Below, one piece after another: positions 1-64,000 of a stretch of DNA of 64,000 bases. Location of the stretch: NCBI GenBank assembly GCA_041674885.1, contig JBAYUZ010000001.1:37804-101803 (forward strand). The letters run 5' to 3'. This DNA is from Dehalococcoidia bacterium. GTDB taxonomy: Bacteria; Chloroflexota; Dehalococcoidia; UBA2979. The notes under the pieces were generated by a model. The model was given only the letters and a program-made list of their open reading frames with translations. It was not told the DNA's origin and ran no database searches. Within the stretch, counting starts at the first letter, position 1. Each line of letters starts with the position of its first letter. Both the position numbers and the translations under genes were made by a program.

Positions 1-977
1 GCCACCTCCGCAAGCTGCGCCGCGGTGATGCGCCCCACGGGAACGTGCAGGCCGACGTAGGAGACACCCGGCTCACGTTGCGGGTGCACGCCCAGGTGGT
101 CGCCCGCTTCGCGCACCCGTGCGTCGATGCCGGCCGGCGAGAGTGCGCTCCCCAGCTCCTGCTCCAGCGCGACGCGCATGCGGGTCGCGCCCCATTCCTC
201 AAGCAGCCACTTGAAGCGCGCCTGGGTGCGCTTCTCTCGAGGGCCGTGGTCGCGGAAGATCCGGAGCAGCGCCATGACCGTCGGCACGACCTCGCCGGGA
301 GCCACGAAGACATCCAGCGGCGTCGCCAGGCGAGGCGTGGTGCCACCCAGCGCGCCGCCAACCAGCAGGTTGAAGCCCGTCTCGCCGTCTCGGGTTGCCG
401 GCACGAATCCCAGGTCCTGCGTCTGTGCGTGCGCGCAGTCCTCGCGACACCCGGCCAGTGCAATGTTGAACTTGCGCGGCAGGTTGCTGTACGCGCGGTC
501 ACCGAGGTACGCCTCGCCCAGCGCGGCGATCAACGCCGTCGTGTCGATCAGCTCCTCGCCGTCAACACCGGCGAGCGGGCACCCCATGTAGTTGCGGACG
601 TTGTCGAGTCCGGTCTGCTGCGTGGAAACGCCAACCAGGCTGAGGCGGTCGATGATCGCGGGAACGTCGTGCAGCGCCATGCCACGAAGCTGGATGTTCT
701 GCCGGCTCGTGAGGTCGGCTTCGCCGTGCCCAAACTCTGTCGCGACGCCCGCGATCGCGCGCACCTGGCGCGCGGTCAGGCGACCGCCCGGCACGCGCAG
801 CCGCATCATGAACGTGCCGGGGCGCTGCGGCCGATGGAACACGCCGTACCACTTGAACCGCTGGAGGTCGTCCTCCGGGATCTCTGCGACCGGCACGCAC
901 TCGGACGCGTAGCGCAGCAGGTCGGGCCAGACCTCGAGTCCGCCCTTGGCGGCCTTCAGAGCCTCGAACTTGTTCAT
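1..977 (-). CDS. Ferredoxin-dependent sulfite/nitrite reductase hemoprotein subunit (NirA/SirA family). 3' end truncated by the window edge
   Basis: Not in the ORF track because it runs off the edge. Hand-translating the minus strand from the ATG at 975-977 gives MNKFEALKAAKGGLEVWPDLLRYASE...FKWYGVFHRPQRPGTFMMRLRVPGGRLTARQVRAIAGVATEFGHGEADLTSRQNIQLRG, which resembles NirA/SirA N-terminal halves. RBS GGGAG lies 7 nt upstream. Confidence 0.8.
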   Translation of the reverse strand, partial: MNKFEALKAAKGGLEVWPDLLRYASECVPVAEIPEDDLQRFKWYGVFHRPQRPGTFMMRLRVPGGRLTARQVRAIAGVATEFGHGEADLTSRQNIQLRGMALHDVPAIIDRLSLVGVSTQQTGLDNVRNYMGCPLAGVDGEELIDTTALIAALGEAYLGDRAYSNLPRKFNIALAGCREDCAHAQTQDLGFVPATRDGETGFNLLVGGALGGTTPRLATPLDVFVAPGEVVPTVMALLRIFRDHGPREKRTQARFKWLLEEWGATRMRVALEQELGSALSPAGIDARVREAGDHLGVHPQREPGVSYVGLHVPVGRITAAQLAEV

Positions 978-1336
978 GGCGCTGCTCCCGTCTCGTGCAA
1001 CCATCGTCACGGACGACGGCTGCCGAGGGGTTTCGCGCAACGGAAGTTGCAGTTAAGTCACCATGACGCGGGTGTTTCCAACTCGTTACTGGCGGCAGGC
1101 GCCACGCATGACGGCGGCGTTCTTCGTGCCCCCGCCTCGCTCGACCCGCGAGCACTACCCGATGCCCACCAGGAGCACGAGGCCAACTTGTGTCGGAGCC
1201 CGGTCTTACGAATGTATTCGCGCGCCTGGAGGAAGGGTTTCCCTATGAGTCGCGTCGACGCGAAGACGTTTGAGCAGCCCGACGAGATCCGTCACGCAAC
1301 GGACCGGCTCGCTCGCAGCTTCGGGGCGAGGCGTCG

Positions 1337-2083
1337 TCAGATCGCCAGCGCTTCGTGGAGGCGTGCCTCCGGCAGTTCGCTCGGCTTCCCGGAGAGCGTG
1401 ATCGTGCCGTGCTCGATCACGTAGCACCGATCCGCGTTCGCCATGGCAAAGCCCAGGAACTGCTCCACCAGGAGCACGGTCATCGACCTCTTCAGCGAGC
1501 CGATCACCGCCTCGATCTCATCGACGATGTTGGGCTGAATACCCTCCGTCGGCTCATCGAGGAGCAGCAGCCGAGGCCGCCCCATGAGCGCCCGCCCGAT
1601 CGCGAGCTGCTGCTGCTGACCGCCGGAGAGGACGCCGGCCTGGCGGCCCGCCATCTCCTTCAGCACCGGGAACATCCCGTACACCTCGTCCAGCTGCCCG
1701 GTCTCCGCGCCGCCGATCGCTTCCAGGCCGATCTGCAGGTTCTCGTACACCGACAGGCGCGGGAAGATGCCGCGTCCCTGCGGCACGTACCCCACGCCCG
1801 CGCGTGCGCGACGAAACGGCGGGCTCGCCGTCACGTCGGCATCGTCGAGGACGATCTGGCCACCGTGCGCCGGCAGCACGCCCATCAGCGCCTTGAGCAG
1901 CGTGGTCTTGCCCGCGCCGTTGCGCCCCATGATGCAGACCACCTGCCCAGGCTCCGCGACAATCGAGACGTCCCGCACCACCACGCTGTGGCCGTATGCG
2001 ATCGACAGGGATCGAGCCTCCAGGCGCGCACCCAGATCGCCACGACCGACCGTGTGCACCGGGACCGCGGTCGACATCGTCAT
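1337..2083 (-). CDS. urtE: Urea ABC transporter ATP-binding protein UrtE
   Basis: LivF-like ABC ATPase (GRNGAGKTT Walker A, LSGGQQQ signature). It is the last gene of a 5-gene urt cluster next to urease. I chose the start at MTMSTAV because that ATG overlaps the urtD stop as ATGA; the track ORF extends spuriously upstream. Confidence 0.85.
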   Translation of the reverse strand: MTMSTAVPVHTVGRGDLGARLEARSLSIAYGHSVVVRDVSIVAEPGQVVCIMGRNGAGKTTLLKALMGVLPAHGGQIVLDDADVTASPPFRRARAGVGYVPQGRGIFPRLSVYENLQIGLEAIGGAETGQLDEVYGMFPVLKEMAGRQAGVLSGGQQQQLAIGRALMGRPRLLLLDEPTEGIQPNIVDEIEAVIGSLKRSMTVLLVEQFLGFAMANADRCYVIEHGTITLSGKPSELPEARLHEALAI

Positions 2084-2847
2084 GCAGTCACTCCTGCCGT
2101 CTCGTGCGCGCGGCCCAGGTAGACCGCCTGCACCCGTGGGTCGCGCTGAATCTCGTCGACGCGCCCCTCGCACAGCACTGACCCCATGTGGAGCACCGTG
2201 ATCACGCGCGAGAACTGCCGCACGAAGTCCATGTCATGCTCCGTCACGATCAGCGAGTGGGCGCCCTCCAGCGACTCGAACAGCTCACCGGTGCGCTCAC
2301 GCTCCTCGCGCGTCATCCCGGCGACGGGCTCATCCAGCAGCAGCAGCTTGGGGCCCTGCACCAGCAGCATCGCGATCTCGAGCCACTGACGTTCGCCGTG
2401 CGAGAGCGCCGAGGCGACCACGCGCGCGCGGTCGACCAGTCCGACGCGCTCCAGCGCCCACATCACGCGATCCACCTCGACCGAGCGGGCGAGGATGAGC
2501 CGTGCGATGCCGCGGCGATAGCCTGCGGCAACCTCGACATTTTCGAAGCAGGTCAGGCTCGCAAACACCGAGGGCGTCTGAAACTTGCGTCCGATGCCCA
2601 TGCGCACACGCGCATCCTCCGGCGCACGATTGAGCGCATGCGAACCATCGAAGGTGATCGAGCCGGAGTCCGGCTTCACCTTCCCCGACAGCGCATCCAT
2701 CAGCGTGGTCTTCCCCGCGCCGTTCGGGCCGATCAGGAAGCGCAGCTCACCCGGCATGACGTACATGCTGAGATTGTTCAGCACCGTGAACCCATCGAAG
2801 GAGACGACGAGATCCTGGACGTCCAAGATCGCGCTATGGCTCTGCAT
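2080..2847 (-). CDS. urtD: Urea ABC transporter ATP-binding protein UrtD
   Basis: LivG-like ABC ATPase (GPNGAGKTT, LSHGERQ). AGGAG sits 5 nt upstream of the ATG. Position in the urt operon supports the call. Confidence 0.85.
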   Translation of the reverse strand: MQSHSAILDVQDLVVSFDGFTVLNNLSMYVMPGELRFLIGPNGAGKTTLMDALSGKVKPDSGSITFDGSHALNRAPEDARVRMGIGRKFQTPSVFASLTCFENVEVAAGYRRGIARLILARSVEVDRVMWALERVGLVDRARVVASALSHGERQWLEIAMLLVQGPKLLLLDEPVAGMTREERERTGELFESLEGAHSLIVTEHDMDFVRQFSRVITVLHMGSVLCEGRVDEIQRDPRVQAVYLGRAHETAGVTA

Positions 2848-3966
2848 GCTTCACTCCTTCGACGCGCGGCACCGGACCAGTGAGGCTCACGCCTCGGAAT
2901 CGCTCACGCAGCTGCACGGCCACACCGACCAGACCGGCGGGGAACAGCAGCACCGCCCCCACGAACAGCACGCCGTAGAAGTACTGCCAGGTCGCCGGGA
3001 AGTTCTCACTGAGCCCGCTGCGAGCGCCGCCGACCAGCAGCGCGCCGATCACAGGGCCGATCACCGTCGCCCGTCCGCCGACCGCCACGAGCAGCACAAA
3101 CTCAATCGAGGGAACGATCGCGACATCGGCGGGCGAGATGATGCCCACCTGCGTCGCGAACAGCGCCCCCGCGACGCCGGCGGTCATCGCGGACAGCGAG
3201 AACACCAGCGCCTTCACGAAGCCCACGTTGTAGCCCGCGAAGCGCACGCGCTCCTCGTCGTCGCGGATTGCGATCATCAGCCGCCCGAACGGCGAGGTGA
3301 CGACCCAGCGCGCTCCCAGGTAGGTCAGCGCCAGCACCGCGACCGTCACGTAGTACAGGAGGTGCTGCGTCGCCGGGCTCGTCAGGTTCAGGCCGTACAG
3401 CGTCGTGAAGCTGGTCAGCCCGTTCATGCCCCCGGTGTACTCCTGCTTCCCGATCAGCAGGATGCTGAGCGACAGCGCCAGCGCCTGCGTGATGATCGAG
3501 AAGTACGCGCCCTTCACCCGACTGCGGAACACGAGCAGCCCGACCAGGAACGCAACCAGCCCCGGCAGCGCCACCACCGCGATCAGCGCGAACCACGAGT
3601 GCGCGAACGGCGCCCAGAACCACGGCAGCACCTTCAGGCCCGTCCACGTCATGAAGTCCGGCAACGGATCGCCGAGATCAGCCGCGGCGACGATCTTCAT
3701 GTGCATCGCCAGCGCGTACCCGCCCAGTCCGAACCACACGCCGTGGCCCAGGCTCAGCATCCCCGTGTAGCCCCAGATGAGATCGACGCCGATCGCGAGG
3801 ATCGCGTAGCACATCAGCTTGCCCAGTAGGTTCAGCCGGAAGTCCGACAGCACCATCGGTGCCACGAACCCCAGCAGCACGACCAGCACCAGCGCGGGCA
3901 TCAGCGCGCGCATCGCCGCGCCCCACATGCCCGCTGCGGGCGTCGGCATGGCTTCGGAGGCCATCA
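2834..3966 (-). CDS. urtC: Urea ABC transporter permease UrtC
   Basis: LivM-like polytopic permease. Start taken at MASEAMPTPAAG, which has GAGGAG 7 nt upstream. The longer track ORF has an Arg-rich non-protein-like N-terminal extension. Confidence 0.8.
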
Positions 3967-3975
3967 CTGTGCTCC

Positions 3976-4872
3976 TCATCGACCGCGCCGGGAGACGATG
4001 CCCGCAGGGCGGAACTGCAGGAACACAATCACCGCGACGAACACCAGCACCTTCGCCAGTGACGCCGTCGAGACGTACTCCAACACGACGTTGCTCCAAC
4101 CGATGGACAGCGCGGCAACGACCGTCCCGACCAGCTGACCGATGCCGCCGAGGATGACGACCAGGAACGCATCGACGATCCACTTCGTGCCGAGCGTTGG
4201 ACCGACGGATCCGAGCAGCGCCAACGCGCACCCCGCGACACCCGCCAGCCCCGACGCGAGCCCGAACGTGAGCATGTCGACACGAGGCGTATCGACGCCC
4301 AGCGCGTTCGCGACGTCACGGTTCTGCATGACCGCGCGCATCCGTCGGCCCGCACTCGTCCGCCCGATGTATGCGTATACAGCCGCGACGCACACGGTCA
4401 CGAGCGCCAGGATGAACAGCCGCGACAGCGGCATCGCGAATGTGCCCGTGACCTCCACGCCACCTCGCAGCCACGAGGGCACGGTGACCTGCACGTTCTG
4501 CGCGCCGAACAGGCTCCGCGCACCCTGCTGCAGCAGCAGGCTCACGCCCCACGTCGCCAGCAACGTATCGAGGGGGCGCCCGTACAGCCTTCGGATGAGC
4601 GTGCGCTCCAGCAGCATCCCCATCGCACCCGCGATCACGAACGCGATCGGGATCGCCACGAGGAAGTACGCATCGACGCCGATCGGTCCGAGCACCGCCG
4701 TGAAGAGCTGCTCCAGGAGGAACGCCGTGTACGCGCCGACCATGATGAACTCGCCGTGCGCCATGTTGATCACGTTCATCAGGCCGAATGAGAACGCCAG
4801 TCCCACCGCAACCAGCAGCAGGATCGAACCGTACGACAGCCCGTTGAACAGCTGCGCAAGGACGACATCCAT
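3976..4872 (-). CDS. urtB: Urea ABC transporter permease UrtB
   Basis: LivH-like permease. Start at MDVVLAQLFNGLSYG with GGAGG 8 nt upstream. Confidence 0.8.
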   Translation of the reverse strand: MDVVLAQLFNGLSYGSILLLVAVGLAFSFGLMNVINMAHGEFIMVGAYTAFLLEQLFTAVLGPIGVDAYFLVAIPIAFVIAGAMGMLLERTLIRRLYGRPLDTLLATWGVSLLLQQGARSLFGAQNVQVTVPSWLRGGVEVTGTFAMPLSRLFILALVTVCVAAVYAYIGRTSAGRRMRAVMQNRDVANALGVDTPRVDMLTFGLASGLAGVAGCALALLGSVGPTLGTKWIVDAFLVVILGGIGQLVGTVVAALSIGWSNVVLEYVSTASLAKVLVFVAVIVFLQFRPAGIVSRRGR

Positions 4873-4941
4873 CGCGATGACCTCCGGCGAGGAGGCGGCG
4901 GCCCCGTGGACCGCCGCCTCCATGCACACCGTCGAGTTCGC

Positions 4942-6241
4942 TTACGCGCTCGGCTTCTGCTTCTGGAATTCCCCCGCCCACGCGTAGGTCTCCAGGAAGG
5001 GGTCCGGCTCCACCGGCTTCGGCGTCGCGTAGATGTCATCGATCAGGCCGTCCGCGCGGATCTTGCCCATGCGGAAGGTCTTCGCGATGTGGTTGTTCTT
5101 CGCGTTCACCACCACCGTGCCCTCGGGCGCGTCGAACGACAGGCCACCGAGCGCGCTGCGCACCGCAGCGACGTCCGTGCTCTTCGCCTTGTTCGCCGCC
5201 ATCGCCCACAGGTAGACGCCCACGTAGCCGGCCTCGATTGGGTCGTCCGTCACGCGGCTCGCGCCGTACTTCGCCTTGTAGGCGGCGACGAACTTCTCGT
5301 TCGCGGCGTTCTTCGTCGTCTGGTAGTAGTTCCAGGCGACCAGGTGGTCCTTCAGGATGTCGCCGCCGATGGCCCGCGCCTCCTCCTCGGCGATCGAGAC
5401 AGAGCACGTGGTGAGCTTGTCGGCGGTCAGCCCGGCGTCACGCAGCTGCTTGAAGAACGCGACGTTGCTGTCGCCGTTCAGCGTGTTGTAGACGACATCC
5501 GCGCCCGACGACTTGATCTTCGCGATCGTGGTGGAGAAGTCGTTCGATCCGCCGCTCAGCGGCACGTACTCCTCGGCCAGCGTCTTGCCGCCTGAAGCCG
5601 CAAGCTGCGCCTTGATGATGCCGTTCGCCGTGCGCGGGAACACGTAGTCGGATCCGAGCAGGAAGAAGTTCTTCTTGCCCTGCGCCAGCAGGTACTCGAC
5701 GCTCGGCACGATCTGCTGGTTCGTCGTCGCCCCGATGTAGTAGATGTTCGAGTCCATCTCGAGGCCCTCGTACTGCACCGGGTAGAACAGCAGCGCACTG
5801 CTGCCCTTGAACACCGGCCGCACAGCCTTGCGGCTCGACGAGGTCCAGCAGCCGAAGACGACCGGCACCTTGTCGCTCTGGACCAGCTTCTTCGCCTTCT
5901 CCGCGAAGGTCGCCGGGTCGGACGCACCATCTTCGACGACAGGTGAGAGCTGCTTCCCCATCACGCCACCTGCGGCGTTGATCTCAGCGATCGCCAGCTG
6001 CTCCGCGTCCACGACCGCCTTCTCGCTGATCGACATCACGCCGCTGAGCGAGTGCATGATCCCGACCTTGATCGTGCCGCCCGAGGTCGCAGCGCCGGCT
6101 TCGGCCGTCGATGCCGCAGGCGTGCTCGCTGCCGACCCGCCGCTCGATCCGCCGCATGCGTTGAGCAGCGCACCGAGCACGGGGAACGTGGCCGCTCCCA
6201 CGCCCAGGCGGAACAGCCGTCGGCGGGACACGAGCCCACTC
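4942..6241 (-). CDS. urtA: Urea ABC transporter substrate-binding lipoprotein UrtA
   Basis: Periplasmic binding-protein family. Mature part matches UrtA/Liv-type binding proteins. Predicted signal peptide with lipobox LNAC-GG. I put the start at the GTG at 6241 (VSRRRLFRLG...) but this choice is uncertain; the track ORF runs further upstream. Confidence 0.75.
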
Positions 6242-6394
6242 TGCTGCGGTGGTACGTTCGATTCCTGCAACTGAAGACCCCTTCTCGCGTGGCCGAGTGC
6301 AGTCGCGAGCGGGTCTCGCGACGTTGAGATGCACCCTAGGTAGCGCGAATGTCGGGCCTGTGACAGCGATGCGAAGTTTGTGTAACGCGCCCCG

Positions 6395-7159
6395 CTACAC
6401 GCCGGGCAGCGCTCGCACGCGCCGCTCGACGAAGGCGACGCTCGCGAGCGCATCGCCCAGCGTGGGGAACAGCGCGCGATAGCAGACGCCGCCCTCGCGC
6501 AGCAGCGAGGCGCCGCCGACGCCTCGCTCGCCTGCAACGCCGTCCCACCATTCGACCGATGCAGGGGCCCACGCGCCCAGCGCGATCACCGTGAGGCTTG
6601 CATCGAAGCCTCGGTAGCCCGCGGGGCCGTCGAGGAACGCACGCTCCGGCTCGATCGTCGCGTCCTCCAGGAACGCGAGGCGTCCCGCGACGCGCGCCGT
6701 CGTGCGCAGCCTCAGCCGGCGAAACGCACCGCGCTCGCCCATGCCGCTGCGGCCGGGCACCACGATCGACGCCGCAAGCGCGGTGGCGTCAGCATCGACA
6801 TCGATGCGCAACGCGGCGCTGTGATCCGCCGCCGTCTGCGGGATCAGCGCGCCCGGTAACAGGCAGACGGAGGCGCCTCGCCCTACCCGCACCGAGGTCG
6901 CGGTGCCGCTCGGTCGCGGGCCGCGCAACGGCACTGCGGTGATGCCGCGCACGACGACCCTCGCCCCCTCGGTCGCGGCGATCGAGGTGCGGTGCAGCTC
7001 GCCGGCGAACACGCCGTCGCCGATCGTCTGGTGCACCGCCTCGATCCAGCCGTCCGCCGCCGGACGCACCGCCGCCCACCGCTGCGGGGCGTTCGCGCTC
7101 GCGACGCGGAGTCGCCCCTCCGCGCCGGTGATCTCCAGCCGGGCGCGCGACCCGCTCAC
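6395..7159 (-). CDS. ureD: Urease accessory protein UreD
   Basis: UreD/UreH-like sequence immediately downstream of ureG. The GTG start at 7159 overlaps the ureG TGA as GTGA. Confidence 0.7.
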
Positions 7160-7782
7160 AGCGCCGCGCGCGCCGCCGCCACCTCGTCGCGTACCCATGC
7201 CGCCAATGCACGACGATCGTCCGCGTCCTGGATGTTGGTCACCAGGAACGGCGCGTCCCCACGGTTCGCCGCAGCGTCGCGGCGCATCACATCGAGGTCC
7301 GCACCGACGTATGGCGCGAGATCGCGCTTGTTGATCACGAGCAGATCGGACTCGCACACGCCAGGGCCGCCCTTGCGCGGGATCTTGTCCCCGCCCGACA
7401 CGTCGATGACGTAGACGATGCGATCGACCAGCTCACGGCTGAACGTCGCGGACAGGTTGTCGCCGCCACTCTCGATGAGCACCAGCTCCAGCCCCGGGTA
7501 GCGCTCGCCGAGCTGATCCATCGCGCGCAGGTTGAGCGAGGTGTCCTCGCGGATCGCAGAGTGTGGGCACCCGCCCGTCGCGACGCCGATGATGCGCTCG
7601 TCCTCCAACGCCGACTGGCGGCGCAGGAACAGCGCGTCCTCCTCGGTGTAGATGTCGTTCGTGACGACCGCGAGGTTCATCGAGTCGCGCAGCTCCTGGC
7701 ACAGCGCCAGCACGCACGCCGTCTTCCCCGATCCCACCGGCCCCGCGATGCCGATGCGAAACACACCGTTGCCATCGATCAC
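7156..7782 (-). CDS. ureG: Urease accessory GTPase UreG
   Basis: Strong UreG/HypB-family match (GPVGSGKT P-loop, ESGGDNL motif). GTG start at 7782 with AAGGAGG 8 nt upstream. Confidence 0.9.
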
Positions 7783-7798
7783 GCTCGGCCTCCTTCGG

Positions 7799-8485
7799 CT
7801 ACGAAGCGAACATCCGAAACGGCAGCCGTGCGTGCAGCAGCCCGGCCGCATCGAGGTTCGGCGCGAACACCCCAAACCTCACCCGTCCCTCGATCGCGCG
7901 ACACACCGCGATATCGAGGTCATCCGACGCTCCTGCGAGCAGGCGCGCCGCCGCTGCCTGCCCAATCACGCCCAGTCGGAGTGCTGCCTGCGTCACGGCC
8001 TGCGTCATCCCGAATCCCAGCGCCGTCAGCATCGTCGTGGCATCGACGCCTTCGTCTGCCGCGACCGCGCCGAACGCGACGGCATGTTGCCCGGGCGTCC
8101 GGCGCGCGCGCACTGCGGAGAGCAGCGCCTCGACGCGCCACCCTCCCGCAAACGCACCCGAGGCGCCCACGAGGAGCCGCTCGCCCATCGCGCGCCCCGC
8201 CTCACGCTCGATCTGCGTCGACACGGACGCGTCGAGCCGCTCGTCCCAGCGCAGTAGCCCCTCCGCGCTCGTCGCGCGTGCCGCCGCCAGCGCGGCGGGC
8301 AGCGCCTGTCGCCCCACCACCTGGTCCACGTACGTGCGCAGGAACTCCGCCACGCCCGCCTCGTCAGTGACCGCGCGCGTCTGCTTCAGCCACTCCAGCC
8401 CGTGGCTGAACGCAAACCCGCCGACGGGGAACGAGGAGTCGGCGATCTGCAGCAGGTGCAGCAACGACTGCGTGGTGGTCACCAT
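7799..8485 (-). CDS. ureF: Urease accessory protein UreF
   Basis: UreF-like N-terminus ([24 protein letters not shown]). The ATG at 8485 overlaps the ureC stop as ATGA. Confidence 0.8.
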
Positions 8486-10182
8486 CAGAACAGGAAGTAC
8501 CGCTGCGCCATCGGCAGCGACGCCGCCGGCTCGCAGGTCGCGACCTCGCCATCGACGCGCACCTCGAACGTCTCCGGATCGACCTCGATCGCCGGCATCG
8601 CGTCGTTCAGCACCATCGAGGCCTTGCCGATCTCGCGCGTGTTCCGCACCGCCTCCGCCGGTGTGCGGATGCCGAGGCGCTCGAACACCCCCGCCGACAC
8701 CGCCGCCTTCGAGGTGAAGATGCGCCGCGTCGACGGCGCTGCCGCACCGAACATCGGCCGGTAGCGCACCGGCTGAGGCGTCGGGATGCTCGCCCCCGGA
8801 TCGCCCATCGCCGCGTGCGCGATCATGCCGCCCTTGATCACCAGCTCCGGCTTGATGCCGAAGAACGCCGGCGACCACAGCACCAAGTCTGCGAGCTTCC
8901 CCGCCTCGATGCTCCCAACGAGGTGCGAGATGCCGTGCGCGATCGCGGGGTTGATCGTGTACTTCGCGATGTAGCGCTTGATGCGCGCATTGTCAGCGGC
9001 GCCGTCGCCGGGCAGCGTGCCACGCTGCACCTTCATCTTGTGCGCCGTCTGCCACGTGCGCAGCACCACCTCACCCGCGCGCCCCATCGCCTGGCTGTCG
9101 CTCGACATCATCGAGATCGCGCCCAGGTCGTGGAGGATGTCCTCCGCCGCGATCGTCGAGGGCCGGATGCGCGACTCGGCGAACGCGATGTCCTCCGGCA
9201 CGTTCGGGTTGAGGTGATGACACACCATGAGCATGTCCAGGTGCTCCTGGATCGTGTTCACCGTGTACGGCCGCGTCGGGTTCGTCGAGGACGGCAGCAC
9301 GTTCGGCAGCGACGCGACGCGGATGATGTCCGGTGCGTGCCCCCCGCCTGCGCCCTCCGTGTGGAACGTGTGGATCGTGCGCCCCGCGAACGCGGCGATC
9401 GTGTCCTCCACGAACCCCGCCTCGTTCAACGTGTCGGTGTGGATCGCGACCTGCACATCGAACGCGTCCGCGACCCGCAGGCACACGTCGATCGCCGAGG
9501 GCGTGGATCCCCAGTCCTCGTGCAGCTTCAGCCCGCACGCTCCGGCCTCGATCTGCGACCACAGCGCGGCGGGATCGCTGCTGTTCCCCTTGCCCAGGAA
9601 GCCGAGGTTCACCGGGTAGGCGTCGGCCGCCTCCAGCATCCGGTGCATGTTCCACTCGCCCGGCGTGCAGGTTGTCGCATTCGTCCCCGTCGCGGGCCCG
9701 GTGCCGCCGCCGATGAGCGTGGTGACGCCATTCGTGAGCGACTCGACCGCGATCTGCGGCGCGATGAAGTGGATGTGGGAGTCGATGCCGCCCGCGGTGA
9801 GGATCAGGTGCTCGCCCGCGATCACCTCGGTCCCCGCACCGATCACGAGACCCGGCGTGATGCCGTCCATCGTGTCCGGGTTGCCCGCCGCGCCGACGCC
9901 GACGATGAGGCCGTCACGAATCCCGACGTCAGCCTTCACGATGCCCCAGTAGTCGATGATCAGCGCGTTCGTGATCACGAGGTCGAGCGCCTCGCCCGGT
10001 GACGCCGTCTGCGCCATGCCGTCGCGGATCGACTTCCCTCCGCCGAATGACGCCTCGTCGCCCCGCACGTGCAGGTCGCGCTCCACGAGCGCGAACAGCT
10101 CGGTGTCTGCGAGGCGGATGCGGTCGCCCGTCGTTGGGCCGTACAGGTGCGCGTAGCGTTCGCGCGAGATCGGTGTGCTCAC
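8485..10182 (-). CDS. ureC: Urease alpha subunit UreC
   Basis: Full-length urease alpha with the nickel-ligand region and the flap motif. Confidence 0.95.
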
Positions 10183-10547
10183 TCGGCGGCCTCCCCATCG
10201 ATCTCGAAGCCTCGCTCGCGCGCTCGCTCAAACGCCGTCGCGCGGTCGTCACCCGCCGTCAGGCCATTGAAGCCGATCGCCGTGCCCGTGCCGCCGAAGC
10301 GCACGAGGCCAACCTGGTGCGTCTGTCCCGCCTCGAACCGCACCGCCGTCCCCGAGGGGATATCGAGCCGCCGCCCGAACGCCGCCGCGCGATCAAAGCG
10401 CAGCGCCCGGTTCGCCTCGAAAAAGTGGAAGTGCGATCCGACCTGGATCGCGCGGTCACCCGTGTTCGTGACCTCCAGCAGGAGCGCCACGCGCCCCTCG
10501 TTCAGCGTCAGGTCGCCGTCGCCATACACGATCTCGCCGGGGATCAT
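10179..10547 (-). CDS. ureB: Urease beta subunit UreB
   Basis: [20 protein letters not shown]-terminus is classic UreB. 4-nt overlap with ureC. Confidence 0.9.
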
Positions 10548-10846
10548 GGGATCGGGTGATGCAACGTGACGAGCTTGGTGCCGTCCGGGAACGTTGCCTC
10601 CACCTGCACGTCCTCGATCATCTCGGGGATGCCATCCATGACATCCTCGCGAGCGAGGAACGCACCCTGCATGCCCATGAGCTCAGCGACCGAGGCGCCC
10701 TCGCGCGCCCGCTCCATGAGCCCGCTCGCGATGATCGCGATGCTCTCCGGGTAGTTGAGGCGCACGCCTCGAGCGCGTCGATCCCGCGCGACCATCGCTG
10801 CGACCGAGATCAGCAGCTTGTCGACCTCTCGTTCCGTCAGCTTCAC
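10544..10846 (-). CDS. ureA: Urease gamma subunit UreA
   Basis: [12 protein letters not shown]... is classic UreA. Start is a GTG at 10846 with GGGGAGG 7 nt upstream. Confidence 0.9.
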
Positions 10847-10983
10847 GGCGCCGCCTCCCCTGCTCGGGGATCACCGTAGCAACGGCGCGTTTCGCCCATA
10901 TTTCGAGGGGCGAAGAACGACGACTTCCGTGAAGCGTGCTCGTACGATGGTCGTATCCCAGGTGACTCGACGGAGCCACGAGG

Positions 10984-12141
10984 CTAGCGCGCGAGTGTGC
11001 CACGCACGACCGACGGCGATGAGGCATGCGGGATCAGCAGTTGCGGCGAGGAGCTGCCGTCGGCGGGCACCATCCAGACGTCCCATCGTCGACCGTCCGA
11101 TGTGGCGGGCATGCCGTAGATCAGCCGGTCGTTATCCAGCCACTCCGCCTGCTCGTCGAAGTTGCGCGTCTCTGACTCGACCAACCGATGCGTGAGCGTG
11201 CGCAGGTCAAGCACCGCAAGTCGCCACGTCCCGTCCGCGTTCCGCCGCTTGAACGCGAGGCGCGTCCCGTCCGGCGACAGCGACGGGCACTCGCCCGTGT
11301 CGAAGATCACCCGTGCGGTCTTCGCCGCCAGGTCACCCTCGATGATGTGCCATGACGTGTTTGTCCCCAGCGTCGCGTAGAAGCGATTCGAGTCCGCGGC
11401 GAACGTGACGCCCCAGAGGTTGAAGTCCGGCTGCCGAAACGGCTTGCCGTCACGCGTGAACACGAGCTGCTCCAGGTCGAGGATCGGCTGCTTCGACGCG
11501 ACATCGATGACCACCGTGCGCGTGGAGAACGCCCCGCCAATGGCGTAGGTGTGCCCGGAGACGAACACCGTCCCGGACGCGTACCGGCCGTCCCCGGCCA
11601 CCCGAGCCCGGCTGGGAATGCCGGGGAACGGGAACTCGCCCGTGGGCTGCAACCGCGCATCCAGCAGCACCGACACGTTCTGGAACGAGGAGACGCCGCG
11701 CTCCGCAAGGCACACGCCCGCGCCGCCCGCCACGTACACGCGCGCGCATCGCGTCCCGGTCACATCGCGCGCCCCACCGGGGTCATCGCGCGATACGACC
11801 GCGACACGCCGCCCCGCCGGATCCTCGTCATCGAGGAAGACGATGAACCCGGAAGGCGCGCCACGCGCGGGCGCGGGCGTCGAAGCGGCCCGCGATGGCT
11901 CCGACCCGACCGGTGTCGCGCTGACACTCGCCGCTGCGGACGGTGACGGCTGCGCCGGCGCGCCGGACGCGACCGGTGTCGCGCTCCCCTGCTGCGTGAA
12001 CGCATCCAGGATGCGCCCGCCCGCCTCGGGCGCGCTGGCGTGAAACGCCTCGTCACTCCCGATCGAGAGGCCGAGGTATGCTCCGCCGCCGATGAGGGCG
12101 ACTGCGACCACCACCGCGAAGATCAGGACGTTACGCGGCAT
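10984..12141 (-). CDS. Membrane-anchored WD40-like beta-propeller protein (TolB/PD40-like repeats)
   Basis: N-terminal TM helix, then an Ala/Pro/Ser-rich linker, then PD40-type repeats (CPSLSPDGTRLAF). Start chosen at MPRNVLIFAVVV. It overlaps the upstream MFS gene by 11 nt. Confidence 0.55.
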   Translation of the reverse strand: MPRNVLIFAVVVAVALIGGGAYLGLSIGSDEAFHASAPEAGGRILDAFTQQGSATPVASGAPAQPSPSAAASVSATPVGSEPSRAASTPAPARGAPSGFIVFLDDEDPAGRRVAVVSRDDPGGARDVTGTRCARVYVAGGAGVCLAERGVSSFQNVSVLLDARLQPTGEFPFPGIPSRARVAGDGRYASGTVFVSGHTYAIGGAFSTRTVVIDVASKQPILDLEQLVFTRDGKPFRQPDFNLWGVTFAADSNRFYATLGTNTSWHIIEGDLAAKTARVIFDTGECPSLSPDGTRLAFKRRNADGTWRLAVLDLRTLTHRLVESETRNFDEQAEWLDNDRLIYGMPATSDGRRWDVWMVPADGSSSPQLLIPHASSPSVVRGTLAR

Positions 12142-13453
12142 GCGCGCCGGCTCCCCTCGACGCTCGCCGGAAGGAGCCAGCCGCGAGCACCACCGTGACG
12201 GCGAGCCCCGCCGTGAACAGCAGCAGCGCCGCCGTCGGCCCCTGCACCGTCCACAGCACCCCGAACGCCACCGACGAGGCAAGCCGGGCGACCGCCGTGA
12301 CCGTGCCGAGGATCGACAGCCCGCTCGCGCGCTGCGCATCGGGGAGCGTCGCGCTCGCCGCTGCGGCCAGCACGCCGTCCGTGCTCGCGTAGAACGCGCC
12401 GAACAGCAGCAGCGTCAGCGCCACGGTGACGCCCGGCGTGGCGGCCAGCATCGATGGCGCCAGCAGCAGCACGCCGTACACCGCCAGCAGCACCATCTGC
12501 CCGCCCAGGAACGTGGGCACGCGCCCGATACGATCCGCAACACGCCCCAGCGGGATCGCGAGCAGGAAGTACGCGATCGACGTCCCCAGGAACAGCAGCG
12601 GGAAGTACGCCATCCCCACGTCCGTCGTGCGCTGCAGCACCAGGTAGACGAACGCATCGCTCAGCGTGAAGAACGCGACCATCCCGCCCGCGACGACCAC
12701 AGCGCGGAAGCCGCCCGCCTCGCGGAGCACGCGAAGGCTCTCCGCGAACGTCGGACGCCGCTTCGCAGCCGCGGGCTGCTGCGGGTTGCGCACGAACAGC
12801 GCGATGATCGCAACGCCGATCACCGCGAACGAGAGGCTCAGCACGAACACCGCATCGAACCGTCGAGGCGCGAGCGCCAGCACGGCGAACGCGAGGATCG
12901 GGCCCAGCATCGCGCCGACCGTATCGAGCGCACGGTGCAGGCCGAACGCCGCCCCCAGCGACTCATCTGATGCGGCGCGCGAGATGAGCGCGTCCCGGGG
13001 CGCCGTGCGGATGCCCTTCCCGAAGCGATCGACCGCGACCAACGCCATGAACGCGGTCGCGCCGGGCGTCAGGATCATCCCCAGTCGCGTGAGCATCGAC
13101 AGCGCGTACCCCGCGGCCGCGACCTCCTTCTGGCGATCGAGCCGATCCGCCAGGAACCCCGCCACCAGCCGGAACAACGCCGAGGCGCCCTGGTACAGCC
13201 CGTCGATGATCCCGAACTGCACCACGCTCGCCTGCTGCTGGAAGAGCAGGTAGATCGGCAGCACCGCCGTCACCATCTCAGACGAGACATCGGTGAACAT
13301 GCTCGTGAGGCCGAGCAGCAGCACGGTCGAACCGACGCGACCGTCACGCTTCCCGCCACGACCGAGCGTGATCCCGGCCAACCCCTCGCGGATCAGTCCG
13401 TACAACGGTTCCCCACCTCGAACGCGGCGCGCTCGGAGGATACCCCGGGCCAT
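12131..13453 (-). CDS. MFS transporter
   Basis: 12-TM major-facilitator-like hydrophobic pattern. Substrate unknown. Confidence 0.7.
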   Translation of the reverse strand: MARGILRARRVRGGEPLYGLIREGLAGITLGRGGKRDGRVGSTVLLLGLTSMFTDVSSEMVTAVLPIYLLFQQQASVVQFGIIDGLYQGASALFRLVAGFLADRLDRQKEVAAAGYALSMLTRLGMILTPGATAFMALVAVDRFGKGIRTAPRDALISRAASDESLGAAFGLHRALDTVGAMLGPILAFAVLALAPRRFDAVFVLSLSFAVIGVAIIALFVRNPQQPAAAKRRPTFAESLRVLREAGGFRAVVVAGGMVAFFTLSDAFVYLVLQRTTDVGMAYFPLLFLGTSIAYFLLAIPLGRVADRIGRVPTFLGGQMVLLAVYGVLLLAPSMLAATPGVTVALTLLLFGAFYASTDGVLAAAASATLPDAQRASGLSILGTVTAVARLASSVAFGVLWTVQGPTAALLLFTAGLAVTVVLAAGSFRRASRGAGAHAA

Positions 13454-13523
13454 GCCGACCGTGCGCGTGTCCGGCAGGGAGTTGCCGTGCCATACTCCCC
13501 GCGCTGACGGAGGGATCGAGCCG

Positions 13524-14816
13524 ATGCGCGCACTGGATTCGCTGATGCGCGCGCGGCGCGGGCTGTTCTACGGCTGGTGGGTCACCCTCGGCGGCGCCGC
13601 GAGCAACTTCCTCGTCATCGGCATCGTCGCGTTCGGGTTCGGGGTCTTCGTCCAGCCGCTACGCGACGAGATGGGGTGGAGCGTCGCCGCGATCTCGGCG
13701 GGCGTCTCGCTCCGCAGCGCGGAGCAGGGGCTGCTCGCCCCGCTCACCGGCATGCTCGTCGACCGCGTGGGGCCGAGGCGGATGGCCGTCGGCGGCATGA
13801 TCACGCTCGTCGTCGGGCTCGTGCTGTTCTCGCAGGCTCGCTCGCTCACGGCCTTCTACGTCTCGAGCCTCGTGATCGCGCTCGGTCAGAGCACCGCCTC
13901 GTTCACGCCGTTCTCCGTCGCGGTCGTCGCGTGGTTCCGTCGCATGCGAGGCCGTGCGATGGGCATCCTGAACACCGGGAACGGCGCGGGCTACCTCGCC
14001 ACCCCCGTGCTCGCCTACCTCGTCGCCACGCTCGGCTGGCGCGAGGCGCTGCTCGTCGCCGCCGGCGCGATCGCCATCGTCGGCCTCCCGCTCACGACGC
14101 TGCTCCGCGACACACCGGAGGATCGCGGCCTGCACCCCGACGGTGATGCCGGCGAGGTCGACAGCGACGGCACCACCCGCGCGCGCTCGATCACCGGCGC
14201 CAGCGTGAAGGAGGCGCTCCGCAGCCCCGCCTTCTACCTGCTGGTGCTCGCGACGACCGCCAACGCCTCGCAGGGCGCGTGGATCGTGCACCAGGTGCCG
14301 CACCTCCAGAACGTCGGCTACAGCACCCGCGACGCTGCCTTCATCGTCGCCGCCTACGGCTTGCTCCAGGTCTCGCTGCGCGTCGGCATCGGCTGGGTCG
14401 GCGACTCGCTCGGTCGCAAGCAGATGTACGCCGCCTCGTTCGTGCTGCAGGGCGTGGGCATGCTCGCGTTCGCACAGCTCGCGCCGGGACGCCCGTGGCT
14501 GCTGGTCGCCTACTTCGCGATCTACGCCACCGGCCACGCCGCGTGGGTGGTCTTCCAGCAGACGATGGTCGCGGACTACTTCGGCGTCCGCCGCTTCGCC
14601 ACACTCCGAGGCCTCTCCGGCGCCCTCCAGACCCCGCTCGGTGTGCTCACGCCGTGGCTTGCCGGCTGGATGTTCGACCAGGTCGGGGACTACCGCTTCA
14701 TCTTCACCGTCTACGGCTTCGCCGCGATGACCGGTGCGCTGTTCGTCGTCCTCATCCGTCGCCCGCTGTGGACCGACGAGCAGACGCACGCCGCCCCTCG
14801 CACCGCAGCGGCCTGA
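13524..14816 (+). CDS. MFS transporter (possibly OFA-like subfamily)
   Basis: MFS hydrophobic pattern. Start at the ATG at 13524 with GGAGGG 9 nt upstream. The track ORF has a non-protein-like Pro/Arg-rich extension upstream. Confidence 0.7.
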   Translation: MRALDSLMRARRGLFYGWWVTLGGAASNFLVIGIVAFGFGVFVQPLRDEMGWSVAAISAGVSLRSAEQGLLAPLTGMLVDRVGPRRMAVGGMITLVVGLVLFSQARSLTAFYVSSLVIALGQSTASFTPFSVAVVAWFRRMRGRAMGILNTGNGAGYLATPVLAYLVATLGWREALLVAAGAIAIVGLPLTTLLRDTPEDRGLHPDGDAGEVDSDGTTRARSITGASVKEALRSPAFYLLVLATTANASQGAWIVHQVPHLQNVGYSTRDAAFIVAAYGLLQVSLRVGIGWVGDSLGRKQMYAASFVLQGVGMLAFAQLAPGRPWLLVAYFAIYATGHAAWVVFQQTMVADYFGVRRFATLRGLSGALQTPLGVLTPWLAGWMFDQVGDYRFIFTVYGFAAMTGALFVVLIRRPLWTDEQTHAAPRTAAA

Positions 14817-14890
14817 TCGGCGACGCCGGCAAGAGTCGTGCTTGAGGCCTCCCGTACGCTCGATCCTGCGGGACAGGGAGGAGCGAGACG

Positions 14891-15151
14891 ATGGGCATCA
14901 TCGCGTGGGTCGTGCTGGGTCTGATCGCCGGTGCGCTGGCGAAGGCGCTCATGCCGGGGCGTGACCCCGGCGGCATCGTCGCCACGATCCTGATCGGGAT
15001 CGCCGGCGCCCTGATCGGCGGGTTCATCTGGAACCTGCTGAGCGGCGCCGAGGGCTACGGCAACCTGGATGTCGGCGGCATCCTCATCGCCGTGCTTGGC
15101 GCCATGCTGCTGCTCTGGGCGTACCGGACGTACGCCGTCAACCGCGCGTAG
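14891..15151 (+). CDS. GlsB/YeaQ/YmgE family (transglycosylase-associated) small membrane protein
   Basis: 86-aa, Gly-rich, two-TM protein (MGIIAWVVLGLIAGALAKALMPG...) typical of this family. GGAGG RBS. Confidence 0.8.
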   Translation: MGIIAWVVLGLIAGALAKALMPGRDPGGIVATILIGIAGALIGGFIWNLLSGAEGYGNLDVGGILIAVLGAMLLLWAYRTYAVNRA

Positions 15152-15262
15152 GCGCAGCACGCCGAGCACCGACGCCGGCCGACGGCAAACGAACCCCCTC
15201 GCACGCTCGTTTCACCCCTCGATGCCGCGCGTGCTCGCGCGTGGCATCGAGAGGGGTGAGGG

Positions 15263-16399
15263 ATGGGCCGAGGGGCTTCGCTGGCTGCGGTCGCCGCGCT
15301 GGCGCTCGGCGTGCTGCTCCACCCCGCCGCGCCCGCCGAGGCGGCCGCCTCACTCAACCTCCCGACCGAGACGGGGAGCGAGTGGCGGGTGCTGGCCGGC
15401 TACAACACCGCCACCCACTCCGTCGCCGACGCGAACGATCCCTATGCGCTCGACCTCGTGCGCAGCGACGCCTCGACCGCCGGCTCGATCGTCTACGCCC
15501 CGTTTAGCGGCACCGTGCAGTACGCCGACACGAAGTGCGTCGGCGTCCGCGACGCCCAGGGTGTGAGCGTGCTGCTCTGCCACCCCTACCCCGACGCGAA
15601 CCTCCGAGGTCGCGCGATCGCGCGCGGCCAGCGCCTCGGCGTGGTCGCCCCCGATGGCGAGGCCGGGAACAACGGCGCCGCACACATCCACATCGCGCTC
15701 ACCGCACCGAATCGAGGCGGCCCGCTCCCCTTCAGCGGTCGCTTCGCCCTCGAGGGTGTCGACCTGCCGCCGACCGCCGAGCCGGGCGCCTACACCGACG
15801 TCGCGTTCCGCTCCTCGCTGCGTCGCGCCCCCAGCGTCGACGCCGGCGTCGACAGGACCGTGCGCCTGCGCGACGGCGTCACGCTCACGGGCCTCGTCGA
15901 CAACCCGGAGCAGAGCGCCGTCACGCTCACCTGGGCGCAGACGTCCGGCGCCGCCGTCGTGCTCACCGGCGCGAGCACAGCCAGCGCGCAGTTCACCGCG
16001 CCCGCCACCACCTCGACGCTCGCCTTCCGCTTCACCGTCACCGAGCTCGCGACCGGCGAGCAGTTCTCCGACACGCTCACCGTCCGTGTCTCCTCGACCG
16101 CGCCGATCGCCTCCACGCCGCCACCAACCGCGACGAGCGGCGGCAGCGGACGGCTGCTCTCCGGCAGCGTCCCCGCGAGCGGCGGCTTCGGCCTCTTCGT
16201 CTTCGCGGGCGGGACGAACGAGGAGATGCTCGCCGCCACCGGCTGCCCGGGCACGTCCGCCGCCTACTGGGCACTCACGAACGGCGCGTTCACCGTCTTC
16301 ATCCCCGGCACGCGCATCGCTGCCGTGAACGCGGAGTGGTCGAGGCTGTTCGCATCCGGGATCCCCGCCGGCACCGTCCTCCTCGGCCGCTGCCGGTAG
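15263..16399 (+). CDS. Secreted M23-family metallopeptidase with a central Ig-like domain and a conserved C-terminal domain of unknown function
   Basis: Signal peptide. HxxxD (ATHSVAD) and HxH (AAHIHIAL) M23 motifs. Ser/Thr/Pro-rich linker. The C-terminal ~80 aa is homologous to the C-terminus of the protein at 56650..57795. Confidence 0.7.
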   Translation: MGRGASLAAVAALALGVLLHPAAPAEAAASLNLPTETGSEWRVLAGYNTATHSVADANDPYALDLVRSDASTAGSIVYAPFSGTVQYADTKCVGVRDAQGVSVLLCHPYPDANLRGRAIARGQRLGVVAPDGEAGNNGAAHIHIALTAPNRGGPLPFSGRFALEGVDLPPTAEPGAYTDVAFRSSLRRAPSVDAGVDRTVRLRDGVTLTGLVDNPEQSAVTLTWAQTSGAAVVLTGASTASAQFTAPATTSTLAFRFTVTELATGEQFSDTLTVRVSSTAPIASTPPPTATSGGSGRLLSGSVPASGGFGLFVFAGGTNEEMLAATGCPGTSAAYWALTNGAFTVFIPGTRIAAVNAEWSRLFASGIPAGTVLLGRCR

Positions 16400-16426
16400 C
16401 CGCATCGCGCGGCCGACCTGATCGAG

Positions 16427-17608
16427 GTGGCGCGGATCCGCCGCGTCCGCCACCATCCCCCGGTGACGACCACCGACCGCCCGTCCGGGTACCGCTGGGT
16501 GATGCTGGGGCTGCTCTGCCTCGGCTACGGCTCGTTCGGCCTCGTGAGCGCCTCGCTCGCGCCGTTGCTCGGCCCGATCCTCCGCGACACCGGCATGACC
16601 CGCGCACAGGTCGGCCTCGTGCTCGGCTCCTGGCAGTTCGTGTACCTGTTCGTCGCCGTGCCTGCGGGCGCGCTGGTCGACCGCGTGGGGCTGCGTCGAG
16701 CGCTCTTCGCGGGCATCGCGCTCGTCGCGCTCTCGCAGGCGCTGCGCGCCTTCGCGTTCGACCAGTGGACCATGCTCGCCGCCGTGATGGTGTTTGGCCT
16801 CGGCGGCCCGTTCATCTCCGTCGGCGCTCCGAAGCTGACCGCCACCTGGTTCACCCGTGAGGAGGCCGGGCTCGCGCTCGGCATCTACACCGTCTCCCCC
16901 TCGGTCGGCAGCATCCTGGCGACCTCGACCGCGAACAGCGTGCTGATGCCCGCGACCGGCGAGAGCTGGCGCGCGACGCTCCTCGTCTACGCCGCCTTCG
17001 CCGCCGCGGCCGCGCTCGCCTGGCTGCTGCTCTCCCGCGAGCACGCCAGCGCCGGCAGCCGAGGCGGCACCGGCGGCTCCACGACGCAGGCCTTCGGCCA
17101 ACTGCTGCGCGTCCCCGTCGTGCAGCTCGTGCTGCTGATGGCGGTCGGGTGCTTCCTCGTGAACCACAGCCTGAACAACTGGCTCCCGGAGATGCTGCGG
17201 GCCGGAGGCATGACGCCCAGCAGCGCCGGCCTGTGGGCCTCGATCCCCACGCTCGTCGCCGTCGTCGCCGCGCTGCTGGTGCCGCGCTTCGCGCACGACC
17301 GCATCCTGACGACGGTGCAGCTCGTGGTGTTCGCGGTGTGGGGCGTCGGGCTGCTGCTCGTCTGGGTCGGTGGCGGCGCAATGCTGCCGCTCGGCCTCGT
17401 GCTCACCGGCATCGGCCGAGGCGCAGGCACGCCGCTGCTCATGCTCACGCTGCTGCGCTCCCCGCGCGTCGGCCCCGCGCTGATGGGCGCGGCCGGCGGC
17501 CTGTTCTTCACCGCCGGCGAGGTCGGCGGCGTGCTCGGCCCCGCGCTCACCGGCGTGCTCGCGGACGCCACCGGCGGCCGGAACGCTCGTTGCGGTGCAG
17601 ACGGGTGA
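16427..17608 (+). CDS. MFS transporter, terminated by an in-frame TGA before the last predicted TM helix (possible pseudogene or sequencing error)
   Basis: MFS-like protein with a GTG start. Downstream of the TGA at 17606-17608 the same frame continues as YAVTLVALATTCVVLALLALPLGAAS..., GC3-rich and TM-like, to a TAG at about 17762-17764. Confidence 0.6.
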   Translation: MARIRRVRHHPPVTTTDRPSGYRWVMLGLLCLGYGSFGLVSASLAPLLGPILRDTGMTRAQVGLVLGSWQFVYLFVAVPAGALVDRVGLRRALFAGIALVALSQALRAFAFDQWTMLAAVMVFGLGGPFISVGAPKLTATWFTREEAGLALGIYTVSPSVGSILATSTANSVLMPATGESWRATLLVYAAFAAAAALAWLLLSREHASAGSRGGTGGSTTQAFGQLLRVPVVQLVLLMAVGCFLVNHSLNNWLPEMLRAGGMTPSSAGLWASIPTLVAVVAALLVPRFAHDRILTTVQLVVFAVWGVGLLLVWVGGGAMLPLGLVLTGIGRGAGTPLLMLTLLRSPRVGPALMGAAGGLFFTAGEVGGVLGPALTGVLADATGGRNARCGADG

Positions 17609-17790
17609 ACTCCGCGAAGCGCAGCGGCAGGTCGCGGCTACGCCGTCACGCTGGTCGCCCTCGCTACGACCTGCGTGGTGCTCGCGCTGCTCGCACTCCC
17701 GCTCGGTGCGGCATCCCGCGCCGCACACGCCACCGCCGCCGCCCGCTAGCGTCGACCCGGCGCGCTCGCCACCGGGGTGCCACACACCTC

Positions 17791-17820
17791 CTGACGTTAT
17801 TGCTATAGTTCGCACTAGCC
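17791..17820 (+). promoter_or_regulatory. AT-rich patch with a TATAGT -10-like hexamer about 38 nt upstream of the Fur-family regulator gene. Candidate promoter and autoregulatory operator
   Basis: ctgacgttattgctatagttcgcactagcc stands out against the high-GC background. It contains the CTATAG palindrome. Confidence 0.3.
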
Positions 17821-17847
17821 ACCAGCACACGCACGAGGGTTCCACCT

Positions 17848-18285
17848 GTGCCGCACAACCAGTCGAGAGTCACCGAAGCGCTCCGCGCCAGCGGGCGCCG
17901 CCTCACCACGCAGCGCGCGCAGGTGCTGGCCGCGCTGCACGACCTGCCCGGCCACAGCACCGTCGATCAGATCCACGCCCGCGTCCGCGACTGCGGCGGC
18001 AACGAGGTCGCGCTGTCGACCGTCTACCGCAACCTCGACGCGCTCGTCGCGATGGGGCTGGTCGCCGCCTTCACCGGCGCCTCCGGCGGCACCACCTACG
18101 AGTGGACCGCCGAGGCCCATCACCACCTGCTCTGCGACGGCTGCGGCCACACGCAGGAGGTCGCCCTGCACGCCCTCGATGCCCTCGCCCGCGAGGTGCA
18201 GCGCGACCACGGCTTCGTCGCCGACATGCGGCACCTGGCGATCCACGGCCGCTGCGCCGGCTGCCGCGACTCGGAGGAACGCTGA
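17848..18285 (+). CDS. Fur-family metalloregulator, probably the nickel-responsive Nur type
   Basis: Fur-family fold with an HHH...CxxC metal site. GTG start with GAGGG 8 nt upstream. Immediately upstream of, and overlapping, a CbiM/NikM ECF transporter and near urease, hence the nickel suggestion. Confidence 0.8.
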   Translation: MPHNQSRVTEALRASGRRLTTQRAQVLAALHDLPGHSTVDQIHARVRDCGGNEVALSTVYRNLDALVAMGLVAAFTGASGGTTYEWTAEAHHHLLCDGCGHTQEVALHALDALAREVQRDHGFVADMRHLAIHGRCAGCRDSEER

Positions 18286-18986
18286 TGCTCGCTGCCCCCA
18301 TCACCACCGCGCTCGAGGCGGCAGCCGGGCCGGCGCTCCACATCCCGGACGGCTTCCTGAGCGCGCCCGTGTCGATCGTCGGCTGGGTCGTCACCGCGAC
18401 CGTCGTCACCGTCGCCGCGCGCCGCGCGGAGCGCACGTTGAGCGACCGCGCCGTCCCGCTCATGGGCGTGATGGCCGCGTTCATCTTCGCGGCGCAGATG
18501 ATGAACTTCCCGGTCGCCGGCGGCACCTCCGGTCACCTGCTCGGCGGTGCGCTCGCCGCCGCGCTGCTCGGGCCGTGGGCCGCGATCATCGTCATGACGG
18601 CGGTCGTCGGGCTGCAGGGGCTGCTGTTCCAGGACGGCGGCCTGCTGGTGATGGGCGCGAACATCTTCAACATGGGCATCGTGACGGTCGGCCTGTCGAC
18701 GCTGCTCTTCCGGCTCGCCCGCCCACTCGCCCGCGGCGGCACGGGCACCCTCATCGTCGCCTTCGTCGCCGCCTGGCTGACCGTCGAGGCGGCGGCGGCG
18801 CTCACCGCCTTGCAGCTCGCGCTCTCCGGCACGTCACCGCTTGAGATCGCGCTGCCCGCAATGCTCACCGTCCACGCGCTGATCGGCATCGGCGAAGGCC
18901 TGATCACCGTCGCCGCGCTCGCGTTCGTGCGCACGACCAGCCCGAACCTGCTCCCCGCCTCGCTCACGTCGGAGGTCGCACGATGA
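18285..18986 (+). CDS. ECF-type Ni/Co transporter substrate-capture subunit, CbiM/NikM family
   Basis: HIPDGFL N-terminal motif after a signal-like segment. Polytopic. TGATG overlap with the regulator gene. Confidence 0.8.
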   Translation: MLAAPITTALEAAAGPALHIPDGFLSAPVSIVGWVVTATVVTVAARRAERTLSDRAVPLMGVMAAFIFAAQMMNFPVAGGTSGHLLGGALAAALLGPWAAIIVMTAVVGLQGLLFQDGGLLVMGANIFNMGIVTVGLSTLLFRLARPLARGGTGTLIVAFVAAWLTVEAAAALTALQLALSGTSPLEIALPAMLTVHALIGIGEGLITVAALAFVRTTSPNLLPASLTSEVAR

Positions 18987-19282
18987 CCACTCGCCGCACG
19001 CTGCTGCTCACCGGTATCGCGATCGCCTTGCTGGTTGCCGCCGTCGCTTCGTTCGCCGCCTCGCCCGCGCCGGATGGCCTGGAGCGTGTCGCCGAGGATC
19101 AGGGGTTCCTGGAGCGAGCACAGGACGCGCGATACGAGCTGCTACCCGACTACACGATCCCCGGGCTGGGTGAGGGCCCACTCTCGACGGCCGCCGCCGG
19201 GGCGGTGGGCGTACTGGTCGTTGCCGCCGCCACGCTCGGCGCGGGCGCGCTGCTCCGCCGCCGTCACAAGCAGGAACAGTGA
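18983..19282 (+). CDS. PDGLE-domain small membrane protein (NikL/CbiN-like accessory subunit)
   Basis: 99 aa with two TM helices and a PDGLERV motif. ATGA overlap with the upstream gene. Confidence 0.6.
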   Translation: MTTRRTLLLTGIAIALLVAAVASFAASPAPDGLERVAEDQGFLERAQDARYELLPDYTIPGLGEGPLSTAAAGAVGVLVVAAATLGAGALLRRRHKQEQ

Positions 19283-20073
19283 GCGCCCTTGCCGCTTTCA
19301 CCGACCGCTACGTCGAACGATCGAGCCCGCTCCACCGCGCCGACGCGGCGGTGAAGCTGCCCGCCGTCCTCGCCTACGTGCTCGCCCTCGCGCTGACACG
19401 CGAGGCCGCGTGGGTGGTGCTCGCCGCCAGCGCCCTCCCCGTGGTGCTCGCCGCCGCGCTCGGTGGGTTCTCGCCGATGTTCCTGCTGCACCGCTCGCTG
19501 CTCGCGCTGCCGTTCGTCGCTGCAGCAGTGCCGTTGGCGTTCACCCGCCCCGGCGAGGTCGTCTTCGTGATGCCGCTCACCGGCTGGGACGCAAGCCGCG
19601 AGGGTATCGAGGCGGTCGCGACGATCCTCGCGCGCTCGTGGCTCTCCGTGCTCGCCGTCGTGCTGCTCACCGCCAGCACTCCCGTCGCCGAGCTGCTGCA
19701 TGCGCTCCGCACGCTGCGCGTGCCGCGCCTGCTGGTCGCCACCGTGTTCTTCACGTACCGCTACTTCCACGTCGTCGGCGACGAGGCGATGCGCATGATG
19801 CGCGCCCGCGATAGCCGCAGCGCCGCGCTCACCGATCGCCGCGCCGGTGGCACCATCACGTGGCGCGCCTCGGTGCTCGGCCACATGGTCGGCTCGCTGT
19901 TCATCCGCTCGCTCGACCGCAGCGAGCGCGTGCACGCGGCCATGCAGGCGCGCGGCTTCACCGGCGACCTCCGCTTCCTCACGACCGGCCGCGTGCGCGG
20001 CATCGATGCCGCAGCGGCGATCGTGCTCGTCGCGTACGCGTTCGCCGTGCAGGCGGCAGGGAGGCTGGCGTGA
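19279..20073 (+). CDS. ECF transporter transmembrane (T) component, CbiQ/NikQ family
   Basis: CbiQ-like hydrophobic profile. GTG start overlapping the previous stop. Confidence 0.75.
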   Translation: MSALAAFTDRYVERSSPLHRADAAVKLPAVLAYVLALALTREAAWVVLAASALPVVLAAALGGFSPMFLLHRSLLALPFVAAAVPLAFTRPGEVVFVMPLTGWDASREGIEAVATILARSWLSVLAVVLLTASTPVAELLHALRTLRVPRLLVATVFFTYRYFHVVGDEAMRMMRARDSRSAALTDRRAGGTITWRASVLGHMVGSLFIRSLDRSERVHAAMQARGFTGDLRFLTTGRVRGIDAAAAIVLVAYAFAVQAAGRLA

Positions 20074-20834
20074 CAGCGAACGGCACGACGCAGCCCGGCG
20101 TCCCCGCGCTCGACATCGAGGCGTTGCGCTACATCTACCCGGACGGCACGCACGGGTTGGACGACGTCTCGTTCCGCATCCAGCAGGGCGAGCGCGTCGC
20201 GCTCATCGGCCCGAACGGCGCCGGCAAGTCGACGCTGCTGCTCAACCTCAACGGCATCCTGCGCGCGCAGTCCGGCCGCGTCCGCGTCCTCGGCGAGGAG
20301 CTGACCGAGGCGTCCGCACGTTCCATCCGAGGCAAGCTCGGCCTGTTGTTCTCGAACCCCGATGACCAGCTGTTCTCGCCTACCGTCCTGGACGACGTCG
20401 CATATGGCCCGCTGCACATGGGCCTCGACCGCGACGAGGTGCTGCGCCGCTCGCGAGAGGCGCTGGCCGCCGTCGGCATGGCGGGCTTCGAGGATCGTGT
20501 GCCGCACCGCATGAGCCTGGGCCAGAAGAAGCGCGTCGCGATGGCGACCGTGCTCTCGATGGGCGCCCCGATCCTGCTGCTCGATGAGCCGACGGCCAGC
20601 CTCGACCCGGTCTCGCGGCGCGGACTGATCGAGCTGCTCGCGAGCCTCCCGCTCACGCTCATCGTCGCCACCCACGACCTCGCGATGGTCGACGACCTGC
20701 TGCCGCGCACGCTCATCCTCGATGGTGGTCGCGTGATCACCGACGGCCCCAGCCGTGACATCCTGAACGACGGCGAGTTGTTGCTCGCGCACCAGCTGGA
20801 GCCGCTGTCGATGCACGGACACCCGCATGCCTGA
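20070..20834 (+). CDS. ECF transporter ATPase, CbiO/NikO family
   Basis: ABC ATPase (GPNGAGKSTLL, LSLGQKKR). GTGA overlap with the cbiQ-like gene. Confidence 0.85.
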   Translation: MTANGTTQPGVPALDIEALRYIYPDGTHGLDDVSFRIQQGERVALIGPNGAGKSTLLLNLNGILRAQSGRVRVLGEELTEASARSIRGKLGLLFSNPDDQLFSPTVLDDVAYGPLHMGLDRDEVLRRSREALAAVGMAGFEDRVPHRMSLGQKKRVAMATVLSMGAPILLLDEPTASLDPVSRRGLIELLASLPLTLIVATHDLAMVDDLLPRTLILDGGRVITDGPSRDILNDGELLLAHQLEPLSMHGHPHA

Positions 20835-21192
20835 CCAGAACGTCCGCCGCGTCTACTCGACCGACGGCGGGCGCGTCCCCGAACCGCCCCGACCGCGCCC
20901 CGCGCCCGCGAGGCGCGCGCCCAGCGGCCCGACTCGGCCCGTCGACCCCACCGATGGCGTGGTCCGCATCCGCCGCGAGAAGGGCGGCCGAGGCGGCAAG
21001 ACCGTCACGACCGTCACCGGCCTCCCCGGCACCGATGCCGAGGTGGAGGCGATGCTGAAGGCGCTGAAGCAGTTGTGCGGCGCGGGTGGCACCCTCGACG
21101 GGCGCACCGTCGAGGTGCAGGGCGACCACCGCGATCGCGTGCGCATCTATCTCGAAGGCCGCGGGCTGAACGTGAAGCTCGCAGGCGGCTAG
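20827..21192 (+). CDS. Translation initiation factor SUI1/YciH family
   Basis: C-terminal SUI1 domain (VEVQGDHRDRVRIYLEGRGL). Confidence 0.8.
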   Translation: MPDQNVRRVYSTDGGRVPEPPRPRPAPARRAPSGPTRPVDPTDGVVRIRREKGGRGGKTVTTVTGLPGTDAEVEAMLKALKQLCGAGGTLDGRTVEVQGDHRDRVRIYLEGRGLNVKLAGG

Positions 21193-21201
21193 GAGCCGAA
21201 C

Positions 21202-21711
21202 ATGCCCCCCACCTTCCTCACCAACGAGCAGTACGGGCTGGCGGAGGCGATCGCCGCCGCCCTCATCCGCCACGACGAGACGATCGCCGTGAGCGACGGC
21301 ACTACCGGCGGACTCATCTCCGCCGCGCTGCTCGCTGTCCCCGGCGCGTCGTCCTACTACCGAGGCGGCGGCGTGCTCTACACGCTCCGCTCGCGCATCG
21401 CCCTCGCCGGCATGCCCGCCGAGGCGTACGCCGACTACCGCGGCACAACGCCGGAGATGCTCGCCGATCTCGCGGAGGCGCTCCGTGTGCGCCTCGATGC
21501 CACGTGGGCGATCGCCGAGTCCGGCCTCGCCGGCCCCACCGGCGGCCGTTCCGGCGCCGCGCCCGGACGCACCACCGTCGCGATCGCCGGCCCCCGCCCC
21601 ACCGTCGAGGTGCACGAGACCGGGAGCAACGCCCGCACCGCCAACATGAGCGCGTTCACGACGATCGCGCTGCGCCTGCTCCGCGACACGATCCAGGCGA
21701 GCGCGCGCTAG
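21202..21711 (+). CDS. CinA C-terminal domain / PncC-type nicotinamide-nucleotide amidohydrolase
   Basis: CinA_C family similarity (SDGTTGGLISAALLAVPGASSYYRGGGVLY). AGGAG RBS. Confidence 0.75.
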   Translation: MPPTFLTNEQYGLAEAIAAALIRHDETIAVSDGTTGGLISAALLAVPGASSYYRGGGVLYTLRSRIALAGMPAEAYADYRGTTPEMLADLAEALRVRLDATWAIAESGLAGPTGGRSGAAPGRTTVAIAGPRPTVEVHETGSNARTANMSAFTTIALRLLRDTIQASAR

Positions 21712-22145
21712 TCGCCGGGGCGGATGTACATCGTCGCGCGACCGACCGCGACGAGCGCCCCCGACGTGTCCTTCACGTCCACCTGGAAGAACGCGATCGT
21801 GCGCCCCGCGCGCAGCACCCGCGCCTCGGCCGTCACGTCAGAGGTCGCCGCGTTGAGATAGGTGACGTTCAGGTCGGACGTCGAGGTGATCCGCCACGGC
21901 GGATCCTGCGGGCGGTGCAGCGTGCGCAGCGCCATGCTCGCCGCGGCATCGATCAACGAGGCGATCGCGCCACCGTGCATGACGTGGTTGATGCGGAACG
22001 TGTCCAGCGGATCCGACCACGGCATCCGCAGCAGCGCCCGCCCCTCGTCCGCCTCGACGATCTCGATGCCCAGCAGGCGCAGGTACGGGCCGCTGCCCGA
22101 CTCGGTGATCTCGTCATCCCACGGTCGCGTCACAGCCAGCCCCAA
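21708..22145 (-). CDS. Hotdog-fold PaaI-family thioesterase (possibly a DHNA-CoA thioesterase, given the menB neighbour)
   Basis: PaaI/YbgC-like hotdog sequence (HGGAIASLIDAAASMA). Confidence 0.7.
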   Translation of the reverse strand: MGLAVTRPWDDEITESGSGPYLRLLGIEIVEADEGRALLRMPWSDPLDTFRINHVMHGGAIASLIDAAASMALRTLHRPQDPPWRITSTSDLNVTYLNAATSDVTAEARVLRAGRTIAFFQVDVKDTSGALVAVGRATMYIRPGD

Positions 22146-22265
22146 TCCTCACCCACTCGCGCTCCGCGGAAGGTACCCAGAATCGTGAAGGCGAGGCCAT
22201 ACGACCCCTTATGCCACGCGTTATGATGCCGCCGATCCCGCCCCTGCACCTCGGAGGCTTCCACC

Positions 22266-24716
22266 ATGACCCGACCCTGCGACGACCTCCTCGTCCTCGA
22301 CCTCAGCAGCGGACGCGCGCCCGGCATCGCCACGATGGTGCTCGCCGACTTCGGCGCCGACGTCGTGAAGATCGAGCCGCCCGGCGGCGACCCCGAGCGC
22401 AGCGACCCCTCCTCGCCCATGTGGCTCCGAGGCAAGCGCAGCGTCGTCCTCGACCTCACCACCGCCGAGGGCCGTGCAGCGCTCCACCGCCTCGTGCCCG
22501 GCGCCGATGTCGTGGTCGCCTCGTACGCCCCCGGCGTCGCCGAGGCGCACGGCGCGGACTACGCGACGCTCTCCGCGCTCAACCCGCGCCTCGTCTACGC
22601 GTCGGTCACCGGCTGGGGCCCGCGCGGCGCCTACGCCGCCTACCCCGCCGACGAGTCGCTGGTCGCCGCGAAGTCCGGCCGCATGCGCGCGTTCGGCATG
22701 GTCGCCCGCAACGACGCCCCCGGCTTCACCGCCGTGCAGGTCGGCGTCCACGGCGCTGCGCAGTCGACGATCGCCGGCATCCTCGCAGCCCTCGAGGTGC
22801 GCGACCGCTCCGGCGTCGGCCAGCTCGTGGAGTCCAGCCTGCTGCAGGGCATGTTCCCGTTCGACTTCAACGGCCTGCCGCGCGAGCAGATGATCAAGAA
22901 GTTCCCCGACCGCGTGCAGAGCGACCTCTTCGCGCAGCTCACGAACCCGGACGGCATGTCCACGCTCGGCTACCAGCCCGTGCGCACGAAGGACGGCCAG
23001 TGGCTCCAGTTCGCGAACCTGCTGGAGCACCTGTTCCAGTCCTCGGTCGTCGCACTCGACCTCACCGGCGAGATCCTCGCGAACCCGGCCTACGAGGGCG
23101 CTCCGAACCGCCTCACCCCGGAGGCGCGCGAGGAGGTGCGGAACATGATGCTGCTCCGCGCCCGCGAGAAGACCGCCGCCGAGTGGATGGACCTGTTCAA
23201 GGAGAACGGCAACGTCGCCGCCGACTACGTGATGACCGCGCAGGACGCGCTGCATCACCCCGACATGCTCGCGAACGGCGACATCGCCGAGGTCACCGAC
23301 CCCAGCCTCGGCGTCGTACGCCAGCTCGGCCTGCTCGCGAAGCTGCGCGACACCCCCGGCGCGATCGAGCGTCCCGCCCCCGCCGTCGGCCAGCACACCG
23401 CCGAGGTGCTCGGCGCACCTGCGCGCGACCCCGGCGCTGTCGTCGCCCCCAACGGCGACGCGCGTGCCCCGCTCGCCGGCGTCACCGTCCTTGAGTTCGC
23501 GACGATCATCGCCGCGCCCTTCTCGTGCGCGCTGCTCGCCGACCTCGGCGCTCGCGTCATCAAGATCGAGCCGACCAACGGCGGCGACCCGATGCGCGGC
23601 ATGGGTGGCGCTGGCTTCAACTCCTACTTCGGCATCGCGAAGACGACCGCCGGCAAGGAGAGCATCTGCATCGACCTGAAGGATCCGGCCGGCCAGGAGA
23701 TCGTCCGCCGCCTGGTCGCGGACGCCGATGTCATCGTCCACAACTACCGGCAGGGTGTCCCGGAGCGCCTCGGCATCGGCTACGAGCAGGCGCGCCAGAT
23801 CCGCCCGGACATCATCTGGGTCAGCGTCAGCGGCTACGGCCCCGACGGCGACAGCGCGACGCGGCCCTGCGCCCACCCGATCCCCGGCGCCGTGAACGGC
23901 GGCGCGCTCATGCAGTGCGGCCACGGCTGGGAGCCCGAGAACATCGACACGCTCGAGGGGCTGCGCGAGGCATCGCGCCGCTTCTTCCGCGCGAACGAGG
24001 GCAACCCCGACCCGTGCACCTCGGTCGTCGCCACCTCCGCGACCATGCTCGCTCTCCGCGCGCGCACCCGGACGGGTCGAGGCCAGCAGGTGTTCGTCTC
24101 CATGCTGCAGGCGAACGGCTACGCGAACGCGGACGACTTCCTCTCCTACCCCGGCAAGACGCCGCGCCCGGAGATCGACGCCGAGGTCTTGGGCACCGGC
24201 CCGCTCCGCCGCCTCTACCGCGCCTCGGACGGCTGGGTCTGCCTGAGCCTGCCCACGCAGGCGCAGTGGCTCGCGTTCTGCGCCGCCTCGGGCGCAGCGC
24301 TGAGCGGAGACGCACGCTTCGCCACCGCCGAGGCGCGCGAGCAGCACCACGACGCCCTCGCCGAGGCGCTTGGCACGCACCTCGCCACCCGCACCGCCGA
24401 CGACTGGGAGCGCCTGCTCGCGCCGCAGGGCGTCGGCTGCGTGCGCGCGGACGGCGTGACCGGCGCGGGCGACTTCTTCCTCAACGACCCGCAGATCGAG
24501 GCGAACGGCTGGGCGAAGCTCGCCACGCACCCCGTGATGGGCGAGTACCGGCGCTGGGGCCCCGTGGTGACCTTCGAGGCCACCCCCGGCCGCTACGGCC
24601 CCGGCGTCCTCGCCGGCCAGCACACCGACCAGCTCCTGGCCGAGGTCGGCTACGAGCAGGCCGCGGTCGCCGACCTCTACGCGAAGGGCATCGTCTGGGC
24701 CGACCACCCGGAGTAG
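22266..24716 (+). CDS. Tandem-domain family III CoA-transferase (two fused CaiB/BaiF-like modules)
   Basis: An 816-aa protein. Both halves carry the CaiB/BaiF signature (DLSxxxAGP..., VVKIEPPGGDP / VIKIEPTNGGDP). Confidence 0.8.
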   Translation: MTRPCDDLLVLDLSSGRAPGIATMVLADFGADVVKIEPPGGDPERSDPSSPMWLRGKRSVVLDLTTAEGRAALHRLVPGADVVVASYAPGVAEAHGADYATLSALNPRLVYASVTGWGPRGAYAAYPADESLVAAKSGRMRAFGMVARNDAPGFTAVQVGVHGAAQSTIAGILAALEVRDRSGVGQLVESSLLQGMFPFDFNGLPREQMIKKFPDRVQSDLFAQLTNPDGMSTLGYQPVRTKDGQWLQFANLLEHLFQSSVVALDLTGEILANPAYEGAPNRLTPEAREEVRNMMLLRAREKTAAEWMDLFKENGNVAADYVMTAQDALHHPDMLANGDIAEVTDPSLGVVRQLGLLAKLRDTPGAIERPAPAVGQHTAEVLGAPARDPGAVVAPNGDARAPLAGVTVLEFATIIAAPFSCALLADLGARVIKIEPTNGGDPMRGMGGAGFNSYFGIAKTTAGKESICIDLKDPAGQEIVRRLVADADVIVHNYRQGVPERLGIGYEQARQIRPDIIWVSVSGYGPDGDSATRPCAHPIPGAVNGGALMQCGHGWEPENIDTLEGLREASRRFFRANEGNPDPCTSVVATSATMLALRARTRTGRGQQVFVSMLQANGYANADDFLSYPGKTPRPEIDAEVLGTGPLRRLYRASDGWVCLSLPTQAQWLAFCAASGAALSGDARFATAEAREQHHDALAEALGTHLATRTADDWERLLAPQGVGCVRADGVTGAGDFFLNDPQIEANGWAKLATHPVMGEYRRWGPVVTFEATPGRYGPGVLAGQHTDQLLAEVGYEQAAVADLYAKGIVWADHPE

Positions 24717-24743
24717 TGCCACGTCGCCACGTCCGGAAATTGC

Positions 24744-24770
24744 GAGGGGCCGCCGTCCAGGCGGCCTCTC
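24744..24770 (+). terminator. 10-bp GC-rich hairpin followed by tgtt, 28 nt after the tandem CoA-transferase stop
   Basis: gaggggccgc-cgtccag-gcggcctctc with one G-U pair. Confidence 0.35.
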
Positions 24771-24907
24771 TGTTCCCCTACGGCTGGCAGCGAGGCCGCG
24801 CGGGCGGTATCGTCGCAGGACGCATGACCCGCCTCATCCCGCGCGCCGCCTCGGTGGCCCGCCGAGCCGAGGGCCGCGCGCGACCGCACGACGATGGAGG
24901 TGGCTTC

Positions 24908-25801
24908 GTGGTTTCTGAGCTCTTCGACCCGACAGTGTGGGAGGTCGTTCCCGGCTTCACCTTCCGCGACATCACCTACCACCGCACCCACGACCGCAAG
25001 ACCGTGCGCGTCGCCTTCAACCGGCCTGAGGTGCGCAACGCCTTCAACGCCTCCACCGTCGACGAGCTCTACACGGCGCTCGAGGATGCGCGCACGACCA
25101 GCACGGTCGGTTGCGTGCTCATCACCGGCAACGGCCCCTCCCCGAAGGACGGCGGCTGGGCGTTCTGCTCCGGTGGCGACCAGCGCATGCGCGGCAAGGA
25201 CGGCTACAAGAGCGTCACCGACACCGGCGAGGCCGACCCGGCCAAGCTCGGCCGCCTGCACATCCTTGAAGTGCAGCGCCTCATCCGCTTCATGCCGAAG
25301 GTCGTCATCGCGGTCGTGCCCGGCTGGGCCGTCGGTGGCGGCCACTCCCTGCACGTCGTCTGCGACATGACGATCGCCAGCAAGGAGCACGCGATCTTCA
25401 AGCAGACCGATGCCAACGTCGCATCGTTCGACAGCGGCTACGGCTCCGCGCTGCTCGCCAGGCACGTCGGCCAGAAGCGCGCCCGCGAGATCTTCTTCCT
25501 CGCGATGGACTACAGCGCCGACGAGGCGTTCGCGATGGGTGCCGTCAACAAGGTTGTCCCTCACGCCGACCTCGAGAAGGTCGCGCTGGAGTGGGCGCAG
25601 GTCATCAACGCCAAGAGCCCGACCGCGATGCGCATGATCAAGTACGGGTTCAACCTCGTCGATGACGGCATGGTCGGCCAGCAGCTCTTCGCCGGCGAGG
25701 CCACCCGCCTCGGCTACGGCACCGACGAGGCCGTCGAGGGTCGCGACGCGTTCATCCAGAAGCGGAAGCCGGACTTCGCCAAGTTCCCCTGGCACTACTA
25801 G
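24908..25801 (+). CDS. menB: 1,4-dihydroxy-2-naphthoyl-CoA synthase MenB (crotonase fold)
   Basis: DITYHRTHDRKTVRVAFNRPEVRNAF and AFCSGGDQRMRGKDGY motifs. GTG start with GGAGG 8 nt upstream. Confidence 0.8.
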   Translation: MVSELFDPTVWEVVPGFTFRDITYHRTHDRKTVRVAFNRPEVRNAFNASTVDELYTALEDARTTSTVGCVLITGNGPSPKDGGWAFCSGGDQRMRGKDGYKSVTDTGEADPAKLGRLHILEVQRLIRFMPKVVIAVVPGWAVGGGHSLHVVCDMTIASKEHAIFKQTDANVASFDSGYGSALLARHVGQKRAREIFFLAMDYSADEAFAMGAVNKVVPHADLEKVALEWAQVINAKSPTAMRMIKYGFNLVDDGMVGQQLFAGEATRLGYGTDEAVEGRDAFIQKRKPDFAKFPWHY

Positions 25802-25837
25802 GCCCCATCGAATAGGCCTCGTCGAGGCCCCCGAACC

Positions 25838-25866
25838 GAGCCGCCTCGTCACGCGCGAGGCGGCTC
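25838..25866. terminator. Perfect 11-bp stem-loop (gagccgcctcg / cgaggcggctc) between convergent menB and the PAS gene
   Basis: Seen directly in the sequence. The PAS gene stop codon lies in the loop. Confidence 0.35.
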
Positions 25867-26391
25867 GCTGGTTCCCTCCAGCTCGCGCAGCCGAGCGCGC
25901 AGCGCACGCTCCTCCTGGAACCGCTCCGTGATGTCGCGCGCGTGGCACAGCGCGCCGATCACCTCGCCCGTATCGTTATGTATCATCGCGAAGCCCAACT
26001 CGACGTAGATCGGCTCGCCGTTCCGCTCTGACCGCGTCGGCAGCGAGCGGCCCACGTACTTCGTCTCCCCGGCGGCCATCGCGCGGTGGAAGCCCGTCCA
26101 GTGCGCCTCGCGGAACCGCTCCGGGATGATGATGTCCAGCGTCTGGCCCAGCGCCGCCTCCGCGCTGTGCCCGAAGACGCGCTCCGCGGCCGCGTTCCAG
26201 ACGCGGATGATGCCCTCGCGGTCGGCCAGGATCACCGCATCCGGCGCCTGCTCCACCAGCCACTCCGCCGACCACGTCTCAGCCACGCGCGCCTCCTCGT
26301 ACCACGCGTCGAGGATACGCCTCGCACCCCGCGCCGCACGCCACTCGCGAGCCGGGATGCCGCCGCCGTAATGCGAATGCAATCGAGACAC
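25849..26391 (-). CDS. PAS-domain sensor protein. The start codon is uncertain
   Basis: PAS fold (DAVILADREGIIRVWNAAAERVFGH). The track ORF has a long low-complexity N-terminal extension. The GTG/TTG candidates around 26391-26397 lack a clear RBS. Confidence 0.5.
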   Translation of the reverse strand: MSRLHSHYGGGIPAREWRAARGARRILDAWYEEARVAETWSAEWLVEQAPDAVILADREGIIRVWNAAAERVFGHSAEAALGQTLDIIIPERFREAHWTGFHRAMAAGETKYVGRSLPTRSERNGEPIYVELGFAMIHNDTGEVIGALCHARDITERFQEERALRARLRELEGTSEPPRA

Positions 26392-26613
26392 CGCCAACGT
26401 GGCCCTGCAGCGGAAGGAGCCACCGATGCCCGAGGAAGGCGTACCCCGACGACCGGCCCCCCAGCGCGAGGCGGAGCCCGCCGCACGACCGCGCCCGGAA
26501 GTGCCGCTGCCGCAGCGCCCCGGCCCCCGTGACCCCGGCGCCACCCCCGCGCGTCCAGGCTGGCCCGAGCCGCAGCAGGCGCCGGAGCCGGCGATCCCGA
26601 TCTAGCCCGCATC

Positions 26614-28239
26614 GTGCTCCAGGCGACATTCGATCAGCCGTCGCCGCTGTCGGCGCTTCCCGAGTGGCGCGCGCTCCGCGCGCACGCCGAAGCGATGCGC
26701 GGCGTCCGCATCCGCGACCTGCTCGACGCCGACCCCGAGCGCGCCACGCGCTACACACTCGACGCGGCGGGCCTCGGCCTCGACTACGCGCGCCACCGCG
26801 CGACCGACCAGACGCTGCGTCTGCTCCTCGCGCTCGCCCGGGCGCGCGGGCTGCGCACGCACATCGATGCGATGTTCCGCGGCGAGGTCGTGAACATCAG
26901 CGAGGATCGCCCGGCGCTCCACACCGCGCTCCGCGCCCCCCACTCCGCATCGGTGCTGGTCGACGGGCACGATGTCATCCCGGACGTGCATGCCGTGCTC
27001 GACCAGATGCGCGCGTTCGCCGGTCGCGTGCGCAGCGGCGAGTGGGCGGGCCACACCGGCCGCCCGATCCGCGCGATCGTCCACCTCGGCATCGGCGGCT
27101 CCGACCTCGGCCCGCGCATGGCGGTCGAGGCGCTCCGCAGCTACGCTGACCGCGCGCTCACCATCCGCTTCGTCGCCAACGCCGACCCCGCCGACCTCAC
27201 CGAGGCGCTGCGCGACCTCGATCCCGCAGAGACGCTGTGCATCGTCGCCTCCAAGTCGTTCACGACGCCGGAGACGATGGCGAACGCGCACGCCGCGCGC
27301 GCATGGCTCCTCGCCGCGCTCGGCGACCAGGCTGCCGTCGCGCGCCACTTCGTCGCCGTCTCGACCAACCTCGATGCCGTGGCACGCTTCGGAATCGACC
27401 CTACCAACGTGTTCACGTTCTGGGATTGGGTCGGCGGGCGCACCTCGCTCTGCTCGGCGATCGGCCTGCCGCTGATGCTCGCGATCGGCCCCGCCCACTT
27501 CGATGACCTGCTCGCCGGTGCGCACGCGATGGACGAGCACTTCCGCCGCGCCCCGTTCGACCGCAACATGCCGGCCCTCATGGGCCTCCTCGGCGTCTGG
27601 TACACCAGTCTCCTGGGGGCGGAGACGGTCTGCATCGTGCCGTACGAGCAATCGCTCGCCTCCTTCCCGGCCTACCTGCAGCAGCTCGCGATGGAGAGCA
27701 ACGGCAAGCGCACCGCCGCCGGTCGTCCCGTGCACGTCCCGACGGGCCCCATCGTCTGGGGCGCGGTCGGCACGAACGCGCAGCACTCGTTCTTCCAGCT
27801 GCTCCACCAGGGCACGCACATCGTCCCCGTCGACCTCATCGGCTTCGCCCGCGGCGAGTCGAACGAGGCGGATCGCGACGCGCATCGCGACCTGCTGCTC
27901 GCAAACCTCGTCGCGCAGGCCGAGGCGCTCGCCCGCGGCGACGACGCAGCCGAGGGTGACCGCCACGTCGCGGGCAACCAGCCGGTCTCCGTGCTGCTCG
28001 CGGATCGCCTCACCCCGCGCACCCTCGGCGCACTCGTCGCGCTGTACGAGCACGTCGTGTTCACGCAGGCGACGATCTGGGGCATCGACCCCTTCGACCA
28101 GTGGGGCGTCGAGCTCGGGAAGCGCATCGCCGCCGACGTGCTCCCTGCCCTCGCGGATGGTGCCGCGCCGCACCTCGACGCCAGCGCACGCGCGCTCATC
28201 GACCGCATCCGCGCGCTCCGCGGTCTACCACCGCACTGA
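26614..28239 (+). CDS. pgi: Glucose-6-phosphate isomerase
   Basis: Full-length PGI with conserved active-site regions. GTG start. Confidence 0.9.
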
Positions 28240-28320
28240 CCCGACCGCGGCGATCCGCTCGCGATGCTCCGCGCGCACACCGAGAGGCTCCCGCAACGCG
28301 CCCCGGCCTACGGTGATCGC

Positions 28321-29754
28321 ATGGCGAACCCCACCGCCCCCATCACCTACAGCGACGCCGAGGCCGAGAACGGGCACCCACCGCCTGACCAGGATCTCGT
28401 GCTCGTCGGCGCCACGGGCGATCTCGCGCGCCGCAAGCTGCTCCCCGCGCTGTACGAGATGTCGCGCAGCGGCATGCTGCCCCGGCACGGCCAGATCATC
28501 GGTTACGCCCGCACCGAACCGGAGCGCGGCGACTTCCGCGCGCTTGCGCTCGCCGCCGTCGCCGATGGCACCCGCGAGGCCCTCGATCCTGCGCAGGTGA
28601 TGCGCTTCGTCGACCGCCTCCAGTTCGTGCACGCCGAGGCCGGTGCGCTCGCGGAGGTGCAGCGCCGCTGCACGCAGGATCAGCGCCTCATCTACCTCGC
28701 CACGCCTCCCGGCGCGTACGCCTCGATCGCACGCGAACTGCAGGAGGCCGGGCTCGCCGACGACGCTCGCATCGTGATCGAGAAGCCGTTCGGCAGCGAC
28801 CTCGACAGCGCGCGTGCGCTCGACCGCGAGCTGAGCGCGATCGTCGACGAGTCGCGCCTGTTTCGCATCGATCACTACCTGGGCAAGGAGACCGTGCGGA
28901 ACATTCTCGTCTTCCGCTTCGGCAACTCGCTCTTCGAGCGCTCCTGGAACCGCGACGCGATCGACCACGTCCAGCTCACTGTCGCGGAGGCTGACGGCGT
29001 CGAGCGCCGCGGCGCGTTCTACGAGGAGGTGGGGGCGCTCCGCGACGTGATGCAGAACCACCTGCTCCAACTCCTCGCGCTGCTCGCGATGGAGCCGCCC
29101 GGCTCCTTCTCCGCGGACGCCGTGCGCGCGGAGCAGGCGAAGCTGCTGCAGGCCGTCCAGCCGATGTCCCCCGCGCGCTTCGTCCGAGGCCAGTACACGA
29201 CCGGCGGCCATCACTCCGGCTACCGCGACGAGCCCGGCGTCGACCCCAACTCCGAGGCCGAGACCTATGCTGCGGCCGAGGTGCGCATCGACAACTGGCG
29301 GTGGAGCGGCGTGCCGTTCTACCTGCGCACCGGCAAGCGCCTCGCGCGCCGCGTCACGGAGCTGCAGGTCGTGTTCCGCTCCGTGCCCACCTCGTTCTTC
29401 ACCGGCGCGGGGATCGCGGAGTTGCCGGACAACCACCTCACGATCCGCATCCAGCCGGAGCAGGGCATCTCATTCAACTTCGCCGCGAAGGTGCCCGGCC
29501 CGCGCGTCCTCGTGCACCCCGCACGCATGCAGTACCGCTACGGTGCCGAGGACGATGCATACGAGCGCCTGCTGTACGACGCGATGCGCGGCGACCAGAC
29601 GCTGTTCGTGCGAGAAGACGCGCTGGAGGCGGCCTGGCGCATCGTCCAGCCGGTTCTCGATGCCCCCCCGCCGCTCAACTTCTACCCGGCCGCCTCGTGG
29701 GGCCCGTCGGCGGCCGACGCACTCATCCACCCGCGCGCCTGGCACCTCCACTGA
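28321..29754 (+). CDS. zwf: Glucose-6-phosphate 1-dehydrogenase
   Basis: NADP-binding GATGDLA motif and the RIDHYLGKE active-site motif. Start at MANPTAPITY. Confidence 0.85.
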   Translation: MANPTAPITYSDAEAENGHPPPDQDLVLVGATGDLARRKLLPALYEMSRSGMLPRHGQIIGYARTEPERGDFRALALAAVADGTREALDPAQVMRFVDRLQFVHAEAGALAEVQRRCTQDQRLIYLATPPGAYASIARELQEAGLADDARIVIEKPFGSDLDSARALDRELSAIVDESRLFRIDHYLGKETVRNILVFRFGNSLFERSWNRDAIDHVQLTVAEADGVERRGAFYEEVGALRDVMQNHLLQLLALLAMEPPGSFSADAVRAEQAKLLQAVQPMSPARFVRGQYTTGGHHSGYRDEPGVDPNSEAETYAAAEVRIDNWRWSGVPFYLRTGKRLARRVTELQVVFRSVPTSFFTGAGIAELPDNHLTIRIQPEQGISFNFAAKVPGPRVLVHPARMQYRYGAEDDAYERLLYDAMRGDQTLFVREDALEAAWRIVQPVLDAPPPLNFYPAASWGPSAADALIHPRAWHLH

Positions 29755-29801
29755 GGGGCGGCGCTCGACCGGGGCAGGCGCCGCGCCGCCGCCTCGGCCC
29801 G

Positions 29802-31661
29802 CTACCCGTCCGCGAGCAGGTCGCGCACCGCCTGCGCGATGTGCGTCGCATCAATGCCCGCCACGCCACGCAGCTCCGCGGGCTGCCCCGACCCCGGCAG
29901 CTCACGCACCGCCAGCAGACGGACGCGCGCCGATGCATCCGAGGCTGCCAGCGCGCTCAGCACCGCCTCGCCCAGCCCGCCCTCCGCCTGGTGATCCTCC
30001 ACGGTGACGATGCGTCCCGTCTCCACCGCCGCGGTTCGCAGCACCTCCGCGTCGATCGGCTTCACCGAGTACGCGTCGATCACCCGCACCACGACGCCCT
30101 CATCCGCGAGCTGCTGTGCCGCTGCCAGCGCCTCGTGCACCGTGATCCCCGCGGCGACCACCGTCGCGCGATCCTCGGTCGAGGCGCGGAGCACGCGCGA
30201 TCCGCCGACCGCGAACGCCTCGCCCGACGCGTAGATCACGGGCGTCGCCTCGCGCGTCGTACGCAGGTACACGATGCCGTCGAGGTCGGCCATCGCGTCC
30301 ACCAGCCACGCGGTCTGGTTCGCGTCGCACGGGTACAACACCGTGCTCCCCAGCACCGCGCGGAACATCGCGAGGTCCTCGAGCCCCATCTGCGACGGCC
30401 CGTCCTCCCCCACTGACACGCCCGCGTGCGATCCCACCAGCTTCACGTTCGCGCGGCTCACCGCCGCCATCCGCACGAAGTCGTACGAGCGCGCCTGGAA
30501 CGCTGCGAACGTCGAGGCGTACGGCGTCCAGCCCCGCACCTGTGTTGCCACCGCCGTCGCCACCAGCTGCTGCTCCGCGATGAACAGCTCGATGTACCGC
30601 TCCGGGTGCGCCTGCGCGAACAGCTCCGCATACGTCGAGTTCTTCACCTCGGCGTCGAGCGCCACGATGTCGCCTCGCGCTGACCCGAGCGCCGCCAGCG
30701 CCTCGCCGTACGCGCGCCGCGTCGACATCTGCGACCCCAGCGCGTACTGCGGCGCGACCAGCGAGGTGTTCACAGGCGCCCGCATCACCACGCCGTCGCC
30801 CGACGGCGGCGTGACCACCACATGCACCGCCTGCGCGCCGCCCAGCGCCTCGATCGCCCCCTTCGCGTCATCGAGCGGTCGGCCGTGCTGTCCCTCGCGA
30901 TCCGCGACCGCCGGCGCACCCTCCCCCTTCACCGTGCGCGCCACGATCAGCGTCGGTCGCGCCTCCTCGGTGACCGCCAGCCGGTACGCCTGGTCGATCG
31001 CCTGCAGGTCGTGCCCGTCGATCTCGATCGCCGTCCAGCCGCACGCCCGTGCGCGCGCGCTGTACGCGCCCAGATCCCAGCCGTGCATCGTCGGCCCGCT
31101 CTGCCCCAGCCGGTTCACATCGAGGATCGCCGTGAGGTTGCCCAGCCCCCAGTAGCCTGCGTGCTCCAGTGCCTCCCACATCGACCCCTCGGCCATCTCG
31201 CCGTCGCCGCAGAGCACCCACGTGCGGTAGTCGAGGTGGTCGAGTCGCCGCGCGGTGAGCGCCAGGCCGACGCCGATCGGCAGCCCCTGCCCCAGGGAGC
31301 CGGTCGCCACGTCCACCCACGGCAGCACCGGCGTCGGGTGGCCCTGCAGGCGACTGCCCAGCGTGCGGAACGTCAGCAGCTCCGCATCGCTCACCGCACC
31401 CGCCGCGTGGAACATCGCGTACAACAGCGGGGAGGCGTGCCCCTTCGAGAAGATGAGGTGGTCGTTCGTCGCGCGCTCCGGGTGCGCGAAGTCATAGCGC
31501 AGGTAGCCCGCCAGCAGCACCGCCATGAGGTCGGCGGCGGACAGCGAGGACGTGGGGTGCCCGGAGTGCGCCGCCGCGCTCACGCGGATCGAGTCGACGC
31601 GCAACGCCGCTGCAAGGTCTCGCCACTGGTCGATGCGTTCACGGGTCGTGTGAGTCTGCAT
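29802..31661 (-). CDS. tkt: Transketolase
   Basis: TPP-binding HSGHP... and GDG motifs. A ~619-aa short-form TKT. Start at MQTHTTRERIDQW. Confidence 0.85.
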   Translation of the reverse strand: MQTHTTRERIDQWRDLAAALRVDSIRVSAAAHSGHPTSSLSAADLMAVLLAGYLRYDFAHPERATNDHLIFSKGHASPLLYAMFHAAGAVSDAELLTFRTLGSRLQGHPTPVLPWVDVATGSLGQGLPIGVGLALTARRLDHLDYRTWVLCGDGEMAEGSMWEALEHAGYWGLGNLTAILDVNRLGQSGPTMHGWDLGAYSARARACGWTAIEIDGHDLQAIDQAYRLAVTEEARPTLIVARTVKGEGAPAVADREGQHGRPLDDAKGAIEALGGAQAVHVVVTPPSGDGVVMRAPVNTSLVAPQYALGSQMSTRRAYGEALAALGSARGDIVALDAEVKNSTYAELFAQAHPERYIELFIAEQQLVATAVATQVRGWTPYASTFAAFQARSYDFVRMAAVSRANVKLVGSHAGVSVGEDGPSQMGLEDLAMFRAVLGSTVLYPCDANQTAWLVDAMADLDGIVYLRTTREATPVIYASGEAFAVGGSRVLRASTEDRATVVAAGITVHEALAAAQQLADEGVVVRVIDAYSVKPIDAEVLRTAAVETGRIVTVEDHQAEGGLGEAVLSALAASDASARVRLLAVRELPGSGQPAELRGVAGIDATHIAQAVRDLLADG

Positions 31662-31736
31662 ACGCCGAGCGTAGGAACCGCGTGCTGGCGATTCCGCGCC
31701 CACCTCGCGCGCCACGTTGCAGCGCGCTCACAACCG

Positions 31737-32405
31737 CTATGCGTCGCCCCTGCCGTCCAGGCGCGCGATCACCGTCGTCCCCGCCGCGACCCGCTCCCCG
31801 GCCGCAACGAGCACCTGCGTCCCCGCGGGCAGCCGCAGCGTGACCTGCGATCCGAACTTGATCATCCCCAGCCGCTGCCCCTGCTCGACGCGATCCCCCG
31901 CCTCGACCCAGGTGACGATGCGCCGCGCGACCAGCCCGCTGATCTGCGTCACCGTGCACGGCCCCGCCGAGGTCTCCAGGTACGTCGCCAGCTGGTTGTT
32001 GCCGTGCGTCGCCGCCTCGGTCATCGCGGGACGGTAGCCGCCCGCCTTCCGCCGCACCCCCAGCACCGTCCCCGCCAGCGGGAACCGCTGCACGTGCACG
32101 TTCCAGAGCGCGAGGAAGATCGCGACCTCCACCATCTCAGTCTGCCAGTAGTCGTCGAACACCGGCCCGACGCGCAGCACCGTGCCGTCGGCGGGCGAGA
32201 GTGCGACGCTCGCGTCGGCCTGCACCGCGCGCTCGGGGTCGCGGAACGCGTACCAGACCAGGCCCGCCGCGACGAACGCCGCGATACCGACCGGCGGCAC
32301 GAGGAGCAACGAGAGAGCACCGATCACACCGAGCGGCAGCAAGAGCGCCGCACCCTCAGTCAGCGGCCGCCAGCGGCCGCTCCCCCGCGGTCGAGGCGCC
32401 GTCAA
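31737..32405 (-). CDS. psd: Phosphatidylserine decarboxylase (small archaeal-type Psd proenzyme)
   Basis: About 220 aa, N-terminal TM, Psd family, with the GMIKFGS self-cleavage-type motif. Confidence 0.75.
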   Translation of the reverse strand: MTAPRPRGSGRWRPLTEGAALLLPLGVIGALSLLLVPPVGIAAFVAAGLVWYAFRDPERAVQADASVALSPADGTVLRVGPVFDDYWQTEMVEVAIFLALWNVHVQRFPLAGTVLGVRRKAGGYRPAMTEAATHGNNQLATYLETSAGPCTVTQISGLVARRIVTWVEAGDRVEQGQRLGMIKFGSQVTLRLPAGTQVLVAAGERVAAGTTVIARLDGRGDA

Positions 32406-32995
32406 CGCTTGCGAGGCTGGCGAGCGTGCAGCAACAGCACCGGCGGCACATTCAGCGGGTGAAACTCGCGCCGCACCTGCTCGAACTCCGCGCGCAGGTA
32501 CGGCAGTAGGAACGTCGGATGGTACTGCAGCGCCACCAGCACGCCACCGGGGCGCAGCGCCTCGCCGGCCGCGTGGAGCACGGCTCGCGTCAGCTCCGGC
32601 CCCATCAAGCTGAACGGCAGCGAGGAGATCACGGCGTCGAAGCCCTGCTCCAGCTCTCGCTTGGCGTACGCTGCCACCTGCTCCGCCGACTCCTGCAGCA
32701 GCTCGAAGCGTGCGTCATCCACGTGCTCGCGCAGGTGCTCCAGGAACGGCTCGTAGATCTCGAAGCCGACCAGGTGCCCGTGTCGGGGCAGCGCCGCCAG
32801 CAGCTCGTGCGTGATCGCGCCGGTGCCCGGCCCCAGCTCCGCGACGTGCGTGGCCTCGCCCAGGCCGCCCAGCCGAGCCATGTGGCGCGCAACGCCCCGA
32901 CTCGTCGCCTTCACGGCGCCGATGGTGTTACGAGCGGACAGGAATGCCTTCAGGAACGAGGACGATGCGCCCTCAGGGGCGGGGCGAGGGGGCAC
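32402..32995 (-). CDS. Class I SAM-dependent methyltransferase (candidate phospholipid N-methyltransferase by context)
   Basis: SAM-binding motif VAELGPGTGAIT. Sits between pssA and psd with 4-nt and 23-nt overlaps. Confidence 0.55.
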   Translation of the reverse strand: MPPRPAPEGASSSFLKAFLSARNTIGAVKATSRGVARHMARLGGLGEATHVAELGPGTGAITHELLAALPRHGHLVGFEIYEPFLEHLREHVDDARFELLQESAEQVAAYAKRELEQGFDAVISSLPFSLMGPELTRAVLHAAGEALRPGGVLVALQYHPTFLLPYLRAEFEQVRREFHPLNVPPVLLLHARQPRKR

Positions 32996-33749
32996 CGGTG
33001 ACCTCCGCGACGGAGCTGTTGCCTTCGTGATCCACGAACCGGCTCACCAGCCCCCACACAAGGTACAGGCCGATCCCCCCGGCGGCGATCAGAGCCACCG
33101 TCTCCAGCTGCGGCCACAACACCACAGGCACCAGCACCGGCACCGCGAACGGCAGCAGCTTCCCCCGCGCCTTCGAGAGCGTGGGGAACGGGTACGTGCT
33201 GACCATCAAGGCGCCCAGCAGCAGGCCCGCGCCCGAAGCGATCACCGTGCGGCCGGCCAGCGGCCCGGTCACGATCGCGGCGAACAGCACCCCCGCCGCC
33301 GTGATCGGTAGACCCGAGAAGCTGCTGGTCGCTGGCCGCGTGTTGTACCGCGCGAGGCGGAACATGCCCGCCGCGACGAACACGAGGCCCACCGCGAACC
33401 GCAGGATGTCCGGCTCACCCGAGTAGTACGAGATGAAGAGGAACGCCGGCGCAGCACCGAACGTGACCACATCCGACAGCGAGTCCAGCTGCTGCCCCAT
33501 CGGCCCCGCCACCGACAATCGGCGGGCCAGTACGCCGTCCGCGCCGTCGAAGACGCCGGCAAGCAGGATCAGGCGGAACGACCACGCCCACTGCCCGGTG
33601 CTGGCCGCCTCGAACGCGCCGAGGCCACATGCCAATGCGAGCACGGTGATTGCCTGTGGAATCAGTTCGCGGCGGCGCACGTACGGCCTCCAGCGTCCGG
33701 TCGCCTCGCGACCGTCGTCCCGTCCACCGAGGCGAGGCGGGACAGGCAT
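32973..33749 (-). CDS. pssA: CDP-alcohol phosphatidyltransferase (phosphatidylserine synthase-like)
   Basis: DG(x)2AR...G(x)3D(x)3D signature (DGADGVLARRL...GQQLDSLSDVV). Polytopic. Confidence 0.7.
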   Translation of the reverse strand: MPVPPRLGGRDDGREATGRWRPYVRRRELIPQAITVLALACGLGAFEAASTGQWAWSFRLILLAGVFDGADGVLARRLSVAGPMGQQLDSLSDVVTFGAAPAFLFISYYSGEPDILRFAVGLVFVAAGMFRLARYNTRPATSSFSGLPITAAGVLFAAIVTGPLAGRTVIASGAGLLLGALMVSTYPFPTLSKARGKLLPFAVPVLVPVVLWPQLETVALIAAGGIGLYLVWGLVSRFVDHEGNSSVAEVTGAPSPRP

Positions 33750-33916
33750 TACAGCTTCGTATCACTCGCACGCTAGCACGCCGTCGCCCGGAGCGGCACC
33801 CTGTCCCGCCTCGCAAACGCGTTACGTGATAACAGGTCGTATGACCTTCGGCACCCCTGCGCCGCCGCTGCGGCCTGCCGAATATCACCACACGCGCCGC
33901 AGCCGGGGACAGCCCC

Positions 33917-35410
33917 ATGGAGACGACTGTGAACGAGGAACTGCTGGCAGGCATCCTGAGCTCCCCACGGCTGCCCACTCCACCTTCCGTGGCGCTCCAG
34001 GTCATCGACCTCGTGCAGGACCCATCCGTCAGCACCGTCGCGCTCGCGTCGACGATCGGCGCCGATCCGGCGCTCACCGCGCGCGTCCTCCGCACCGCCA
34101 ACTCCTCGTTCTACGCGCAGGCACGCACCATCAAGACGGTCAACGAAGCGATCGTGCTGCTGGGCCTGAACAACGTCCGCACGCTGGCCCTCGGCTTCTC
34201 GCTCGTGGACACGTTTCGCGCGAACCAGTCGGGGCTCTTCGACTTCGACGCCTTCTGGCGGCGCAGCGTCACCGCCGCGTCCGCCGCTCGTGCGGTCGCC
34301 GCGCTCTCCAGCACGACCCGCAAAGAGGAGGCGTTCCTCGCCGGCCTCATGCTCAAGATCGGCGTGCTCGCGCTGAACTCCGCCCTCGGTGACCGCTACG
34401 GCAACCTGTTCCGCCTCGCCGGCGGCGACTATCACCGCCTCATCGAGATCGAGCGCGAGCGCCTCGACCTCGACCACGCCGCCGTCGGCGCCGCCCTCTC
34501 CGAGGATTGGCGGCTCCCCACGCAGCTCACCGAGGCGATCCGCCTGCACATCACCCCCGACTTCGCGTCGGAGGCGGGCACCTGGCTGGCACACGTGAGC
34601 GCCCTGAGCGACGACATCGCCTGCGCGTTCACGACCGTCGACGTGCCCAGTGCCGTCGACACTGCCCGCCACCACGCCGTGCAGTGGTTCGACTTCGACG
34701 AGTCGACCACCGACCGCCTGCTCACCGAGGTGCACGCCGCCACCGGCTCCATGCAGCGGCTGTTCGACCTCGATCCCGGCGCCATGCCGGCTGCCGAGGA
34801 ACTCCTGGGCCGCGCGAACGAGGCCCTCACCCAGATCTCGCTGCAGAGCAGCCTGGAGGCGACCCGTCTCGCCCAGGAGAACCGCCAGCTCGCCGAGGCC
34901 GCCTCGACCGACGCCGTCACCGGCGTCGCCAACCGCCGCCACTTCGATGAGTTCCTGGCGGAGCAGTACCGCATCGCCGTCCGCTACCACCAGCCGTTCA
35001 GCATCGCCATCGTCGACCTGGACAACTTCAAGATCGTGAACGACTCCTACGGCCACGGTGCCGGCGACGAGGTGCTCGCCACCGTCGCGACCGCGCTCCG
35101 CGACCAGGCCCGCAGCGCCGACCTCGTCGCCCGCATCGGCGGCGACGAGTTCGCCGTCGCGATGCCCGGCACCGACCTCCGCGGCGCCTACGAGGCCGCC
35201 GAGCGCCTCCGTGCCGCCGTCGCGCGCACCTGCGCCAACATGCCCACCACGCCCGGGCTGCCCGTCACCGCCAGCCTCGGCGTCGCCGAGCTCGACGTGG
35301 CGCGCCACGGCAGCCCGCTGGCGCTGATGGCGGACGCCGACCGCGGCGTCTACGCGGCGAAGGCGTTCGGCCGGAACCGCGTCGCGGACGCCTTCTCGAA
35401 CGCCGCCTAG
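33917..35410 (+). CDS. HDOD-domain / GGDEF-domain diguanylate cyclase
   Basis: N-terminal HDOD-like region, coiled-coil linker, and an intact GGDEF active site (RIGGDEF). Confidence 0.8.
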   Translation: METTVNEELLAGILSSPRLPTPPSVALQVIDLVQDPSVSTVALASTIGADPALTARVLRTANSSFYAQARTIKTVNEAIVLLGLNNVRTLALGFSLVDTFRANQSGLFDFDAFWRRSVTAASAARAVAALSSTTRKEEAFLAGLMLKIGVLALNSALGDRYGNLFRLAGGDYHRLIEIERERLDLDHAAVGAALSEDWRLPTQLTEAIRLHITPDFASEAGTWLAHVSALSDDIACAFTTVDVPSAVDTARHHAVQWFDFDESTTDRLLTEVHAATGSMQRLFDLDPGAMPAAEELLGRANEALTQISLQSSLEATRLAQENRQLAEAASTDAVTGVANRRHFDEFLAEQYRIAVRYHQPFSIAIVDLDNFKIVNDSYGHGAGDEVLATVATALRDQARSADLVARIGGDEFAVAMPGTDLRGAYEAAERLRAAVARTCANMPTTPGLPVTASLGVAELDVARHGSPLALMADADRGVYAAKAFGRNRVADAFSNAA

Positions 35411-35485
35411 CACCTGACGGCCCGCGCCCCTGTCGCGCCCCACGCGCGGCGCTATCCTGAGTGGGTACGCGCGAGGGGGTTCCGC

Positions 35486-36220
35486 ATGGCTCTGGACACG
35501 CAGCAGGTCGAGGCGCTCGCCGCCGAGCTGGATGCCGCGCATCCCGCCGACATCATCGAGCGCGCCCTCCGCGAGTACGGTGCAGAGCTCGCGATCTCCT
35601 TCAGCGGCGCAGAGGACGTCGTCCTCGTCGACATGGCCCACCGCGCGAAGCTGCCGTTCCGCGTGTTCACGCTCGACACCGGCCGCCTGCACGCGCAGAC
35701 CTACCGCTTCCTGGACACCGTCCGCGACCGCTACGGCGTGCCGATCGAGGCCCACAACCCGCAGGCCGAGGCCGTGCAGGCCCTCGTCCGCGAGAAGGGC
35801 CTCTTCTCCTTCTTCAACGACGGCCACGAGGAGTGCTGCGGCATCCGTAAGGTGGAGCCGCTGCGCCGCGCGCTCGCCTCGGCGCCCGCGTACGTGACCG
35901 GCCAGCGCCGCGACCAGAGCCCCGGCACCCGTGCCGCGATCCCGGTCGTGCAGATCGACACCGCGTTCTCGACGCCGGAGCGCACGCTCGTAAAGTTCAA
36001 CCCGCTCGCCAACTGGTCATCCGCGAAGGTCTGGCAGTGGATCCGCGAGCACGACGTGCCCTACAACCCGCTCCACGACATCGGCTTCCGCTCGATCGGC
36101 TGCGAGCCGTGCACCCGCGCCACCAACCCCGGCGAGCACGAGCGCGAGGGCCGCTGGTGGTGGGAAGAGGCCACGAAGCGCGAGTGCGGCCTCCACATCA
36201 TCAACCTCGGCAACGAGTAG
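35486..36220 (+). CDS. cysH: Adenylyl-sulfate (APS) reductase, thioredoxin-dependent, [4Fe-4S] type
   Basis: PAPS-reductase fold. The CC...CxxC cysteine pairs (ECCGIRK, CEPCTRA) are typical of APS- rather than PAPS-specific enzymes. Confidence 0.85.
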
Positions 36221-36229
36221 GGAACTCTG

Positions 36230-36718
36230 ATGGGAAACGCTCTTCGTGGATTCTGGGCGCTGCGTTGGGCCATCAAGGGACCGATCCTGGCCGTGGTAGC
36301 ACTTTTCGTGCTTGGTGCATTTGCTCCGGATGCCGAGACGCAACCGACATCGTCGTCGTCCACTCCTCAGGCGACATCGCAGGCGGGTGGATCGCAGAAC
36401 TCGACACCAGTGCCCCCCGCAACGCCGTCGGCAACACCTGCGCTCGCCACGTCGACCGCCACCGCGGCGGCGCCTCGCAGCACGTCGCAAACCACGGCGA
36501 CCCCGGCGCCAGCCGCTCCAAGCACGGCGACGACAGCACCAACCTCGAACGCACCGACGACGCAGCCGCCGAGCAGCACCGCAACCGTTGCAGCCAGCGT
36601 CTCATATCCAAGCTGCGATGCGGCTCGCGCGGCGGGTGTGGCTCCGATGAAGCGGGGAGAGCCTGGCTACCGCCCCGGTCTCGACCGCGACAACGATGGG
36701 ATCGCCTGCGACGACTGA
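36230..36718 (+). CDS. Membrane-anchored Excalibur calcium-binding domain protein with a Ser/Thr/Pro-rich linker
   Basis: N-terminal TM helix, low-complexity STP-rich region, and a C-terminal DRDNDGIACD Excalibur motif. Confidence 0.7.
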   Translation: MGNALRGFWALRWAIKGPILAVVALFVLGAFAPDAETQPTSSSSTPQATSQAGGSQNSTPVPPATPSATPALATSTATAAAPRSTSQTTATPAPAAPSTATTAPTSNAPTTQPPSSTATVAASVSYPSCDAARAAGVAPMKRGEPGYRPGLDRDNDGIACDD

Positions 36719-36721
36719 CCG

Positions 36722-37159
36722 CTACGACCCCGGCTCGATGATGTAGTTGCCCTGCAGCACCACGTACTGGCACCGCGCGAGGACGACCACGCGCCCGTCG
36801 CGCGTCGTGATGCGCACATCGTAGGTGCCGCCACGCTTCGTCTTCACCAGCTCCTCGCCGTCCGCGACCAGCTCGTCGCCCAACTGCCCCGCCGAGACGT
36901 ACGTGACGAGCGCCGACTGCGTCACCGCCTGCTCGTTGTGCGTCATGCACGCCCAGCCCGCCGCCTGGTCGGCCAGCAACGCCGAGTACCCGCCGTGCAG
37001 CGTGCCCTTCGAGTTCACCATGTCCTCGCGCACCGGCATCACGGCGCGCGCCCGCCCGAGCGATCCCGACTCGATCGTGATGCCGAGCGCCTTCGCCACG
37101 GGGTTGCGATCGCGCACCGTCTCCAGCACGCGCATCACGTCGATCGCCTCGGTCGTCAT
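36722..37159 (-). CDS. Hotdog-fold thioesterase (PaaI/PaaD-like)
   Basis: PaaI-family similarity (GTLHGGYSALLADQAAGWA). Start at MTTEAIDV. Confidence 0.7.
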   Translation of the reverse strand: MTTEAIDVMRVLETVRDRNPVAKALGITIESGSLGRARAVMPVREDMVNSKGTLHGGYSALLADQAAGWACMTHNEQAVTQSALVTYVSAGQLGDELVADGEELVKTKRGGTYDVRITTRDGRVVVLARCQYVVLQGNYIIEPGS

Positions 37160-37227
37160 CGTCGCCCCCTCCCCACCCAACCTCGAAGCCTCAGCCTCGA
37201 ACGTCCCGCGATGATACCGTCCCGCGC

Positions 37228-37743
37228 ATGAGCGACTGGCGCGACTACCTGGGACTCGCGGACGAGGTGCTGCTGGCGCAGTGCGCCTTCGACCGCTTCC
37301 GCGCCTCCGGCCCCGGCGGCCAGAAGCGCAACAAGACGGAGTCCGCCGTGCGCCTCCGCCACACCCCCACCGGCCTGACCGGCGAGGCGAACGAGTCGCG
37401 GAGCCAGCACGAGAACCGCGCGCGCGCCCTCCGCCGCCTGCGCCTGACGCTCGCCGTCACGCTGCGTGCGCCCGTCGACCTCGACACCTACGCACCGAGC
37501 GCGCCGCTCGCCGCCGCGCTGCGCCGTGCCCCCGGCCGCCGCGCCCCCGACCTGCTCACCACACTCGCCGAGGCGTGCGATGTGCTCGAGGCGTGCGCGT
37601 GGCGCATCTCGGACGCCGCCACGCACCTCGGCTCGAGCAGCGCGGCGGTCAGCCGTCTGCTCGCCGTCGACGACGAGGTGTGGCGCGCCGTCGCCGAGCG
37701 GCGGCAGGCGCTCGGCCTCCCCGCGCTGCGCGCCCGCGACTGA
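37228..37743 (+). CDS. RF-1 domain (GGQ motif) peptidyl-tRNA hydrolase-like protein, ArfB-like ribosome-rescue factor candidate
   Basis: [19 protein letters not shown] is a class-I release-factor catalytic motif. Short protein with no codon-recognition domain. Confidence 0.65.
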
Positions 37744-37829
37744 CGCACGCCATCACGGCAGCCACACGGTCCGGAGGCGCGTCCCCTCGGCCCCGCCTAT
37801 CATGGTCATGCAGCATTCGAGGGGTTCAC

Positions 37830-38891
37830 ATGGATCGCGCCGCCCGCCTGCACGCCCTCCACGACGCACTCCGCGAGCGCATCCTCGTGCTCGACGGCGC
37901 GTGGGGCAGCCTGATCCAGCGCTATGGGCTGGAGGACGCCGACTTCCGCGGCACCCGCTTCGCGAACTGGCCCGCCGACCTGAAGGGCAACCCCGACCTG
38001 CTCAACCTCACGCGCCCCGACATCGTGCGCGAGATCCACGACCGCTACATCGAGGCCGGGTGCGACATCACCTCGACCAACACGTTCACCTCCAACCGCA
38101 TCGCCCAGGCCGACTACCGCCTGGAGGACGTCGCGCAGGAGATGAACGAGGCCGGCGCGCGCATCGCCCGCGAGGCCGCCGATGCCGCGCAGGCGCGCGA
38201 CGGTCGCCTCCGCTGGGTCGCGGGCTCGATCGGCCCCACCAACCGCACCGCCTCGATCTCCCCGGACGTGAACGACCCCGGCGCGCGCAACGTGACCTTC
38301 GAGGACCTCCGCGCCGCCTACGCCGAGGCCGTGCGCGGCCTGATGGACGGCGGCGCCGACATCCTGCTCATCGAGACGATCACCGACACCCTGAACGCGA
38401 AGGCAGCCGTCTTCGCCGCCGAAGACGTGTTCGAGGAGCGTGGCGAGGAGGCGGCGATCATCCTGAGCGGCACGATCGTCGACCGTTCCGGCCGCACCCT
38501 CTCCGGGCAGACGCTGGAGGCGTTCTGGACCTCGCTCTCCCACGCCCGCCCGCTTGCGATCGGCCTCAACTGCGCGCTCGGCCCGCAGGAGCTGCGCGCG
38601 CACATCGCGGAGCTCGCGCGTATCGCCGACGTGCCCGTCGCCGCCTACCCCAACGCCGGCCTGCCGAACGAGTTCGGCGGCTACGACGAGACGCCGGAGC
38701 AGATGGCCGCCGCGCTCGGCGCGTGGGCCGGCGAGGGCATCGTGAACATCGTTGGCTCCTGCTGCGGCAGCACCCCGGAACACACGCGCGCGATCGTCGA
38801 GGCCGTGCGCGGCCTCCGGCCGCACGTCATCCCGGATCACCGCGCGACGATGCAGCTCGCGGGCCTCGAATCCGTCGAGATCGGCGCCTAG
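37830..38891 (+). CDS. metH: Methionine synthase MetH, homocysteine S-methyltransferase (Hcy-binding) domain, encoded as a separate ORF
   Basis: Hcy-binding domain with the zinc-ligand cysteines ([18 protein letters not shown]). Ends at a TAG at 38889-38891; the next ORF starts in frame at the adjacent ATG. Confidence 0.85.
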
Positions 38892-41570
<2,679 letters not shown>

Positions 41571-41580
41571 TCGTTCGTCG

Positions 41581-42438
41581 CTACGCGCCGAAGCCGAGGT
41601 TGCGCGCGATCGTGCGCGCCGGCTCGCTGAAGTTGAGCGTGTACAGGTGCACGCCCGGCGCGCCCGCCGCCAGCAGCGCCTCACCGAGGCGCGTCGCGAC
41701 GTCGATCGCGATCTCGCGCCGCGCATCGAGGTCCTCGCCCGCCGCCTCCAGGCACGTGCGCAGCGCCGCCGGGAACTCGGTGCCGTTCATCGCCGACATC
41801 GCGGCGACGCGGTCGGCGTTCGTCGGCGGCATCACGCCCGGGATCACCGGCGTCGTCACGCCGCGCGCTGCCATCGCCTCGACGAACCGCTCGTAGTGCG
41901 CGACGTCGAAGAAGAACTGCGTGATCGCGAAGTCTGCCGCCGCCAGCTTCTGCGCGTGGTGATCGAGGTCGTCCGCCCGCGACGCCGCGCGCGGGTGCCC
42001 CTCCGGGTGCGCCGCCACGCCGATCGCCCAGTCCACCCGCTCCCGCACGAACCGCACGAGGTCGATTGCGAGCCGGAAATGCTCGCTCGGCAGCTCCGAG
42101 GATCCGTCCGGCAGGTCGCCGTGCAGCGCCAGCAGGTTGCGCACGCCCATCGCCTGGTACGCATCGATCACCGCGCCAACCTCGGCGCGCGTGTGCGCGA
42201 CGCAGGTGAGGTGCGGCATCGCCGTCGTGCCGCGATCGAGGATGCCGCGCACGACCTCGCTCGTCGGCCCACGCGAGGATCCGCCCGCGCCGTAGGTCAC
42301 CGACATGAACGCCGGCCGCAGCGCCGACAGTCGGTCGATCGTGCGCGCCAGCCGCTCCTGCCCCTCGGCATCCCGAGGCGCGGAGAACTCGAACGACAGC
42401 GTGCGCCCGGCAGCGAGCAGGTCAGGGATGCGAGTCAT
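41581..42438 (-). CDS. metF: 5,10-methylenetetrahydrofolate reductase
   Basis: MetF family (FEFSAPRD...VTYGAGG...HLTC). Start at MTRIPDLL with GGAG 6 nt upstream. The track ORF is extended upstream. Confidence 0.85.
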   Translation of the reverse strand: MTRIPDLLAAGRTLSFEFSAPRDAEGQERLARTIDRLSALRPAFMSVTYGAGGSSRGPTSEVVRGILDRGTTAMPHLTCVAHTRAEVGAVIDAYQAMGVRNLLALHGDLPDGSSELPSEHFRLAIDLVRFVRERVDWAIGVAAHPEGHPRAASRADDLDHHAQKLAAADFAITQFFFDVAHYERFVEAMAARGVTTPVIPGVMPPTNADRVAAMSAMNGTEFPAALRTCLEAAGEDLDARREIAIDVATRLGEALLAAGAPGVHLYTLNFSEPARTIARNLGFGA

Positions 42439-42499
42439 GCGCTCCATCATTGCCGCCGCGCGCGCGAGCGTACAGCGCGGCATCGCACCGGCCCCTCGG

Positions 42500-43774
42500 C
42501 TACCCGCCGAGCGCCTTCGCCGCGCCGAGGCCCGCGACCTGCCCGCTCGACCACGCCCACTGGAAGTTGTAGCCGCCGATGCGCCCGTCGACATCCAGCA
42601 CCTCGCCGCAGAGGTGCACGCCCGGCGCCACGCGCGACTCCATCGAGTCGAGGCGCACCTCCGCCAGCGGCACCCCGCCCGCCGTCGCCTCGGCGTTCGC
42701 CCAGCCGCGCGTCCCCGTCACCGGCACCGGCGCATCGAGCACCGCGCGCACCAGCGCACGGCGCTCCTCGCGCCGCAGCGCGTGGCCCGCCGCGCCGGCA
42801 TCGACGCCCGCCGCGTCGCACAACGCCCGCGCAAGCCGCGCCGGCAGCCCGCACTCGCCGAGGTAGCGCCCCACCGTGCGTGCCCCCAGCCCCTGCAGCG
42901 CCGCATCGAGCTGCTCCGTGCTCACGTCGGGCAGCCAGCGCACGACCATGCTTGCCCCCGCGTCGTCCGCCACCGCCGCCTGCCAGTGCCGGCTCGCGTC
43001 CATCGCCGCGGGGCCCGACAGCCCGAAGTGGGTACACAGCACCGCCCCGGCGATCGAGGCGAGGCGCTTCCCGCTGCCGCTCCGCACCTCGACCGCCGCC
43101 TCCGTGGCAATCCCCGCCAGCTCGCGCACGAAGTGGCCCTCCGCGACGGTAAGCGCGACCAACGCAGGGAACTGTCGCACGACGCTGTGGCCGAGGCTCC
43201 GCGCGAACGCGAACCCCGCGCCGTCACTCCCCGACCGCGGCAGCGACCGCCCGCCCGTCGCGAGGATCACGCGCCGCGCCTCGATCGCCCCCCACGCCCC
43301 GCGCACGAGATAAGACGCAGCCTCGTCGTCACCGACGCGCTCGATCGTCTCCACGCGGCAGGGGTGGCGAATCTCCGCGCCCGCCTCGCGCGCCGCGCGC
43401 AGCAGCGCGTCGAGCACGGTGCGCGCGCTGTCGGTGGTCGGGAAGAGCTTGCCGGTCTCCTCGCGCTTCAGCCGCACGCCCAGGTCGGCGAAGAACGCGA
43501 TCGTCTGCTCCACGGTGAACCGACGCAGCACGTTCCGGATCGCGGCGGGCGTCGAGCCCGCATACGCGCGCTCGTCCACCACGTCGTGCGTGACGTTGCA
43601 GCGCCCCCCGCCCGCGACGAGGATCTTGGCACCGAGCACGCGTGCACCATCGAGCACGATCGGTCGCGCCCCGGCGCGCCCTGCGGCGATCGCCGCCATC
43701 AGCCCCGCCGCCCCCGCCCCGACAATGACGAGGTCGACCTGTTCGACTCGTCCCGCCTCGACCGCCTCGCTCAC
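42500..43774 (-). CDS. HI0933/BaiN-family FAD-dependent oxidoreductase
   Basis: GAGAAGLMAA dinucleotide-binding motif. HI0933-like architecture. GTG start. Confidence 0.7.
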   Translation of the reverse strand: MSEAVEAGRVEQVDLVIVGAGAAGLMAAIAAGRAGARPIVLDGARVLGAKILVAGGGRCNVTHDVVDERAYAGSTPAAIRNVLRRFTVEQTIAFFADLGVRLKREETGKLFPTTDSARTVLDALLRAAREAGAEIRHPCRVETIERVGDDEAASYLVRGAWGAIEARRVILATGGRSLPRSGSDGAGFAFARSLGHSVVRQFPALVALTVAEGHFVRELAGIATEAAVEVRSGSGKRLASIAGAVLCTHFGLSGPAAMDASRHWQAAVADDAGASMVVRWLPDVSTEQLDAALQGLGARTVGRYLGECGLPARLARALCDAAGVDAGAAGHALRREERRALVRAVLDAPVPVTGTRGWANAEATAGGVPLAEVRLDSMESRVAPGVHLCGEVLDVDGRIGGYNFQWAWSSGQVAGLGAAKALGG

Positions 43775-43849
43775 GCATGCTCCTGACGCACGAAGCCCCG
43801 GCGCTGCCGGGGCTTCGTCGATTCGCCTCGTTCGAGGTGCAACGGTGTG

Positions 43850-44902
43850 CTAGCCGCCGACGGGCAGCGCCCCCGCCGCCTCGCGCAGCAGCGTCGCAGT
43901 GTCATCCCACCCGATGCACGCATCGGTGATCGAGACGCCGTACTGCAGCGCCGCGGGGTCCTTGCCCAGCGACTGGCTGCCCGGGTTCAGGTGGCTCTCC
44001 AGCATCAGCCCCACGATGTCGGCGTTCCCCGCCTCGCGCTGCTTGATGACGTCGCGGAACGCGATCGGCTGGTTGTTGTGGTTCTTCGCGGAGTTCGCGT
44101 GGCTGCAATCGACGATCAGTCGAGGCGACACCCCGGCCTTCGTCAGCCGCGCCTGCGCGTCACGTACGCTCGCGTCATCGTAGTTCGGGCCGTCGCTGCC
44201 GCCGCGCAGCACCACATGGCCGCCCGGGTTGCCGGTCGTGTGCACGACGCACACCTTGCCCGACCCGTCGATGCCGAGGAACGCGTGCGGGTTGCCCGAG
44301 GAGATCATCGCGGCCACCGCGATGTCGATGTCGCCGCTGGTGCCGTTCTTGAAGCCGACCGGCATGCTCAGCCCGCTCGACATCTCGCGGTGCGTCTGGC
44401 TCTCCGTCGTGCGCGCGCCGATCGCGACCCACGAGATGAGCCCGCCGAGGTACTGCGGGACGATCGGGTCCAGGAACTCGGTCGCGGCCGGCAGCCCCAG
44501 CTCGTTCACCTTCAGCAGCAGGCGCCGCGCCGTGCGCAGCCCCTCCTCGATGTCGAACGTGCCGTCCAGGCGCGGGTCGTTGAGCATGCCCTTCCAGCCG
44601 ACCGTCGTGCGCGGCTTCTCGAAGTAGACGCGCATCACGACGACCAGCCGGTCCTCGAGCTCCTTCGAGACCTTCGCGAGGCGCTCCGCGTACTCGATCG
44701 ACGACGCCTCGTCATGGATCGAGCAGGGGCCGACGATCATGATCATCCGCGGGTCTTCGCCGTTCAGGATGGCGCGGATCGCCCCGCGCCCGCGCAGGAC
44801 GGTCTCCGCAGCTGCGGGCGAGATCGGAAGCTCGCGCTCCAGGTCGTCGGGGGAGATCAACGGCGTCAGCTGCCTCACGTTCACGTCTGATGTCTGGGCC
44901 AT
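43850..44902 (-). CDS. aroG: 3-deoxy-7-phosphoheptulonate (DAHP) synthase, class I
   Basis: AroG/F/H-type sequence (IVGPCSIHD..., KPRTT..., CSHANS). Start at MAQTSDVNVRQL. The track ORF is a long artefactual extension. Confidence 0.85.
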   Translation of the reverse strand: MAQTSDVNVRQLTPLISPDDLERELPISPAAAETVLRGRGAIRAILNGEDPRMIMIVGPCSIHDEASSIEYAERLAKVSKELEDRLVVVMRVYFEKPRTTVGWKGMLNDPRLDGTFDIEEGLRTARRLLLKVNELGLPAATEFLDPIVPQYLGGLISWVAIGARTTESQTHREMSSGLSMPVGFKNGTSGDIDIAVAAMISSGNPHAFLGIDGSGKVCVVHTTGNPGGHVVLRGGSDGPNYDDASVRDAQARLTKAGVSPRLIVDCSHANSAKNHNNQPIAFRDVIKQREAGNADIVGLMLESHLNPGSQSLGKDPAALQYGVSITDACIGWDDTATLLREAAGALPVGG

Positions 44903-45076
44903 GGGGAGAGCAATCCTTACACAGGCGGCTGGGGTCAGCAGCCGACCACAGCCAACACGCCGGGTCGTCGCTCGTAGCGGGCAGTATAGGGCCAACCCGG
45001 CGTAATGCGTCTCCCCCACCACCGACAGGCCCCTACGAGCGCTGTCGAGGCCTACCATCGAGCCCAGAGGCTCCCC

Positions 45077-46492
45077 ATGGCGTTCCGACGCGACCTGACC
45101 TTCTTCGACGTGACGAACATCACCGTCGGCGCGATCGTCGGCGCAGACATCTACGTGGCATCCGCCATCACCGCCGGCTTGCTGGGGCCGGCCAGCATCC
45201 TCGCGTGGGTGGCCGCAGGCGTGCTCGCCACGATCCTCGCGCTCAACCTCGCCGAGTGCGCACGCCTCGTCCCCTCGGTCGGCGGGCCGTACGCCTACGT
45301 CTCCACGGCCTTCGGACGCTTCCCCGGCTTCCTGGCCGGCTGGTCGATGTGGATCGCGGAGCTCACCGCCCTCCCGGTGTTCGCGATCGCCTTCACGAAC
45401 TACCTCGGCGCATTCGCACAGCTCGGCGACGTCGAGACGCACGTGGTGCGCATCACGTTCCTGGCCGTCCTCACCGCGATCAACGTGTGGAGCGTGCGGA
45501 CGGCCGGCCGGGTGAACGACGCGCTCACGCTGCTGAAGCTTGCGCCGCTGCTGGTGATGGTTGTGGCCGGGTTCGGCTACGCCGCGCTCCACCCCGCCGA
45601 GGTCGTCGATCGCTTCACGCCGTTCGCGCCGTTCGGCTTCGCGCACTTCACGGAGTCGCTGGTGCTCATCGTCTGGGCGTACGCCGGCTTCGAGCTCTCG
45701 ACCGTCCCCGCAGGCGAGGTCGCGCACGCCGACCGCACGATCCCGCGCGCGCTCGCGGCCGGGATGGGCATCGTCACGCTCTTCTACCTCTCGACGAACC
45801 TCGTCGTGTACGCGCTGGTTCCCCACGAGGAGCTGGCGCGCAGCGCCGTCCCGCTCGCGGCAGCGGGCACCGTGCTGTTCGGTGGGCTGGGCGCCACGCT
45901 CATGTCTGCCGGCGCGATGGTCTCCGTCTCCGGCTCCGACGAGTCGGACATGCTCGGCTCCTCTCGCCTCGCATATGCGATGGCGGCGGATGGGCTGCTG
46001 CCACACCCGCTCGCCTCGCTGCACGCGCGCTTCGGAACGCCGTGGGTGGCGCTGATCGTGCAGAGCGCGATCGCCGCAGCACTCACCTTCGTCAACCGCA
46101 TCCCGACGCTGATCGGCTTCGCCGTGGTGAACCTCGCGCTCTCGTTCCTGCTGTGCGCGCTCGCGCTGCTCGTGCTGCGGCGCCGTGACCACGCGCAGCA
46201 CTCGCTGCCACGCCGAGGACTGCCGGTGCTGGGCGTGCTGGTCGCAGGCGGGCTCCTGCTCGCGTCCTCGCCCTCACAGCAGCTGACCGGCGCGGCGGTG
46301 ATCGCCGTGGGCACCGCGATCTACTGGCTGGCGCCACGCCGCACGCTCCCCCACGCGATCGAGCCGATGCTCGACCCGGAGCGCGTGCTCGCGCGGCTCG
46401 CGCGCCGACGCATGCGCTTCCTCGGCGGCCTCGTCGGGTGGTTTGGCGGGCATCGCACGCCCGCACGCTCACGCAGGAGGCGGTCGGTGTAG
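45077..46492 (+). CDS. APC-superfamily amino-acid permease
   Basis: 12-TM APC pattern. Start at MAFRRDLTFFDVTNITVG with AGAGG 6 nt upstream. Confidence 0.8.
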   Translation: MAFRRDLTFFDVTNITVGAIVGADIYVASAITAGLLGPASILAWVAAGVLATILALNLAECARLVPSVGGPYAYVSTAFGRFPGFLAGWSMWIAELTALPVFAIAFTNYLGAFAQLGDVETHVVRITFLAVLTAINVWSVRTAGRVNDALTLLKLAPLLVMVVAGFGYAALHPAEVVDRFTPFAPFGFAHFTESLVLIVWAYAGFELSTVPAGEVAHADRTIPRALAAGMGIVTLFYLSTNLVVYALVPHEELARSAVPLAAAGTVLFGGLGATLMSAGAMVSVSGSDESDMLGSSRLAYAMAADGLLPHPLASLHARFGTPWVALIVQSAIAAALTFVNRIPTLIGFAVVNLALSFLLCALALLVLRRRDHAQHSLPRRGLPVLGVLVAGGLLLASSPSQQLTGAAVIAVGTAIYWLAPRRTLPHAIEPMLDPERVLARLARRRMRFLGGLVGWFGGHRTPARSRRRRSV

Positions 46493-46548
46493 GATGCGGC
46501 TCTCCCCGCTCGCCTCGGCCGCACGGCCGCGCGCGAAGGAGCACGCCG

Positions 46549-47745
46549 ATGCCCGCGCTGGACGGCATGCGCGTCCTCGATATGACGCAGTACGAGGCCG
46601 GCACCTCCTGCACCCAGTGGCTCGCCTGGTTGGGTGCGGACGTGGTGAAGATCGAGTCGCCCAGCGGCGACCCCGGCCGAGGCGTCGCCACCGGCACCGA
46701 CCCGACGCAGTACTTCCTCAACTACAACGGCAACAAGCGCGGCATCGTCCTGAACCTCAAGCGCCCGCGCGGCCGCGAGGTGCTGCTCGACCTGGTCGAG
46801 CGGTTCGATGTGTTCGTCGAGAACTACGGCCCCGGCGTGATCGAGGCGTTCGACCTCGGCTACGAGGTGCTGCGCGACCGCAACCCCGGCCTCATCTACG
46901 GACGCATCAAGGGCTTCGGCCTCAGCGGGCCGTACGCGGGCTACAACTCCTACGACTGGGTGGCGCAGGCGGCGGCGGGCACGTTCTCCGTGACCGGCTC
47001 CCCGGACGGCCCGCCGATGCACCCCGGCCCGACGTTCGCGGACAGCGGCGCGGGCATGCAGATGGCGCTGGCGATCACCGCCGCCTACGTCCAGCGCCAG
47101 CGCACCGGCGAGGGCCAGCTGATCGAGGTGTCGATGCAGGAGGCGGTGACGGCGTTCACGCGCACGCTGGGCCTGCGCACCTGGGGCACCGAGCCCGCGC
47201 CGCGGCAGGGCATCGACCAGGGCAACCCGCCGACCTCGACCTACCCGTGCAAGGGCGGCGGGCCAAACGACTGGGCGTTCATCATGGTCACCACCACCCA
47301 GATGTGGGACGCGCTCTGCGGCGCCCTCGGCCACGCCGAGTGGGCGCTCGACCCGCGCTTCGCCACCGCCGAGGCGCGCGCGGCGCACCGCGCCGAGCTG
47401 TACGAGGGCATCGCCGCCTGGACCCGTGAGCGCACGAAGTTCGAGGTGATGGGCGTGCTCGGCCCGGCGGGCGTGCCGTGCAGCGCGGTGTTCGACACCG
47501 TGGACGTGTTCCGTGACCCGCACCTGCAGGCGCGCGGCTTCGTGCAGACGCTGGAGCACCCCTCGGTCGGGCCGGTAACGCTGCTCGGGAATCCGCTGCG
47601 CATGTCGGGCTCGCAGGTGCCGCAGCGCCTCGCGCCCGCGCTCGGCGCGCACACGCGCGAGGTGCTGCGCGACGACCTCGGCCTGGACGAGGCGGCGATC
47701 GCGGCGCTCTGTGCCGATGGCGCCATCGTCGCCCGCGAGCCGTGA
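46549..47745 (+). CDS. Family III CoA-transferase (CaiB/BaiF; formyl-CoA transferase-like)
   Basis: MRVLDMTQYEAGTSCTQWLAWLGADVVKIESPSGDP is a CaiB/Frc-type N-terminus. AAGGAG RBS. Confidence 0.8.
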   Translation: MPALDGMRVLDMTQYEAGTSCTQWLAWLGADVVKIESPSGDPGRGVATGTDPTQYFLNYNGNKRGIVLNLKRPRGREVLLDLVERFDVFVENYGPGVIEAFDLGYEVLRDRNPGLIYGRIKGFGLSGPYAGYNSYDWVAQAAAGTFSVTGSPDGPPMHPGPTFADSGAGMQMALAITAAYVQRQRTGEGQLIEVSMQEAVTAFTRTLGLRTWGTEPAPRQGIDQGNPPTSTYPCKGGGPNDWAFIMVTTTQMWDALCGALGHAEWALDPRFATAEARAAHRAELYEGIAAWTRERTKFEVMGVLGPAGVPCSAVFDTVDVFRDPHLQARGFVQTLEHPSVGPVTLLGNPLRMSGSQVPQRLAPALGAHTREVLRDDLGLDEAAIAALCADGAIVAREP

Positions 47746-47758
47746 CGCGCGAGGCGCG

Positions 47759-48751
47759 CTAGGCGCCCGCCCCAGCCGCCGAGGGAATGCGCGCCTCCGC
47801 GAAGTACTCCCGCGCCAGCGCTCGCACGCTCTCGATGTCGGGGAGCTGGAAGACCTGCGCCCGGAGCGCGCGAGAGTTGTCGCGCCCCGCCATGTAGTGG
47901 CCCAGGTGCTTCTTCATCTGCACCAGCGCCGGGTGCGGCGGGATGCGCTCCTCGATCAGGTCGAGGTGGCGCCAGACGACACGCTCGCGGTAGGCGGCCT
48001 GCGCGTCGGCATCGAGCGCCTCGTACGCCTCGTCGAAGATCCACGGCTTGCCCATCGCGCCGCGGCCGACCATCACGGAGACACAGCCGGTCTCCGCGAT
48101 CATCCGCCGCGCCTCGTCCAGCGAGGTCACGTCGCCGTTGCCGGTGACGGGGATGTCGACCGCGCGCACGACGTCGCCGATGAGATCCCACGGCGCGCGG
48201 CCCCCGAAGCGCATCATCCGCGTCCGAGGATGCACCGTGATCGCGTCGACGCCGACGTCCTGCGCCATGCGCGCGACCTCGACGGCGTTCAACTCGTGGT
48301 CGTTCCAGCCGCCGCGAATCTTGATCGTGAGCGGGACATCGACGGCGGCACGCAGCGCCGAGAGCAGCGTCGCGGTCGAGGCGATATCGCGCATGAGCGC
48401 CGCGCCCTTGCCCTGCCGCACGATCTTCGGCACCGGGCAGCCCATGTTGAGGTCGATGATCTCCGCGCCCGCCTCGACCAGCTCGATCGCGGCGGGGACG
48501 AGCGTCTCCACGCGGTTGCCGAGGAGCTGCATCGCGACGATGCCCTCGGCGGGGTCGCGCTCCATCATCAGCTCGGTGCGCGCGCTGTTGCGGTTGCGCA
48601 CCAGCGCCTCGGCGTCGATCTCCTCGTTCGTCACGAAGCCGGAGCCGCACTCGACGGCGATCAGGCGGAACGGCAGGTTCGTGTACGCCGCCATCGGCGC
48701 GAGGCGCGCGGGGCGGGCAGCAAGGAGGGCACGCAGGTCGGCTCGGTTCAT
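47759..48751 (-). CDS. dus: tRNA-dihydrouridine synthase
   Basis: Dus family (MAAYTNLPFR..., NMGCPVPKI...). Start at MNRADLRAL. Confidence 0.8.
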   Translation of the reverse strand: MNRADLRALLAARPARLAPMAAYTNLPFRLIAVECGSGFVTNEEIDAEALVRNRNSARTELMMERDPAEGIVAMQLLGNRVETLVPAAIELVEAGAEIIDLNMGCPVPKIVRQGKGAALMRDIASTATLLSALRAAVDVPLTIKIRGGWNDHELNAVEVARMAQDVGVDAITVHPRTRMMRFGGRAPWDLIGDVVRAVDIPVTGNGDVTSLDEARRMIAETGCVSVMVGRGAMGKPWIFDEAYEALDADAQAAYRERVVWRHLDLIEERIPPHPALVQMKKHLGHYMAGRDNSRALRAQVFQLPDIESVRALAREYFAEARIPSAAGAGA

Positions 48752-48793
48752 GCGTAGGATTATCGCAGCCCGCCCGCCGATGAGGATGCCGCC

Positions 48794-49567
48794 ATGCCAA
48801 CCTCGCCTTCCTCGACCGCGCCGTTCACGCTGATCGCCCATCGCGGCTACTCCGACCTGGCGCCGGAGAACACGCTGGCGGCGTTCGACCTCGCGCTGGA
48901 GCGGGGGTACGCGCACCTGGAGCTGGACGTGCAGCTCACGAGCGACGGCGTGCCGGTGGTCATCCACGACGGCCGCCTCGACCGCACCACGGACGGGACG
49001 GGGCTGCTGCGCCAGCACACGTTCGAGCAGGTGCGCGCGCTCTCGGCAGGCGCGCGCTTCGGCGACGACCCGGCACGGTTCGCGACCGAGCGCGTGCCGA
49101 GCCTCGACGAGGTGCTGACGCGCACCGCCGGTCGGGCACGGCTGCACCTGGAGCTGAAGTCGACGGAGCAGGAGCTCGCCGCCGTCGTAGTCGGGGCGCT
49201 CCGCGAGCATGGGTGGGACGCCTCGACCGGCCCGGACGAGGTGCCGGGGCTGACGCTGACCTCGTTCCACGTGGAGCAGCTGCACCGCTCACGGCGGCTG
49301 CTGCCGGCGGTGCCGCACGGCTGGCTGCTCACACGCATCACCAAGGACGACCTCGACCTCTGCCGCACGCTCGGGCTCGCCGAGATCTGCCCGCGCGCCG
49401 ACACGCTCACGCGCGAAGCGGTCGAGGCGGCCTCAGCAGCCGACCTGCGGGTGCGCGCGTGGGGCGTGCGCAACGAGGATGACCTGCGCACCGCTGCCGC
49501 GAGCGGTGCGTGGGGCACGACGGTGAACTGGCCGGAGCGCGCCCGCGCAGCCCTCGACGCGCGTTAG
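48794..49567 (+). CDS. Glycerophosphodiester phosphodiesterase
   Basis: GDPD family (IAHRGYS...ENT..ELD). Confidence 0.8.
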   Translation: MPTSPSSTAPFTLIAHRGYSDLAPENTLAAFDLALERGYAHLELDVQLTSDGVPVVIHDGRLDRTTDGTGLLRQHTFEQVRALSAGARFGDDPARFATERVPSLDEVLTRTAGRARLHLELKSTEQELAAVVVGALREHGWDASTGPDEVPGLTLTSFHVEQLHRSRRLLPAVPHGWLLTRITKDDLDLCRTLGLAEICPRADTLTREAVEAASAADLRVRAWGVRNEDDLRTAAASGAWGTTVNWPERARAALDAR

Positions 49568-49576
49568 CCGACACGC

Positions 49577-49606
49577 GATGTTTCACGCCGTTTCACGTGA
49601 AACATC
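49577..49606. terminator. Perfect 11-bp stem-loop between convergent genes (GDPD and LOG). Putative bidirectional terminator
   Basis: gatgtttcacg-ccgtttca-cgtgaaacatc. It is the only clearly AT-richer patch in this part of the window. No U-tract follows. Confidence 0.4.
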
Positions 49607-49633
49607 ACTCCGCGTGCCAGTGCGGGGTTGCAG

Positions 49634-50416
49634 CTACTCGAACAGCCACCAGCGGCGACGCGGGCGCACCTCGGGCGGGGGCGGGCCGTAGGTCATGCCG
49701 AAGCGCGTGACCGCCGCCTCGCGGATCGCGCGGGTCGCCTCCTCGATGCTGTCGGTGAAGAGCAAACGGTCGGCGTCGCGCTGCGTGATCGTGCCCTCCG
49801 GGATCAGGCGGTCGCGGATGAGCGCGCGCATCGGCTCCCAGTACTCAGTGCCGAGGAAGACGACGGGGAAGTCGCGGATCTTGCCGGTCTGCACGAGCGT
49901 CGCCGCCTCGAACGCTTCATCGAGCGTGCCGAAGCCGCCCGGCAGCACGACGAACGCGTACGAGTACTTCACCAGCATGACCTTGCGCACGAAGAAGTGC
50001 TGGAACTCGATCCACGTGTCGAGGTAGACGTTCGGCGCCTGCTCCGTGGGGAGCGTGATGTTGCAGCCGATGGAGCGACCACCGGCCTCCTTCGCACCGC
50101 GGTTCGCAGCCTCCATCAGCCCGGGGCCGCCACCGGTCATGACCGTGAAGCCCAGGTTCGCCATCGCCGCGCCCGCCTCGCGTGCCAGCGCGTAGTACGG
50201 GTGCGCCTCGCGGTAGCGTGCGGAGCCGAACACCGTCACGCACGGCCCAACGAAGTGGAGCGTGCGGAAGCCGCGAATGAACTCGATGAAGACGCGCACC
50301 GCCCACGACAGCTCCGAGAAACGCTGCTGTGGGCCGGAGAAGAACAGCCGCTCCGGAACGCGCCCATTGCCGTTCTCCGGCGCGGCCGGGGGCGGGTCGG
50401 GAATCTGCAGAACCAT
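49634..50416 (-). CDS. LOG-family protein (cytokinin riboside 5'-monophosphate phosphoribohydrolase-like, TIGR00730)
   Basis: GGGPGLMEA and PGGFGTLDE motifs. Confidence 0.8.
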   Translation of the reverse strand: MVLQIPDPPPAAPENGNGRVPERLFFSGPQQRFSELSWAVRVFIEFIRGFRTLHFVGPCVTVFGSARYREAHPYYALAREAGAAMANLGFTVMTGGGPGLMEAANRGAKEAGGRSIGCNITLPTEQAPNVYLDTWIEFQHFFVRKVMLVKYSYAFVVLPGGFGTLDEAFEAATLVQTGKIRDFPVVFLGTEYWEPMRALIRDRLIPEGTITQRDADRLLFTDSIEEATRAIREAAVTRFGMTYGPPPPEVRPRRRWWLFE

Positions 50417-50561
50417 CGCGGCCTCCTGAGCGGCGGGTGCGGGCGCGTCATTCCACGGTGTCGTGCGGGCGGTGCGCGGTCAATCGGTATGCCGCACCGG
50501 AGCCTGAGGCGATACTGCAACCAAGCCTCGTGCGTGCGCGCACGCGGGCGAGGAGGCATGC

Positions 50562-51959
50562 ATGGCAACGCTGCAGTTCGCGGGAGCGGCGGGGAACGTC
50601 ACCGGCTCCCAGTACATCCTGGAAGTCGGCGGCCTGCGGCTGCTGATCGACTGCGGGATGCACCAGGAACGCGATTTCGCGGGACGCAACTGGGAGCCGT
50701 TCGCGGTGCCACCCGAGAACATCGACGCGGTGCTGCTGACACACGCGCACCTCGACCACAGCGGCCTGCTGCCGAAGCTCGTGCGGGACGGCTTTCGCGG
50801 ACCGATCTACTGCACGCCCGCGACCGCCGACGTCACCAACATCCTGCTGCTGGACGCGGGTCGCATCCAGGAGGAGGACGCCGCCTTCAAGCGCCGCCGT
50901 CACCAGCGCGAGGGACGACGCGGGCGCAACGACGACCGGCCGCTCTACACCGCTCGCGACGCGCGGAAGGTGAGCCAGTACTTCGTCCCCACGCCGTACC
51001 ACCAGATCCTGAAGCTGGCGGACGACGTGACCGTGCAGTTCCGCGACGCGGGCCACGTCCTGGGCTCGGCGACCGTCGAGGTGCGGTGGGGCGGCCGCGA
51101 CGGGCGCAGCATCGTGTTCTCGGGCGACATCGGGCGGCCGGGGATGCCGCTGCTGCGCGACCCGGAGGCCATGCCGCCGACCGACTTCGTGGTGGTGGAG
51201 TCCACCTACGGCGACCGCGAGCACGAAGACCTCGATGGCATCGAGGAGGAGTTCGCGGGGATCATCAACGACACGGTCGACGCGGGCGGGAACATCGTGA
51301 TCCCCGCGTTCGCGCTGGAGCGCGCGCAGGAGGTGCTGTACTACCTGAAGCGGCTGCGCGACCAGCGGCGCATCCCGGCGCTGCGCACCTTCGTCGACAG
51401 CCCCATGGCGACCTCGATCACGCAGCTGTTCCGGCACCACGTCTACGAGCTGGACGAGGAGGCGCAGCGCGAGTTCCGCGGGCGCCACTCGCCGTTCGAC
51501 TTCCCAGGGCTGACGTACGTGCGCGGGATCGAGGAGTCGAAGTCGCTGAACCAGATTCGCGGCTCCTCGATCATCATCGCGGGCGCGGGGATGTGTAACG
51601 GCGGGCGGATCAAGCACCACCTGGTGACGAACATCGGCCGGCGCGAGAGCACGATCCTGTTCGTGGGCTACCAGGCGGAGGGGACGCTGGGGCGGCACAT
51701 CGTCGACGGCGACAACCCGGTGCGCATCCTGGGCGAGAACCACGACGTCGCGGCGCGCATCGCGCAGATGGAGGCGTTCTCCGCACACGCCGATCGGAGC
51801 GAGCTGGAGGCGTGGCTGCTCAACGTACAGCCGCCTCCCCGGCAGGCGTTCATCGTCCACGGCGAGGAGCACGCATCGCACTCGCTGGCGGCGCTGATGC
51901 GCGGGCACGGGATGGACGCAGTCGTCGCGCAGTACGACGAGCGCATCGAGCTCGGCTGA
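50562..51959 (+). CDS. MBL-fold beta-CASP family RNA-metabolising hydrolase
   Basis: HAHLDHSG metallo-beta-lactamase motif followed by beta-CASP and RNA-specificity-like regions. Confidence 0.8.
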   Translation: MATLQFAGAAGNVTGSQYILEVGGLRLLIDCGMHQERDFAGRNWEPFAVPPENIDAVLLTHAHLDHSGLLPKLVRDGFRGPIYCTPATADVTNILLLDAGRIQEEDAAFKRRRHQREGRRGRNDDRPLYTARDARKVSQYFVPTPYHQILKLADDVTVQFRDAGHVLGSATVEVRWGGRDGRSIVFSGDIGRPGMPLLRDPEAMPPTDFVVVESTYGDREHEDLDGIEEEFAGIINDTVDAGGNIVIPAFALERAQEVLYYLKRLRDQRRIPALRTFVDSPMATSITQLFRHHVYELDEEAQREFRGRHSPFDFPGLTYVRGIEESKSLNQIRGSSIIIAGAGMCNGGRIKHHLVTNIGRRESTILFVGYQAEGTLGRHIVDGDNPVRILGENHDVAARIAQMEAFSAHADRSELEAWLLNVQPPPRQAFIVHGEEHASHSLAALMRGHGMDAVVAQYDERIELG

Positions 51960-51991
51960 GCCGCAGGCGCAGCAGCGAGTACGATCGAGGC

Positions 51992-52507
51992 ATGCCGGAC
52001 GCTATCGACCCCACATCAGCCTCGGCGGTGCCGCCGCTGCGCTTCGTGACGCTCGCGCAGGCGCGCGCGCTGGAGTGCAACGGCTGCGGCGACTGCTGCG
52101 ACACGCGGCGCACCGACGGCTACTGGGCGTGGAGCGCACTGCCGGAGGACGGCTTCGCCTCGATGACCGGCGGGGAGCCGCTGATCATCCCGATCGAGCG
52201 CATCGAGGGCGGCGACGGCTGGCGCGACCGCGCGTGGCAGCCGGACGACGCCTCGGAGTTCCTGCCGACGCTCTTCCGCTGCTCCGCGTTCCGCGAGCAG
52301 GAGGACGGGCGCGGGCTGTGCGGTCGGCACACGCTGGAGCGCCCGAGCGTCTGCGCGGAGTTCCCGGTGCACGTGATCGGCCTCGACCGTGACGTGGCGG
52401 AGCTGGGCGAGGTGCCGCTGCTGACGGGCGCGCTGCCGCGCTGCACGTGGTATCGCATGACGGTCGTGCGCGACGACGATCCTCGAGTGGAGGCCAGCGA
52501 TGGGTGA
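51992..52507 (+). CDS. YkgJ-family CxxCxxCC cysteine-cluster protein
   Basis: CNGCGDCC motif. The start is uncertain. Confidence 0.55.
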   Translation: MPDAIDPTSASAVPPLRFVTLAQARALECNGCGDCCDTRRTDGYWAWSALPEDGFASMTGGEPLIIPIERIEGGDGWRDRAWQPDDASEFLPTLFRCSAFREQEDGRGLCGRHTLERPSVCAEFPVHVIGLDRDVAELGEVPLLTGALPRCTWYRMTVVRDDDPRVEASDG

Positions 52508-52865
52508 GCTCACGGGGGTCGTGCGCTTCACGTTCCACGACGCGGCGAGCGTGGAGGCGTTCAAGCGCATCTCGGCGGAGTGCATGGCGGTCGTGCGCGC
52601 GCAGGACATCGGCACGCTGCAGTACGACACCTACTTCAACGCCGATGAGTCGCAGGCGATGGTGATCGAGCGGTTCACCGACTCGGCGGCGCTCATCGAG
52701 CACAGCCAGCACCTCGCCGCGTTCATGGAGCCGATCCTCGCGACGGGGACGGTGAGCGGCGAGCTGCTCGGCCAGCCGAGCCCAGAGCTCGCCGCGCTGC
52801 TCACGGGCGACAACCCGCAGCTGTTCCTCCCCTACTCGTCGCTGCGCGAGGCGACCGAGGGCTAG
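52500..52865 (+). CDS. ABM-domain (antibiotic biosynthesis monooxygenase-like) protein
   Basis: About 120-aa ferredoxin-like ABM pattern. ATG overlaps the previous gene. Confidence 0.55.
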   Translation: MGELTGVVRFTFHDAASVEAFKRISAECMAVVRAQDIGTLQYDTYFNADESQAMVIERFTDSAALIEHSQHLAAFMEPILATGTVSGELLGQPSPELAALLTGDNPQLFLPYSSLREATEG

Positions 52866-53413
52866 CGCCAGTCCCAGCGCACGACCGGCGCGTTGCGCGC
52901 GCCCACCTTCGCGGGGGCATCGGCGCGCGGCAGACCGATGTTCACGAGCGAGACCACCTGCTCCCCCGGCGCGAGACCGAGGTGCGTGCGGGTCGCCTCG
53001 TACGTCAGGATGCCGCCGGTGCTGAGGTGCGCCGCCAGGCCCTCGGCGTGGGCGGCGAGCAGCAGGTTCTGCAGCGCGCACCAGCAGGCGGCGTAGTCCT
53101 CGCGCTCACGCTCAGCGGTGTCGGCGGCGATCTGCGTGACGAACAGCGCGACGGGCGCGCGCAGCAGCTTGGAGCGCGCGGAGGTGCCGATGCCCTCGGG
53201 CATGGCGTTCGCGGCGGCCCATGCGGCGATCGCGTCGGCGATGGCGTCGCGGCCGGTGCCCGCGAGCACGTGGAAGCGCCACGGCTCGGTGTGGCGGTGG
53301 TTCGGCGCCCAGGTCGCGGCATCGAGGAGTCGTTCGATCACTTCGCGTGACGGCGCTTCCGGCGCGGATGCCTCCAGATCGCGGCGGCCCCGGATCGCCT
53401 CGTACAGCTCCAT
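52862..53413 (-). CDS. Nitroreductase-family protein
   Basis: Nitroreductase fold similarity. Start at MELYEAIRGRRD. Confidence 0.7.
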   Translation of the reverse strand: MELYEAIRGRRDLEASAPEAPSREVIERLLDAATWAPNHRHTEPWRFHVLAGTGRDAIADAIAAWAAANAMPEGIGTSARSKLLRAPVALFVTQIAADTAEREREDYAACWCALQNLLLAAHAEGLAAHLSTGGILTYEATRTHLGLAPGEQVVSLVNIGLPRADAPAKVGARNAPVVRWDWR

Positions 53414-53504
53414 CGCGCACCCCCTCGAAGGCACCGTAGCGCATCGGACGGCGGGCGGTGGCTGATTCGGCTACCATCACGGCCGTCGTAGCAAGGAGTC
53501 TGCC

Positions 53505-53867
53505 ATGCCCGAGCCAGTCGTCCACGTCGCCGGCCCCACGTTGGAGCGATTCGAGGAGGTGCTGACGCCGGAAGCGCTGCGGTTCCTGGGGCTGCTGGAG
53601 TCGACGTTCGGGGCGCGGCGGCGGGAGCTGCTGGCGGCGCGCGCGGTGCGGCAGGCCGCGATCTCGGCGGGCGCAAACCTCGACTTCCTGCCGGAGACGG
53701 CGGCGGTGCGCGCGGGTGACTGGAAGGTCGTGCCGCCCGCGCCGGGGCTCGAGGATCGGCGCGTCGAGATCACGGGGCCGACCGAGCAGCGGATGACGAT
53801 CAACGCGCTCAACTCCGGCGCGCGCGTCTGGCTCGCGGACTTCGAGGATGCGAACGCGCCGTTCTGA
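53505..53867 (+). CDS. aceB: Malate synthase A, N-terminal 120 aa, ending at an in-frame TGA that sits where the family's conserved Trp should be
   Basis: Collinear with the E. coli AceB N-terminus (DRRVEITGP...ADFED). The stop aligns with the W of the family's conserved PDW. Confidence 0.6.
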   Translation: MPEPVVHVAGPTLERFEEVLTPEALRFLGLLESTFGARRRELLAARAVRQAAISAGANLDFLPETAAVRAGDWKVVPPAPGLEDRRVEITGPTEQRMTINALNSGARVWLADFEDANAPF

Positions 53868-53873
53868 GAGAAC

Positions 53874-55082
53874 ATGGTGCGCGGCCACCTGCACCTCATG
53901 GACGCCCTCGACCGCACGATCGACTTCACGACGGCCGAGGGTCGCGCCTACGCGCTGCGGCCGGACGCGGAGCTCGCGACGATCGTCGTGCGGCCTCGCG
54001 GGTGGCACCTCGTGGAGAAGCACCTGCTGGTGGACGGCGCGCCGATATCGGCCTCGCTGTTCGACTTCGCGCTGTACTTCCTCCACTGCGCGCAGCGGCA
54101 GATCGCGAAGGGCAAGGGGCCGTACTTCTACCTGCCGAAGATGGAGAGCCACCTCGAAGCCCGGCTCTGGAACGACGTGTTCAACCTCGCGCAGGACACG
54201 CTCGGCATCCCGCGCGGCACGATCCGCGCGACCGTGCTGATCGAGACGTACCCGGCAGCGTTCGAGATGGAGGAGATCCTCTACGAGCTGCGGGAGCACA
54301 GCGCGGGCCTCAATGCCGGGCGGTGGGACTTCATCTTCAGCCTGATCAAGAAGCTGCGGACGCGCGGGCGCGACTTCGTGCTGCCGGATCGGAACACGGT
54401 GACGATGACGGTGCCGTTCATGCGCGCGTACACGGAGCTGCTGGTCGCGACCTGCCACAAGCGCGGCGCACACGCGATCGGCGGGATGTCGGCGTTCATC
54501 CCGAACCGTCGCGACCCGGAGGTGAACGACGCGGCGCTGGAGCGCGTGCGCGCCGACAAGCGGCGCGAGGCAGGCGATGGCTTCGACGGATCGTGGGTGG
54601 CGCACCCCGACCTCGTCTCGATCTGCTTCGAGGAGTTCGACGCGGTGCTGGGGGCGCGGCCCAACCAGCTCGACCGGCTGCGCGACGACGTGCGCATCAC
54701 GGCGGCGGACATCCTCTCGGTCGCCGCGACACCGGGCGCGGTCACCGAGGCGGGCGTGCGCAACGACGTCTCGGTCGGGGTGCAGTACCTGCAGGCGTGG
54801 CTCGGCGGGCTGGGCGCGGTGGCGATCTTCAACCTCATGGAGGACGCCGCGACGGCCGAGATCGCGCGGTCGCAGGTGTGGCAGTGGATCCACAACGGCG
54901 TGACGCTGGAGGACGGCACGGCGATCACCGCCGACCTCGTCCGCCGCATGCTGGACGAGGAGATCGCGAAGCTGGGCGACGCCGCGACGTACGCCGACGC
55001 GCGGCGGCTGTTCGAGCAGGTGGCGCTGGCGGACGACTTCGAGGAGTTCTTAACGATTCCCGCGTACGATCACATCCCGTAG
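53874..55082 (+). CDS. aceB: Malate synthase A, remaining ~400 aa. Same reading frame as 53505..53867
   Basis: Collinear with E. coli AceB from about residue 125 to the end, including catalytic regions. The first in-frame ATG is at 53874. Confidence 0.75.
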
Positions 55083-55122
55083 GGATCGCCCCAGGGACGA
55101 ACCGCGCGCGAGAGGATCGCGA

Positions 55123-56517
55123 TTGAGCACGGACAGCGCCCCCAACGCCTCGACGGTGTGCCCCTACTGCGGCCACGCCGTGGCCTCGACTGCGAAGATC
55201 TGCGGGACGTGCCTGCGATCGATCGAGGGTGGGCAGGCAGACCGCGGCGGCCTGGCGGCACGCGAGGTGGCGTACCGCGCAGGGCAGCGACGACGGCGCA
55301 TCCGCCTCGCGTCGATCGCGGCGGGGAGCGTGGCGCTGGTCGCGGCGTTCATCTGGGTGCAGTGGTTCATGCCGGTGACCCCGCTCCCGCTGCCCTCCAC
55401 GCCCGCGCGGACGCTGGTGCCCCCGACCGAGGACGCGAGCCGCTGGCCATCCGTCGCGGGGAACGCGCAGCTGCAGCGCACGACCTCGGCACGTCCCGAC
55501 CTTGCGGCGCCAGAGCGCTGGCGCGTCACCACCAGCGAGCGGATCACCACGCCGCCGGTCGTTGATGAGCAGCGCGTGTACCTCGGCATCGCGGGCGCGC
55601 TCCTGGCGTTCGCGCGCGAGGACGGGCGCGAGGTGTGGCGCATTCCGATCGGTGGGCAACTGGACGCCGCGCCGACGGTCGTGGGCGACCGGGTGTACGT
55701 GACGCTGCGCGAAGGCAGCGTGCTGGCGCTCAACGCGGCGGACGGGAAGCAGCTGTGGAAGGGCGGCGACGGGCCGACCTACTTCTCCTCGGTCGTCGTC
55801 GACCGCGGCGTGGTGTTCGGGTCGGCGCTGGGGCGGCTGACCGGGCTGGACGCGGAGACCGGCACGGTGCTGTGGCGGCAGGACACCGACAACCGGGTGA
55901 GCGCGCAGGCGCAGCCAGCGGTGACACCGGCGCACGTGCTGCAGCTCTCCTACCGGCGCGCGCTCCTGTTCGACCGCGCCACCGGTGAGCAGCTGTTCTA
56001 CTACTCGATGCCGAGCCCGGAGCACGTGGCGGTCGAGGGCAGCCGGGGGTTCATCGTCGGTTCTGATCGCATCGTGGCGTTCGGCTTCGACCAGCGGCGG
56101 CCGTGGTGGGAGTTCTGGCGCACGGCGTGGGGGCAGTTGTGGATCTTCGGCATGGCGCCGGCGCCGCCACCGCAGCCTCGGCACTGGGTGCAGCCGACGG
56201 AGCGCGGAACGCTCGCGCCGACGATCGCCGACGGGGCGCTGATCACGGCGAGCACGACCGGCGGTGTGCGCGCGCTCGACCTCGCGAGCGGCGAGGTGCG
56301 GTGGGAGGCGAAGGTCGGCCCGGTCGCCTCGGCGCCGGTCACGACCGCGGCGGGTGTGCTGCTGGTGCAGCGCGACGCCCTGCTGCTGCTCGACCCGGCG
56401 ACCGGCACCGAGGTCGCGAAGCGGCCGATGCGTGACGCGGGGCTGCGCTCGGCAGCCGTGACCTCGGCGGGGACGTACCTGGTGGCGGGCGACTCCGGGC
56501 TGATCGCGCTGCGCTAG
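55123..56517 (+). CDS. Zinc-ribbon / TM / PQQ-like beta-propeller repeat protein (BamB-like)
   Basis: TTG start with GAGAGGA 7 nt upstream. N-terminal CPYCGH...CGTC zinc ribbon, one TM helix, then PQQ-type repeats. Confidence 0.65.
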   Translation: MSTDSAPNASTVCPYCGHAVASTAKICGTCLRSIEGGQADRGGLAAREVAYRAGQRRRRIRLASIAAGSVALVAAFIWVQWFMPVTPLPLPSTPARTLVPPTEDASRWPSVAGNAQLQRTTSARPDLAAPERWRVTTSERITTPPVVDEQRVYLGIAGALLAFAREDGREVWRIPIGGQLDAAPTVVGDRVYVTLREGSVLALNAADGKQLWKGGDGPTYFSSVVVDRGVVFGSALGRLTGLDAETGTVLWRQDTDNRVSAQAQPAVTPAHVLQLSYRRALLFDRATGEQLFYYSMPSPEHVAVEGSRGFIVGSDRIVAFGFDQRRPWWEFWRTAWGQLWIFGMAPAPPPQPRHWVQPTERGTLAPTIADGALITASTTGGVRALDLASGEVRWEAKVGPVASAPVTTAAGVLLVQRDALLLLDPATGTEVAKRPMRDAGLRSAAVTSAGTYLVAGDSGLIALR

Positions 56518-56649
56518 CGCGCCGTTGCGCCTCGCAGCCCGTGGCGCAACGTTATGTCGCAATCACGTTCAGGGGTGACGTAGAGCGCGATAACTGTGTA
56601 CGCTGATTCGCGCAGTCGCGCTCTTGGCGGGGTGAGACAGCAGGGACGT

Positions 56650-57795
56650 ATGAGCCTCCGCATGCCTCTCCTCGTTGCCGCCGCCGTGTGCGCGCTGGCG
56701 TTCGGGCTGGTGGTCGCGCCCGCCGGGCGCGCCGATGCCGCCACGACCGTGAACGGCCCCTCCGCCGCCGCCGCCCTCACCAGCACCGCACTCGCCTCGC
56801 TCGGCAAGTTCGAGGGCGAGTGCTTCCCGTTCGTGCAGCGCGTCGTGAAGACGGTGCTGGGCAAGTCGATCGGATCCGACTACCGCCTGGGCTACCTGCA
56901 AGCGGGCGCCGTCGAGGTCACGCTGGCCGCGGCGCAGGCGGGCGACATCATCCAGCTCATCGACGACCGCAACACCTCGCCCAGTGCGGACTATCCGGGC
57001 ATGCACACGGCGCTGGTGATGGAGAACTACGGCGGCGGGAAGTTCCGCGTCGTCGACTCGAACGCGTCGTACGACGGCATGGTGCGGGTGCGCGACTACG
57101 AGCCGCGCACGATCGCGCTGCGCTACCCGTACATCTCGATCCACGCGTACCACCTGATCGACACGCCGGTGCCGGCGGGCGGCATCGTGCCGCCCGGGGC
57201 CTCGAGCGGGAGCGGCGGGACGGCGATCGCGCCGGTGCCGCTGACGCCGGGAGCGCAGGCGGTGGTCGCCGCCGACGGTGACTGCCTGCGCGTGCGCTCG
57301 GTGCCGGCGCTGAGCGGCGCGACGCTCACGTGCATGCCGACGGGCGCCTCGCTCACGATCGCGGGCGGCGCGGCGGAGGCGGACGGCTACAAGTGGCTGC
57401 GCATCTCCGCGCCCAGCGGCACCAGCGGCTGGGCGGTGGAGCAGTACTTGCGCGGTGTGTCCCCGACATCAGGGGGCACGACCGCCTCGACCTCGCCCGG
57501 CGCGGTCGCCGAGGTGGCCCCGCCGGCGGCACCCTCCACGACCGGGAAGATCGTGGGCGGCTCGATCCCGGCCGGCGGCGGCGTGGGGCTGGTCGTGTAC
57601 GGCGGCGGATCCAAGGAAGAGCTGTTCGCCGCGTCCGGCTGCCCGAAGGCAACGGCGGTGTTCTGGGCCTCGCAGGACGGCAAGTTCGTCACGTATATTC
57701 CCGCCGCAACGGTCGCGGTGGTGAACGCCGCGTGGGACAACGTCTTCGAGGAAGGCATCCCGGCCGGCACCGCACTCGTCGGTCGCTGCTCGTAG
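56650..57795 (+). CDS. Secreted CHAP/NlpC-P60-like cysteine hydrolase with an SH3b domain and a conserved C-terminal domain of unknown function
   Basis: Signal peptide. Cys (GECFPFV) and His (GMHTALV) are placed like the CHAP catalytic dyad. An SH3b-like segment follows. The C-terminal ~80 aa is homologous to the C-terminus of the M23 protein at 15263..16399. Confidence 0.65.
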   Translation: MSLRMPLLVAAAVCALAFGLVVAPAGRADAATTVNGPSAAAALTSTALASLGKFEGECFPFVQRVVKTVLGKSIGSDYRLGYLQAGAVEVTLAAAQAGDIIQLIDDRNTSPSADYPGMHTALVMENYGGGKFRVVDSNASYDGMVRVRDYEPRTIALRYPYISIHAYHLIDTPVPAGGIVPPGASSGSGGTAIAPVPLTPGAQAVVAADGDCLRVRSVPALSGATLTCMPTGASLTIAGGAAEADGYKWLRISAPSGTSGWAVEQYLRGVSPTSGGTTASTSPGAVAEVAPPAAPSTTGKIVGGSIPAGGGVGLVVYGGGSKEELFAASGCPKATAVFWASQDGKFVTYIPAATVAVVNAAWDNVFEEGIPAGTALVGRCS

Positions 57796-57830
57796 CGACT
57801 GGAAAGGCTCCATCAATGGCACTCCCCGAC

Positions 57831-58601
57831 TTCGACGTCACCGGACGGCGCGTGCTGATCACGGGCGCGGGGCGCGGCATCGGCCGCGGCATCGCGCTCG
57901 CGATGGCCGAGGCGGGCGCGGACGTGGCGGTCACGAGCCTGGGGGAGACGAACGCCGCGAAGGTCGCCGCCGAGGTGCAGGCGCTGGGACGGCGCGGCTT
58001 CGGGTACGCCGCCGACGGCACCAGCGTCGCGGCGACCGAGGCGATCCGCGATCGTGTGCTGGCCGACCTGGGCGGGCTGGACGTCCTCGTGAACTGCGTG
58101 GGCGACTCGATTCCCGGCGCGGTCGCGCAGGCGCCGAGCGGCGAGGGTCGCGTGATGGCGGAGACCGAGTGGCACCGCGTCGTCGACCTCAACCTGACGC
58201 AGGCGTTCGTCGGCTGTCACGTCTTCGGGCCGACGCTGCTGGCGCAGGGCAGCGGGTGCGCGATCAACATCTCCTCGTTCGCCGCGTTCCGCGCGACGGC
58301 GAACATGTCCGCCTACGCGGCGGCGAAGACCGGCCTCACGCGCTTCACGGAGGCGGTGGCGCTGGAGTGGGCCCCGAGCGTGCGCGTGAACGGGATCGCG
58401 CCCGGCCAGTTCCCCGACCCGGAGCAGCTGACCGAGGAGGAGTGGCGCGCCCGCGAGGAGCACGGCGCCGGGAACATTCCGCTGCGCCGCTTCGGGCGGG
58501 TGCGCGAGGTCGGGCTGATGGCCGTCTACCTCGCCTCGGACGCAGCGAGCTACATCACGGGGCAGACGTTCCAGCTGGACGGCGGACGCGGCATCCGCTG
58601 A
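57831..58601 (+). CDS. SDR-family oxidoreductase
   Basis: TGAGRGIGRGIA cofactor motif and the YxxxK catalytic motif. GGAAAGG RBS. Confidence 0.85.
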   Translation, partial: FDVTGRRVLITGAGRGIGRGIALAMAEAGADVAVTSLGETNAAKVAAEVQALGRRGFGYAADGTSVAATEAIRDRVLADLGGLDVLVNCVGDSIPGAVAQAPSGEGRVMAETEWHRVVDLNLTQAFVGCHVFGPTLLAQGSGCAINISSFAAFRATANMSAYAAAKTGLTRFTEAVALEWAPSVRVNGIAPGQFPDPEQLTEEEWRAREEHGAGNIPLRRFGRVREVGLMAVYLASDAASYITGQTFQLDGGRGIR

Positions 58602-58626
58602 GCCGCGTCAGCCCTCGCAGCGCCGC

Positions 58627-59556
58627 CTAGAACGGCAGCTCGACTCCGATGCCCTGCTCGCGCGCCTTCTTGAGGATGTAGGCGCTGGCGGCAGCATCTT
58701 CGATGCCGATGCCCTGGCTCTCGAACAGCGTGATCGCGTCGTCCGAGGGGCGGCCGGGGACGTGGCCGCTCACCACCTGGTGCAGCTCGACGGCCTGTCC
58801 CCAGCGGAAGGCGCCGCGCTCGGCGGCCCAGATGAGCTCGCCGCACTCGATCTTCGCCTGCTCCATGTTGTCGACCGCGATCAGGGCCGAGCGGCGGATC
58901 GTCGTCTCATCGATCTCGCGCTTCTGCCATGAGTTGGAGCCGGCGGCGACGACGAGCGTGCCGGGATCGAGGTCGTTGCCATCGAAGACCGGCTCACGCG
59001 CGGTCGTGATCGCAACGACGATGTCGGAGTCGGCGACGCACTCCTGCGCGCTGCCGACCGGGACGACCTCGATGCGCAGGCGCTCCTCGGTCTTCGCAGC
59101 GAAGGCCGTGCGGCGGTCGGCGTCACGGGAGTAGACCTTCACCTTCGACACGGGGCGGACGGCGCAGATCGCCTCGATCTGCGTCTCGGCCTGGCGGCCG
59201 GTGCCGATCACGCCGACGGTCGAGGCGTCCTCGCGCGACATGTACTTCGCGGCGACGCCGCTGGCGGCGCCGGTGCGGATCCAGGCGAGCGTGCCGGGCT
59301 CGATCACGGCGTCGAGCGCGCCGGTCTCGGTGTTGTAGAGCAGCGTGGCGGTGGAGTGGCGCACGGCGTGGGCGTGGGAGCCGAGGACGGTGCCGCCCAT
59401 CAGCGTGGTGCCGCCCTGCTCAAAGCGGATGCGGCGTCTCGGCAGGTTCTCGACGAGGCCGCGCGCCTCCTGTCGGAAGAGATCGTCGAGGACAGGCACG
59501 CACTCGGCGACGGTGATCAGGCGCTGCACGTCCTGGTTGCTGATGAACAGGGCCAT
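58627..59556 (-). CDS. Ornithine cyclodeaminase / mu-crystallin family protein
   Basis: OCD family similarity. Start at MALFISNQD with GAGGAGG upstream. Confidence 0.8.
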   Translation of the reverse strand: MALFISNQDVQRLITVAECVPVLDDLFRQEARGLVENLPRRRIRFEQGGTTLMGGTVLGSHAHAVRHSTATLLYNTETGALDAVIEPGTLAWIRTGAASGVAAKYMSREDASTVGVIGTGRQAETQIEAICAVRPVSKVKVYSRDADRRTAFAAKTEERLRIEVVPVGSAQECVADSDIVVAITTAREPVFDGNDLDPGTLVVAAGSNSWQKREIDETTIRRSALIAVDNMEQAKIECGELIWAAERGAFRWGQAVELHQVVSGHVPGRPSDDAITLFESQGIGIEDAAASAYILKKAREQGIGVELPF

Positions 59557-59737
59557 CCGAAGCCTCCTCGATGTTCGCGTGCGTGCGAGTGTCGGGCGCA
59601 CGGGCGAGGCTCGCAAACGCGGCGGGATATCCGGCCTCCCCCTGTGCCTCGATGCCACCGATGTCGACGCTGGATCGGAGACGTGAAGGGCGCGCGCGCC
59701 CTATCGTGGACGGGCGCGCCAGCACACAGGAGGAAGC

Positions 59738-62035
59738 GTGCAGGCCACCCTGCCCGCCCGTCGCACGTTCGACCGCTCCGCGCTGGTGTACCAGGCGTGG
59801 TCGCACCTGGTCGCGAGCATGATCGGTGGTGCGTTCGCGCTGCTGGTGCTGGCGGTCGCGATCCTCTCGCGCGGGGTGGACACGCTGCCGGGGCTGCTGC
59901 TGTTCAACCTCGGTGCCGCGGTGTGCGGCGCCGGAGCCTCGTTCCTGTGGGCGTCCGCGATCACGTTCCGCTCCGCGATCCTGCTGGAGGGGCCGGTGTT
60001 CCGGCGCCTGGCGGTGGTGGGCGCGCTGGGACTGGCGGCGAACGAGGCCGCGTTCGCGGCGGTGGCGCTGCTGGTGCGCGCCTCCAGCGATGAGCTGGCG
60101 TACCGCGTGGTGGTCGGATCGGTCGTGGCGGGCATCGCGCAGTTCCTCGTGACGTTCGTGGGGACGCACCTGTGGGCGTACCGGGTGATGCTGCCGGCGC
60201 CGGAGCGGCAGATCCTCGCGGGCACCGACTGGGAGTCGACGACGCCGACCGACGTCGAGCTCATCTCGATCGCCGCGGGCGAGCGGCAGATGACCGGCTT
60301 CTGGCGGATGCGCGGCTGGGCGCTCGCGTACTTCATGACGTGGGCGGCGCTGCTGTCGTACGGCTGGTACGCGACGGTCGTGCTGGGGATGACGAACGGC
60401 GACGGCACGGCGCGCGTGGTGCAGGCGTTCCAGGTGATCTTCAGCCGCGAGCCGCACCTGGCGGCGCTGGGCTTCGTGTGGCCGCCGATCCCGGCGTTCA
60501 CGAACATCCCACTGATCGCGCTACTACGCCCGCTGGGCCTCGCGCCGTTCTCGGCGACCGTGATGGGGACGATGTACGCGGCGGGCGCGGTGGTGATGTT
60601 CGCGAGCGCGCTGCGCGCGCTGGGCGTGAACCGCGTCGTGACGACGCTGCTCGCGATCTCGCTGGCGACGAACCAGTACTTCTATCAGACGGCGGCGGCG
60701 GGCCTGTCCGAGCCGGTGCTCGCGTTCTTCCTGCTCGCCTCGCTGCGGGCGTACGTGGCGTGGCTGCACAACCCGCAGCCGGCGACGGTGATGTACGCGG
60801 GCCTGGCGTGCGCGGGCGGCATGATGTGCCGCTACGAGGCGGGGTTCTGGACGGCCGCGATGGCCGCGGCACTGATGATCACGATGTACCAGGGCATCCC
60901 CGGCCTCGGCTTCCTGCGCACGCCGGGCGCGGGCAACGCGGCGGAGGCGCGGCTGCGCATGACCTCGGCTGGCTGGGCGTTCCTCGCGCCGACGGTGTTC
61001 GCGCTGCTGGTGTGGGTGATTCTCAACCAGCAGATCGCCGGGAGCCCGCTGTACTTCCTCAACGGCCCCGGATCGACGCGGATGTCGCCGGACACGGCGC
61101 GGCTGGCCGGCGAGGACCTGGCGGCGTACTCGCCGCAGGGTCTGCTGGTGTTCCACGCGTACCACTCGATCTCCGGTGTGGTGATCATGTTCTTCGACCG
61201 CGTGGCGTTCTTCTCGCCGCTGCTGCTGGGCGTCTCGGCGCTGCTCATCCCGCTGGCGGCATCGAGGCGGGACTACCGGACACTGGGGCTGTTCGGCGTC
61301 ATCTGGTCGATCACGGCGTTCGCGCTGATCACGGGCTACCTCGGCTCGCTGCCGCCGTACCAGCGGTACTGGTACTGGCTGGGGCCGATGGGGTGCGTGA
61401 TGGCGGCGTGGGGCATCGCGGGCGTGCGCGCCTGGGGGCTCCGTGTCGTGGTGTGGGTGGTGGTGGTGATCCTCGCGTTCTCGCCGAACGTGCGGACGTT
61501 CCGCGCCACGTACGACGAGTTCAACGAGTTCGAGCCGACCGCCGAGGAGCGCCTGCAGAACGCGCTGTTCACGACCCCCGACCTCGGCACGGTCGCCGGG
61601 CGATCCGAGCTCGTGCGCGAGTGGAAGGCGGTTGCCGCCGAGGTGAACCAGATCCCGGCGGACAAGCTGATCCTGCTAGACGTGGCGAACCCGGGCGGGC
61701 CGCTGCTGCTCTACACGCAGCACATCGAGCGGTTCGTCACCTCGACGGACACGCGGTACCTGATGGACGTGCTGCCGGAGCCGTGGCTCCACGCGCACTA
61801 CGTGATCGTCCCGGAGCCGATCTATGACGTGAAGACGCGCTCGACGCTGCTGATGGAGTGGCCGGGGCTCTGGGAGGGCCAGCGGCCGTGGGCGAAGGTG
61901 GTGAAGGAGATCCCCGGCCGCTACAAGTGGCGGATCCTGGAACTCTCCCCCGGCCCGGGCGGCCTGCAGCCTCGGGTGGGCGACGGCAACGGTGCGCCTC
62001 AGTCGCCCGGCTTCGCGTCCTCTGTGAACCCGTAG
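59738..62035 (+). CDS. Large polytopic membrane protein: GtrA-like N-terminal 4-TM module fused to a >500-aa multi-TM region plus a C-terminal soluble domain (possible GT-C-type glycosyltransferase)
   Basis: GTG start with AGGAGG 5 nt upstream. The first ~150 aa look like the GtrA family. Many TM helices follow. Function not assignable from sequence. Confidence 0.55.
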   Translation: MQATLPARRTFDRSALVYQAWSHLVASMIGGAFALLVLAVAILSRGVDTLPGLLLFNLGAAVCGAGASFLWASAITFRSAILLEGPVFRRLAVVGALGLAANEAAFAAVALLVRASSDELAYRVVVGSVVAGIAQFLVTFVGTHLWAYRVMLPAPERQILAGTDWESTTPTDVELISIAAGERQMTGFWRMRGWALAYFMTWAALLSYGWYATVVLGMTNGDGTARVVQAFQVIFSREPHLAALGFVWPPIPAFTNIPLIALLRPLGLAPFSATVMGTMYAAGAVVMFASALRALGVNRVVTTLLAISLATNQYFYQTAAAGLSEPVLAFFLLASLRAYVAWLHNPQPATVMYAGLACAGGMMCRYEAGFWTAAMAAALMITMYQGIPGLGFLRTPGAGNAAEARLRMTSAGWAFLAPTVFALLVWVILNQQIAGSPLYFLNGPGSTRMSPDTARLAGEDLAAYSPQGLLVFHAYHSISGVVIMFFDRVAFFSPLLLGVSALLIPLAASRRDYRTLGLFGVIWSITAFALITGYLGSLPPYQRYWYWLGPMGCVMAAWGIAGVRAWGLRVVVWVVVVILAFSPNVRTFRATYDEFNEFEPTAEERLQNALFTTPDLGTVAGRSELVREWKAVAAEVNQIPADKLILLDVANPGGPLLLYTQHIERFVTSTDTRYLMDVLPEPWLHAHYVIVPEPIYDVKTRSTLLMEWPGLWEGQRPWAKVVKEIPGRYKWRILELSPGPGGLQPRVGDGNGAPQSPGFASSVNP

Positions 62036-62394
62036 ACCCAGAGCAGCGCGAACCACAGCCCCTTCGCCGGCCGATACGCGAGCACGGTCGAGGCGATCCC
62101 CGCGATCGTTATCGTCCAGATGGGGTCGAGGCCGGCACTGGCGATCGGGTGCGCGAGCACCTCGATGACGGTCAGCGCGACGGCGACCAGGGCGGCGATG
62201 CCATAGCCGACGGCGATGGCGCCCAGCCACGCTCCGGACTCCACCGCATAGCGGACGCCGCAGACGGGACAGCGCTCGTACAGGTCGATCCAGCCCCGGA
62301 ACATCGAGTGGCGGCGGCAGGCCGGGCAGCGTCCGGGGATCGCCCCCTGGAGGAGCGCCCCGATCGCCTCGCCGCTGCCCAGCCCCGGTCTCAT
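61999..62394 (-). CDS. DUF983-like zinc-ribbon membrane protein
   Basis: GRCPACRRHSMFRGWIDLYERCPVCG zinc ribbon followed by two TM helices. The track ORF is extended; start taken at MRPGLGSG. The RBS spacing is tight, so the start is uncertain. Confidence 0.5.
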   Translation of the reverse strand: MRPGLGSGEAIGALLQGAIPGRCPACRRHSMFRGWIDLYERCPVCGVRYAVESGAWLGAIAVGYGIAALVAVALTVIEVLAHPIASAGLDPIWTITIAGIASTVLAYRPAKGLWFALLWVYGFTEDAKPGD

Positions 62395-62542
62395 GCCTCC
62401 AGCGTGCCGGAGTGGGGCCCTCGACGCCAGCGGGGCGGGCGGTCGGCGACCTCGATGCCGGAAACTCAGGCCGAACGTCCCCCTACCGAGAGCGTGAGGC
62501 AGCGCTATACTCTCCGGCGAACCCACAGGGAAAGGGGTGGTC

Positions 62543-64000
62543 ATGACTTCCACGCTCGAGCCGAAGCAGATTTTCGGCACCAGCCCGGTACGGCCCGACG
62601 GCATCGACAAGGTGACGGGTCGCGCGAACTACGGCGCCGACGTGCACCTGCCTCGGATGCTGTTCGCTCGTCTGAAGAAGAGCCCGCACGCGCACGCGAT
62701 CATCAAGAAGATCGATGTGTCGAAGGCCCTGGCGCTCCCGGGCGTCGAGGCGGTTGTGACGGCGGCCGACTTCCCGGACGTCACGATGGAGATGTCCGGC
62801 GCCGGCATGGGCGCGTCGCCTCGGAAGTTCCTCATCGGCAACTTCATCGCCGTCGACAAGGCGCTGTACTACGGCCACCCCGTGGCTGCGGTCGCCGCGA
62901 CGAACATCCACATCGCGGAGGACGCGCTCGACCTCATCGAGGTTGAGTACGAGGTGCTGCCGCCGGTGCTGACGGCCGAGCGCGCGATGGCGCCGGACGC
63001 GCCGATCCTGCACCCGGGCATGCGCACTGCGGAGCCGACCGGCGGCAAGGCCGAGGACCGCGACAGCAACGTCGCCGCGCACCTGCAGGTCGCGACCGGT
63101 GACGTGGAAGCGGGCTTCGCCGAGGCCGACGTGATCGTGGAGGATGAGTTCCACACCTCCACCGCGCACCAGGGCTACATTGAGCCGCACACCGCGACGG
63201 CGGACTGGCAGAACGACGGCTCGCTCGTCATCTACTCGTCCTCGCAGGGTTCGTTCCAGATCGTGCGCGACCCGCTGGCGACGATCCTGAAGATGCCCGC
63301 CTCCCGCATCCGTGCGGTGCCGATGGAGATCGGTGGCGGCTTCGGTGGCAAGAACCGCATCTACTGCGAGCCGATCGCGGCGATGCTGGCGAAGAAGGCC
63401 GGCAAGCCGGTCAAGCTGACCATGACCCGCGAAGAGGTCATCGAGGCCTCCGGCCCGACCTCTGGTACGTGGATCCGCGCGAAGCTGGGCACGAAGAAGG
63501 ACGGCACGTTCACCGCGTTCCAGATGTGGATCGCGTACGAGGCCGGTGGCTTCCCCGGCTCCAGCGTGGGCGGTGGCCTGAACACCTCGCTGGGCCAGTA
63601 CAAGATCGACAACGTGCTGATGGACGGCTACGACGTCCTGGTGAACCGCCCGCGCAACGCGGCCTACCGCGCCCCGGGTGTGCCGCAGCCGAACTTCGCC
63701 ATTGAGTCGCTGGTCGACATGACGGCGGAGAAGCTGGACATCGACCCGATCGACATCCGCATCCAGAACTCCTCCGGCGAGGGCACGCGCCGGCCGAACG
63801 GTGTCATCATTGGCCCGAACGGCAACCGCGAGGTGATGCAGGCGATCAAGAACAGCGCGCACTACCGCTCTGAGCTGACCGGCAAGAACCGCGGCCGCGG
63901 TGTGGCCATCGGCTTCTGGAACGCCGGTGCGGGTGCGCACAGCATGAACGCCACGCTGAACGCGGATGGCTCCGTCACCGTGAACCACGGTGCGGTCGAC
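62543..64000 (+). CDS. Xanthine dehydrogenase / aldehyde oxidase / CoxL-family molybdopterin-binding subunit. 5' portion; continues past the window end
   Basis: Not in the ORF track because it has no stop in the window. Hand translation gives MTSTLEPKQIFGTSPVRPDGIDKVTGRANYGADV...IEPHTATADW..., typical of this family. AAAGGGGTGG precedes the ATG. Confidence 0.8.
   Translation, partial: MTSTLEPKQIFGTSPVRPDGIDKVTGRANYGADVHLPRMLFARLKKSPHAHAIIKKIDVSKALALPGVEAVVTAADFPDVTMEMSGAGMGASPRKFLIGNFIAVDKALYYGHPVAAVAATNIHIAEDALDLIEVEYEVLPPVLTAERAMAPDAPILHPGMRTAEPTGGKAEDRDSNVAAHLQVATGDVEAGFAEADVIVEDEFHTSTAHQGYIEPHTATADWQNDGSLVIYSSSQGSFQIVRDPLATILKMPASRIRAVPMEIGGGFGGKNRIYCEPIAAMLAKKAGKPVKLTMTREEVIEASGPTSGTWIRAKLGTKKDGTFTAFQMWIAYEAGGFPGSSVGGGLNTSLGQYKIDNVLMDGYDVLVNRPRNAAYRAPGVPQPNFAIESLVDMTAEKLDIDPIDIRIQNSSGEGTRRPNGVIIGPNGNREVMQAIKNSAHYRSELTGKNRGRGVAIGFWNAGAGAHSMNATLNADGSVTVNHGAVD

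Follow-up and report, generated by a model that had tools for sequence, protein, structure and literature searches.

What does it mean when three unrelated genes in one stretch of bacterial DNA each carry a single in-frame stop codon, with clear coding sequence continuing beyond it? The question arises in a contig of Chloroflexota metagenome origin (GC content about 71%), of which we analysed a stretch of 64,000 nucleotides, hereafter the window. A preliminary description of the window had placed a TGA in a gene for a transporter of the major facilitator superfamily (MFS), a TAG in metH and a TGA in the malate synthase A gene, and had regarded the three as one pattern of unusually high density, arising from errors in a possibly metagenome-derived assembly, from a heterogeneous population, from ongoing gene decay or from tolerated readthrough. 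The stops are indeed present at these sites (Table 1), the sequence is indeed metagenome-derived, coding continues past each stop, and in all three genes both flanking pieces belong to a single family. The single shared pattern, however, dissolves on comparison with relatives into three sites with three unrelated causes. We consider it very likely that the three stops are genuine features of one uncultured Chloroflexota population, and yet three independent things.

Census of interrupted genes

Two of the three stops sit within insertions relative to the homologues, one of 60 nt in the MFS gene and a linker of about 14 codons in metH, and therefore neither amounts to a plain base change at a conserved position. 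Four further pairs of adjacent open reading frames (ORFs) in the same frame were considered as interrupted genes and rejected, as they are merely neighbouring genes (Table 1). Ongoing gene decay, as had been suggested, describes the MFS and malate synthase sites, but not metH. This leaves two lesions per about 55 genes, which does not amount to the high density that had been proposed. Pseudogenes typically make up about 3% of bacterial genes; assuming this rate, a hand calculation gives a chance of about 0.49 of finding at least two lesions in 55 genes. The number observed corresponds to an ordinary pseudogene rate for a wild bacterium.

Table 1. Coordinates of the interrupted genes and of the same-frame neighbouring ORF pairs in the window.
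Feature	Position	Strand	Remarks
Same-frame neighbour pair urtA/urtB	4942		
Same-frame neighbour pair PKD/MFS	16399		
MFS transporter (CynX/NimT-like), truncated ORF, 393 aa, TM1-TM11	16427..17608	+	Ends with TGA 17606-17608
In-frame 60-nt insertion carrying the TGA	17574..17633, equivalently 17579-17638	+	GCGGC repeated at both ends
MFS remainder: second half of the insert, TM12, native C-terminus	17609..17749	+	TAG 17747-17749
Same-frame neighbour pair pgi/zwf	28239		
Same-frame neighbour pair GGDEF/PAPS reductase	35410		
metH part 1, homocysteine S-methyltransferase domain alone, 353 aa	37830..38891	+	TAG stop 38889-38891
metH part 2, pterin-binding, B12 cap, B12-binding and reactivation domains, 892 aa	38892..41570	+	
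Malate synthase A, N-terminal 120 codons	53505..53867	+	TGA 53865-53867 replaces invariant Trp codon TGG
Malate synthase A remainder, TIM barrel and C-terminal domain	53868..55082	+	First ATG 53874; TAG stop

metH is a conserved split gene

The metH stop had been counted among the three interruptions, but it marks no defect: the close relatives show a conserved split gene, an arrangement with precedent elsewhere (PMC7311316). The two parts divide the enzyme at a domain boundary. The first contains PF02574 (S-methyl_trans, residues 19-326 of 353) as its sole domain and covers positions 2-338 of TIGR02082, while the second covers positions 338-1182, matches PF00809, PF02607, PF02310 and PF02965, and exceeds the cut-offs of both NF007024 (1545.6 bits, cut-off 1497) and TIGR02082 (1221.3 bits). 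The ATG of the second part directly abuts the TAG of the first, and the fused MetH homologues (n = 120) are without the approximately 14 codons that surround this TAG in the window.

The closest relatives came from a genome scan. In the three closest genomes in GTDB, a Chloroflexi metagenome-assembled genome (MAG) with 75% amino acid identity (L004) and two Dehalococcoidia MAGs with 65-67% (L005 and L006), metH stops at the identical domain boundary and restarts instantly. The junctions themselves vary, from TAGATG in L004 and TAGGTG in L005 to an ATGA overlap in L006, where the stop is TGA and the second gene lies in a different frame. The second ORFs are intact in all three (896, 908 and 897 aa; 76-79% identity). 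In Chloroflexota more distant than these the gene is fused, and among the matches listed from a homologue search with metH (8000 candidates) all are fused, at 67% identity or less. These results indicate that the metH TAG is a conserved gene fission into two translationally coupled genes. The first encodes the homocysteine-binding methyltransferase domain and the second, beginning at the very next codon, the rest; their translation is coupled, and the two proteins presumably associate to form an active enzyme.

A two-part MetH is known from Burkholderia phytofirmans, and the split is considered genuine in nine genomes (PMC7311316; also PMC5764234, PMC7857596). As in the known cases, B. phytofirmans BPHYT_RS02310 with BPHYT_RS02305 and Sphingomonas koreensis (GapMind; PMC7311316, PMC7857596), the homocysteine S-methyltransferase domain of the window's enzyme forms a separate protein, the pterin-binding, B12 cap, B12-binding and reactivation domains reside on the adjacent one, and the split is kept among related genomes. 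The window differs from them in its lineage-specific linker extension and in its stop-start coupling (TAGATG, TAGGTG, ATGA). It differs also in its clade, which is Chloroflexota/Dehalococcoidia-like, and the fission in this clade is therefore probably independent of those already described.

A fragment of thrS inserted in the MFS gene

The truncated MFS ORF matches Pfam MFS_1 over residues 30-372, homologues are 397-436 aa long, and the remainder beyond the stop aligns with the C-termini of all of them (GYAVTLVALATTC...). The 60 nt that carry the TGA are missing from 11 of 11 aligned homologues, one of which has 92% identity, and the DNA alignment with one relative (L085) shows a clean 60-nt gap. 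The inserted DNA stands out from its surroundings as the deepest GC3 dip among the window genes (0.44 versus 0.61 for the next). Its GC3 is about 0.5 in the MFS frame, and its reverse complement resembles typical coding sequence. Indeed, the reverse complement of the block 17577-17637 (61 nt) encodes RDLPLRFAEFTRLHRNERSG, so that the block is an inverted copy of motif 2 of thrS. It is identical, at 61 of 61 bases and in inverted orientation, to thrS of contig Ga0172380_10004309 (L090), whose ORF scores 668 bits against TIGR00418, and in a scan with a degenerate DNA pattern of the insert thrS genes were the only matches.

Short microhomologies mark the junctions, GC (2 nt) on the left and GCGG (4 nt) on the right, and no target bases were lost relative to L085. 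No further copy was found in the window when each half of the insert was searched with up to three mismatches, local repeat analysis revealed neither terminal inverted repeats nor other signs of a transposon at the insert, and a scan for GC3 dips across all window genes found no other foreign insert. The MFS insert is a microhomology-mediated templated insertion. In the mechanism that we propose, 55-61 nt of the organism's own thrS would have been copied in inverted orientation into the codons for the loop between TM11 and TM12, probably by a template switch in the course of replication or of break repair. Its length of 60 nt preserves the MFS frame only by chance, and read backwards the fragment contains a TGA. 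The resulting protein thus stops short of TM12 and is probably inactive.

In its short ectopic donor (55-61 nt), in the 2-4 nt of microhomology at both junctions and in its intact target, the event resembles the insertions attributed to template switching, to MMBIR and to the "filler DNA" of alt-EJ. In this case the donor, thrS (class II motif 2), has an essential housekeeping function, and, unlike other templated insertions, the event is documented only from a natural metagenome population.

A nonsense allele of malate synthase A

In malate synthase the interruption involves no indel. When the two pieces are joined the gene scores 786.9 bits against TIGR01344, and the remainder matches Pfam MS_TIM-barrel and MS_C. 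Where the window has the stop, every homologue (120 of 120) has Trp, which three relatives with 93-94% nucleotide identity (L084, L093 and L094) encode with TGG. A premature stop thus falls on a conserved residue while the orthologues of close relatives are intact, as in a nonsense pseudogene.

The sequence beyond the stop still looks like that of a selected gene. Downstream of it the window differs from L084 in 52 synonymous and 11 nonsynonymous codons. The changes unique to the window lineage number 16 synonymous versus 5 nonsynonymous (4 missense plus the stop), similar to the lineage-specific changes in the relatives (26/3, 22/6 and 32/13). Among the window-specific changes there is neither an excess of missense changes nor any indel, that is, no sign of relaxed selection. 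Since the gene still appears to be under purifying selection, either the mutation arose not long ago, or it is tolerated or the gene remains in use. The TGA is a recent nonsense allele, created by a single G-to-A change, that dominates this population; readthrough or an enzyme made in two pieces would agree with the purifying-selection signal as well. Like an ordinary TGG to TGA pseudogene or a leaky UGA, the site shows one transition at a conserved Trp with intact orthologues in relatives, but unlike an ordinary nonsense pseudogene it displays no decay yet past the stop. Judged from the sequence, the TGA most likely abolishes or strongly lowers the enzyme. UGA has in tRNA-Trp its classic near-cognate reader, so that a slight output of wild-type protein may persist, and with an ATG only 6 nt past the stop, translation might conceivably restart and yield a fragment of 402 aa.

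Are the stops real, and are they fixed?

The preliminary description raised the possibility of consensus errors; the stops would then be sequencing or assembly artefacts, and the real genome would hold three intact genes. The sequence is of metagenome origin, clustered single nucleotide polymorphisms (SNPs) separate the window from public contigs assembled out of these data, and a contig of the Logan assemblies breaks within the MFS insert, all of which would be in keeping with artefacts. However, two other public assemblies (MEGAHIT and Logan) carry both lesions. Both ERZ27247358, in its MEGAHIT contig, and SRR6484325, in a Logan contig that spans the site, have the malate synthase TGA, and the window and these two contigs differ mutually by SNPs elsewhere. 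A MEGAHIT contig (k = 141) matches the window without a difference along 22,451 nt, MFS insert included, and both junctions of the insert are present in Logan contigs. Microhomologies of 2 and 4 nt are, moreover, far below the length that a de Bruijn mis-join would need, and the metH stop is kept in three other genomes from other studies. Consensus error is unlikely, although the three assemblies may all go back to the same or to closely related read sets and so represent independent assemblers, not independent samples; for artefact as the cause of the stops we see a very slim chance.

The Logan break has an explanation of its own. One Logan contig ends at 17606 and another starts at 17608. 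In a graph with k = 31, which we take to be the Logan value, a 61-nt repeat at 17577-17637 would let each flank extend 30 nt into the repeat, and these are the observed ends. The match to this prediction therefore points to a second copy in the same sample, namely thrS itself. From these breaks and from the identity to the JGI contig we infer that the donor thrS may lie in the same genome. The contigs would break in the same way if the stop codon were polymorphic at a single base, 17607, but the 61-nt repeat fits better, as it predicts both coordinates exactly, and this coincidence with the repeat boundaries makes polymorphism less likely.

The stops might also be minor alleles chosen by the assembler, with most cells carrying intact genes. 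Strain-level SNPs do exist between the assemblies, and two versions of metF with about 78% identity coexist in the sample. Yet a Logan contig crosses the malate synthase TGA without a break, and the contig on the left of the MFS insert enters it by 30 nt with no break at 17578/17579, where an insert-free allele would branch. Nor is there an intact copy with more than 97% identity among the protein matches to the MFS transporter and malate synthase. We therefore regard such heterogeneity as improbable.

Genetic code, readthrough and recoding

A global reassignment of stop codons had been judged unlikely from the start, and this judgement stands: TGA terminates pgi, zwf, fur and cbiQ, and the last two, fur with 145 aa and cbiQ with 264 aa, are exactly as long in L085. 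Codes in which TGA is sense (tables 4 and 25) were rejected, as TGA ends 16 of the 38 well-supported (high-GC3) ORFs of the window and just one TGA falls at a conserved Trp.

Tolerated or elevated readthrough of UGA deserves closer attention. Malate synthase would then be completed with Trp and regain its wild-type sequence, and the MFS transporter would carry 20 extra residues in a loop. In favour of this, TGA is the stop at both true lesions, that of malate synthase falls exactly on a codon for Trp, whose tRNA is near-cognate, the lineage lacks a missense excess in that gene, the MFS insert is in frame, and the commonest stop in the window and in relatives is TAG, not TGA. Set against this, the TGA-terminated ORFs have lengths that match those of their homologues, TGA occupies a Trp position only once in about 55 genes, TGG to TGA is the commonest type of nonsense transition, and a recent mutation accounts for the purifying-selection signal equally well. 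The surroundings also lack a suppressor tRNA and any special structure: a search for tRNA genes in the window yielded none, and an Rfam search of it gave no relevant match and no SECIS element. Even if read through, the Arg-rich MFS insertion would fall in a short, predicted periplasmic loop and would probably be harmful. We thus consider readthrough unlikely, if conceivable for malate synthase. In its boldest version, a TAG-preferring, high-GC lineage terminates poorly at UGA, tRNA-Trp reads the UGA at Trp121 at a frequency that suffices for selection to maintain the enzyme, and lesions of the MFS type are partly tolerated. If true, this would be an early, facultative capture of UGA by Trp in a GC-rich genome, where theory least expects one, but we give it very little credence.

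The sole Rfam match in the window was 5_ureB_sRNA, inside ureC.

Programmed recoding would invoke ribosomal bypassing of the MFS insert, as in T4 gene 60 and the mitochondrial byps of Magnusiomyces, or selenocysteine or pyrrolysine at the stops. Like these bypassed sequences, the insert is a short, stop-containing gap (60 nt) flanked by identical codons (GGC) that might serve for take-off and landing. The junction microhomology, however, accounts for the matching codons, and the stop lies 10 codons beyond the putative take-off codon instead of beside it. Unlike the known cases the insert has no stable hairpin, folding no better than shuffled sequence (z = +1.12 at the MFS TGA), and no conservation, as it is absent from all relatives; its origin is explained, since it is demonstrably a thrS fragment. 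Selenocysteine is at odds with a malate synthase site that is never Cys among the 120 homologues and has no SECIS-like fold (z = -0.51, again no better than shuffled sequence), and pyrrolysine with the TGA and shifted frame at the metH junction of L006. Programmed recoding of any of these kinds is exceedingly improbable.

Implications

Neither of the two lesions, in the MFS gene or in malate synthase, changes general principles. The thrS-derived insert provides a clean natural example of an inverted, ectopic, microhomology-mediated templated insertion in an uncultured bacterium, and it illustrates that contig breaks in k-mer assemblies can expose a donor repeat. The main value of the window is one of caution. 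An in-frame stop followed by continuing coding sequence may have any of three origins, a conserved fission, a newly arisen nonsense mutation or a templated insertion, and comparison with close relatives alone tells these apart. For metH the consequence would be direct: annotation pipelines would wrongly call the gene a pseudogene and would infer methionine auxotrophy in the clade.

Three in-frame stops of separate origin

All three in-frame stops lie where the preliminary description had placed them, and the pieces flanking each one fall in a single protein family. The proposal that they form one pattern did not hold up: we find a single split gene that is normal, together with two lesions unrelated to each other. 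Four further pairs of ORFs abutting in the same frame within the window are mere neighbouring genes and not interrupted ones. Nor is the density of lesions high, as had been suggested; about 3% of genes are typically pseudogenes in free-living bacteria, and at that rate the chance of at least two lesions among the ~55 genes of the window is ~0.49, so that the observed two are unremarkable.

Features discussed, in window coordinates
Feature	Position	Strand	Length
GC 0.66-0.67, across urea ABC transporter genes	2000-6000		
Urease alpha gene	8485-10227	-	
Rfam 5_ureB_sRNA match (65 bits)	9744-10031	+	
MFS insert	17574-17633 (equivalently 17579-17638)		60 nt
Block matching thrS	17577-17637		61 nt
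MFS TGA	17606-17608		
Fur-family regulator to ABC ATPase genes	17848-20834	+	
CoA_transf_3 protein	22266-24716	+	816 aa
GGQ/RF-1 domain protein	37228-37743	+	171 aa
metH part 1	37830-38891	+	353 aa
metH TAG	38889-38891		
metH part 2	38892-41570	+	892 aa
metF (MTHFR); L001 counterpart 12690-13520	41581-42594	-	
Malate synthase A TGA	53865-53867		

The view that no global stop-codon reassignment has taken place is borne out. TGA is an ordinary terminator that ends 16 of the 38 well-supported ORFs in the window, including fur and cbiQ, which are as long as their orthologues in a relative, and therefore the code is unchanged; pgi and zwf also terminate at TGA. Code reassignment was rejected on these grounds, and selenocysteine, pyrrolysine and ribosomal bypassing at the stops were rejected as well. 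In the window, TAG is the commonest stop of ORFs that have a high GC3 and a length of 120 aa or more (20 TAG, 16 TGA, 2 TAA). Because TGA usually dominates at ~70% GC, this preference looks like a lineage trait; TAG is similarly frequent in related Chloroflexota loci (the metH relatives L004-L006, the JGI contig L090 and the malate synthase relatives L093 and L094).

Source of the sequence and strain mixture

GC is ~71% across the window as a whole, and a third-position GC above 0.9 makes coding frames easily visible. The local fall in GC coincides with genes for a urea ABC transporter (a urtA-like substrate-binding protein, permease and ATPase) that adjoin ureG/ureC/ureA. The Rfam match antisense within the urease alpha gene is probably due to coding-sequence conservation and not to an sRNA. 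The CoA_transf_3 protein has about double the usual length, which may mean that two family III CoA-transferase modules have been fused in tandem.

Through exact-protein look-ups we placed the window in metagenome assemblies. The MEGAHIT contig k141_2272689 (ENA ERZ27247358) shows no differences from window 12266-34716 and 28892-41663, k141_2175477 of the same assembly differs from window 43874-64000 by 18 clustered SNPs, and Logan contigs of SRR6484325 likewise match. Given these matches, and homologues whose sources are named as Chloroflexota or Dehalococcoidia MAGs, the window is a single consensus of an uncultured Chloroflexota population. Thus at least two further assemblies built from the same data, or from related data, are public, and the three assemblies may share reads. 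At 52272 and 53242 a Logan contig (L088) carries the alleles of the MEGAHIT contig (L002) and not those of the window; together with the 18 SNPs, this makes the window a third consensus from a strain mixture. Beyond 41663, k141_2272689 switches to a version of metF, the gene convergent with metH, that is only ~78% identical and then ends; hence a single sample contains two metF alleles or strains that have diverged.

A conserved two-gene split of metH

In the window, the linker from the homocysteine domain to the pterin domain is ~14 codons longer than in 120 fused MetH proteins, and both the TAG and the next ATG lie within this extension. The first ORF matches positions 2-338 of the metH profile and the second 338-1182, the latter alone exceeding the full-length cut-off. 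Searching the first ORF (353 aa) against the species genomes of GTDB yielded the closest relatives, all three of which have a stop at the same domain boundary followed by an immediate restart. Their second ORFs are intact and 76-79% identical to that of the window; in more distant Chloroflexota metH is fused.

Split metH in the window and its closest relatives
Genome	Source	First-ORF identity (aa)	Junction	Second ORF
Window			GCC TAG ATG	892 aa
L004	Chloroflexi MAG ZH-3nov15-188	75%	GGC TAG ATG	896 aa
L005	Dehalococcoidia MAG	65%	GCC TAG GTG	908 aa
L006	Dehalococcoidia MAG	67%	ATGA overlap; second ORF in another frame	897 aa

By sequence comparison, metH in the window is a gene fission that relatives share, its two genes coupled stop to start, and the in-frame arrangement of its two ORFs is incidental. 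The same two-part architecture has been described for MetH of Burkholderia phytofirmans, and in nine genomes a split MetH was accepted as genuine on the ground that the split was common to related genomes (PMC7311316); genetic data from Phaeobacter and Sphingomonas support MetH in three parts and in two (PMC5764234, PMC7857596). Directly upstream of the first ORF lies a protein with only a GGQ/RF-1 domain, ArfB-like yet under every NCBIfam cut-off.

A thrS-derived insertion in an MFS transporter

The MFS stop lies within a 20-codon insertion (GRNARCGADG*TPRSAAAGR) between TM11 and TM12 that is absent from 11 of 11 aligned homologues, one of them 92% identical. Against the DNA of the relative L085, it forms a clean 60-nt gap with GCGGC repeated at its flanks. 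In the MFS frame its GC3 is ~0.5, the deepest dip among all genes of the window, while its reverse complement is typical coding sequence and reads RDLPLRFAEFTRLHRNERSG. A scan of JGI metagenomes with a wobble-degenerate pattern returned three contigs, each at motif 2 of class II threonyl-tRNA synthetase. One of these, Ga0172380_10004309 (L090), whose ORF scores 668 bits on TIGR00418, is identical at 61 of 61 nt to the reverse complement of the block; outside it, the window continues as MFS and the contig as thrS. At one junction the microhomology is 2 nt (GC), at the other 4 nt (GCGG).

Two successive Logan contigs, both 100% identical to the window, break here: the first has its last base at 17606 and the second its first base at 17608. 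In a graph with k=31, which we take to be Logan's, unique flanks run 30 nt into the 61-nt repeat, and breaks are predicted at exactly 17606/17608. Hence the 61-mer probably occurs in a second context within the sample, presumably thrS itself, and the Logan contigs lend independent support to the thrS origin of the insert. A mis-join as the origin of the insert was rejected, since reads must link the MFS flanks to the insert at both sides and the whole insert is present in a k=141 MEGAHIT contig. The most fitting explanation is a microhomology-mediated templated insertion, which template switching during replication or repair may have produced. Its stop would cut the transporter before TM12; with two other MFS genes just upstream, the loss may cost little. 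Immediately downstream come, in this order, a Fur-family regulator, CbiM, a PDGLE protein, CbiQ and an ABC ATPase, a set that looks like a cobalt/nickel ECF-type uptake system and whose order is kept in L085.

A nonsense allele of malate synthase A

Joined across its TGA, malate synthase A is full-length, scoring 786.9 bits on TIGR01344 (cut-off 594.5), and its 525 aa equal the length of its closest homologues (95-97% identical). Without any indel, the TGA aligns to a Trp invariant in 120 of 120 homologues, and the DNA of three relatives (93-94% identical) has TGG at this position. The TGA is common to the window, the MEGAHIT contig and the Logan contig, which is unbroken across the stop, and the assemblies sharing it differ at SNPs close by. 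It is a real and probably dominant nonsense allele. Consensus error, one of the explanations put forward earlier, is unlikely, as both this TGA and the MFS insert recur in other assemblies (which may share reads), and it is likewise unlikely that the stops are minor-allele artefacts.

We saw no sign of programmed recoding near the TGA; low-level insertion of Trp at the UGA, or re-initiation at an ATG 6 nt downstream, could still occur. A small residual possibility is that UGA is unusually leaky in this lineage, at which the only hints are TAG as the commonest stop codon and the position of this stop on a Trp codon. Against L084, one of the three relatives with TGG, 66 codons differ synonymously and 20 nonsynonymously over the whole gene, and 52 and 11 downstream of the stop. 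Changes unique to the window lineage number 16 synonymous and 5 nonsynonymous (stop included), much like the lineage-specific counts of the relatives (26/3, 22/6 and 32/13); purifying selection has therefore acted on malate synthase up to the very recent past, or acts on it even now.

Follow-up and report, generated by a model that had tools for sequence, protein, structure and literature searches.

An in-frame TGA at a conserved tryptophan codon of a malate synthase A gene in a Dehalococcoidia bacterium

A stop codon that interrupts an otherwise well-preserved enzyme gene raises the question of whether it reflects a mistake in the sequence, a special way of reading the codon or a mutation of the gene. 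Such a codon, a TGA, is found in the aceB-type malate synthase A frame of the stretch of DNA analysed here as a whole (64,000 nucleotides, referred to as the window). The original prediction had placed it on a Trp codon and had left open a recent nonsense mutation, a sequencing or assembly error and low-level readthrough. Our results favour the mutation: with a probability of about 85%, a young G-to-A transition (TGG to TGA), restricted to one very narrow lineage, has left malate synthase A null or strongly reduced, the stop being a mutation and not a programmed signal.

Architecture of the malate synthase A frame

The features of the locus, together with those of the split metH gene considered below, are listed in Table 1.

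Table 1. Positions of the malate synthase A features and of metH in the window
Feature	Positions	Strand	Remark
aceB-type malate synthase A frame	53505..55082	+	525 codons plus TAG, one interruption (codon 121)
Premature TGA replacing TGG (Trp), codon 121	53865..53867	+	from the sequence and the TGG of relatives
N-terminal ORF, 120 aa	53505..53867	+	product expected from RF2 termination at the TGA
C-terminal ORF, 402 aa	53874..55082	+	ATG is the ancestral Met124; same frame as the N-terminal ORF
AAGGAG, Shine-Dalgarno-like	53493..53498	+	6-base spacing to ATG 53505
metH, cobalamin-dependent methionine synthase, as two abutting same-frame ORFs	37830-41570	+	

The codons surrounding the stop read GAC TTC GAG GAT GCG AAC GCG CCG TTC TGA GAG AAC ATG GTG CGC GGC CAC. 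The TGA is codon 121 when counting starts with the ATG at 53505, and the frame is then stop-free until the TAG at 55080-55082. When a W is placed at the stop, the joined product is 525 aa long and is matched end to end by the Pfam domains of malate synthase A, MS_N, MS_TIM-barrel and MS_C (PF20656+PF01274+PF20659). The joined translation reaches 786.9 bits against the NCBIfam equivalog profile of malate synthase A, TIGR01344 (curated cut-off of 594.5 bits), over profile positions 1-510 out of 511, and it can be aligned from end to end with the malate synthase A of B. anthracis (3CUX; 1e-178) and with E. coli AceB (3CUZ; 5e-160). The two ORFs are thus, as had been predicted, in one frame and collinear with malate synthase A. 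The three-domain architecture over the full length is what the window gene has in common with malate synthase A (3CUZ, 3CUX, TIGR01344), from which it differs by a frame broken at codon 121, which leaves one fragment of 120 aa and, at best, another of 402 aa.

In the alignments with PDB sequences, the window segment 'edanapfwenmvrgh' is found opposite 'edslapdwnkvidgq', the TGA taking the position of the Trp in the DFEDxxxPxW motif (FEDSxxPxW in the crystal-structure alignments). The predicted location of the stop on a conserved Trp is therefore in agreement with the alignments to both the E. coli and the B. anthracis enzymes. By numbering offset (residue 12 of H. volcanii MSH being residue 91 of E. 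coli MSA), this Trp probably corresponds, although tentatively, to Trp46 of H. volcanii MSH, which hydrogen-bonds to a Ser contacting the adenine of acetyl-CoA. Further downstream, the MEDAATAEI segment with the catalytic Asp is conserved in the window protein when aligned with E. coli MSA, in which the catalytic base, Asp447, is located in the C-terminal domain (PMC3112382).

The strength of this Trp conservation was assessed on 160 homologous loci. The aligned codon is TGG in 79 of the 80 species-genome loci among the matches listed, the last one having TTT, and likewise in 79 of the 80 metagenome loci, where the exception is TTC. When the two sets are pooled, the codon specifies Trp in 158/160 loci and Phe in 2/160 among the matches listed, and a stop is present at this codon in none of the 160 loci listed. 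The original description of the Trp as universally conserved is thus slightly overstated: it holds for the 158 Trp loci and fails for the two Phe ones.

When the two ORFs are considered separately, the N-terminal one covers profile positions 1-101 only of TIGR01344, and the C-terminal one alone covers positions 106-510 with 625 bits, which exceeds the 594.5 cut-off. Owing to the TGA at codon 121, the window gene does not encode an uninterrupted polypeptide of about 530 residues. As far as can be read from its sequence, it is a disrupted aceB allele and not a standard functional member of malate synthase A. A scan for promoters and terminators around the gene returned none.

Reality and age of the TGA

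As the TGA is a single-base difference in DNA of metagenome-assembly source, it could in principle result from a sequencing or assembly error, the true base being G (TGG). Other records were retrieved by exact look-up of the two ORF products. The product of the 402-aa ORF is also found on ENA contig ERZ27247358:k141_2175477 (24 kb), and that of the 120-aa ORF on this same contig and on Logan contig SRR6484325_1130048. Both products are recorded at JGI/IMG too (probably from the window's own contig), and the 120-aa ORF is called as a separate gene in the JGI, ENA and Logan records. The ENA (L001/L002) and Logan (L003) sequences have a TGA identical to that of the window. The window differs from the ENA stretch at 8/7209 positions and from the Logan contig at 2/2428, none of them within the malate synthase gene. 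The window, ENA megahit k141 and Logan consensuses were thus built independently and, since they differ elsewhere and yet carry the same TGA from three pipelines, an assembly or sequencing error is very unlikely, contrary to what the original prediction had allowed for. The three assemblies, which may come from the same or related samples, exclude an assembler artefact and give no measure of the spread of the allele across populations.

Of the eight positions at which the ENA stretch departs from the window, six are grouped in about 310 bp (51960-52272), in a hypothetical ORF without Pfam match, and only two are located in the other 6.9 kb. This cluster could be a recombination patch or a place where strains vary locally.

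A metagenome contig collection was also searched with the exact DNA pattern GCGCCGTTCTGRGAGAACATGGTGCG, which covers both alleles, and gave 0 matches; when this collection was scanned at the protein level, no relative above 72% identity was obtained. Both results together indicate that this collection lacks the lineage of the window.

To find close relatives, the 402-aa ORF was compared with 5.8 billion proteins and the best 120 matches were examined. Among these, the nearest relatives display 98, 97, 96, 92, 85, 85 and 84% aa identity, and these seven proteins are 525-526 aa long with W121, in the context NAPFWENMV or APFWENLV. The best 120 matches contain no other 402-aa form with MVRGH at its start. 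Two shorter cluster mates of the 402-aa ORF (P0008 and P0250) were considered and set aside, as they are ended by contig edges and are uninformative on the stop. The window gene is collinear with, and equal in length to, the intact 525-aa relatives P0001-P0004. At the DNA level, codon 121 is TGG in all four relatives analysed (L084-L087), whose gene of 1578 nt is terminated by TAG and shares 86-94% nucleotide identity with the window gene.

The genomic context is also shared. In L085-L087, as in the window, the malate synthase gene is preceded by a nitroreductase gene of opposite orientation and followed by a PQQ-repeat gene; L084 has the PQQ-repeat gene only, its contig stopping shortly before the start of the malate synthase gene. 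The lesion is thus absent from close orthologs in the same context (L084-L087, with both flanks in L085-L087), as is expected of a pseudogene. Finally, all sequences with the TGA are at least 99.9% identical to the window, and Trp is found in relatives at 84-98%. The ancestral codon is therefore TGG, and one G-to-A transition explains the stop. These results (TGG at codon 121 of close orthologs, intact genes, a shared neighbourhood where flanks are present and a single G-to-A change) support the recent nonsense mutation that the original prediction had offered as one of three readings.

Two other differences were observed in this neighbourhood. A sortase gene lies between the PQQ-repeat gene and an SH3-domain gene in L085 (6159-6746) and L087 (9660-10256), and is absent from the window (56517-56596) and from L086. 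In L086, which encodes P0003, the gene for ornithine cyclodeaminase/mu-crystallin has been annotated in two parts of 174 and 135 aa (11357-12285); both the window (58627-59700) and another relative (309 aa) have it uninterrupted. The split call in L086 could be either another lineage-specific disruption or an assembly error.

To estimate how long the gene has been interrupted, its substitution pattern was analysed. Pairwise dN/dS is 0.065-0.127 between the window gene and its relatives, and 0.060-0.133 among the intact relatives. Besides the nonsense change, 7 missense and 11 synonymous changes are specific to the window. Seven missense or fewer out of 18 changes is far fewer than expected under neutrality, with 74% of non-synonymous sites (P=0.0015), and the missense/synonymous ratio does not differ between the window and the pooled sister branches (Fisher P=0.39). 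The window gene contains no frameshift and no decay beyond the TGA, and GC3 past the stop stays at 0.96. Neither relaxed selection nor further degradation, which are expected only in old pseudogenes, is thus detected. The low dN/dS, together with the lack of frameshifts, indicates that purifying selection acted normally on the gene during most of the period after the split from its nearest sequenced relatives. A young stop and a gene that is still selected would fit the substitution data equally well. The recent nonsense mutation originally proposed agrees with the TGG of close relatives and with the otherwise undamaged reading frame.

The lesion resembles an ordinary young nonsense allele in all respects: one G:C-to-A:T transition, intact relatives, conserved synteny and no further degradation. 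The one difference is that the mutated codon is a Trp codon, so that background misreading of UGA regenerates the wild-type protein. The malate synthase lesion is a real but ordinary nonsense allele.

Reading of the TGA and alternative explanations

According to the nonsense-allele explanation, translation from ATG 53505 would be ended by RF2 at UGA121, and a 120-residue fragment would be released. This fragment would comprise the N-terminal clasp and about 30 residues of the TIM barrel, whose first strand begins with residue 91 of the E. coli enzyme (PMC3112382). Given this start and the location of Asp447 in the C-terminal domain, the fragment could not be catalytic. To make the 402-aa product, which would miss the first strands of the barrel, ribosomes would have to terminate and then re-initiate at ATG 53874, six bases past the stop. 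Misreading of UGA121 by Trp-tRNA(Trp) would put back the ancestral residue and thereby give the wild-type enzyme. The mutation most likely results in a null or strongly hypomorphic aceB allele.

The use of TGA in the rest of the window was then analysed on segments with a coding signature (GC3 above 0.82, GC1 well above GC2). The 42 segments retained end with TAG (22), TGA (19, about 45%) or TAA (1). In a genome of 71% GC, TGA normally dominates, so that a share of about one half for TAG is unusual. Pfam domains extend up to 14 residues or less before the TGA in PGI, G6PD, a beta-CASP nuclease, UreA, an ABC ATPase and a permease. PGI is terminated by the TGA at 28237-28239 and is followed, in the same frame, by G6PD, a separate complete gene. 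The same-frame neighbours GGDEF/PAPS-reductase and PGI/G6PD were considered as candidate stop interruptions and rejected, both pairs consisting of separate complete genes. A Pfam screen of about 40 further coding segments of the window detected no comparable interruption, and every one of the nine remaining Trp codons in the malate synthase gene is TGG. The window contains no tRNA gene. The 100 nt around and after the TGA fold no better than shuffled sequences (z=-0.81), and a permissive Rfam scan of 53400-54300 gave chance-level matches only and no SECIS.

These data leave hardly any room for an altered code (UGA = Trp, code 4) or for selenocysteine at codon 121, even though the TGA falls precisely on a Trp position, the very feature that the window has in common with UGA-to-Trp reassignment or suppression systems. 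Code 4 is found in Mycoplasmatales and some endosymbionts. In contrast to reassignment, the window offers a single instance, in a high-GC genome that is free-living in type, of a stop that is not common to relatives, and TGA is otherwise a terminator that ends many complete genes, PGI among them; frequent in-frame TGAs, as in a UGA-reassigned code (4/25), are not found, nine of the ten Trp positions of the gene itself being TGG. As for selenocysteine, the UGA is followed by neither a hairpin nor a SECIS family on its 3' side, and the homologs have Trp or Phe, never Cys or Sec. Another possibility is that Trp is inserted at UGA121 often enough to be useful, by near-cognate tRNA-Trp(CCA), by a variant with a 4-bp anticodon stem or by an opal suppressor, and that aceB is still used. 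This is unlikely, but deserves consideration, as decoding by tRNA-Trp restores the exact ancestral protein and as UGA readthrough in E. coli is governed by the competition between RF2 and Trp-tRNA(Trp), its main competitor (PMC10570021). In addition, bacterial tRNA-Trp with a 4-bp stem and suppressor tRNAs reading in-frame UGA are known, suppressors being carried by 0.3% of standard-code genomes (PMC13092985). The otherwise perfect frame and a dN/dS of about 0.1 are equally expected from continued function; the branch specific to the window is, however, too short to tell a young stop from a selected one. Moreover, no relative at 84-98% aa identity has the stop, so that programmed readthrough, with a stop conserved among relatives and constraint beyond it, is not what is observed here, no stimulatory structure follows the stop, about 45% of the window genes are terminated by TGA and none of the roughly 40 other segments has a further in-frame TGA. 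From the sequence, low-level readthrough of UGA would be plausible only as ordinary background leakiness, with no sign of programming.

It could also be imagined that the 120-aa and 402-aa fragments, the latter made by reinitiation at ATG 53874, assemble into an active malate synthase. The position of this ATG, six bases past the stop, and the presence in the window of one naturally split enzyme, MetH, would be in favour of such a split enzyme, which we nevertheless regard as highly improbable. ATG 53874 simply encodes the ancestral Met124, part of an ENM motif that is conserved among relatives and present in the intact ones, and the sequence upstream of this ATG (CGTTCTGAGAGAACATG) contains no Shine-Dalgarno of its own. 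Furthermore, the cut falls within the TIM barrel, about 30 residues past the start of its first strand, and removes W121-N123. Finally, this architecture is found in no relative among the best 120 matches, whereas the split of metH is widely conserved. The first ORF of metH encodes the Hcy S-methyltransferase domain (353 aa) and is terminated by the TAG at 38889-38891; the second one, encoding the pterin-binding, B12 and activation part (892 aa), starts with the ATG at 38892, directly after this TAG. The best 120 homologs of the Hcy-methyltransferase ORF (60-97% identity) are nearly all stand-alone proteins of about 335-370 aa, and range from Chloroflexota to Alphaproteobacteria. The TAG of metH was considered as a second suppressed stop, which would have indicated genome-wide stop suppression, and was rejected as such, the split being natural and widely conserved.

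Consequences of the allele and surroundings of the gene

With a nonsense mutation as the explanation, a narrow population of an uncultured bacterium is probably devoid of malate synthase A, or strongly reduced in it, which is of small biological importance. The 402-aa ORF is more of a concern for annotation: as it scores above the TIGR01344 cut-off, pipelines will credit this bacterium with a working malate synthase and a glyoxylate shunt, which it probably lacks. More generally, Trp-to-UGA is the sole class of nonsense mutations in which background misreading gives the wild-type protein, and 'pseudogene' calls at such codons may hide leaky hypomorphs. If UGA121 were read at a useful rate, the allele would be 'self-correcting' and would act as a strong translational attenuator of a glyoxylate-shunt enzyme, and not as a knockout.

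The origin of the gene itself was also considered. Among the matches listed, the named genomes closest to the window malate synthase A are those of Actinomycetota such as Thermoactinospora and Nonomuraea, at 74-76% identity, and a scan of genome contigs with malate synthase gave homologs at 74% identity or less, all from Actinomycetota among the matches listed. In contrast to these nearest named sequences (at most 76% among the matches listed), the host of the window appears to belong to a Chloroflexota lineage. As aceB is nearest to Actinomycetota among the matches listed while the host is probably a high-GC member of Chloroflexota, these results suggest that aceB was acquired by an old horizontal transfer.

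Several other features of the window were observed. The GC skew switches from negative to positive across about 46000-52000, with a cumulative minimum near 48-50 kb, a pattern of replication origin; no dnaA gene is present near the switch, and no DnaA box of the TTATCCACA type (with at most 1 mismatch) is found anywhere in the window. A frame of 829 codons at 22227-24716 (+) contains two tandem family III CoA-transferase domains (PF02515, two stretches, 522 bits), and a single-domain paralog of this family is located at 46189-47745. On the minus strand, 2080-10870 encodes an ABC transporter of the urea/branched-chain type (ATPase, permease and periplasmic binding protein) together with urease genes (ureG-like, ureC and ureA). 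In the whole window, a single Rfam match exceeds the gathering score: 5_ureB_sRNA, at 9744-10031 (+) with 65 bits, antisense to ureC; it may result from nothing more than conservation of the urease coding sequence.

What the first reader, a model, noticed from the sequence alone, without database searches (positions are those of the whole stretch)
57546..57792. Second copy of the shared C-terminal domain, on the CHAP + SH3b hydrolase
Same conserved domain as at 16151..16396, here appended after a CHAP-like Cys/His domain and an SH3b-like domain. This protein lies just downstream of a zinc-ribbon/PQQ-propeller membrane protein, which suggests a small envelope-remodelling neighbourhood.
Basis: seen in the sequence. 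Interest (0 to 1): 0.5.

Follow-up and report, generated by a model that had tools for sequence, protein, structure and literature searches.

The report
Undescribed C-terminal module on secreted Chloroflexota proteins
Two unrelated secreted cell-wall-cutting enzymes in this Chloroflexota genome fragment end in the same ~85-residue domain, which matches no curated family or solved structure searched here, sits at the tail of many different secreted proteins in Chloroflexota metagenomes, and most likely tethers or targets them to the cell envelope.

Summary
The last 83 residues of the proteins at 56650..57795 (B) and 15263..16399 (A) are 51% identical (BLASTP E 2e-18; residue shuffles reach at most 22%). 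Nothing else in the two proteins is alike, and the window holds only these two copies.

- **Protein B** is a signal peptide, a CHAP-type Cys/His/Asn domain, an SH3b domain and the shared C-terminal (CT) domain, joined by disordered linkers. Its best structural matches are CHAP+SH3b endolysins.
- **Protein A** is a signal peptide, an M23 peptidase domain, a PKD domain and CT.
- **No relatives found.** CT hits nothing in Pfam-A, NCBIfam, PHROGs or PDB sequences. Its confident AF2 model (pLDDT 94.7) has no significant PDB fold neighbour.
- **The family is large.** A profile search finds 1069 protein clusters. In 76% of 144 examined the domain ends within 3 residues of the C-terminus, and 12% carry tandem copies.
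- **Partners are extracellular.** They include TIG, PKD, M23, trypsin, M10, SH3, LysM and giant cadherin/fn3 adhesins.
- **A covarying Cys pair** indicates a disulfide.

I read CT as an undescribed, apparently Chloroflexota-restricted envelope-anchoring or targeting module. This is inferred, not shown. The "envelope-remodelling neighbourhood" idea is weak, because the PQQ neighbour is kept only in close relatives.

The parts
56650..57795 (+). Gene B: secreted CHAP-like / SH3b / CT-domain protein (381 aa plus stop; the ORF listing GTG start at 56596 is probably too far upstream)
   Evidence: ORF. The identical 381-aa product is called on two public metagenome contigs. 71 homologues, the closest 374-381 aa. 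AGGGA lies 6 nt upstream of the ATG.
56650..56739 (+). Predicted Sec signal peptide (MSLRMPLLVAAAVCALAFGLVVAPAGRADA | ATT)
   Evidence: Read from the sequence (hydrophobic core plus A-x-A). AF2 shows an N-terminal helix at 6-21 followed by a low-confidence stretch. No signal-peptide predictor was run.
56761..57159 (+). CHAP-like papain-fold domain (residues ~38-170; Cys58 at the start of helix 58-70, His119, Asn138)
57247..57459 (+). SH3b-like beta domain (residues ~200-270)
   Evidence: Pfam SH3_3 E 4.6e-5, 24 bits. AF2 strands 203-269. Structural matches to CHAP+SH3b endolysins.
57469..57522 (+). Disordered Ser/Thr/Pro/Ala-rich linker before the CT domain (a similar linker spans residues 176-193)
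   Evidence: pLDDT < 50 for residues 274-291 and 176-193.
57523..57792 (+). CT domain, copy 2 (the finding): ~85-90 aa alpha/beta module with order b-b-a-b-b-a-b. Within this 90-residue segment the conserved positions are P16, G20, L23, G28, G29, C40, W48, N68, W71 and C89, which is the penultimate residue of the protein
15263..16399 (+). Gene A: secreted M23 peptidase / PKD / CT-domain protein (378 aa)
   Evidence: Full-length orthologues at 40-87% identity. H52, D64, H141 and H143 are invariant.
16127..16396 (+). CT domain, copy 1
55123..56517 (+). Upstream neighbour: zinc-ribbon + one TM + PQQ_2/BamB-like beta-propeller protein (context only; no evidence that it belongs functionally)
   Evidence: Pfam PQQ_2 E 1.4e-30 plus weak zinc-ribbon hits. 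Adjacency is kept, and lost.

Best explanation
Window 57523..57792 encodes a compact, disulfide-stabilised, extracytoplasmic alpha/beta domain of about 85 residues (CT) that is a mobile C-terminal module of secreted Chloroflexota proteins. Here it ends two unrelated peptidoglycan hydrolases, each joined to it by a flexible linker:
- B: signal peptide, CHAP-type cysteine peptidase/amidase, SH3b, CT.
- A: signal peptide, M23 metallopeptidase, PKD, CT.

The most likely role of CT is non-covalent binding to a component of the producer's own multilayered envelope, such as a wall glycopolymer or a surface-layer component. That would keep exported enzymes and adhesins at the cell surface and, for the two hydrolases, concentrate them on the wall they remodel.

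Shown: homology of the two copies, domain boundaries, fold confidence, family size, C-terminal bias, partner domains, and the covarying Cys pair. Inferred: the disulfide, secretion, peptidoglycan-hydrolase activity and, above all, the binding or anchoring function and its ligand.
For: - **Homology is certain.** E 2e-18 and 51% identity over 83 aa. The profile finds 1069 clusters at E <= 1e-3 and 549 at E <= 1e-10 among 1.84 billion representatives.
- **It is an autonomous folded unit.** The AF2 domain model has pLDDT 94.7 and pTM 0.83. The full-length model gives the same secondary structure, with a disordered linker in front.
- **It is extracytoplasmic.** Both window proteins and the complete giant members begin with signal-peptide-like N-termini. 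Among 227 unique domain instances, Cys40 and Cys90 are both present in 193, both absent in 29 and single in only 5 (4 of these end before the second Cys column). The 29 that lack them mostly carry a different Cys pair, near positions 10 and 37.
- **Its architecture looks like an anchoring or targeting module.** In 109 of 144 representatives the domain ends within 3 residues of the C-terminus, typically ...[RK]-C-x. 18 of 144 have 2-3 tandem copies. In LysM-bearing orthologues of B it is internal and LysM repeats follow it.
- **Partner domains are extracellular enzymes and adhesin repeats.** Of 132 proteins: TIG 17, PKD 17, M23 10, trypsin 6, M10 6, SH3_3 6, Big_9 6, LysM 3, cadherin-like 3, beta-lactamase 1.
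- **Giant adhesins have no other anchor.** The cadherin/fn3/Calx-beta proteins of 1500-3800 aa show no other TM segment and no LPXTG, and they end in tandem CT.
- **The conserved residues suit a ligand site.** Asn69 is 100% conserved, the Gly28-Gly29 loop before helix 1 is 99% conserved, and two aromatic positions (W or Y, W or F) are kept.
- **There is a wall context for the B family.** One orthologue is flanked by VanY and a Peptidase_S11 DD-carboxypeptidase.
- **Named members are all Chloroflexota.** Every member that carries an organism name is a Chloroflexota or Dehalococcoidia MAG. That phylum is reported to lack BAM and LPS genes and to have unusual layered envelopes (PMC13319060).
Against: - There is no experimental or structural evidence for any ligand.
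- No sequence or fold relationship to any known wall-binding module was found, so the function rests on architecture logic alone.
- B already has an SH3b domain, and some orthologues also have LysM, which would make a further wall-binding domain partly redundant.
- The very strict C-terminal position and conserved [RK]-C-x end would also fit a recognition tag for a processing or sorting system.
- Taxonomic restriction is not proven. Most family members are unnamed metagenome proteins.
- The AlphaFold-database fold libraries were unavailable.
Confidence: 0.45

Rival explanations
1. CT is a folded C-terminal sorting or secretion tag, analogous in logic to the T9SS C-terminal domain. An unknown Chloroflexota export or attachment machinery would recognise it, and it might be cleaved or covalently processed.
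For: 76% of examined members end within 3 residues of the domain, with a conserved [RK]-C-x terminus. The cargo is very diverse: proteases, hydrolases and adhesins. Chloroflexota envelopes are multilayered, so a second translocation or attachment step is conceivable (PMC13319060). A sortase gene sits directly upstream of one B orthologue.
Against: Tandem copies (18 of 144) and internal copies followed by LysM are atypical for a sorting tag. The terminal Cys covaries with an internal Cys, which points to a structural disulfide and not a processing site. No conserved neighbouring machinery appeared in nine inspected neighbourhoods. The N-terminal Sec signal peptides already account for export.
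Confidence: 0.12
2. CT is a substrate-targeting (CBM-like) module. It would bind a foreign polymer, such as other bacteria's walls, EPS or detrital glycans, and direct secreted lytic or digestive enzymes to their substrate instead of tethering them to the producer.
For: It is attached by flexible linkers to lytic and digestive enzymes (CHAP, M23, trypsin, M10), as in lysostaphin-type bacteriolysins and modular glycanases (established knowledge of those families). Conserved Asn plus aromatic residues are typical of glycan-binding sites.
Against: Giant adhesin-like proteins have tandem CT as their only candidate attachment to the cell. Small stand-alone signal-peptide + CT proteins also exist. 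The apparent lineage restriction fits a lineage-specific self ligand better.
Confidence: 0.15
3. CT is a protein-protein docking or oligomerisation module (dockerin-like, or an S-layer or sheath association domain) that assembles secreted proteins onto a proteinaceous surface scaffold.
For: It shows the same architecture pattern as the best explanation. Chloroflexota outer layers may be proteinaceous (PMC13319060).
Against: No cohesin-like partner was identified, and no conserved neighbour was found. The tools available here cannot separate this reading from glycan binding.
Confidence: 0.15
4. CT is an autoinhibitory or folding pro-domain of secreted hydrolases, like the PPC (pre-peptidase C-terminal) domains that are removed on activation.
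For: It lies C-terminal on several peptidase types (M23, M10, trypsin, CHAP).
Against: It is equally common on non-enzymatic TIG, PKD and cadherin proteins and as a stand-alone domain. The disordered linker and the low pTM (0.46) of the full-length model give no sign of docking onto the catalytic domain.
Confidence: 0.05
5. The similarity is chance or a compositional effect of a 71% G+C genome.
For: None beyond the high G+C content.
Against: E 2e-18 with composition-based statistics. Shuffles reach at most 22% identity against 51% observed. There are hundreds of homologues with conserved motifs.
Confidence: 0.01

Closest known systems
CHAP + SH3b peptidoglycan hydrolases and endolysins (PlyPy 5udn, Ly7917 5d74, PlyGRCS 8xyf; Pfam PF05257 + PF08239)
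   Same: The first two domains of protein B share their order (an N-terminal papain-fold Cys/His domain followed by SH3b), conserved Cys/His/Asn residues, and significant Foldseek matches.
   Different: B is a chromosomal, Sec-secreted protein and not a phage endolysin. Its sequence falls below the Pfam thresholds. It carries a third, unrelated C-terminal domain that these enzymes lack.
Non-covalent wall-anchoring modules of monoderm bacteria (LysM, SLH, CWB2, GW, SPOR, SH3b)
   Same: It is a small module on the ends of diverse secreted enzymes and adhesins, often in tandem, joined by flexible linkers, and combined with LysM or SH3b in the same proteins.
T9SS C-terminal domain (CTD) of Bacteroidota
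   Same: It is a folded domain of about 80-90 aa at the extreme C-terminus of very diverse secreted cargo.
   Different: It has an alpha/beta fold, not an Ig-like beta-sandwich. It occurs in tandem and internally. It is found in Chloroflexota MAGs. No associated machinery was seen.
LytM/lysostaphin-type M23 peptidases with a C-terminal targeting domain
   Same: Protein A has conserved M23-type His/Asp/His-x-His residues followed by accessory domains, as lysostaphin has M23 + SH3b.
   Different: The accessory domains are PKD + CT and not SH3b. The Pfam M23 score is below threshold (20.8 against 28.7).
Beta-grasp domains (ThiS/TtuB, PB1, the ubiquitin-like domain of UBA3)
   Different: The scores are below significance and only 50-58 of 90 residues align. 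No sequence relationship was found. This is a lead only.

Membership tests
CHAP domain (PF05257), N-terminal domain of B | Scores above the Pfam gathering threshold | tested here: not met
   The window protein scores 15.4 bits, E 0.028, against a cut-off of 26, and the full protein gave no hit at E <= 1. However, 18 of 21 family members hit CHAP, best E 2.1e-6, and one relative (P0063) has a precomputed PF05257 hit.
CHAP domain (PF05257), N-terminal domain of B | Conserved catalytic Cys at a helix N-terminus, plus His and a third polar residue | tested here: met
   Cys58, His119 and Asn138 are invariant in 40 homologues. Cys58 opens helix 58-70 and His119 opens strand 119-128 in the AF2 model.
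CHAP domain (PF05257), N-terminal domain of B | Papain-like CHAP fold | tested here: met
   Top Foldseek PDB hits are the CHAP endolysins PlyPy, Ly7917 and PlyGRCS (E 1.3e-6 to 7.5e-5, prob 1.00). The S. aureus amidase CHAP domain and the phi812 CHAP domain also hit.
CHAP domain (PF05257), N-terminal domain of B | Peptidoglycan amidase or endopeptidase activity | not testable with these tools
   Needs zymography or muropeptide analysis.
Bacterial SH3 (SH3_3, PF08239), middle domain of B | Profile match and SH3-like beta barrel | tested here: inconclusive
   24 bits against a cut-off of 27. Many orthologues have a precomputed PF08239 hit. The model shows an all-beta domain at 203-269, and the matches are to CHAP+SH3b enzymes.
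Peptidase M23 (PF01551), N-terminal domain of A | Profile match and conserved M23 His/Asp and H-x-H metal ligands | tested here: inconclusive
   20.8 bits against a cut-off of 28.7. H52, D64, H141 and H143 are invariant and D59 nearly invariant in 14 orthologues. 10 of 132 CT proteins hit M23, best E 4.5e-10.
Known wall-binding or anchoring domains (LysM, SLH, CWB2, SPOR, GW, PG_binding), for the CT domain | Sequence-profile membership | tested here: not met
   No Pfam hit for A or B in the CT region, and none consistent across 34 CT sequences even at E <= 10. No NCBIfam hit. No PHROG hit below E 0.1.
Known wall-binding or anchoring domains (LysM, SLH, CWB2, SPOR, GW, PG_binding), for the CT domain | Shared fold with a solved representative | tested here: not met
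T9SS-type C-terminal sorting domain, for the CT domain | Single copy at the extreme C-terminus with a beta-sandwich fold | tested here: not met
   A terminal position is seen in 76%, but tandem copies (18 of 144) and internal copies exist. The fold is alpha/beta.
T9SS-type C-terminal sorting domain, for the CT domain | Co-occurrence with dedicated secretion or sortase machinery | not tested
   Only nine neighbourhoods were inspected and they share no gene.

The most novel reading that the evidence does not exclude
CT is the recognition domain of an undiscovered Chloroflexota-specific surface-display system. Such a system would be a folded C-terminal tag that is read by, or covalently attached through, a dedicated machinery to the phylum's unusual outer envelope layers. 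It would be functionally parallel to T9SS-CTD/PorU or to sortase/LPXTG, but built on a new fold.
Probability: 0.12. Interest if true: 0.8.

Novelty: new variant of a known kind. Interest (0 to 1): 0.5.

Why it matters
How Chloroflexota build and decorate their atypical, multilayered envelopes is poorly understood, and no surface-anchoring module specific to the phylum came up in the searches here.

A compact domain sits at the C-terminus of members of a family of at least a thousand protein clusters. Its partners include wall hydrolases, proteases and megadalton-scale adhesins. That makes it a concrete handle in three ways:
- It predicts the surface proteome of uncultured Chloroflexota from sequence alone.
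- It gives a small, well-folding probe (CT-GFP) with which to find its envelope ligand.
- It is a candidate for a new Pfam family and possibly a new fold.

For the two genes in this window, it changes the annotation from 'hypothetical / SH3 domain protein' to modular, surface-targeted peptidoglycan hydrolases.

Tried and rejected
- **Word-indexed homologue search.** With the 90-aa CT alone it gave 0 hits. With the 34-sequence alignment it gave only 3 hits. The k-mer prefilter fails on this short, diverged domain; the exhaustive profile search was needed.
- **Single-sequence genome scan.** It gave one locus, a Chloroflexota MAG.
- **Metagenome scan.** The G[VIF]GLIVFGG pattern gave six short contigs with no usable context.
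- **AlphaFold-database fold libraries.** They were unavailable, so annotated AFDB neighbours could not be checked.
- **Marginal PDB profile hit.** The hit to Rv3035, a 'BamB-like protein binding protein' (9p3f, E 0.04, 39 residues), was treated as noise from a Gly-rich strand motif, despite the coincidence with the PQQ neighbour.
- **Weak tblastn hits in the window.** Hits at 7374..7469 and 12350..12508 (E 0.007-0.03) were not confirmed by the family HMM.
- **Polymorphic-toxin reading.** It was rejected because here the C-terminus is constant and the N-terminal parts vary, and no immunity-like neighbour recurs.
- **Neighbourhood survey.** Nine loci encoding CT-bearing proteins share no gene.
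- **Promoter and terminator scan.** A scan of 56300..58000 found nothing.
- **Literature.** Four full-text searches found no description of this domain.

Full report
**1. The observation**

The window is 71% G+C. Two + strand ORFs are involved: A at 15263..16399 (378 aa) and B at 56596/56650..57795.

- BLASTP of the two proteins yields a single significant segment, the last 83 residues of each. It has 51% identity, 70% positives, no gaps and E 2e-18. Everything else has E >= 0.23.
- Ungapped identity is 50.6%, against a mean of 8.7% and a maximum of 21.7% in 10,000 shuffles. At DNA level the copies are 62% identical, and 52% at third codon positions. This is an old divergence, not a recent duplication.
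- tblastn and a six-frame search with the family HMM show that these are the only two copies in the 64 kb.
The whole module is 57523..57792.

**2. The gene that carries copy 2**

Start site and origin:
- The closest homologues (84-97% identity) are 370-381 aa.
- An identical 381-aa product is called on two public metagenome contigs.
- The real start is therefore the ATG at 56650, which has AGGGA 6 nt upstream.

Domain organisation:
- The N-terminus (MSLRMPLLVAAAVCALAFGLVVAPAGRADA|ATT) reads as a Sec signal peptide. This is an inference from the sequence.
- A full-length AF2 model built from 40 homologues (mean pLDDT 81) shows three well-folded domains separated by disordered linkers at residues 176-193 and 274-291.

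Domain 1 (about residues 38-170) is CHAP-like:
- The window sequence itself scores only 15.4 bits against Pfam CHAP, but 18 of 21 family members hit CHAP, best E 2e-6.
- Cys58, His119 and Asn138 are invariant.
- Cys58 opens a helix and His119 opens a strand, as in papain-fold enzymes.
- The model's best PDB matches are the CHAP+SH3b endolysins PlyPy, Ly7917 and PlyGRCS (E 1e-6 to 7.5e-5, prob 1.00).

Domain 2 (about residues 200-270) is SH3b-like. It scores 24 bits against SH3_3, just below the cut-off of 27, and many orthologues carry a PF08239 hit.

One 48%-identical orthologue, which also carries LysM, lies between a VanY gene and a Peptidase_S11 DD-carboxypeptidase gene. That supports a peptidoglycan role for the family.

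**3. The gene that carries copy 1**

Protein A is a signal peptide, an M23-like domain, a K319L-type PKD domain (E 3e-12) and CT.
- The M23 domain scores 20.8 bits, below the Pfam cut-off.
- H52, D64, H141 and H143 are invariant in 14 orthologues.
- The M23-PKD-CT architecture recurs at 40-87% identity in many clusters, and some relatives are M23-CT without PKD.

Two catalytically unrelated wall hydrolases therefore share only the terminal module.

**4. The CT domain itself**

Conservation and fold:
- An alignment of 34 diverse copies has invariant P16, G20, L23, G28, G29, C40, W48, N68, W71 and C89.
- AF2 on this alignment gives a very confident model (pLDDT 94.7, pTM 0.83) with the order b-b-a-b-b-a-b.

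No relatives in the libraries searched:
- It matches nothing in Pfam-A, NCBIfam or PHROGs.
- A PDB sequence profile gives a best E of 0.04.
- Foldseek against PDB gives nothing at E <= 1e-3.

Family size and architecture:
- An exhaustive profile search of 1.84 billion representatives finds 1069 clusters at E <= 1e-3 and 549 at E <= 1e-10.
- Of 144 representatives, 109 end within 3 residues of the domain (typically [RK]-C-x), 18 carry 2-3 tandem copies, and 19 have a tail longer than 20 aa.
- In the LysM-bearing B orthologues the domain is internal and LysM repeats follow it.
- Partner domains among 132 proteins are all extracellular types: TIG 17, PKD 17, M23 10, trypsin 6, matrixin 6, SH3_3 6, Big_9 6, LysM 3, cadherin-like 3 and a beta-lactamase.
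- Giant cadherin/fn3/Calx-beta proteins (1500-3800 aa) have signal peptides, no further TM segment and no LPXTG, and they end in tandem CT.

The cysteine pair and other conserved positions, among 227 unique domain instances:
- Asn69 is 100% conserved and Gly28/Gly29 are 99% conserved.
- The two Cys are both present in 193 instances, both absent in 29 and single in 5 (4 of these end before the second Cys column).
- The 29 that lack them mostly carry a different Cys pair (near positions 10 and 37), and have Y and F in place of the two Trp.
- This covariation is strong indirect evidence for a disulfide, and therefore for an extracytoplasmic location.

Taxonomy: every member that carries an organism name is a Chloroflexota or Dehalococcoidia MAG. 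Most members are unnamed.

**5. Context**

- Upstream of B lies a zinc-ribbon + TM + PQQ/BamB-like propeller protein, 132 bp away.
- The other neighbours are malate synthase, an SDR, an ornithine cyclodeaminase and a 765-aa multi-TM protein with no Pfam hit.
- The PQQ gene is kept next to a 60%-identical orthologue, with a sortase gene inserted between the two. It is not kept next to the 45-48% identical orthologues.
- Copy 1 sits between two transporter-like genes and a small Transgly_assoc protein.
- Nine neighbourhoods of genes for CT-bearing proteins share no gene.
- The 'envelope-remodelling neighbourhood' is therefore not supported. These are scattered single genes.

**6. Mechanism**

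The best-supported reading is that CT is a disulfide-stabilised, extracellular binding module that retains or targets secreted proteins at the Chloroflexota cell envelope. The supporting points are:
- terminal placement on flexible linkers;
- tandem duplication, which would add avidity;
- combination with LysM and SH3b;
- its position as the only candidate anchor on giant adhesins;
- a conserved Asn / aromatic / Gly-loop patch;
- apparent restriction to a phylum reported to lack BAM and LPS genes and to have unusual layered envelopes (PMC13319060).

All of this is inference, and no ligand is known. The rivals are:
- a folded sorting tag (T9SS-CTD logic), favoured by the strict C-terminal end but disfavoured by tandem and internal copies and by the Cys covariation;
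- a CBM-like module aimed at foreign substrates;
- a protein-docking module;
- a pro-domain, which is unlikely because CT also sits on non-enzymes and stands alone.

**7. Comparison and novelty**

B and A are ordinary in their catalytic parts: new members of the CHAP+SH3b and M23 hydrolase kinds. The CT domain works like the known wall-anchoring modules of monoderm bacteria, but it fails every membership test that could be run, for both sequence profiles and fold. It is therefore best described as a new variant of a known kind: an undescribed, large, lineage-associated domain family, possibly with a new fold.

**8. Verdict**

- The neighbourhood inference is not supported.

Interest is moderate at 0.5. 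This is a genuine, sizeable, unannotated domain family with a confident model and a testable role in Chloroflexota surface biology, but its function is inferred and its concept is familiar.

Noticed in passing
window 53505..55082 (+), stop codon at 53865..53867: The malate synthase gene is interrupted by an in-frame TGA exactly where an 82%-identical orthologue (L005) has a conserved Trp (..SPFWENL.. against ..APF*ENM..). The same TGA is present on the independent ENA contig L001. It could be a nonsense mutation (pseudogene), a split gene, or stop-codon read-through or recoding.
   Followed up: partly
window 59738..62035 (+): A 765-aa ORF with many hydrophobic segments, also called as a gene on L001, has no Pfam hit at E <= 0.01. 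It is a large uncharacterised membrane protein two genes downstream of B.
   Followed up: partly
L005 5223..5810: In a 60%-identical syntenic locus, a class-unknown sortase gene (PF04203) is inserted between the PQQ-propeller gene and the B orthologue. There is no such gene in the window (only a 132-bp gap), and B has no LPXTG motif.
   Followed up: partly
window 55123..56517 (+): This protein has an N-terminal zinc ribbon, one TM helix and an extracytoplasmic PQQ_2/BamB-like beta-propeller. That is an unusual topology (cytoplasmic zinc ribbon linked to an outside propeller), and it is conserved next to B only in close relatives.
   Followed up: partly
P0143, P0154, P0158, P0167, P0203, P0212 and others; L007 16616..17116: A distinct CT subfamily occurs as tandem pairs at the end of giant adhesin-like proteins. 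It has swapped the usual Cys40-Cys90 pair for another pair (near positions 10 and 37) and has Tyr/Phe in place of the two Trp. This appears to be a disulfide relocation within one fold.
   Followed up: partly
L016 16211..17586: A ThsA(Macro)-ThsB(TIR) Thoeris-like defence gene pair lies about 5 kb from a CT-protein gene, on a 341-kb contig from the same sample as the contig that matches the window.
   Followed up: no
window 14891..15151 (+) and 17848..18285 (+): A small Transgly_assoc (GlsB/YeaQ-type) membrane protein lies immediately upstream of gene A (Pfam E 1.3e-8). An ORF about 1.4 kb downstream looks like a Fur-type regulator from its sequence, but this was not tested.
   Followed up: partly
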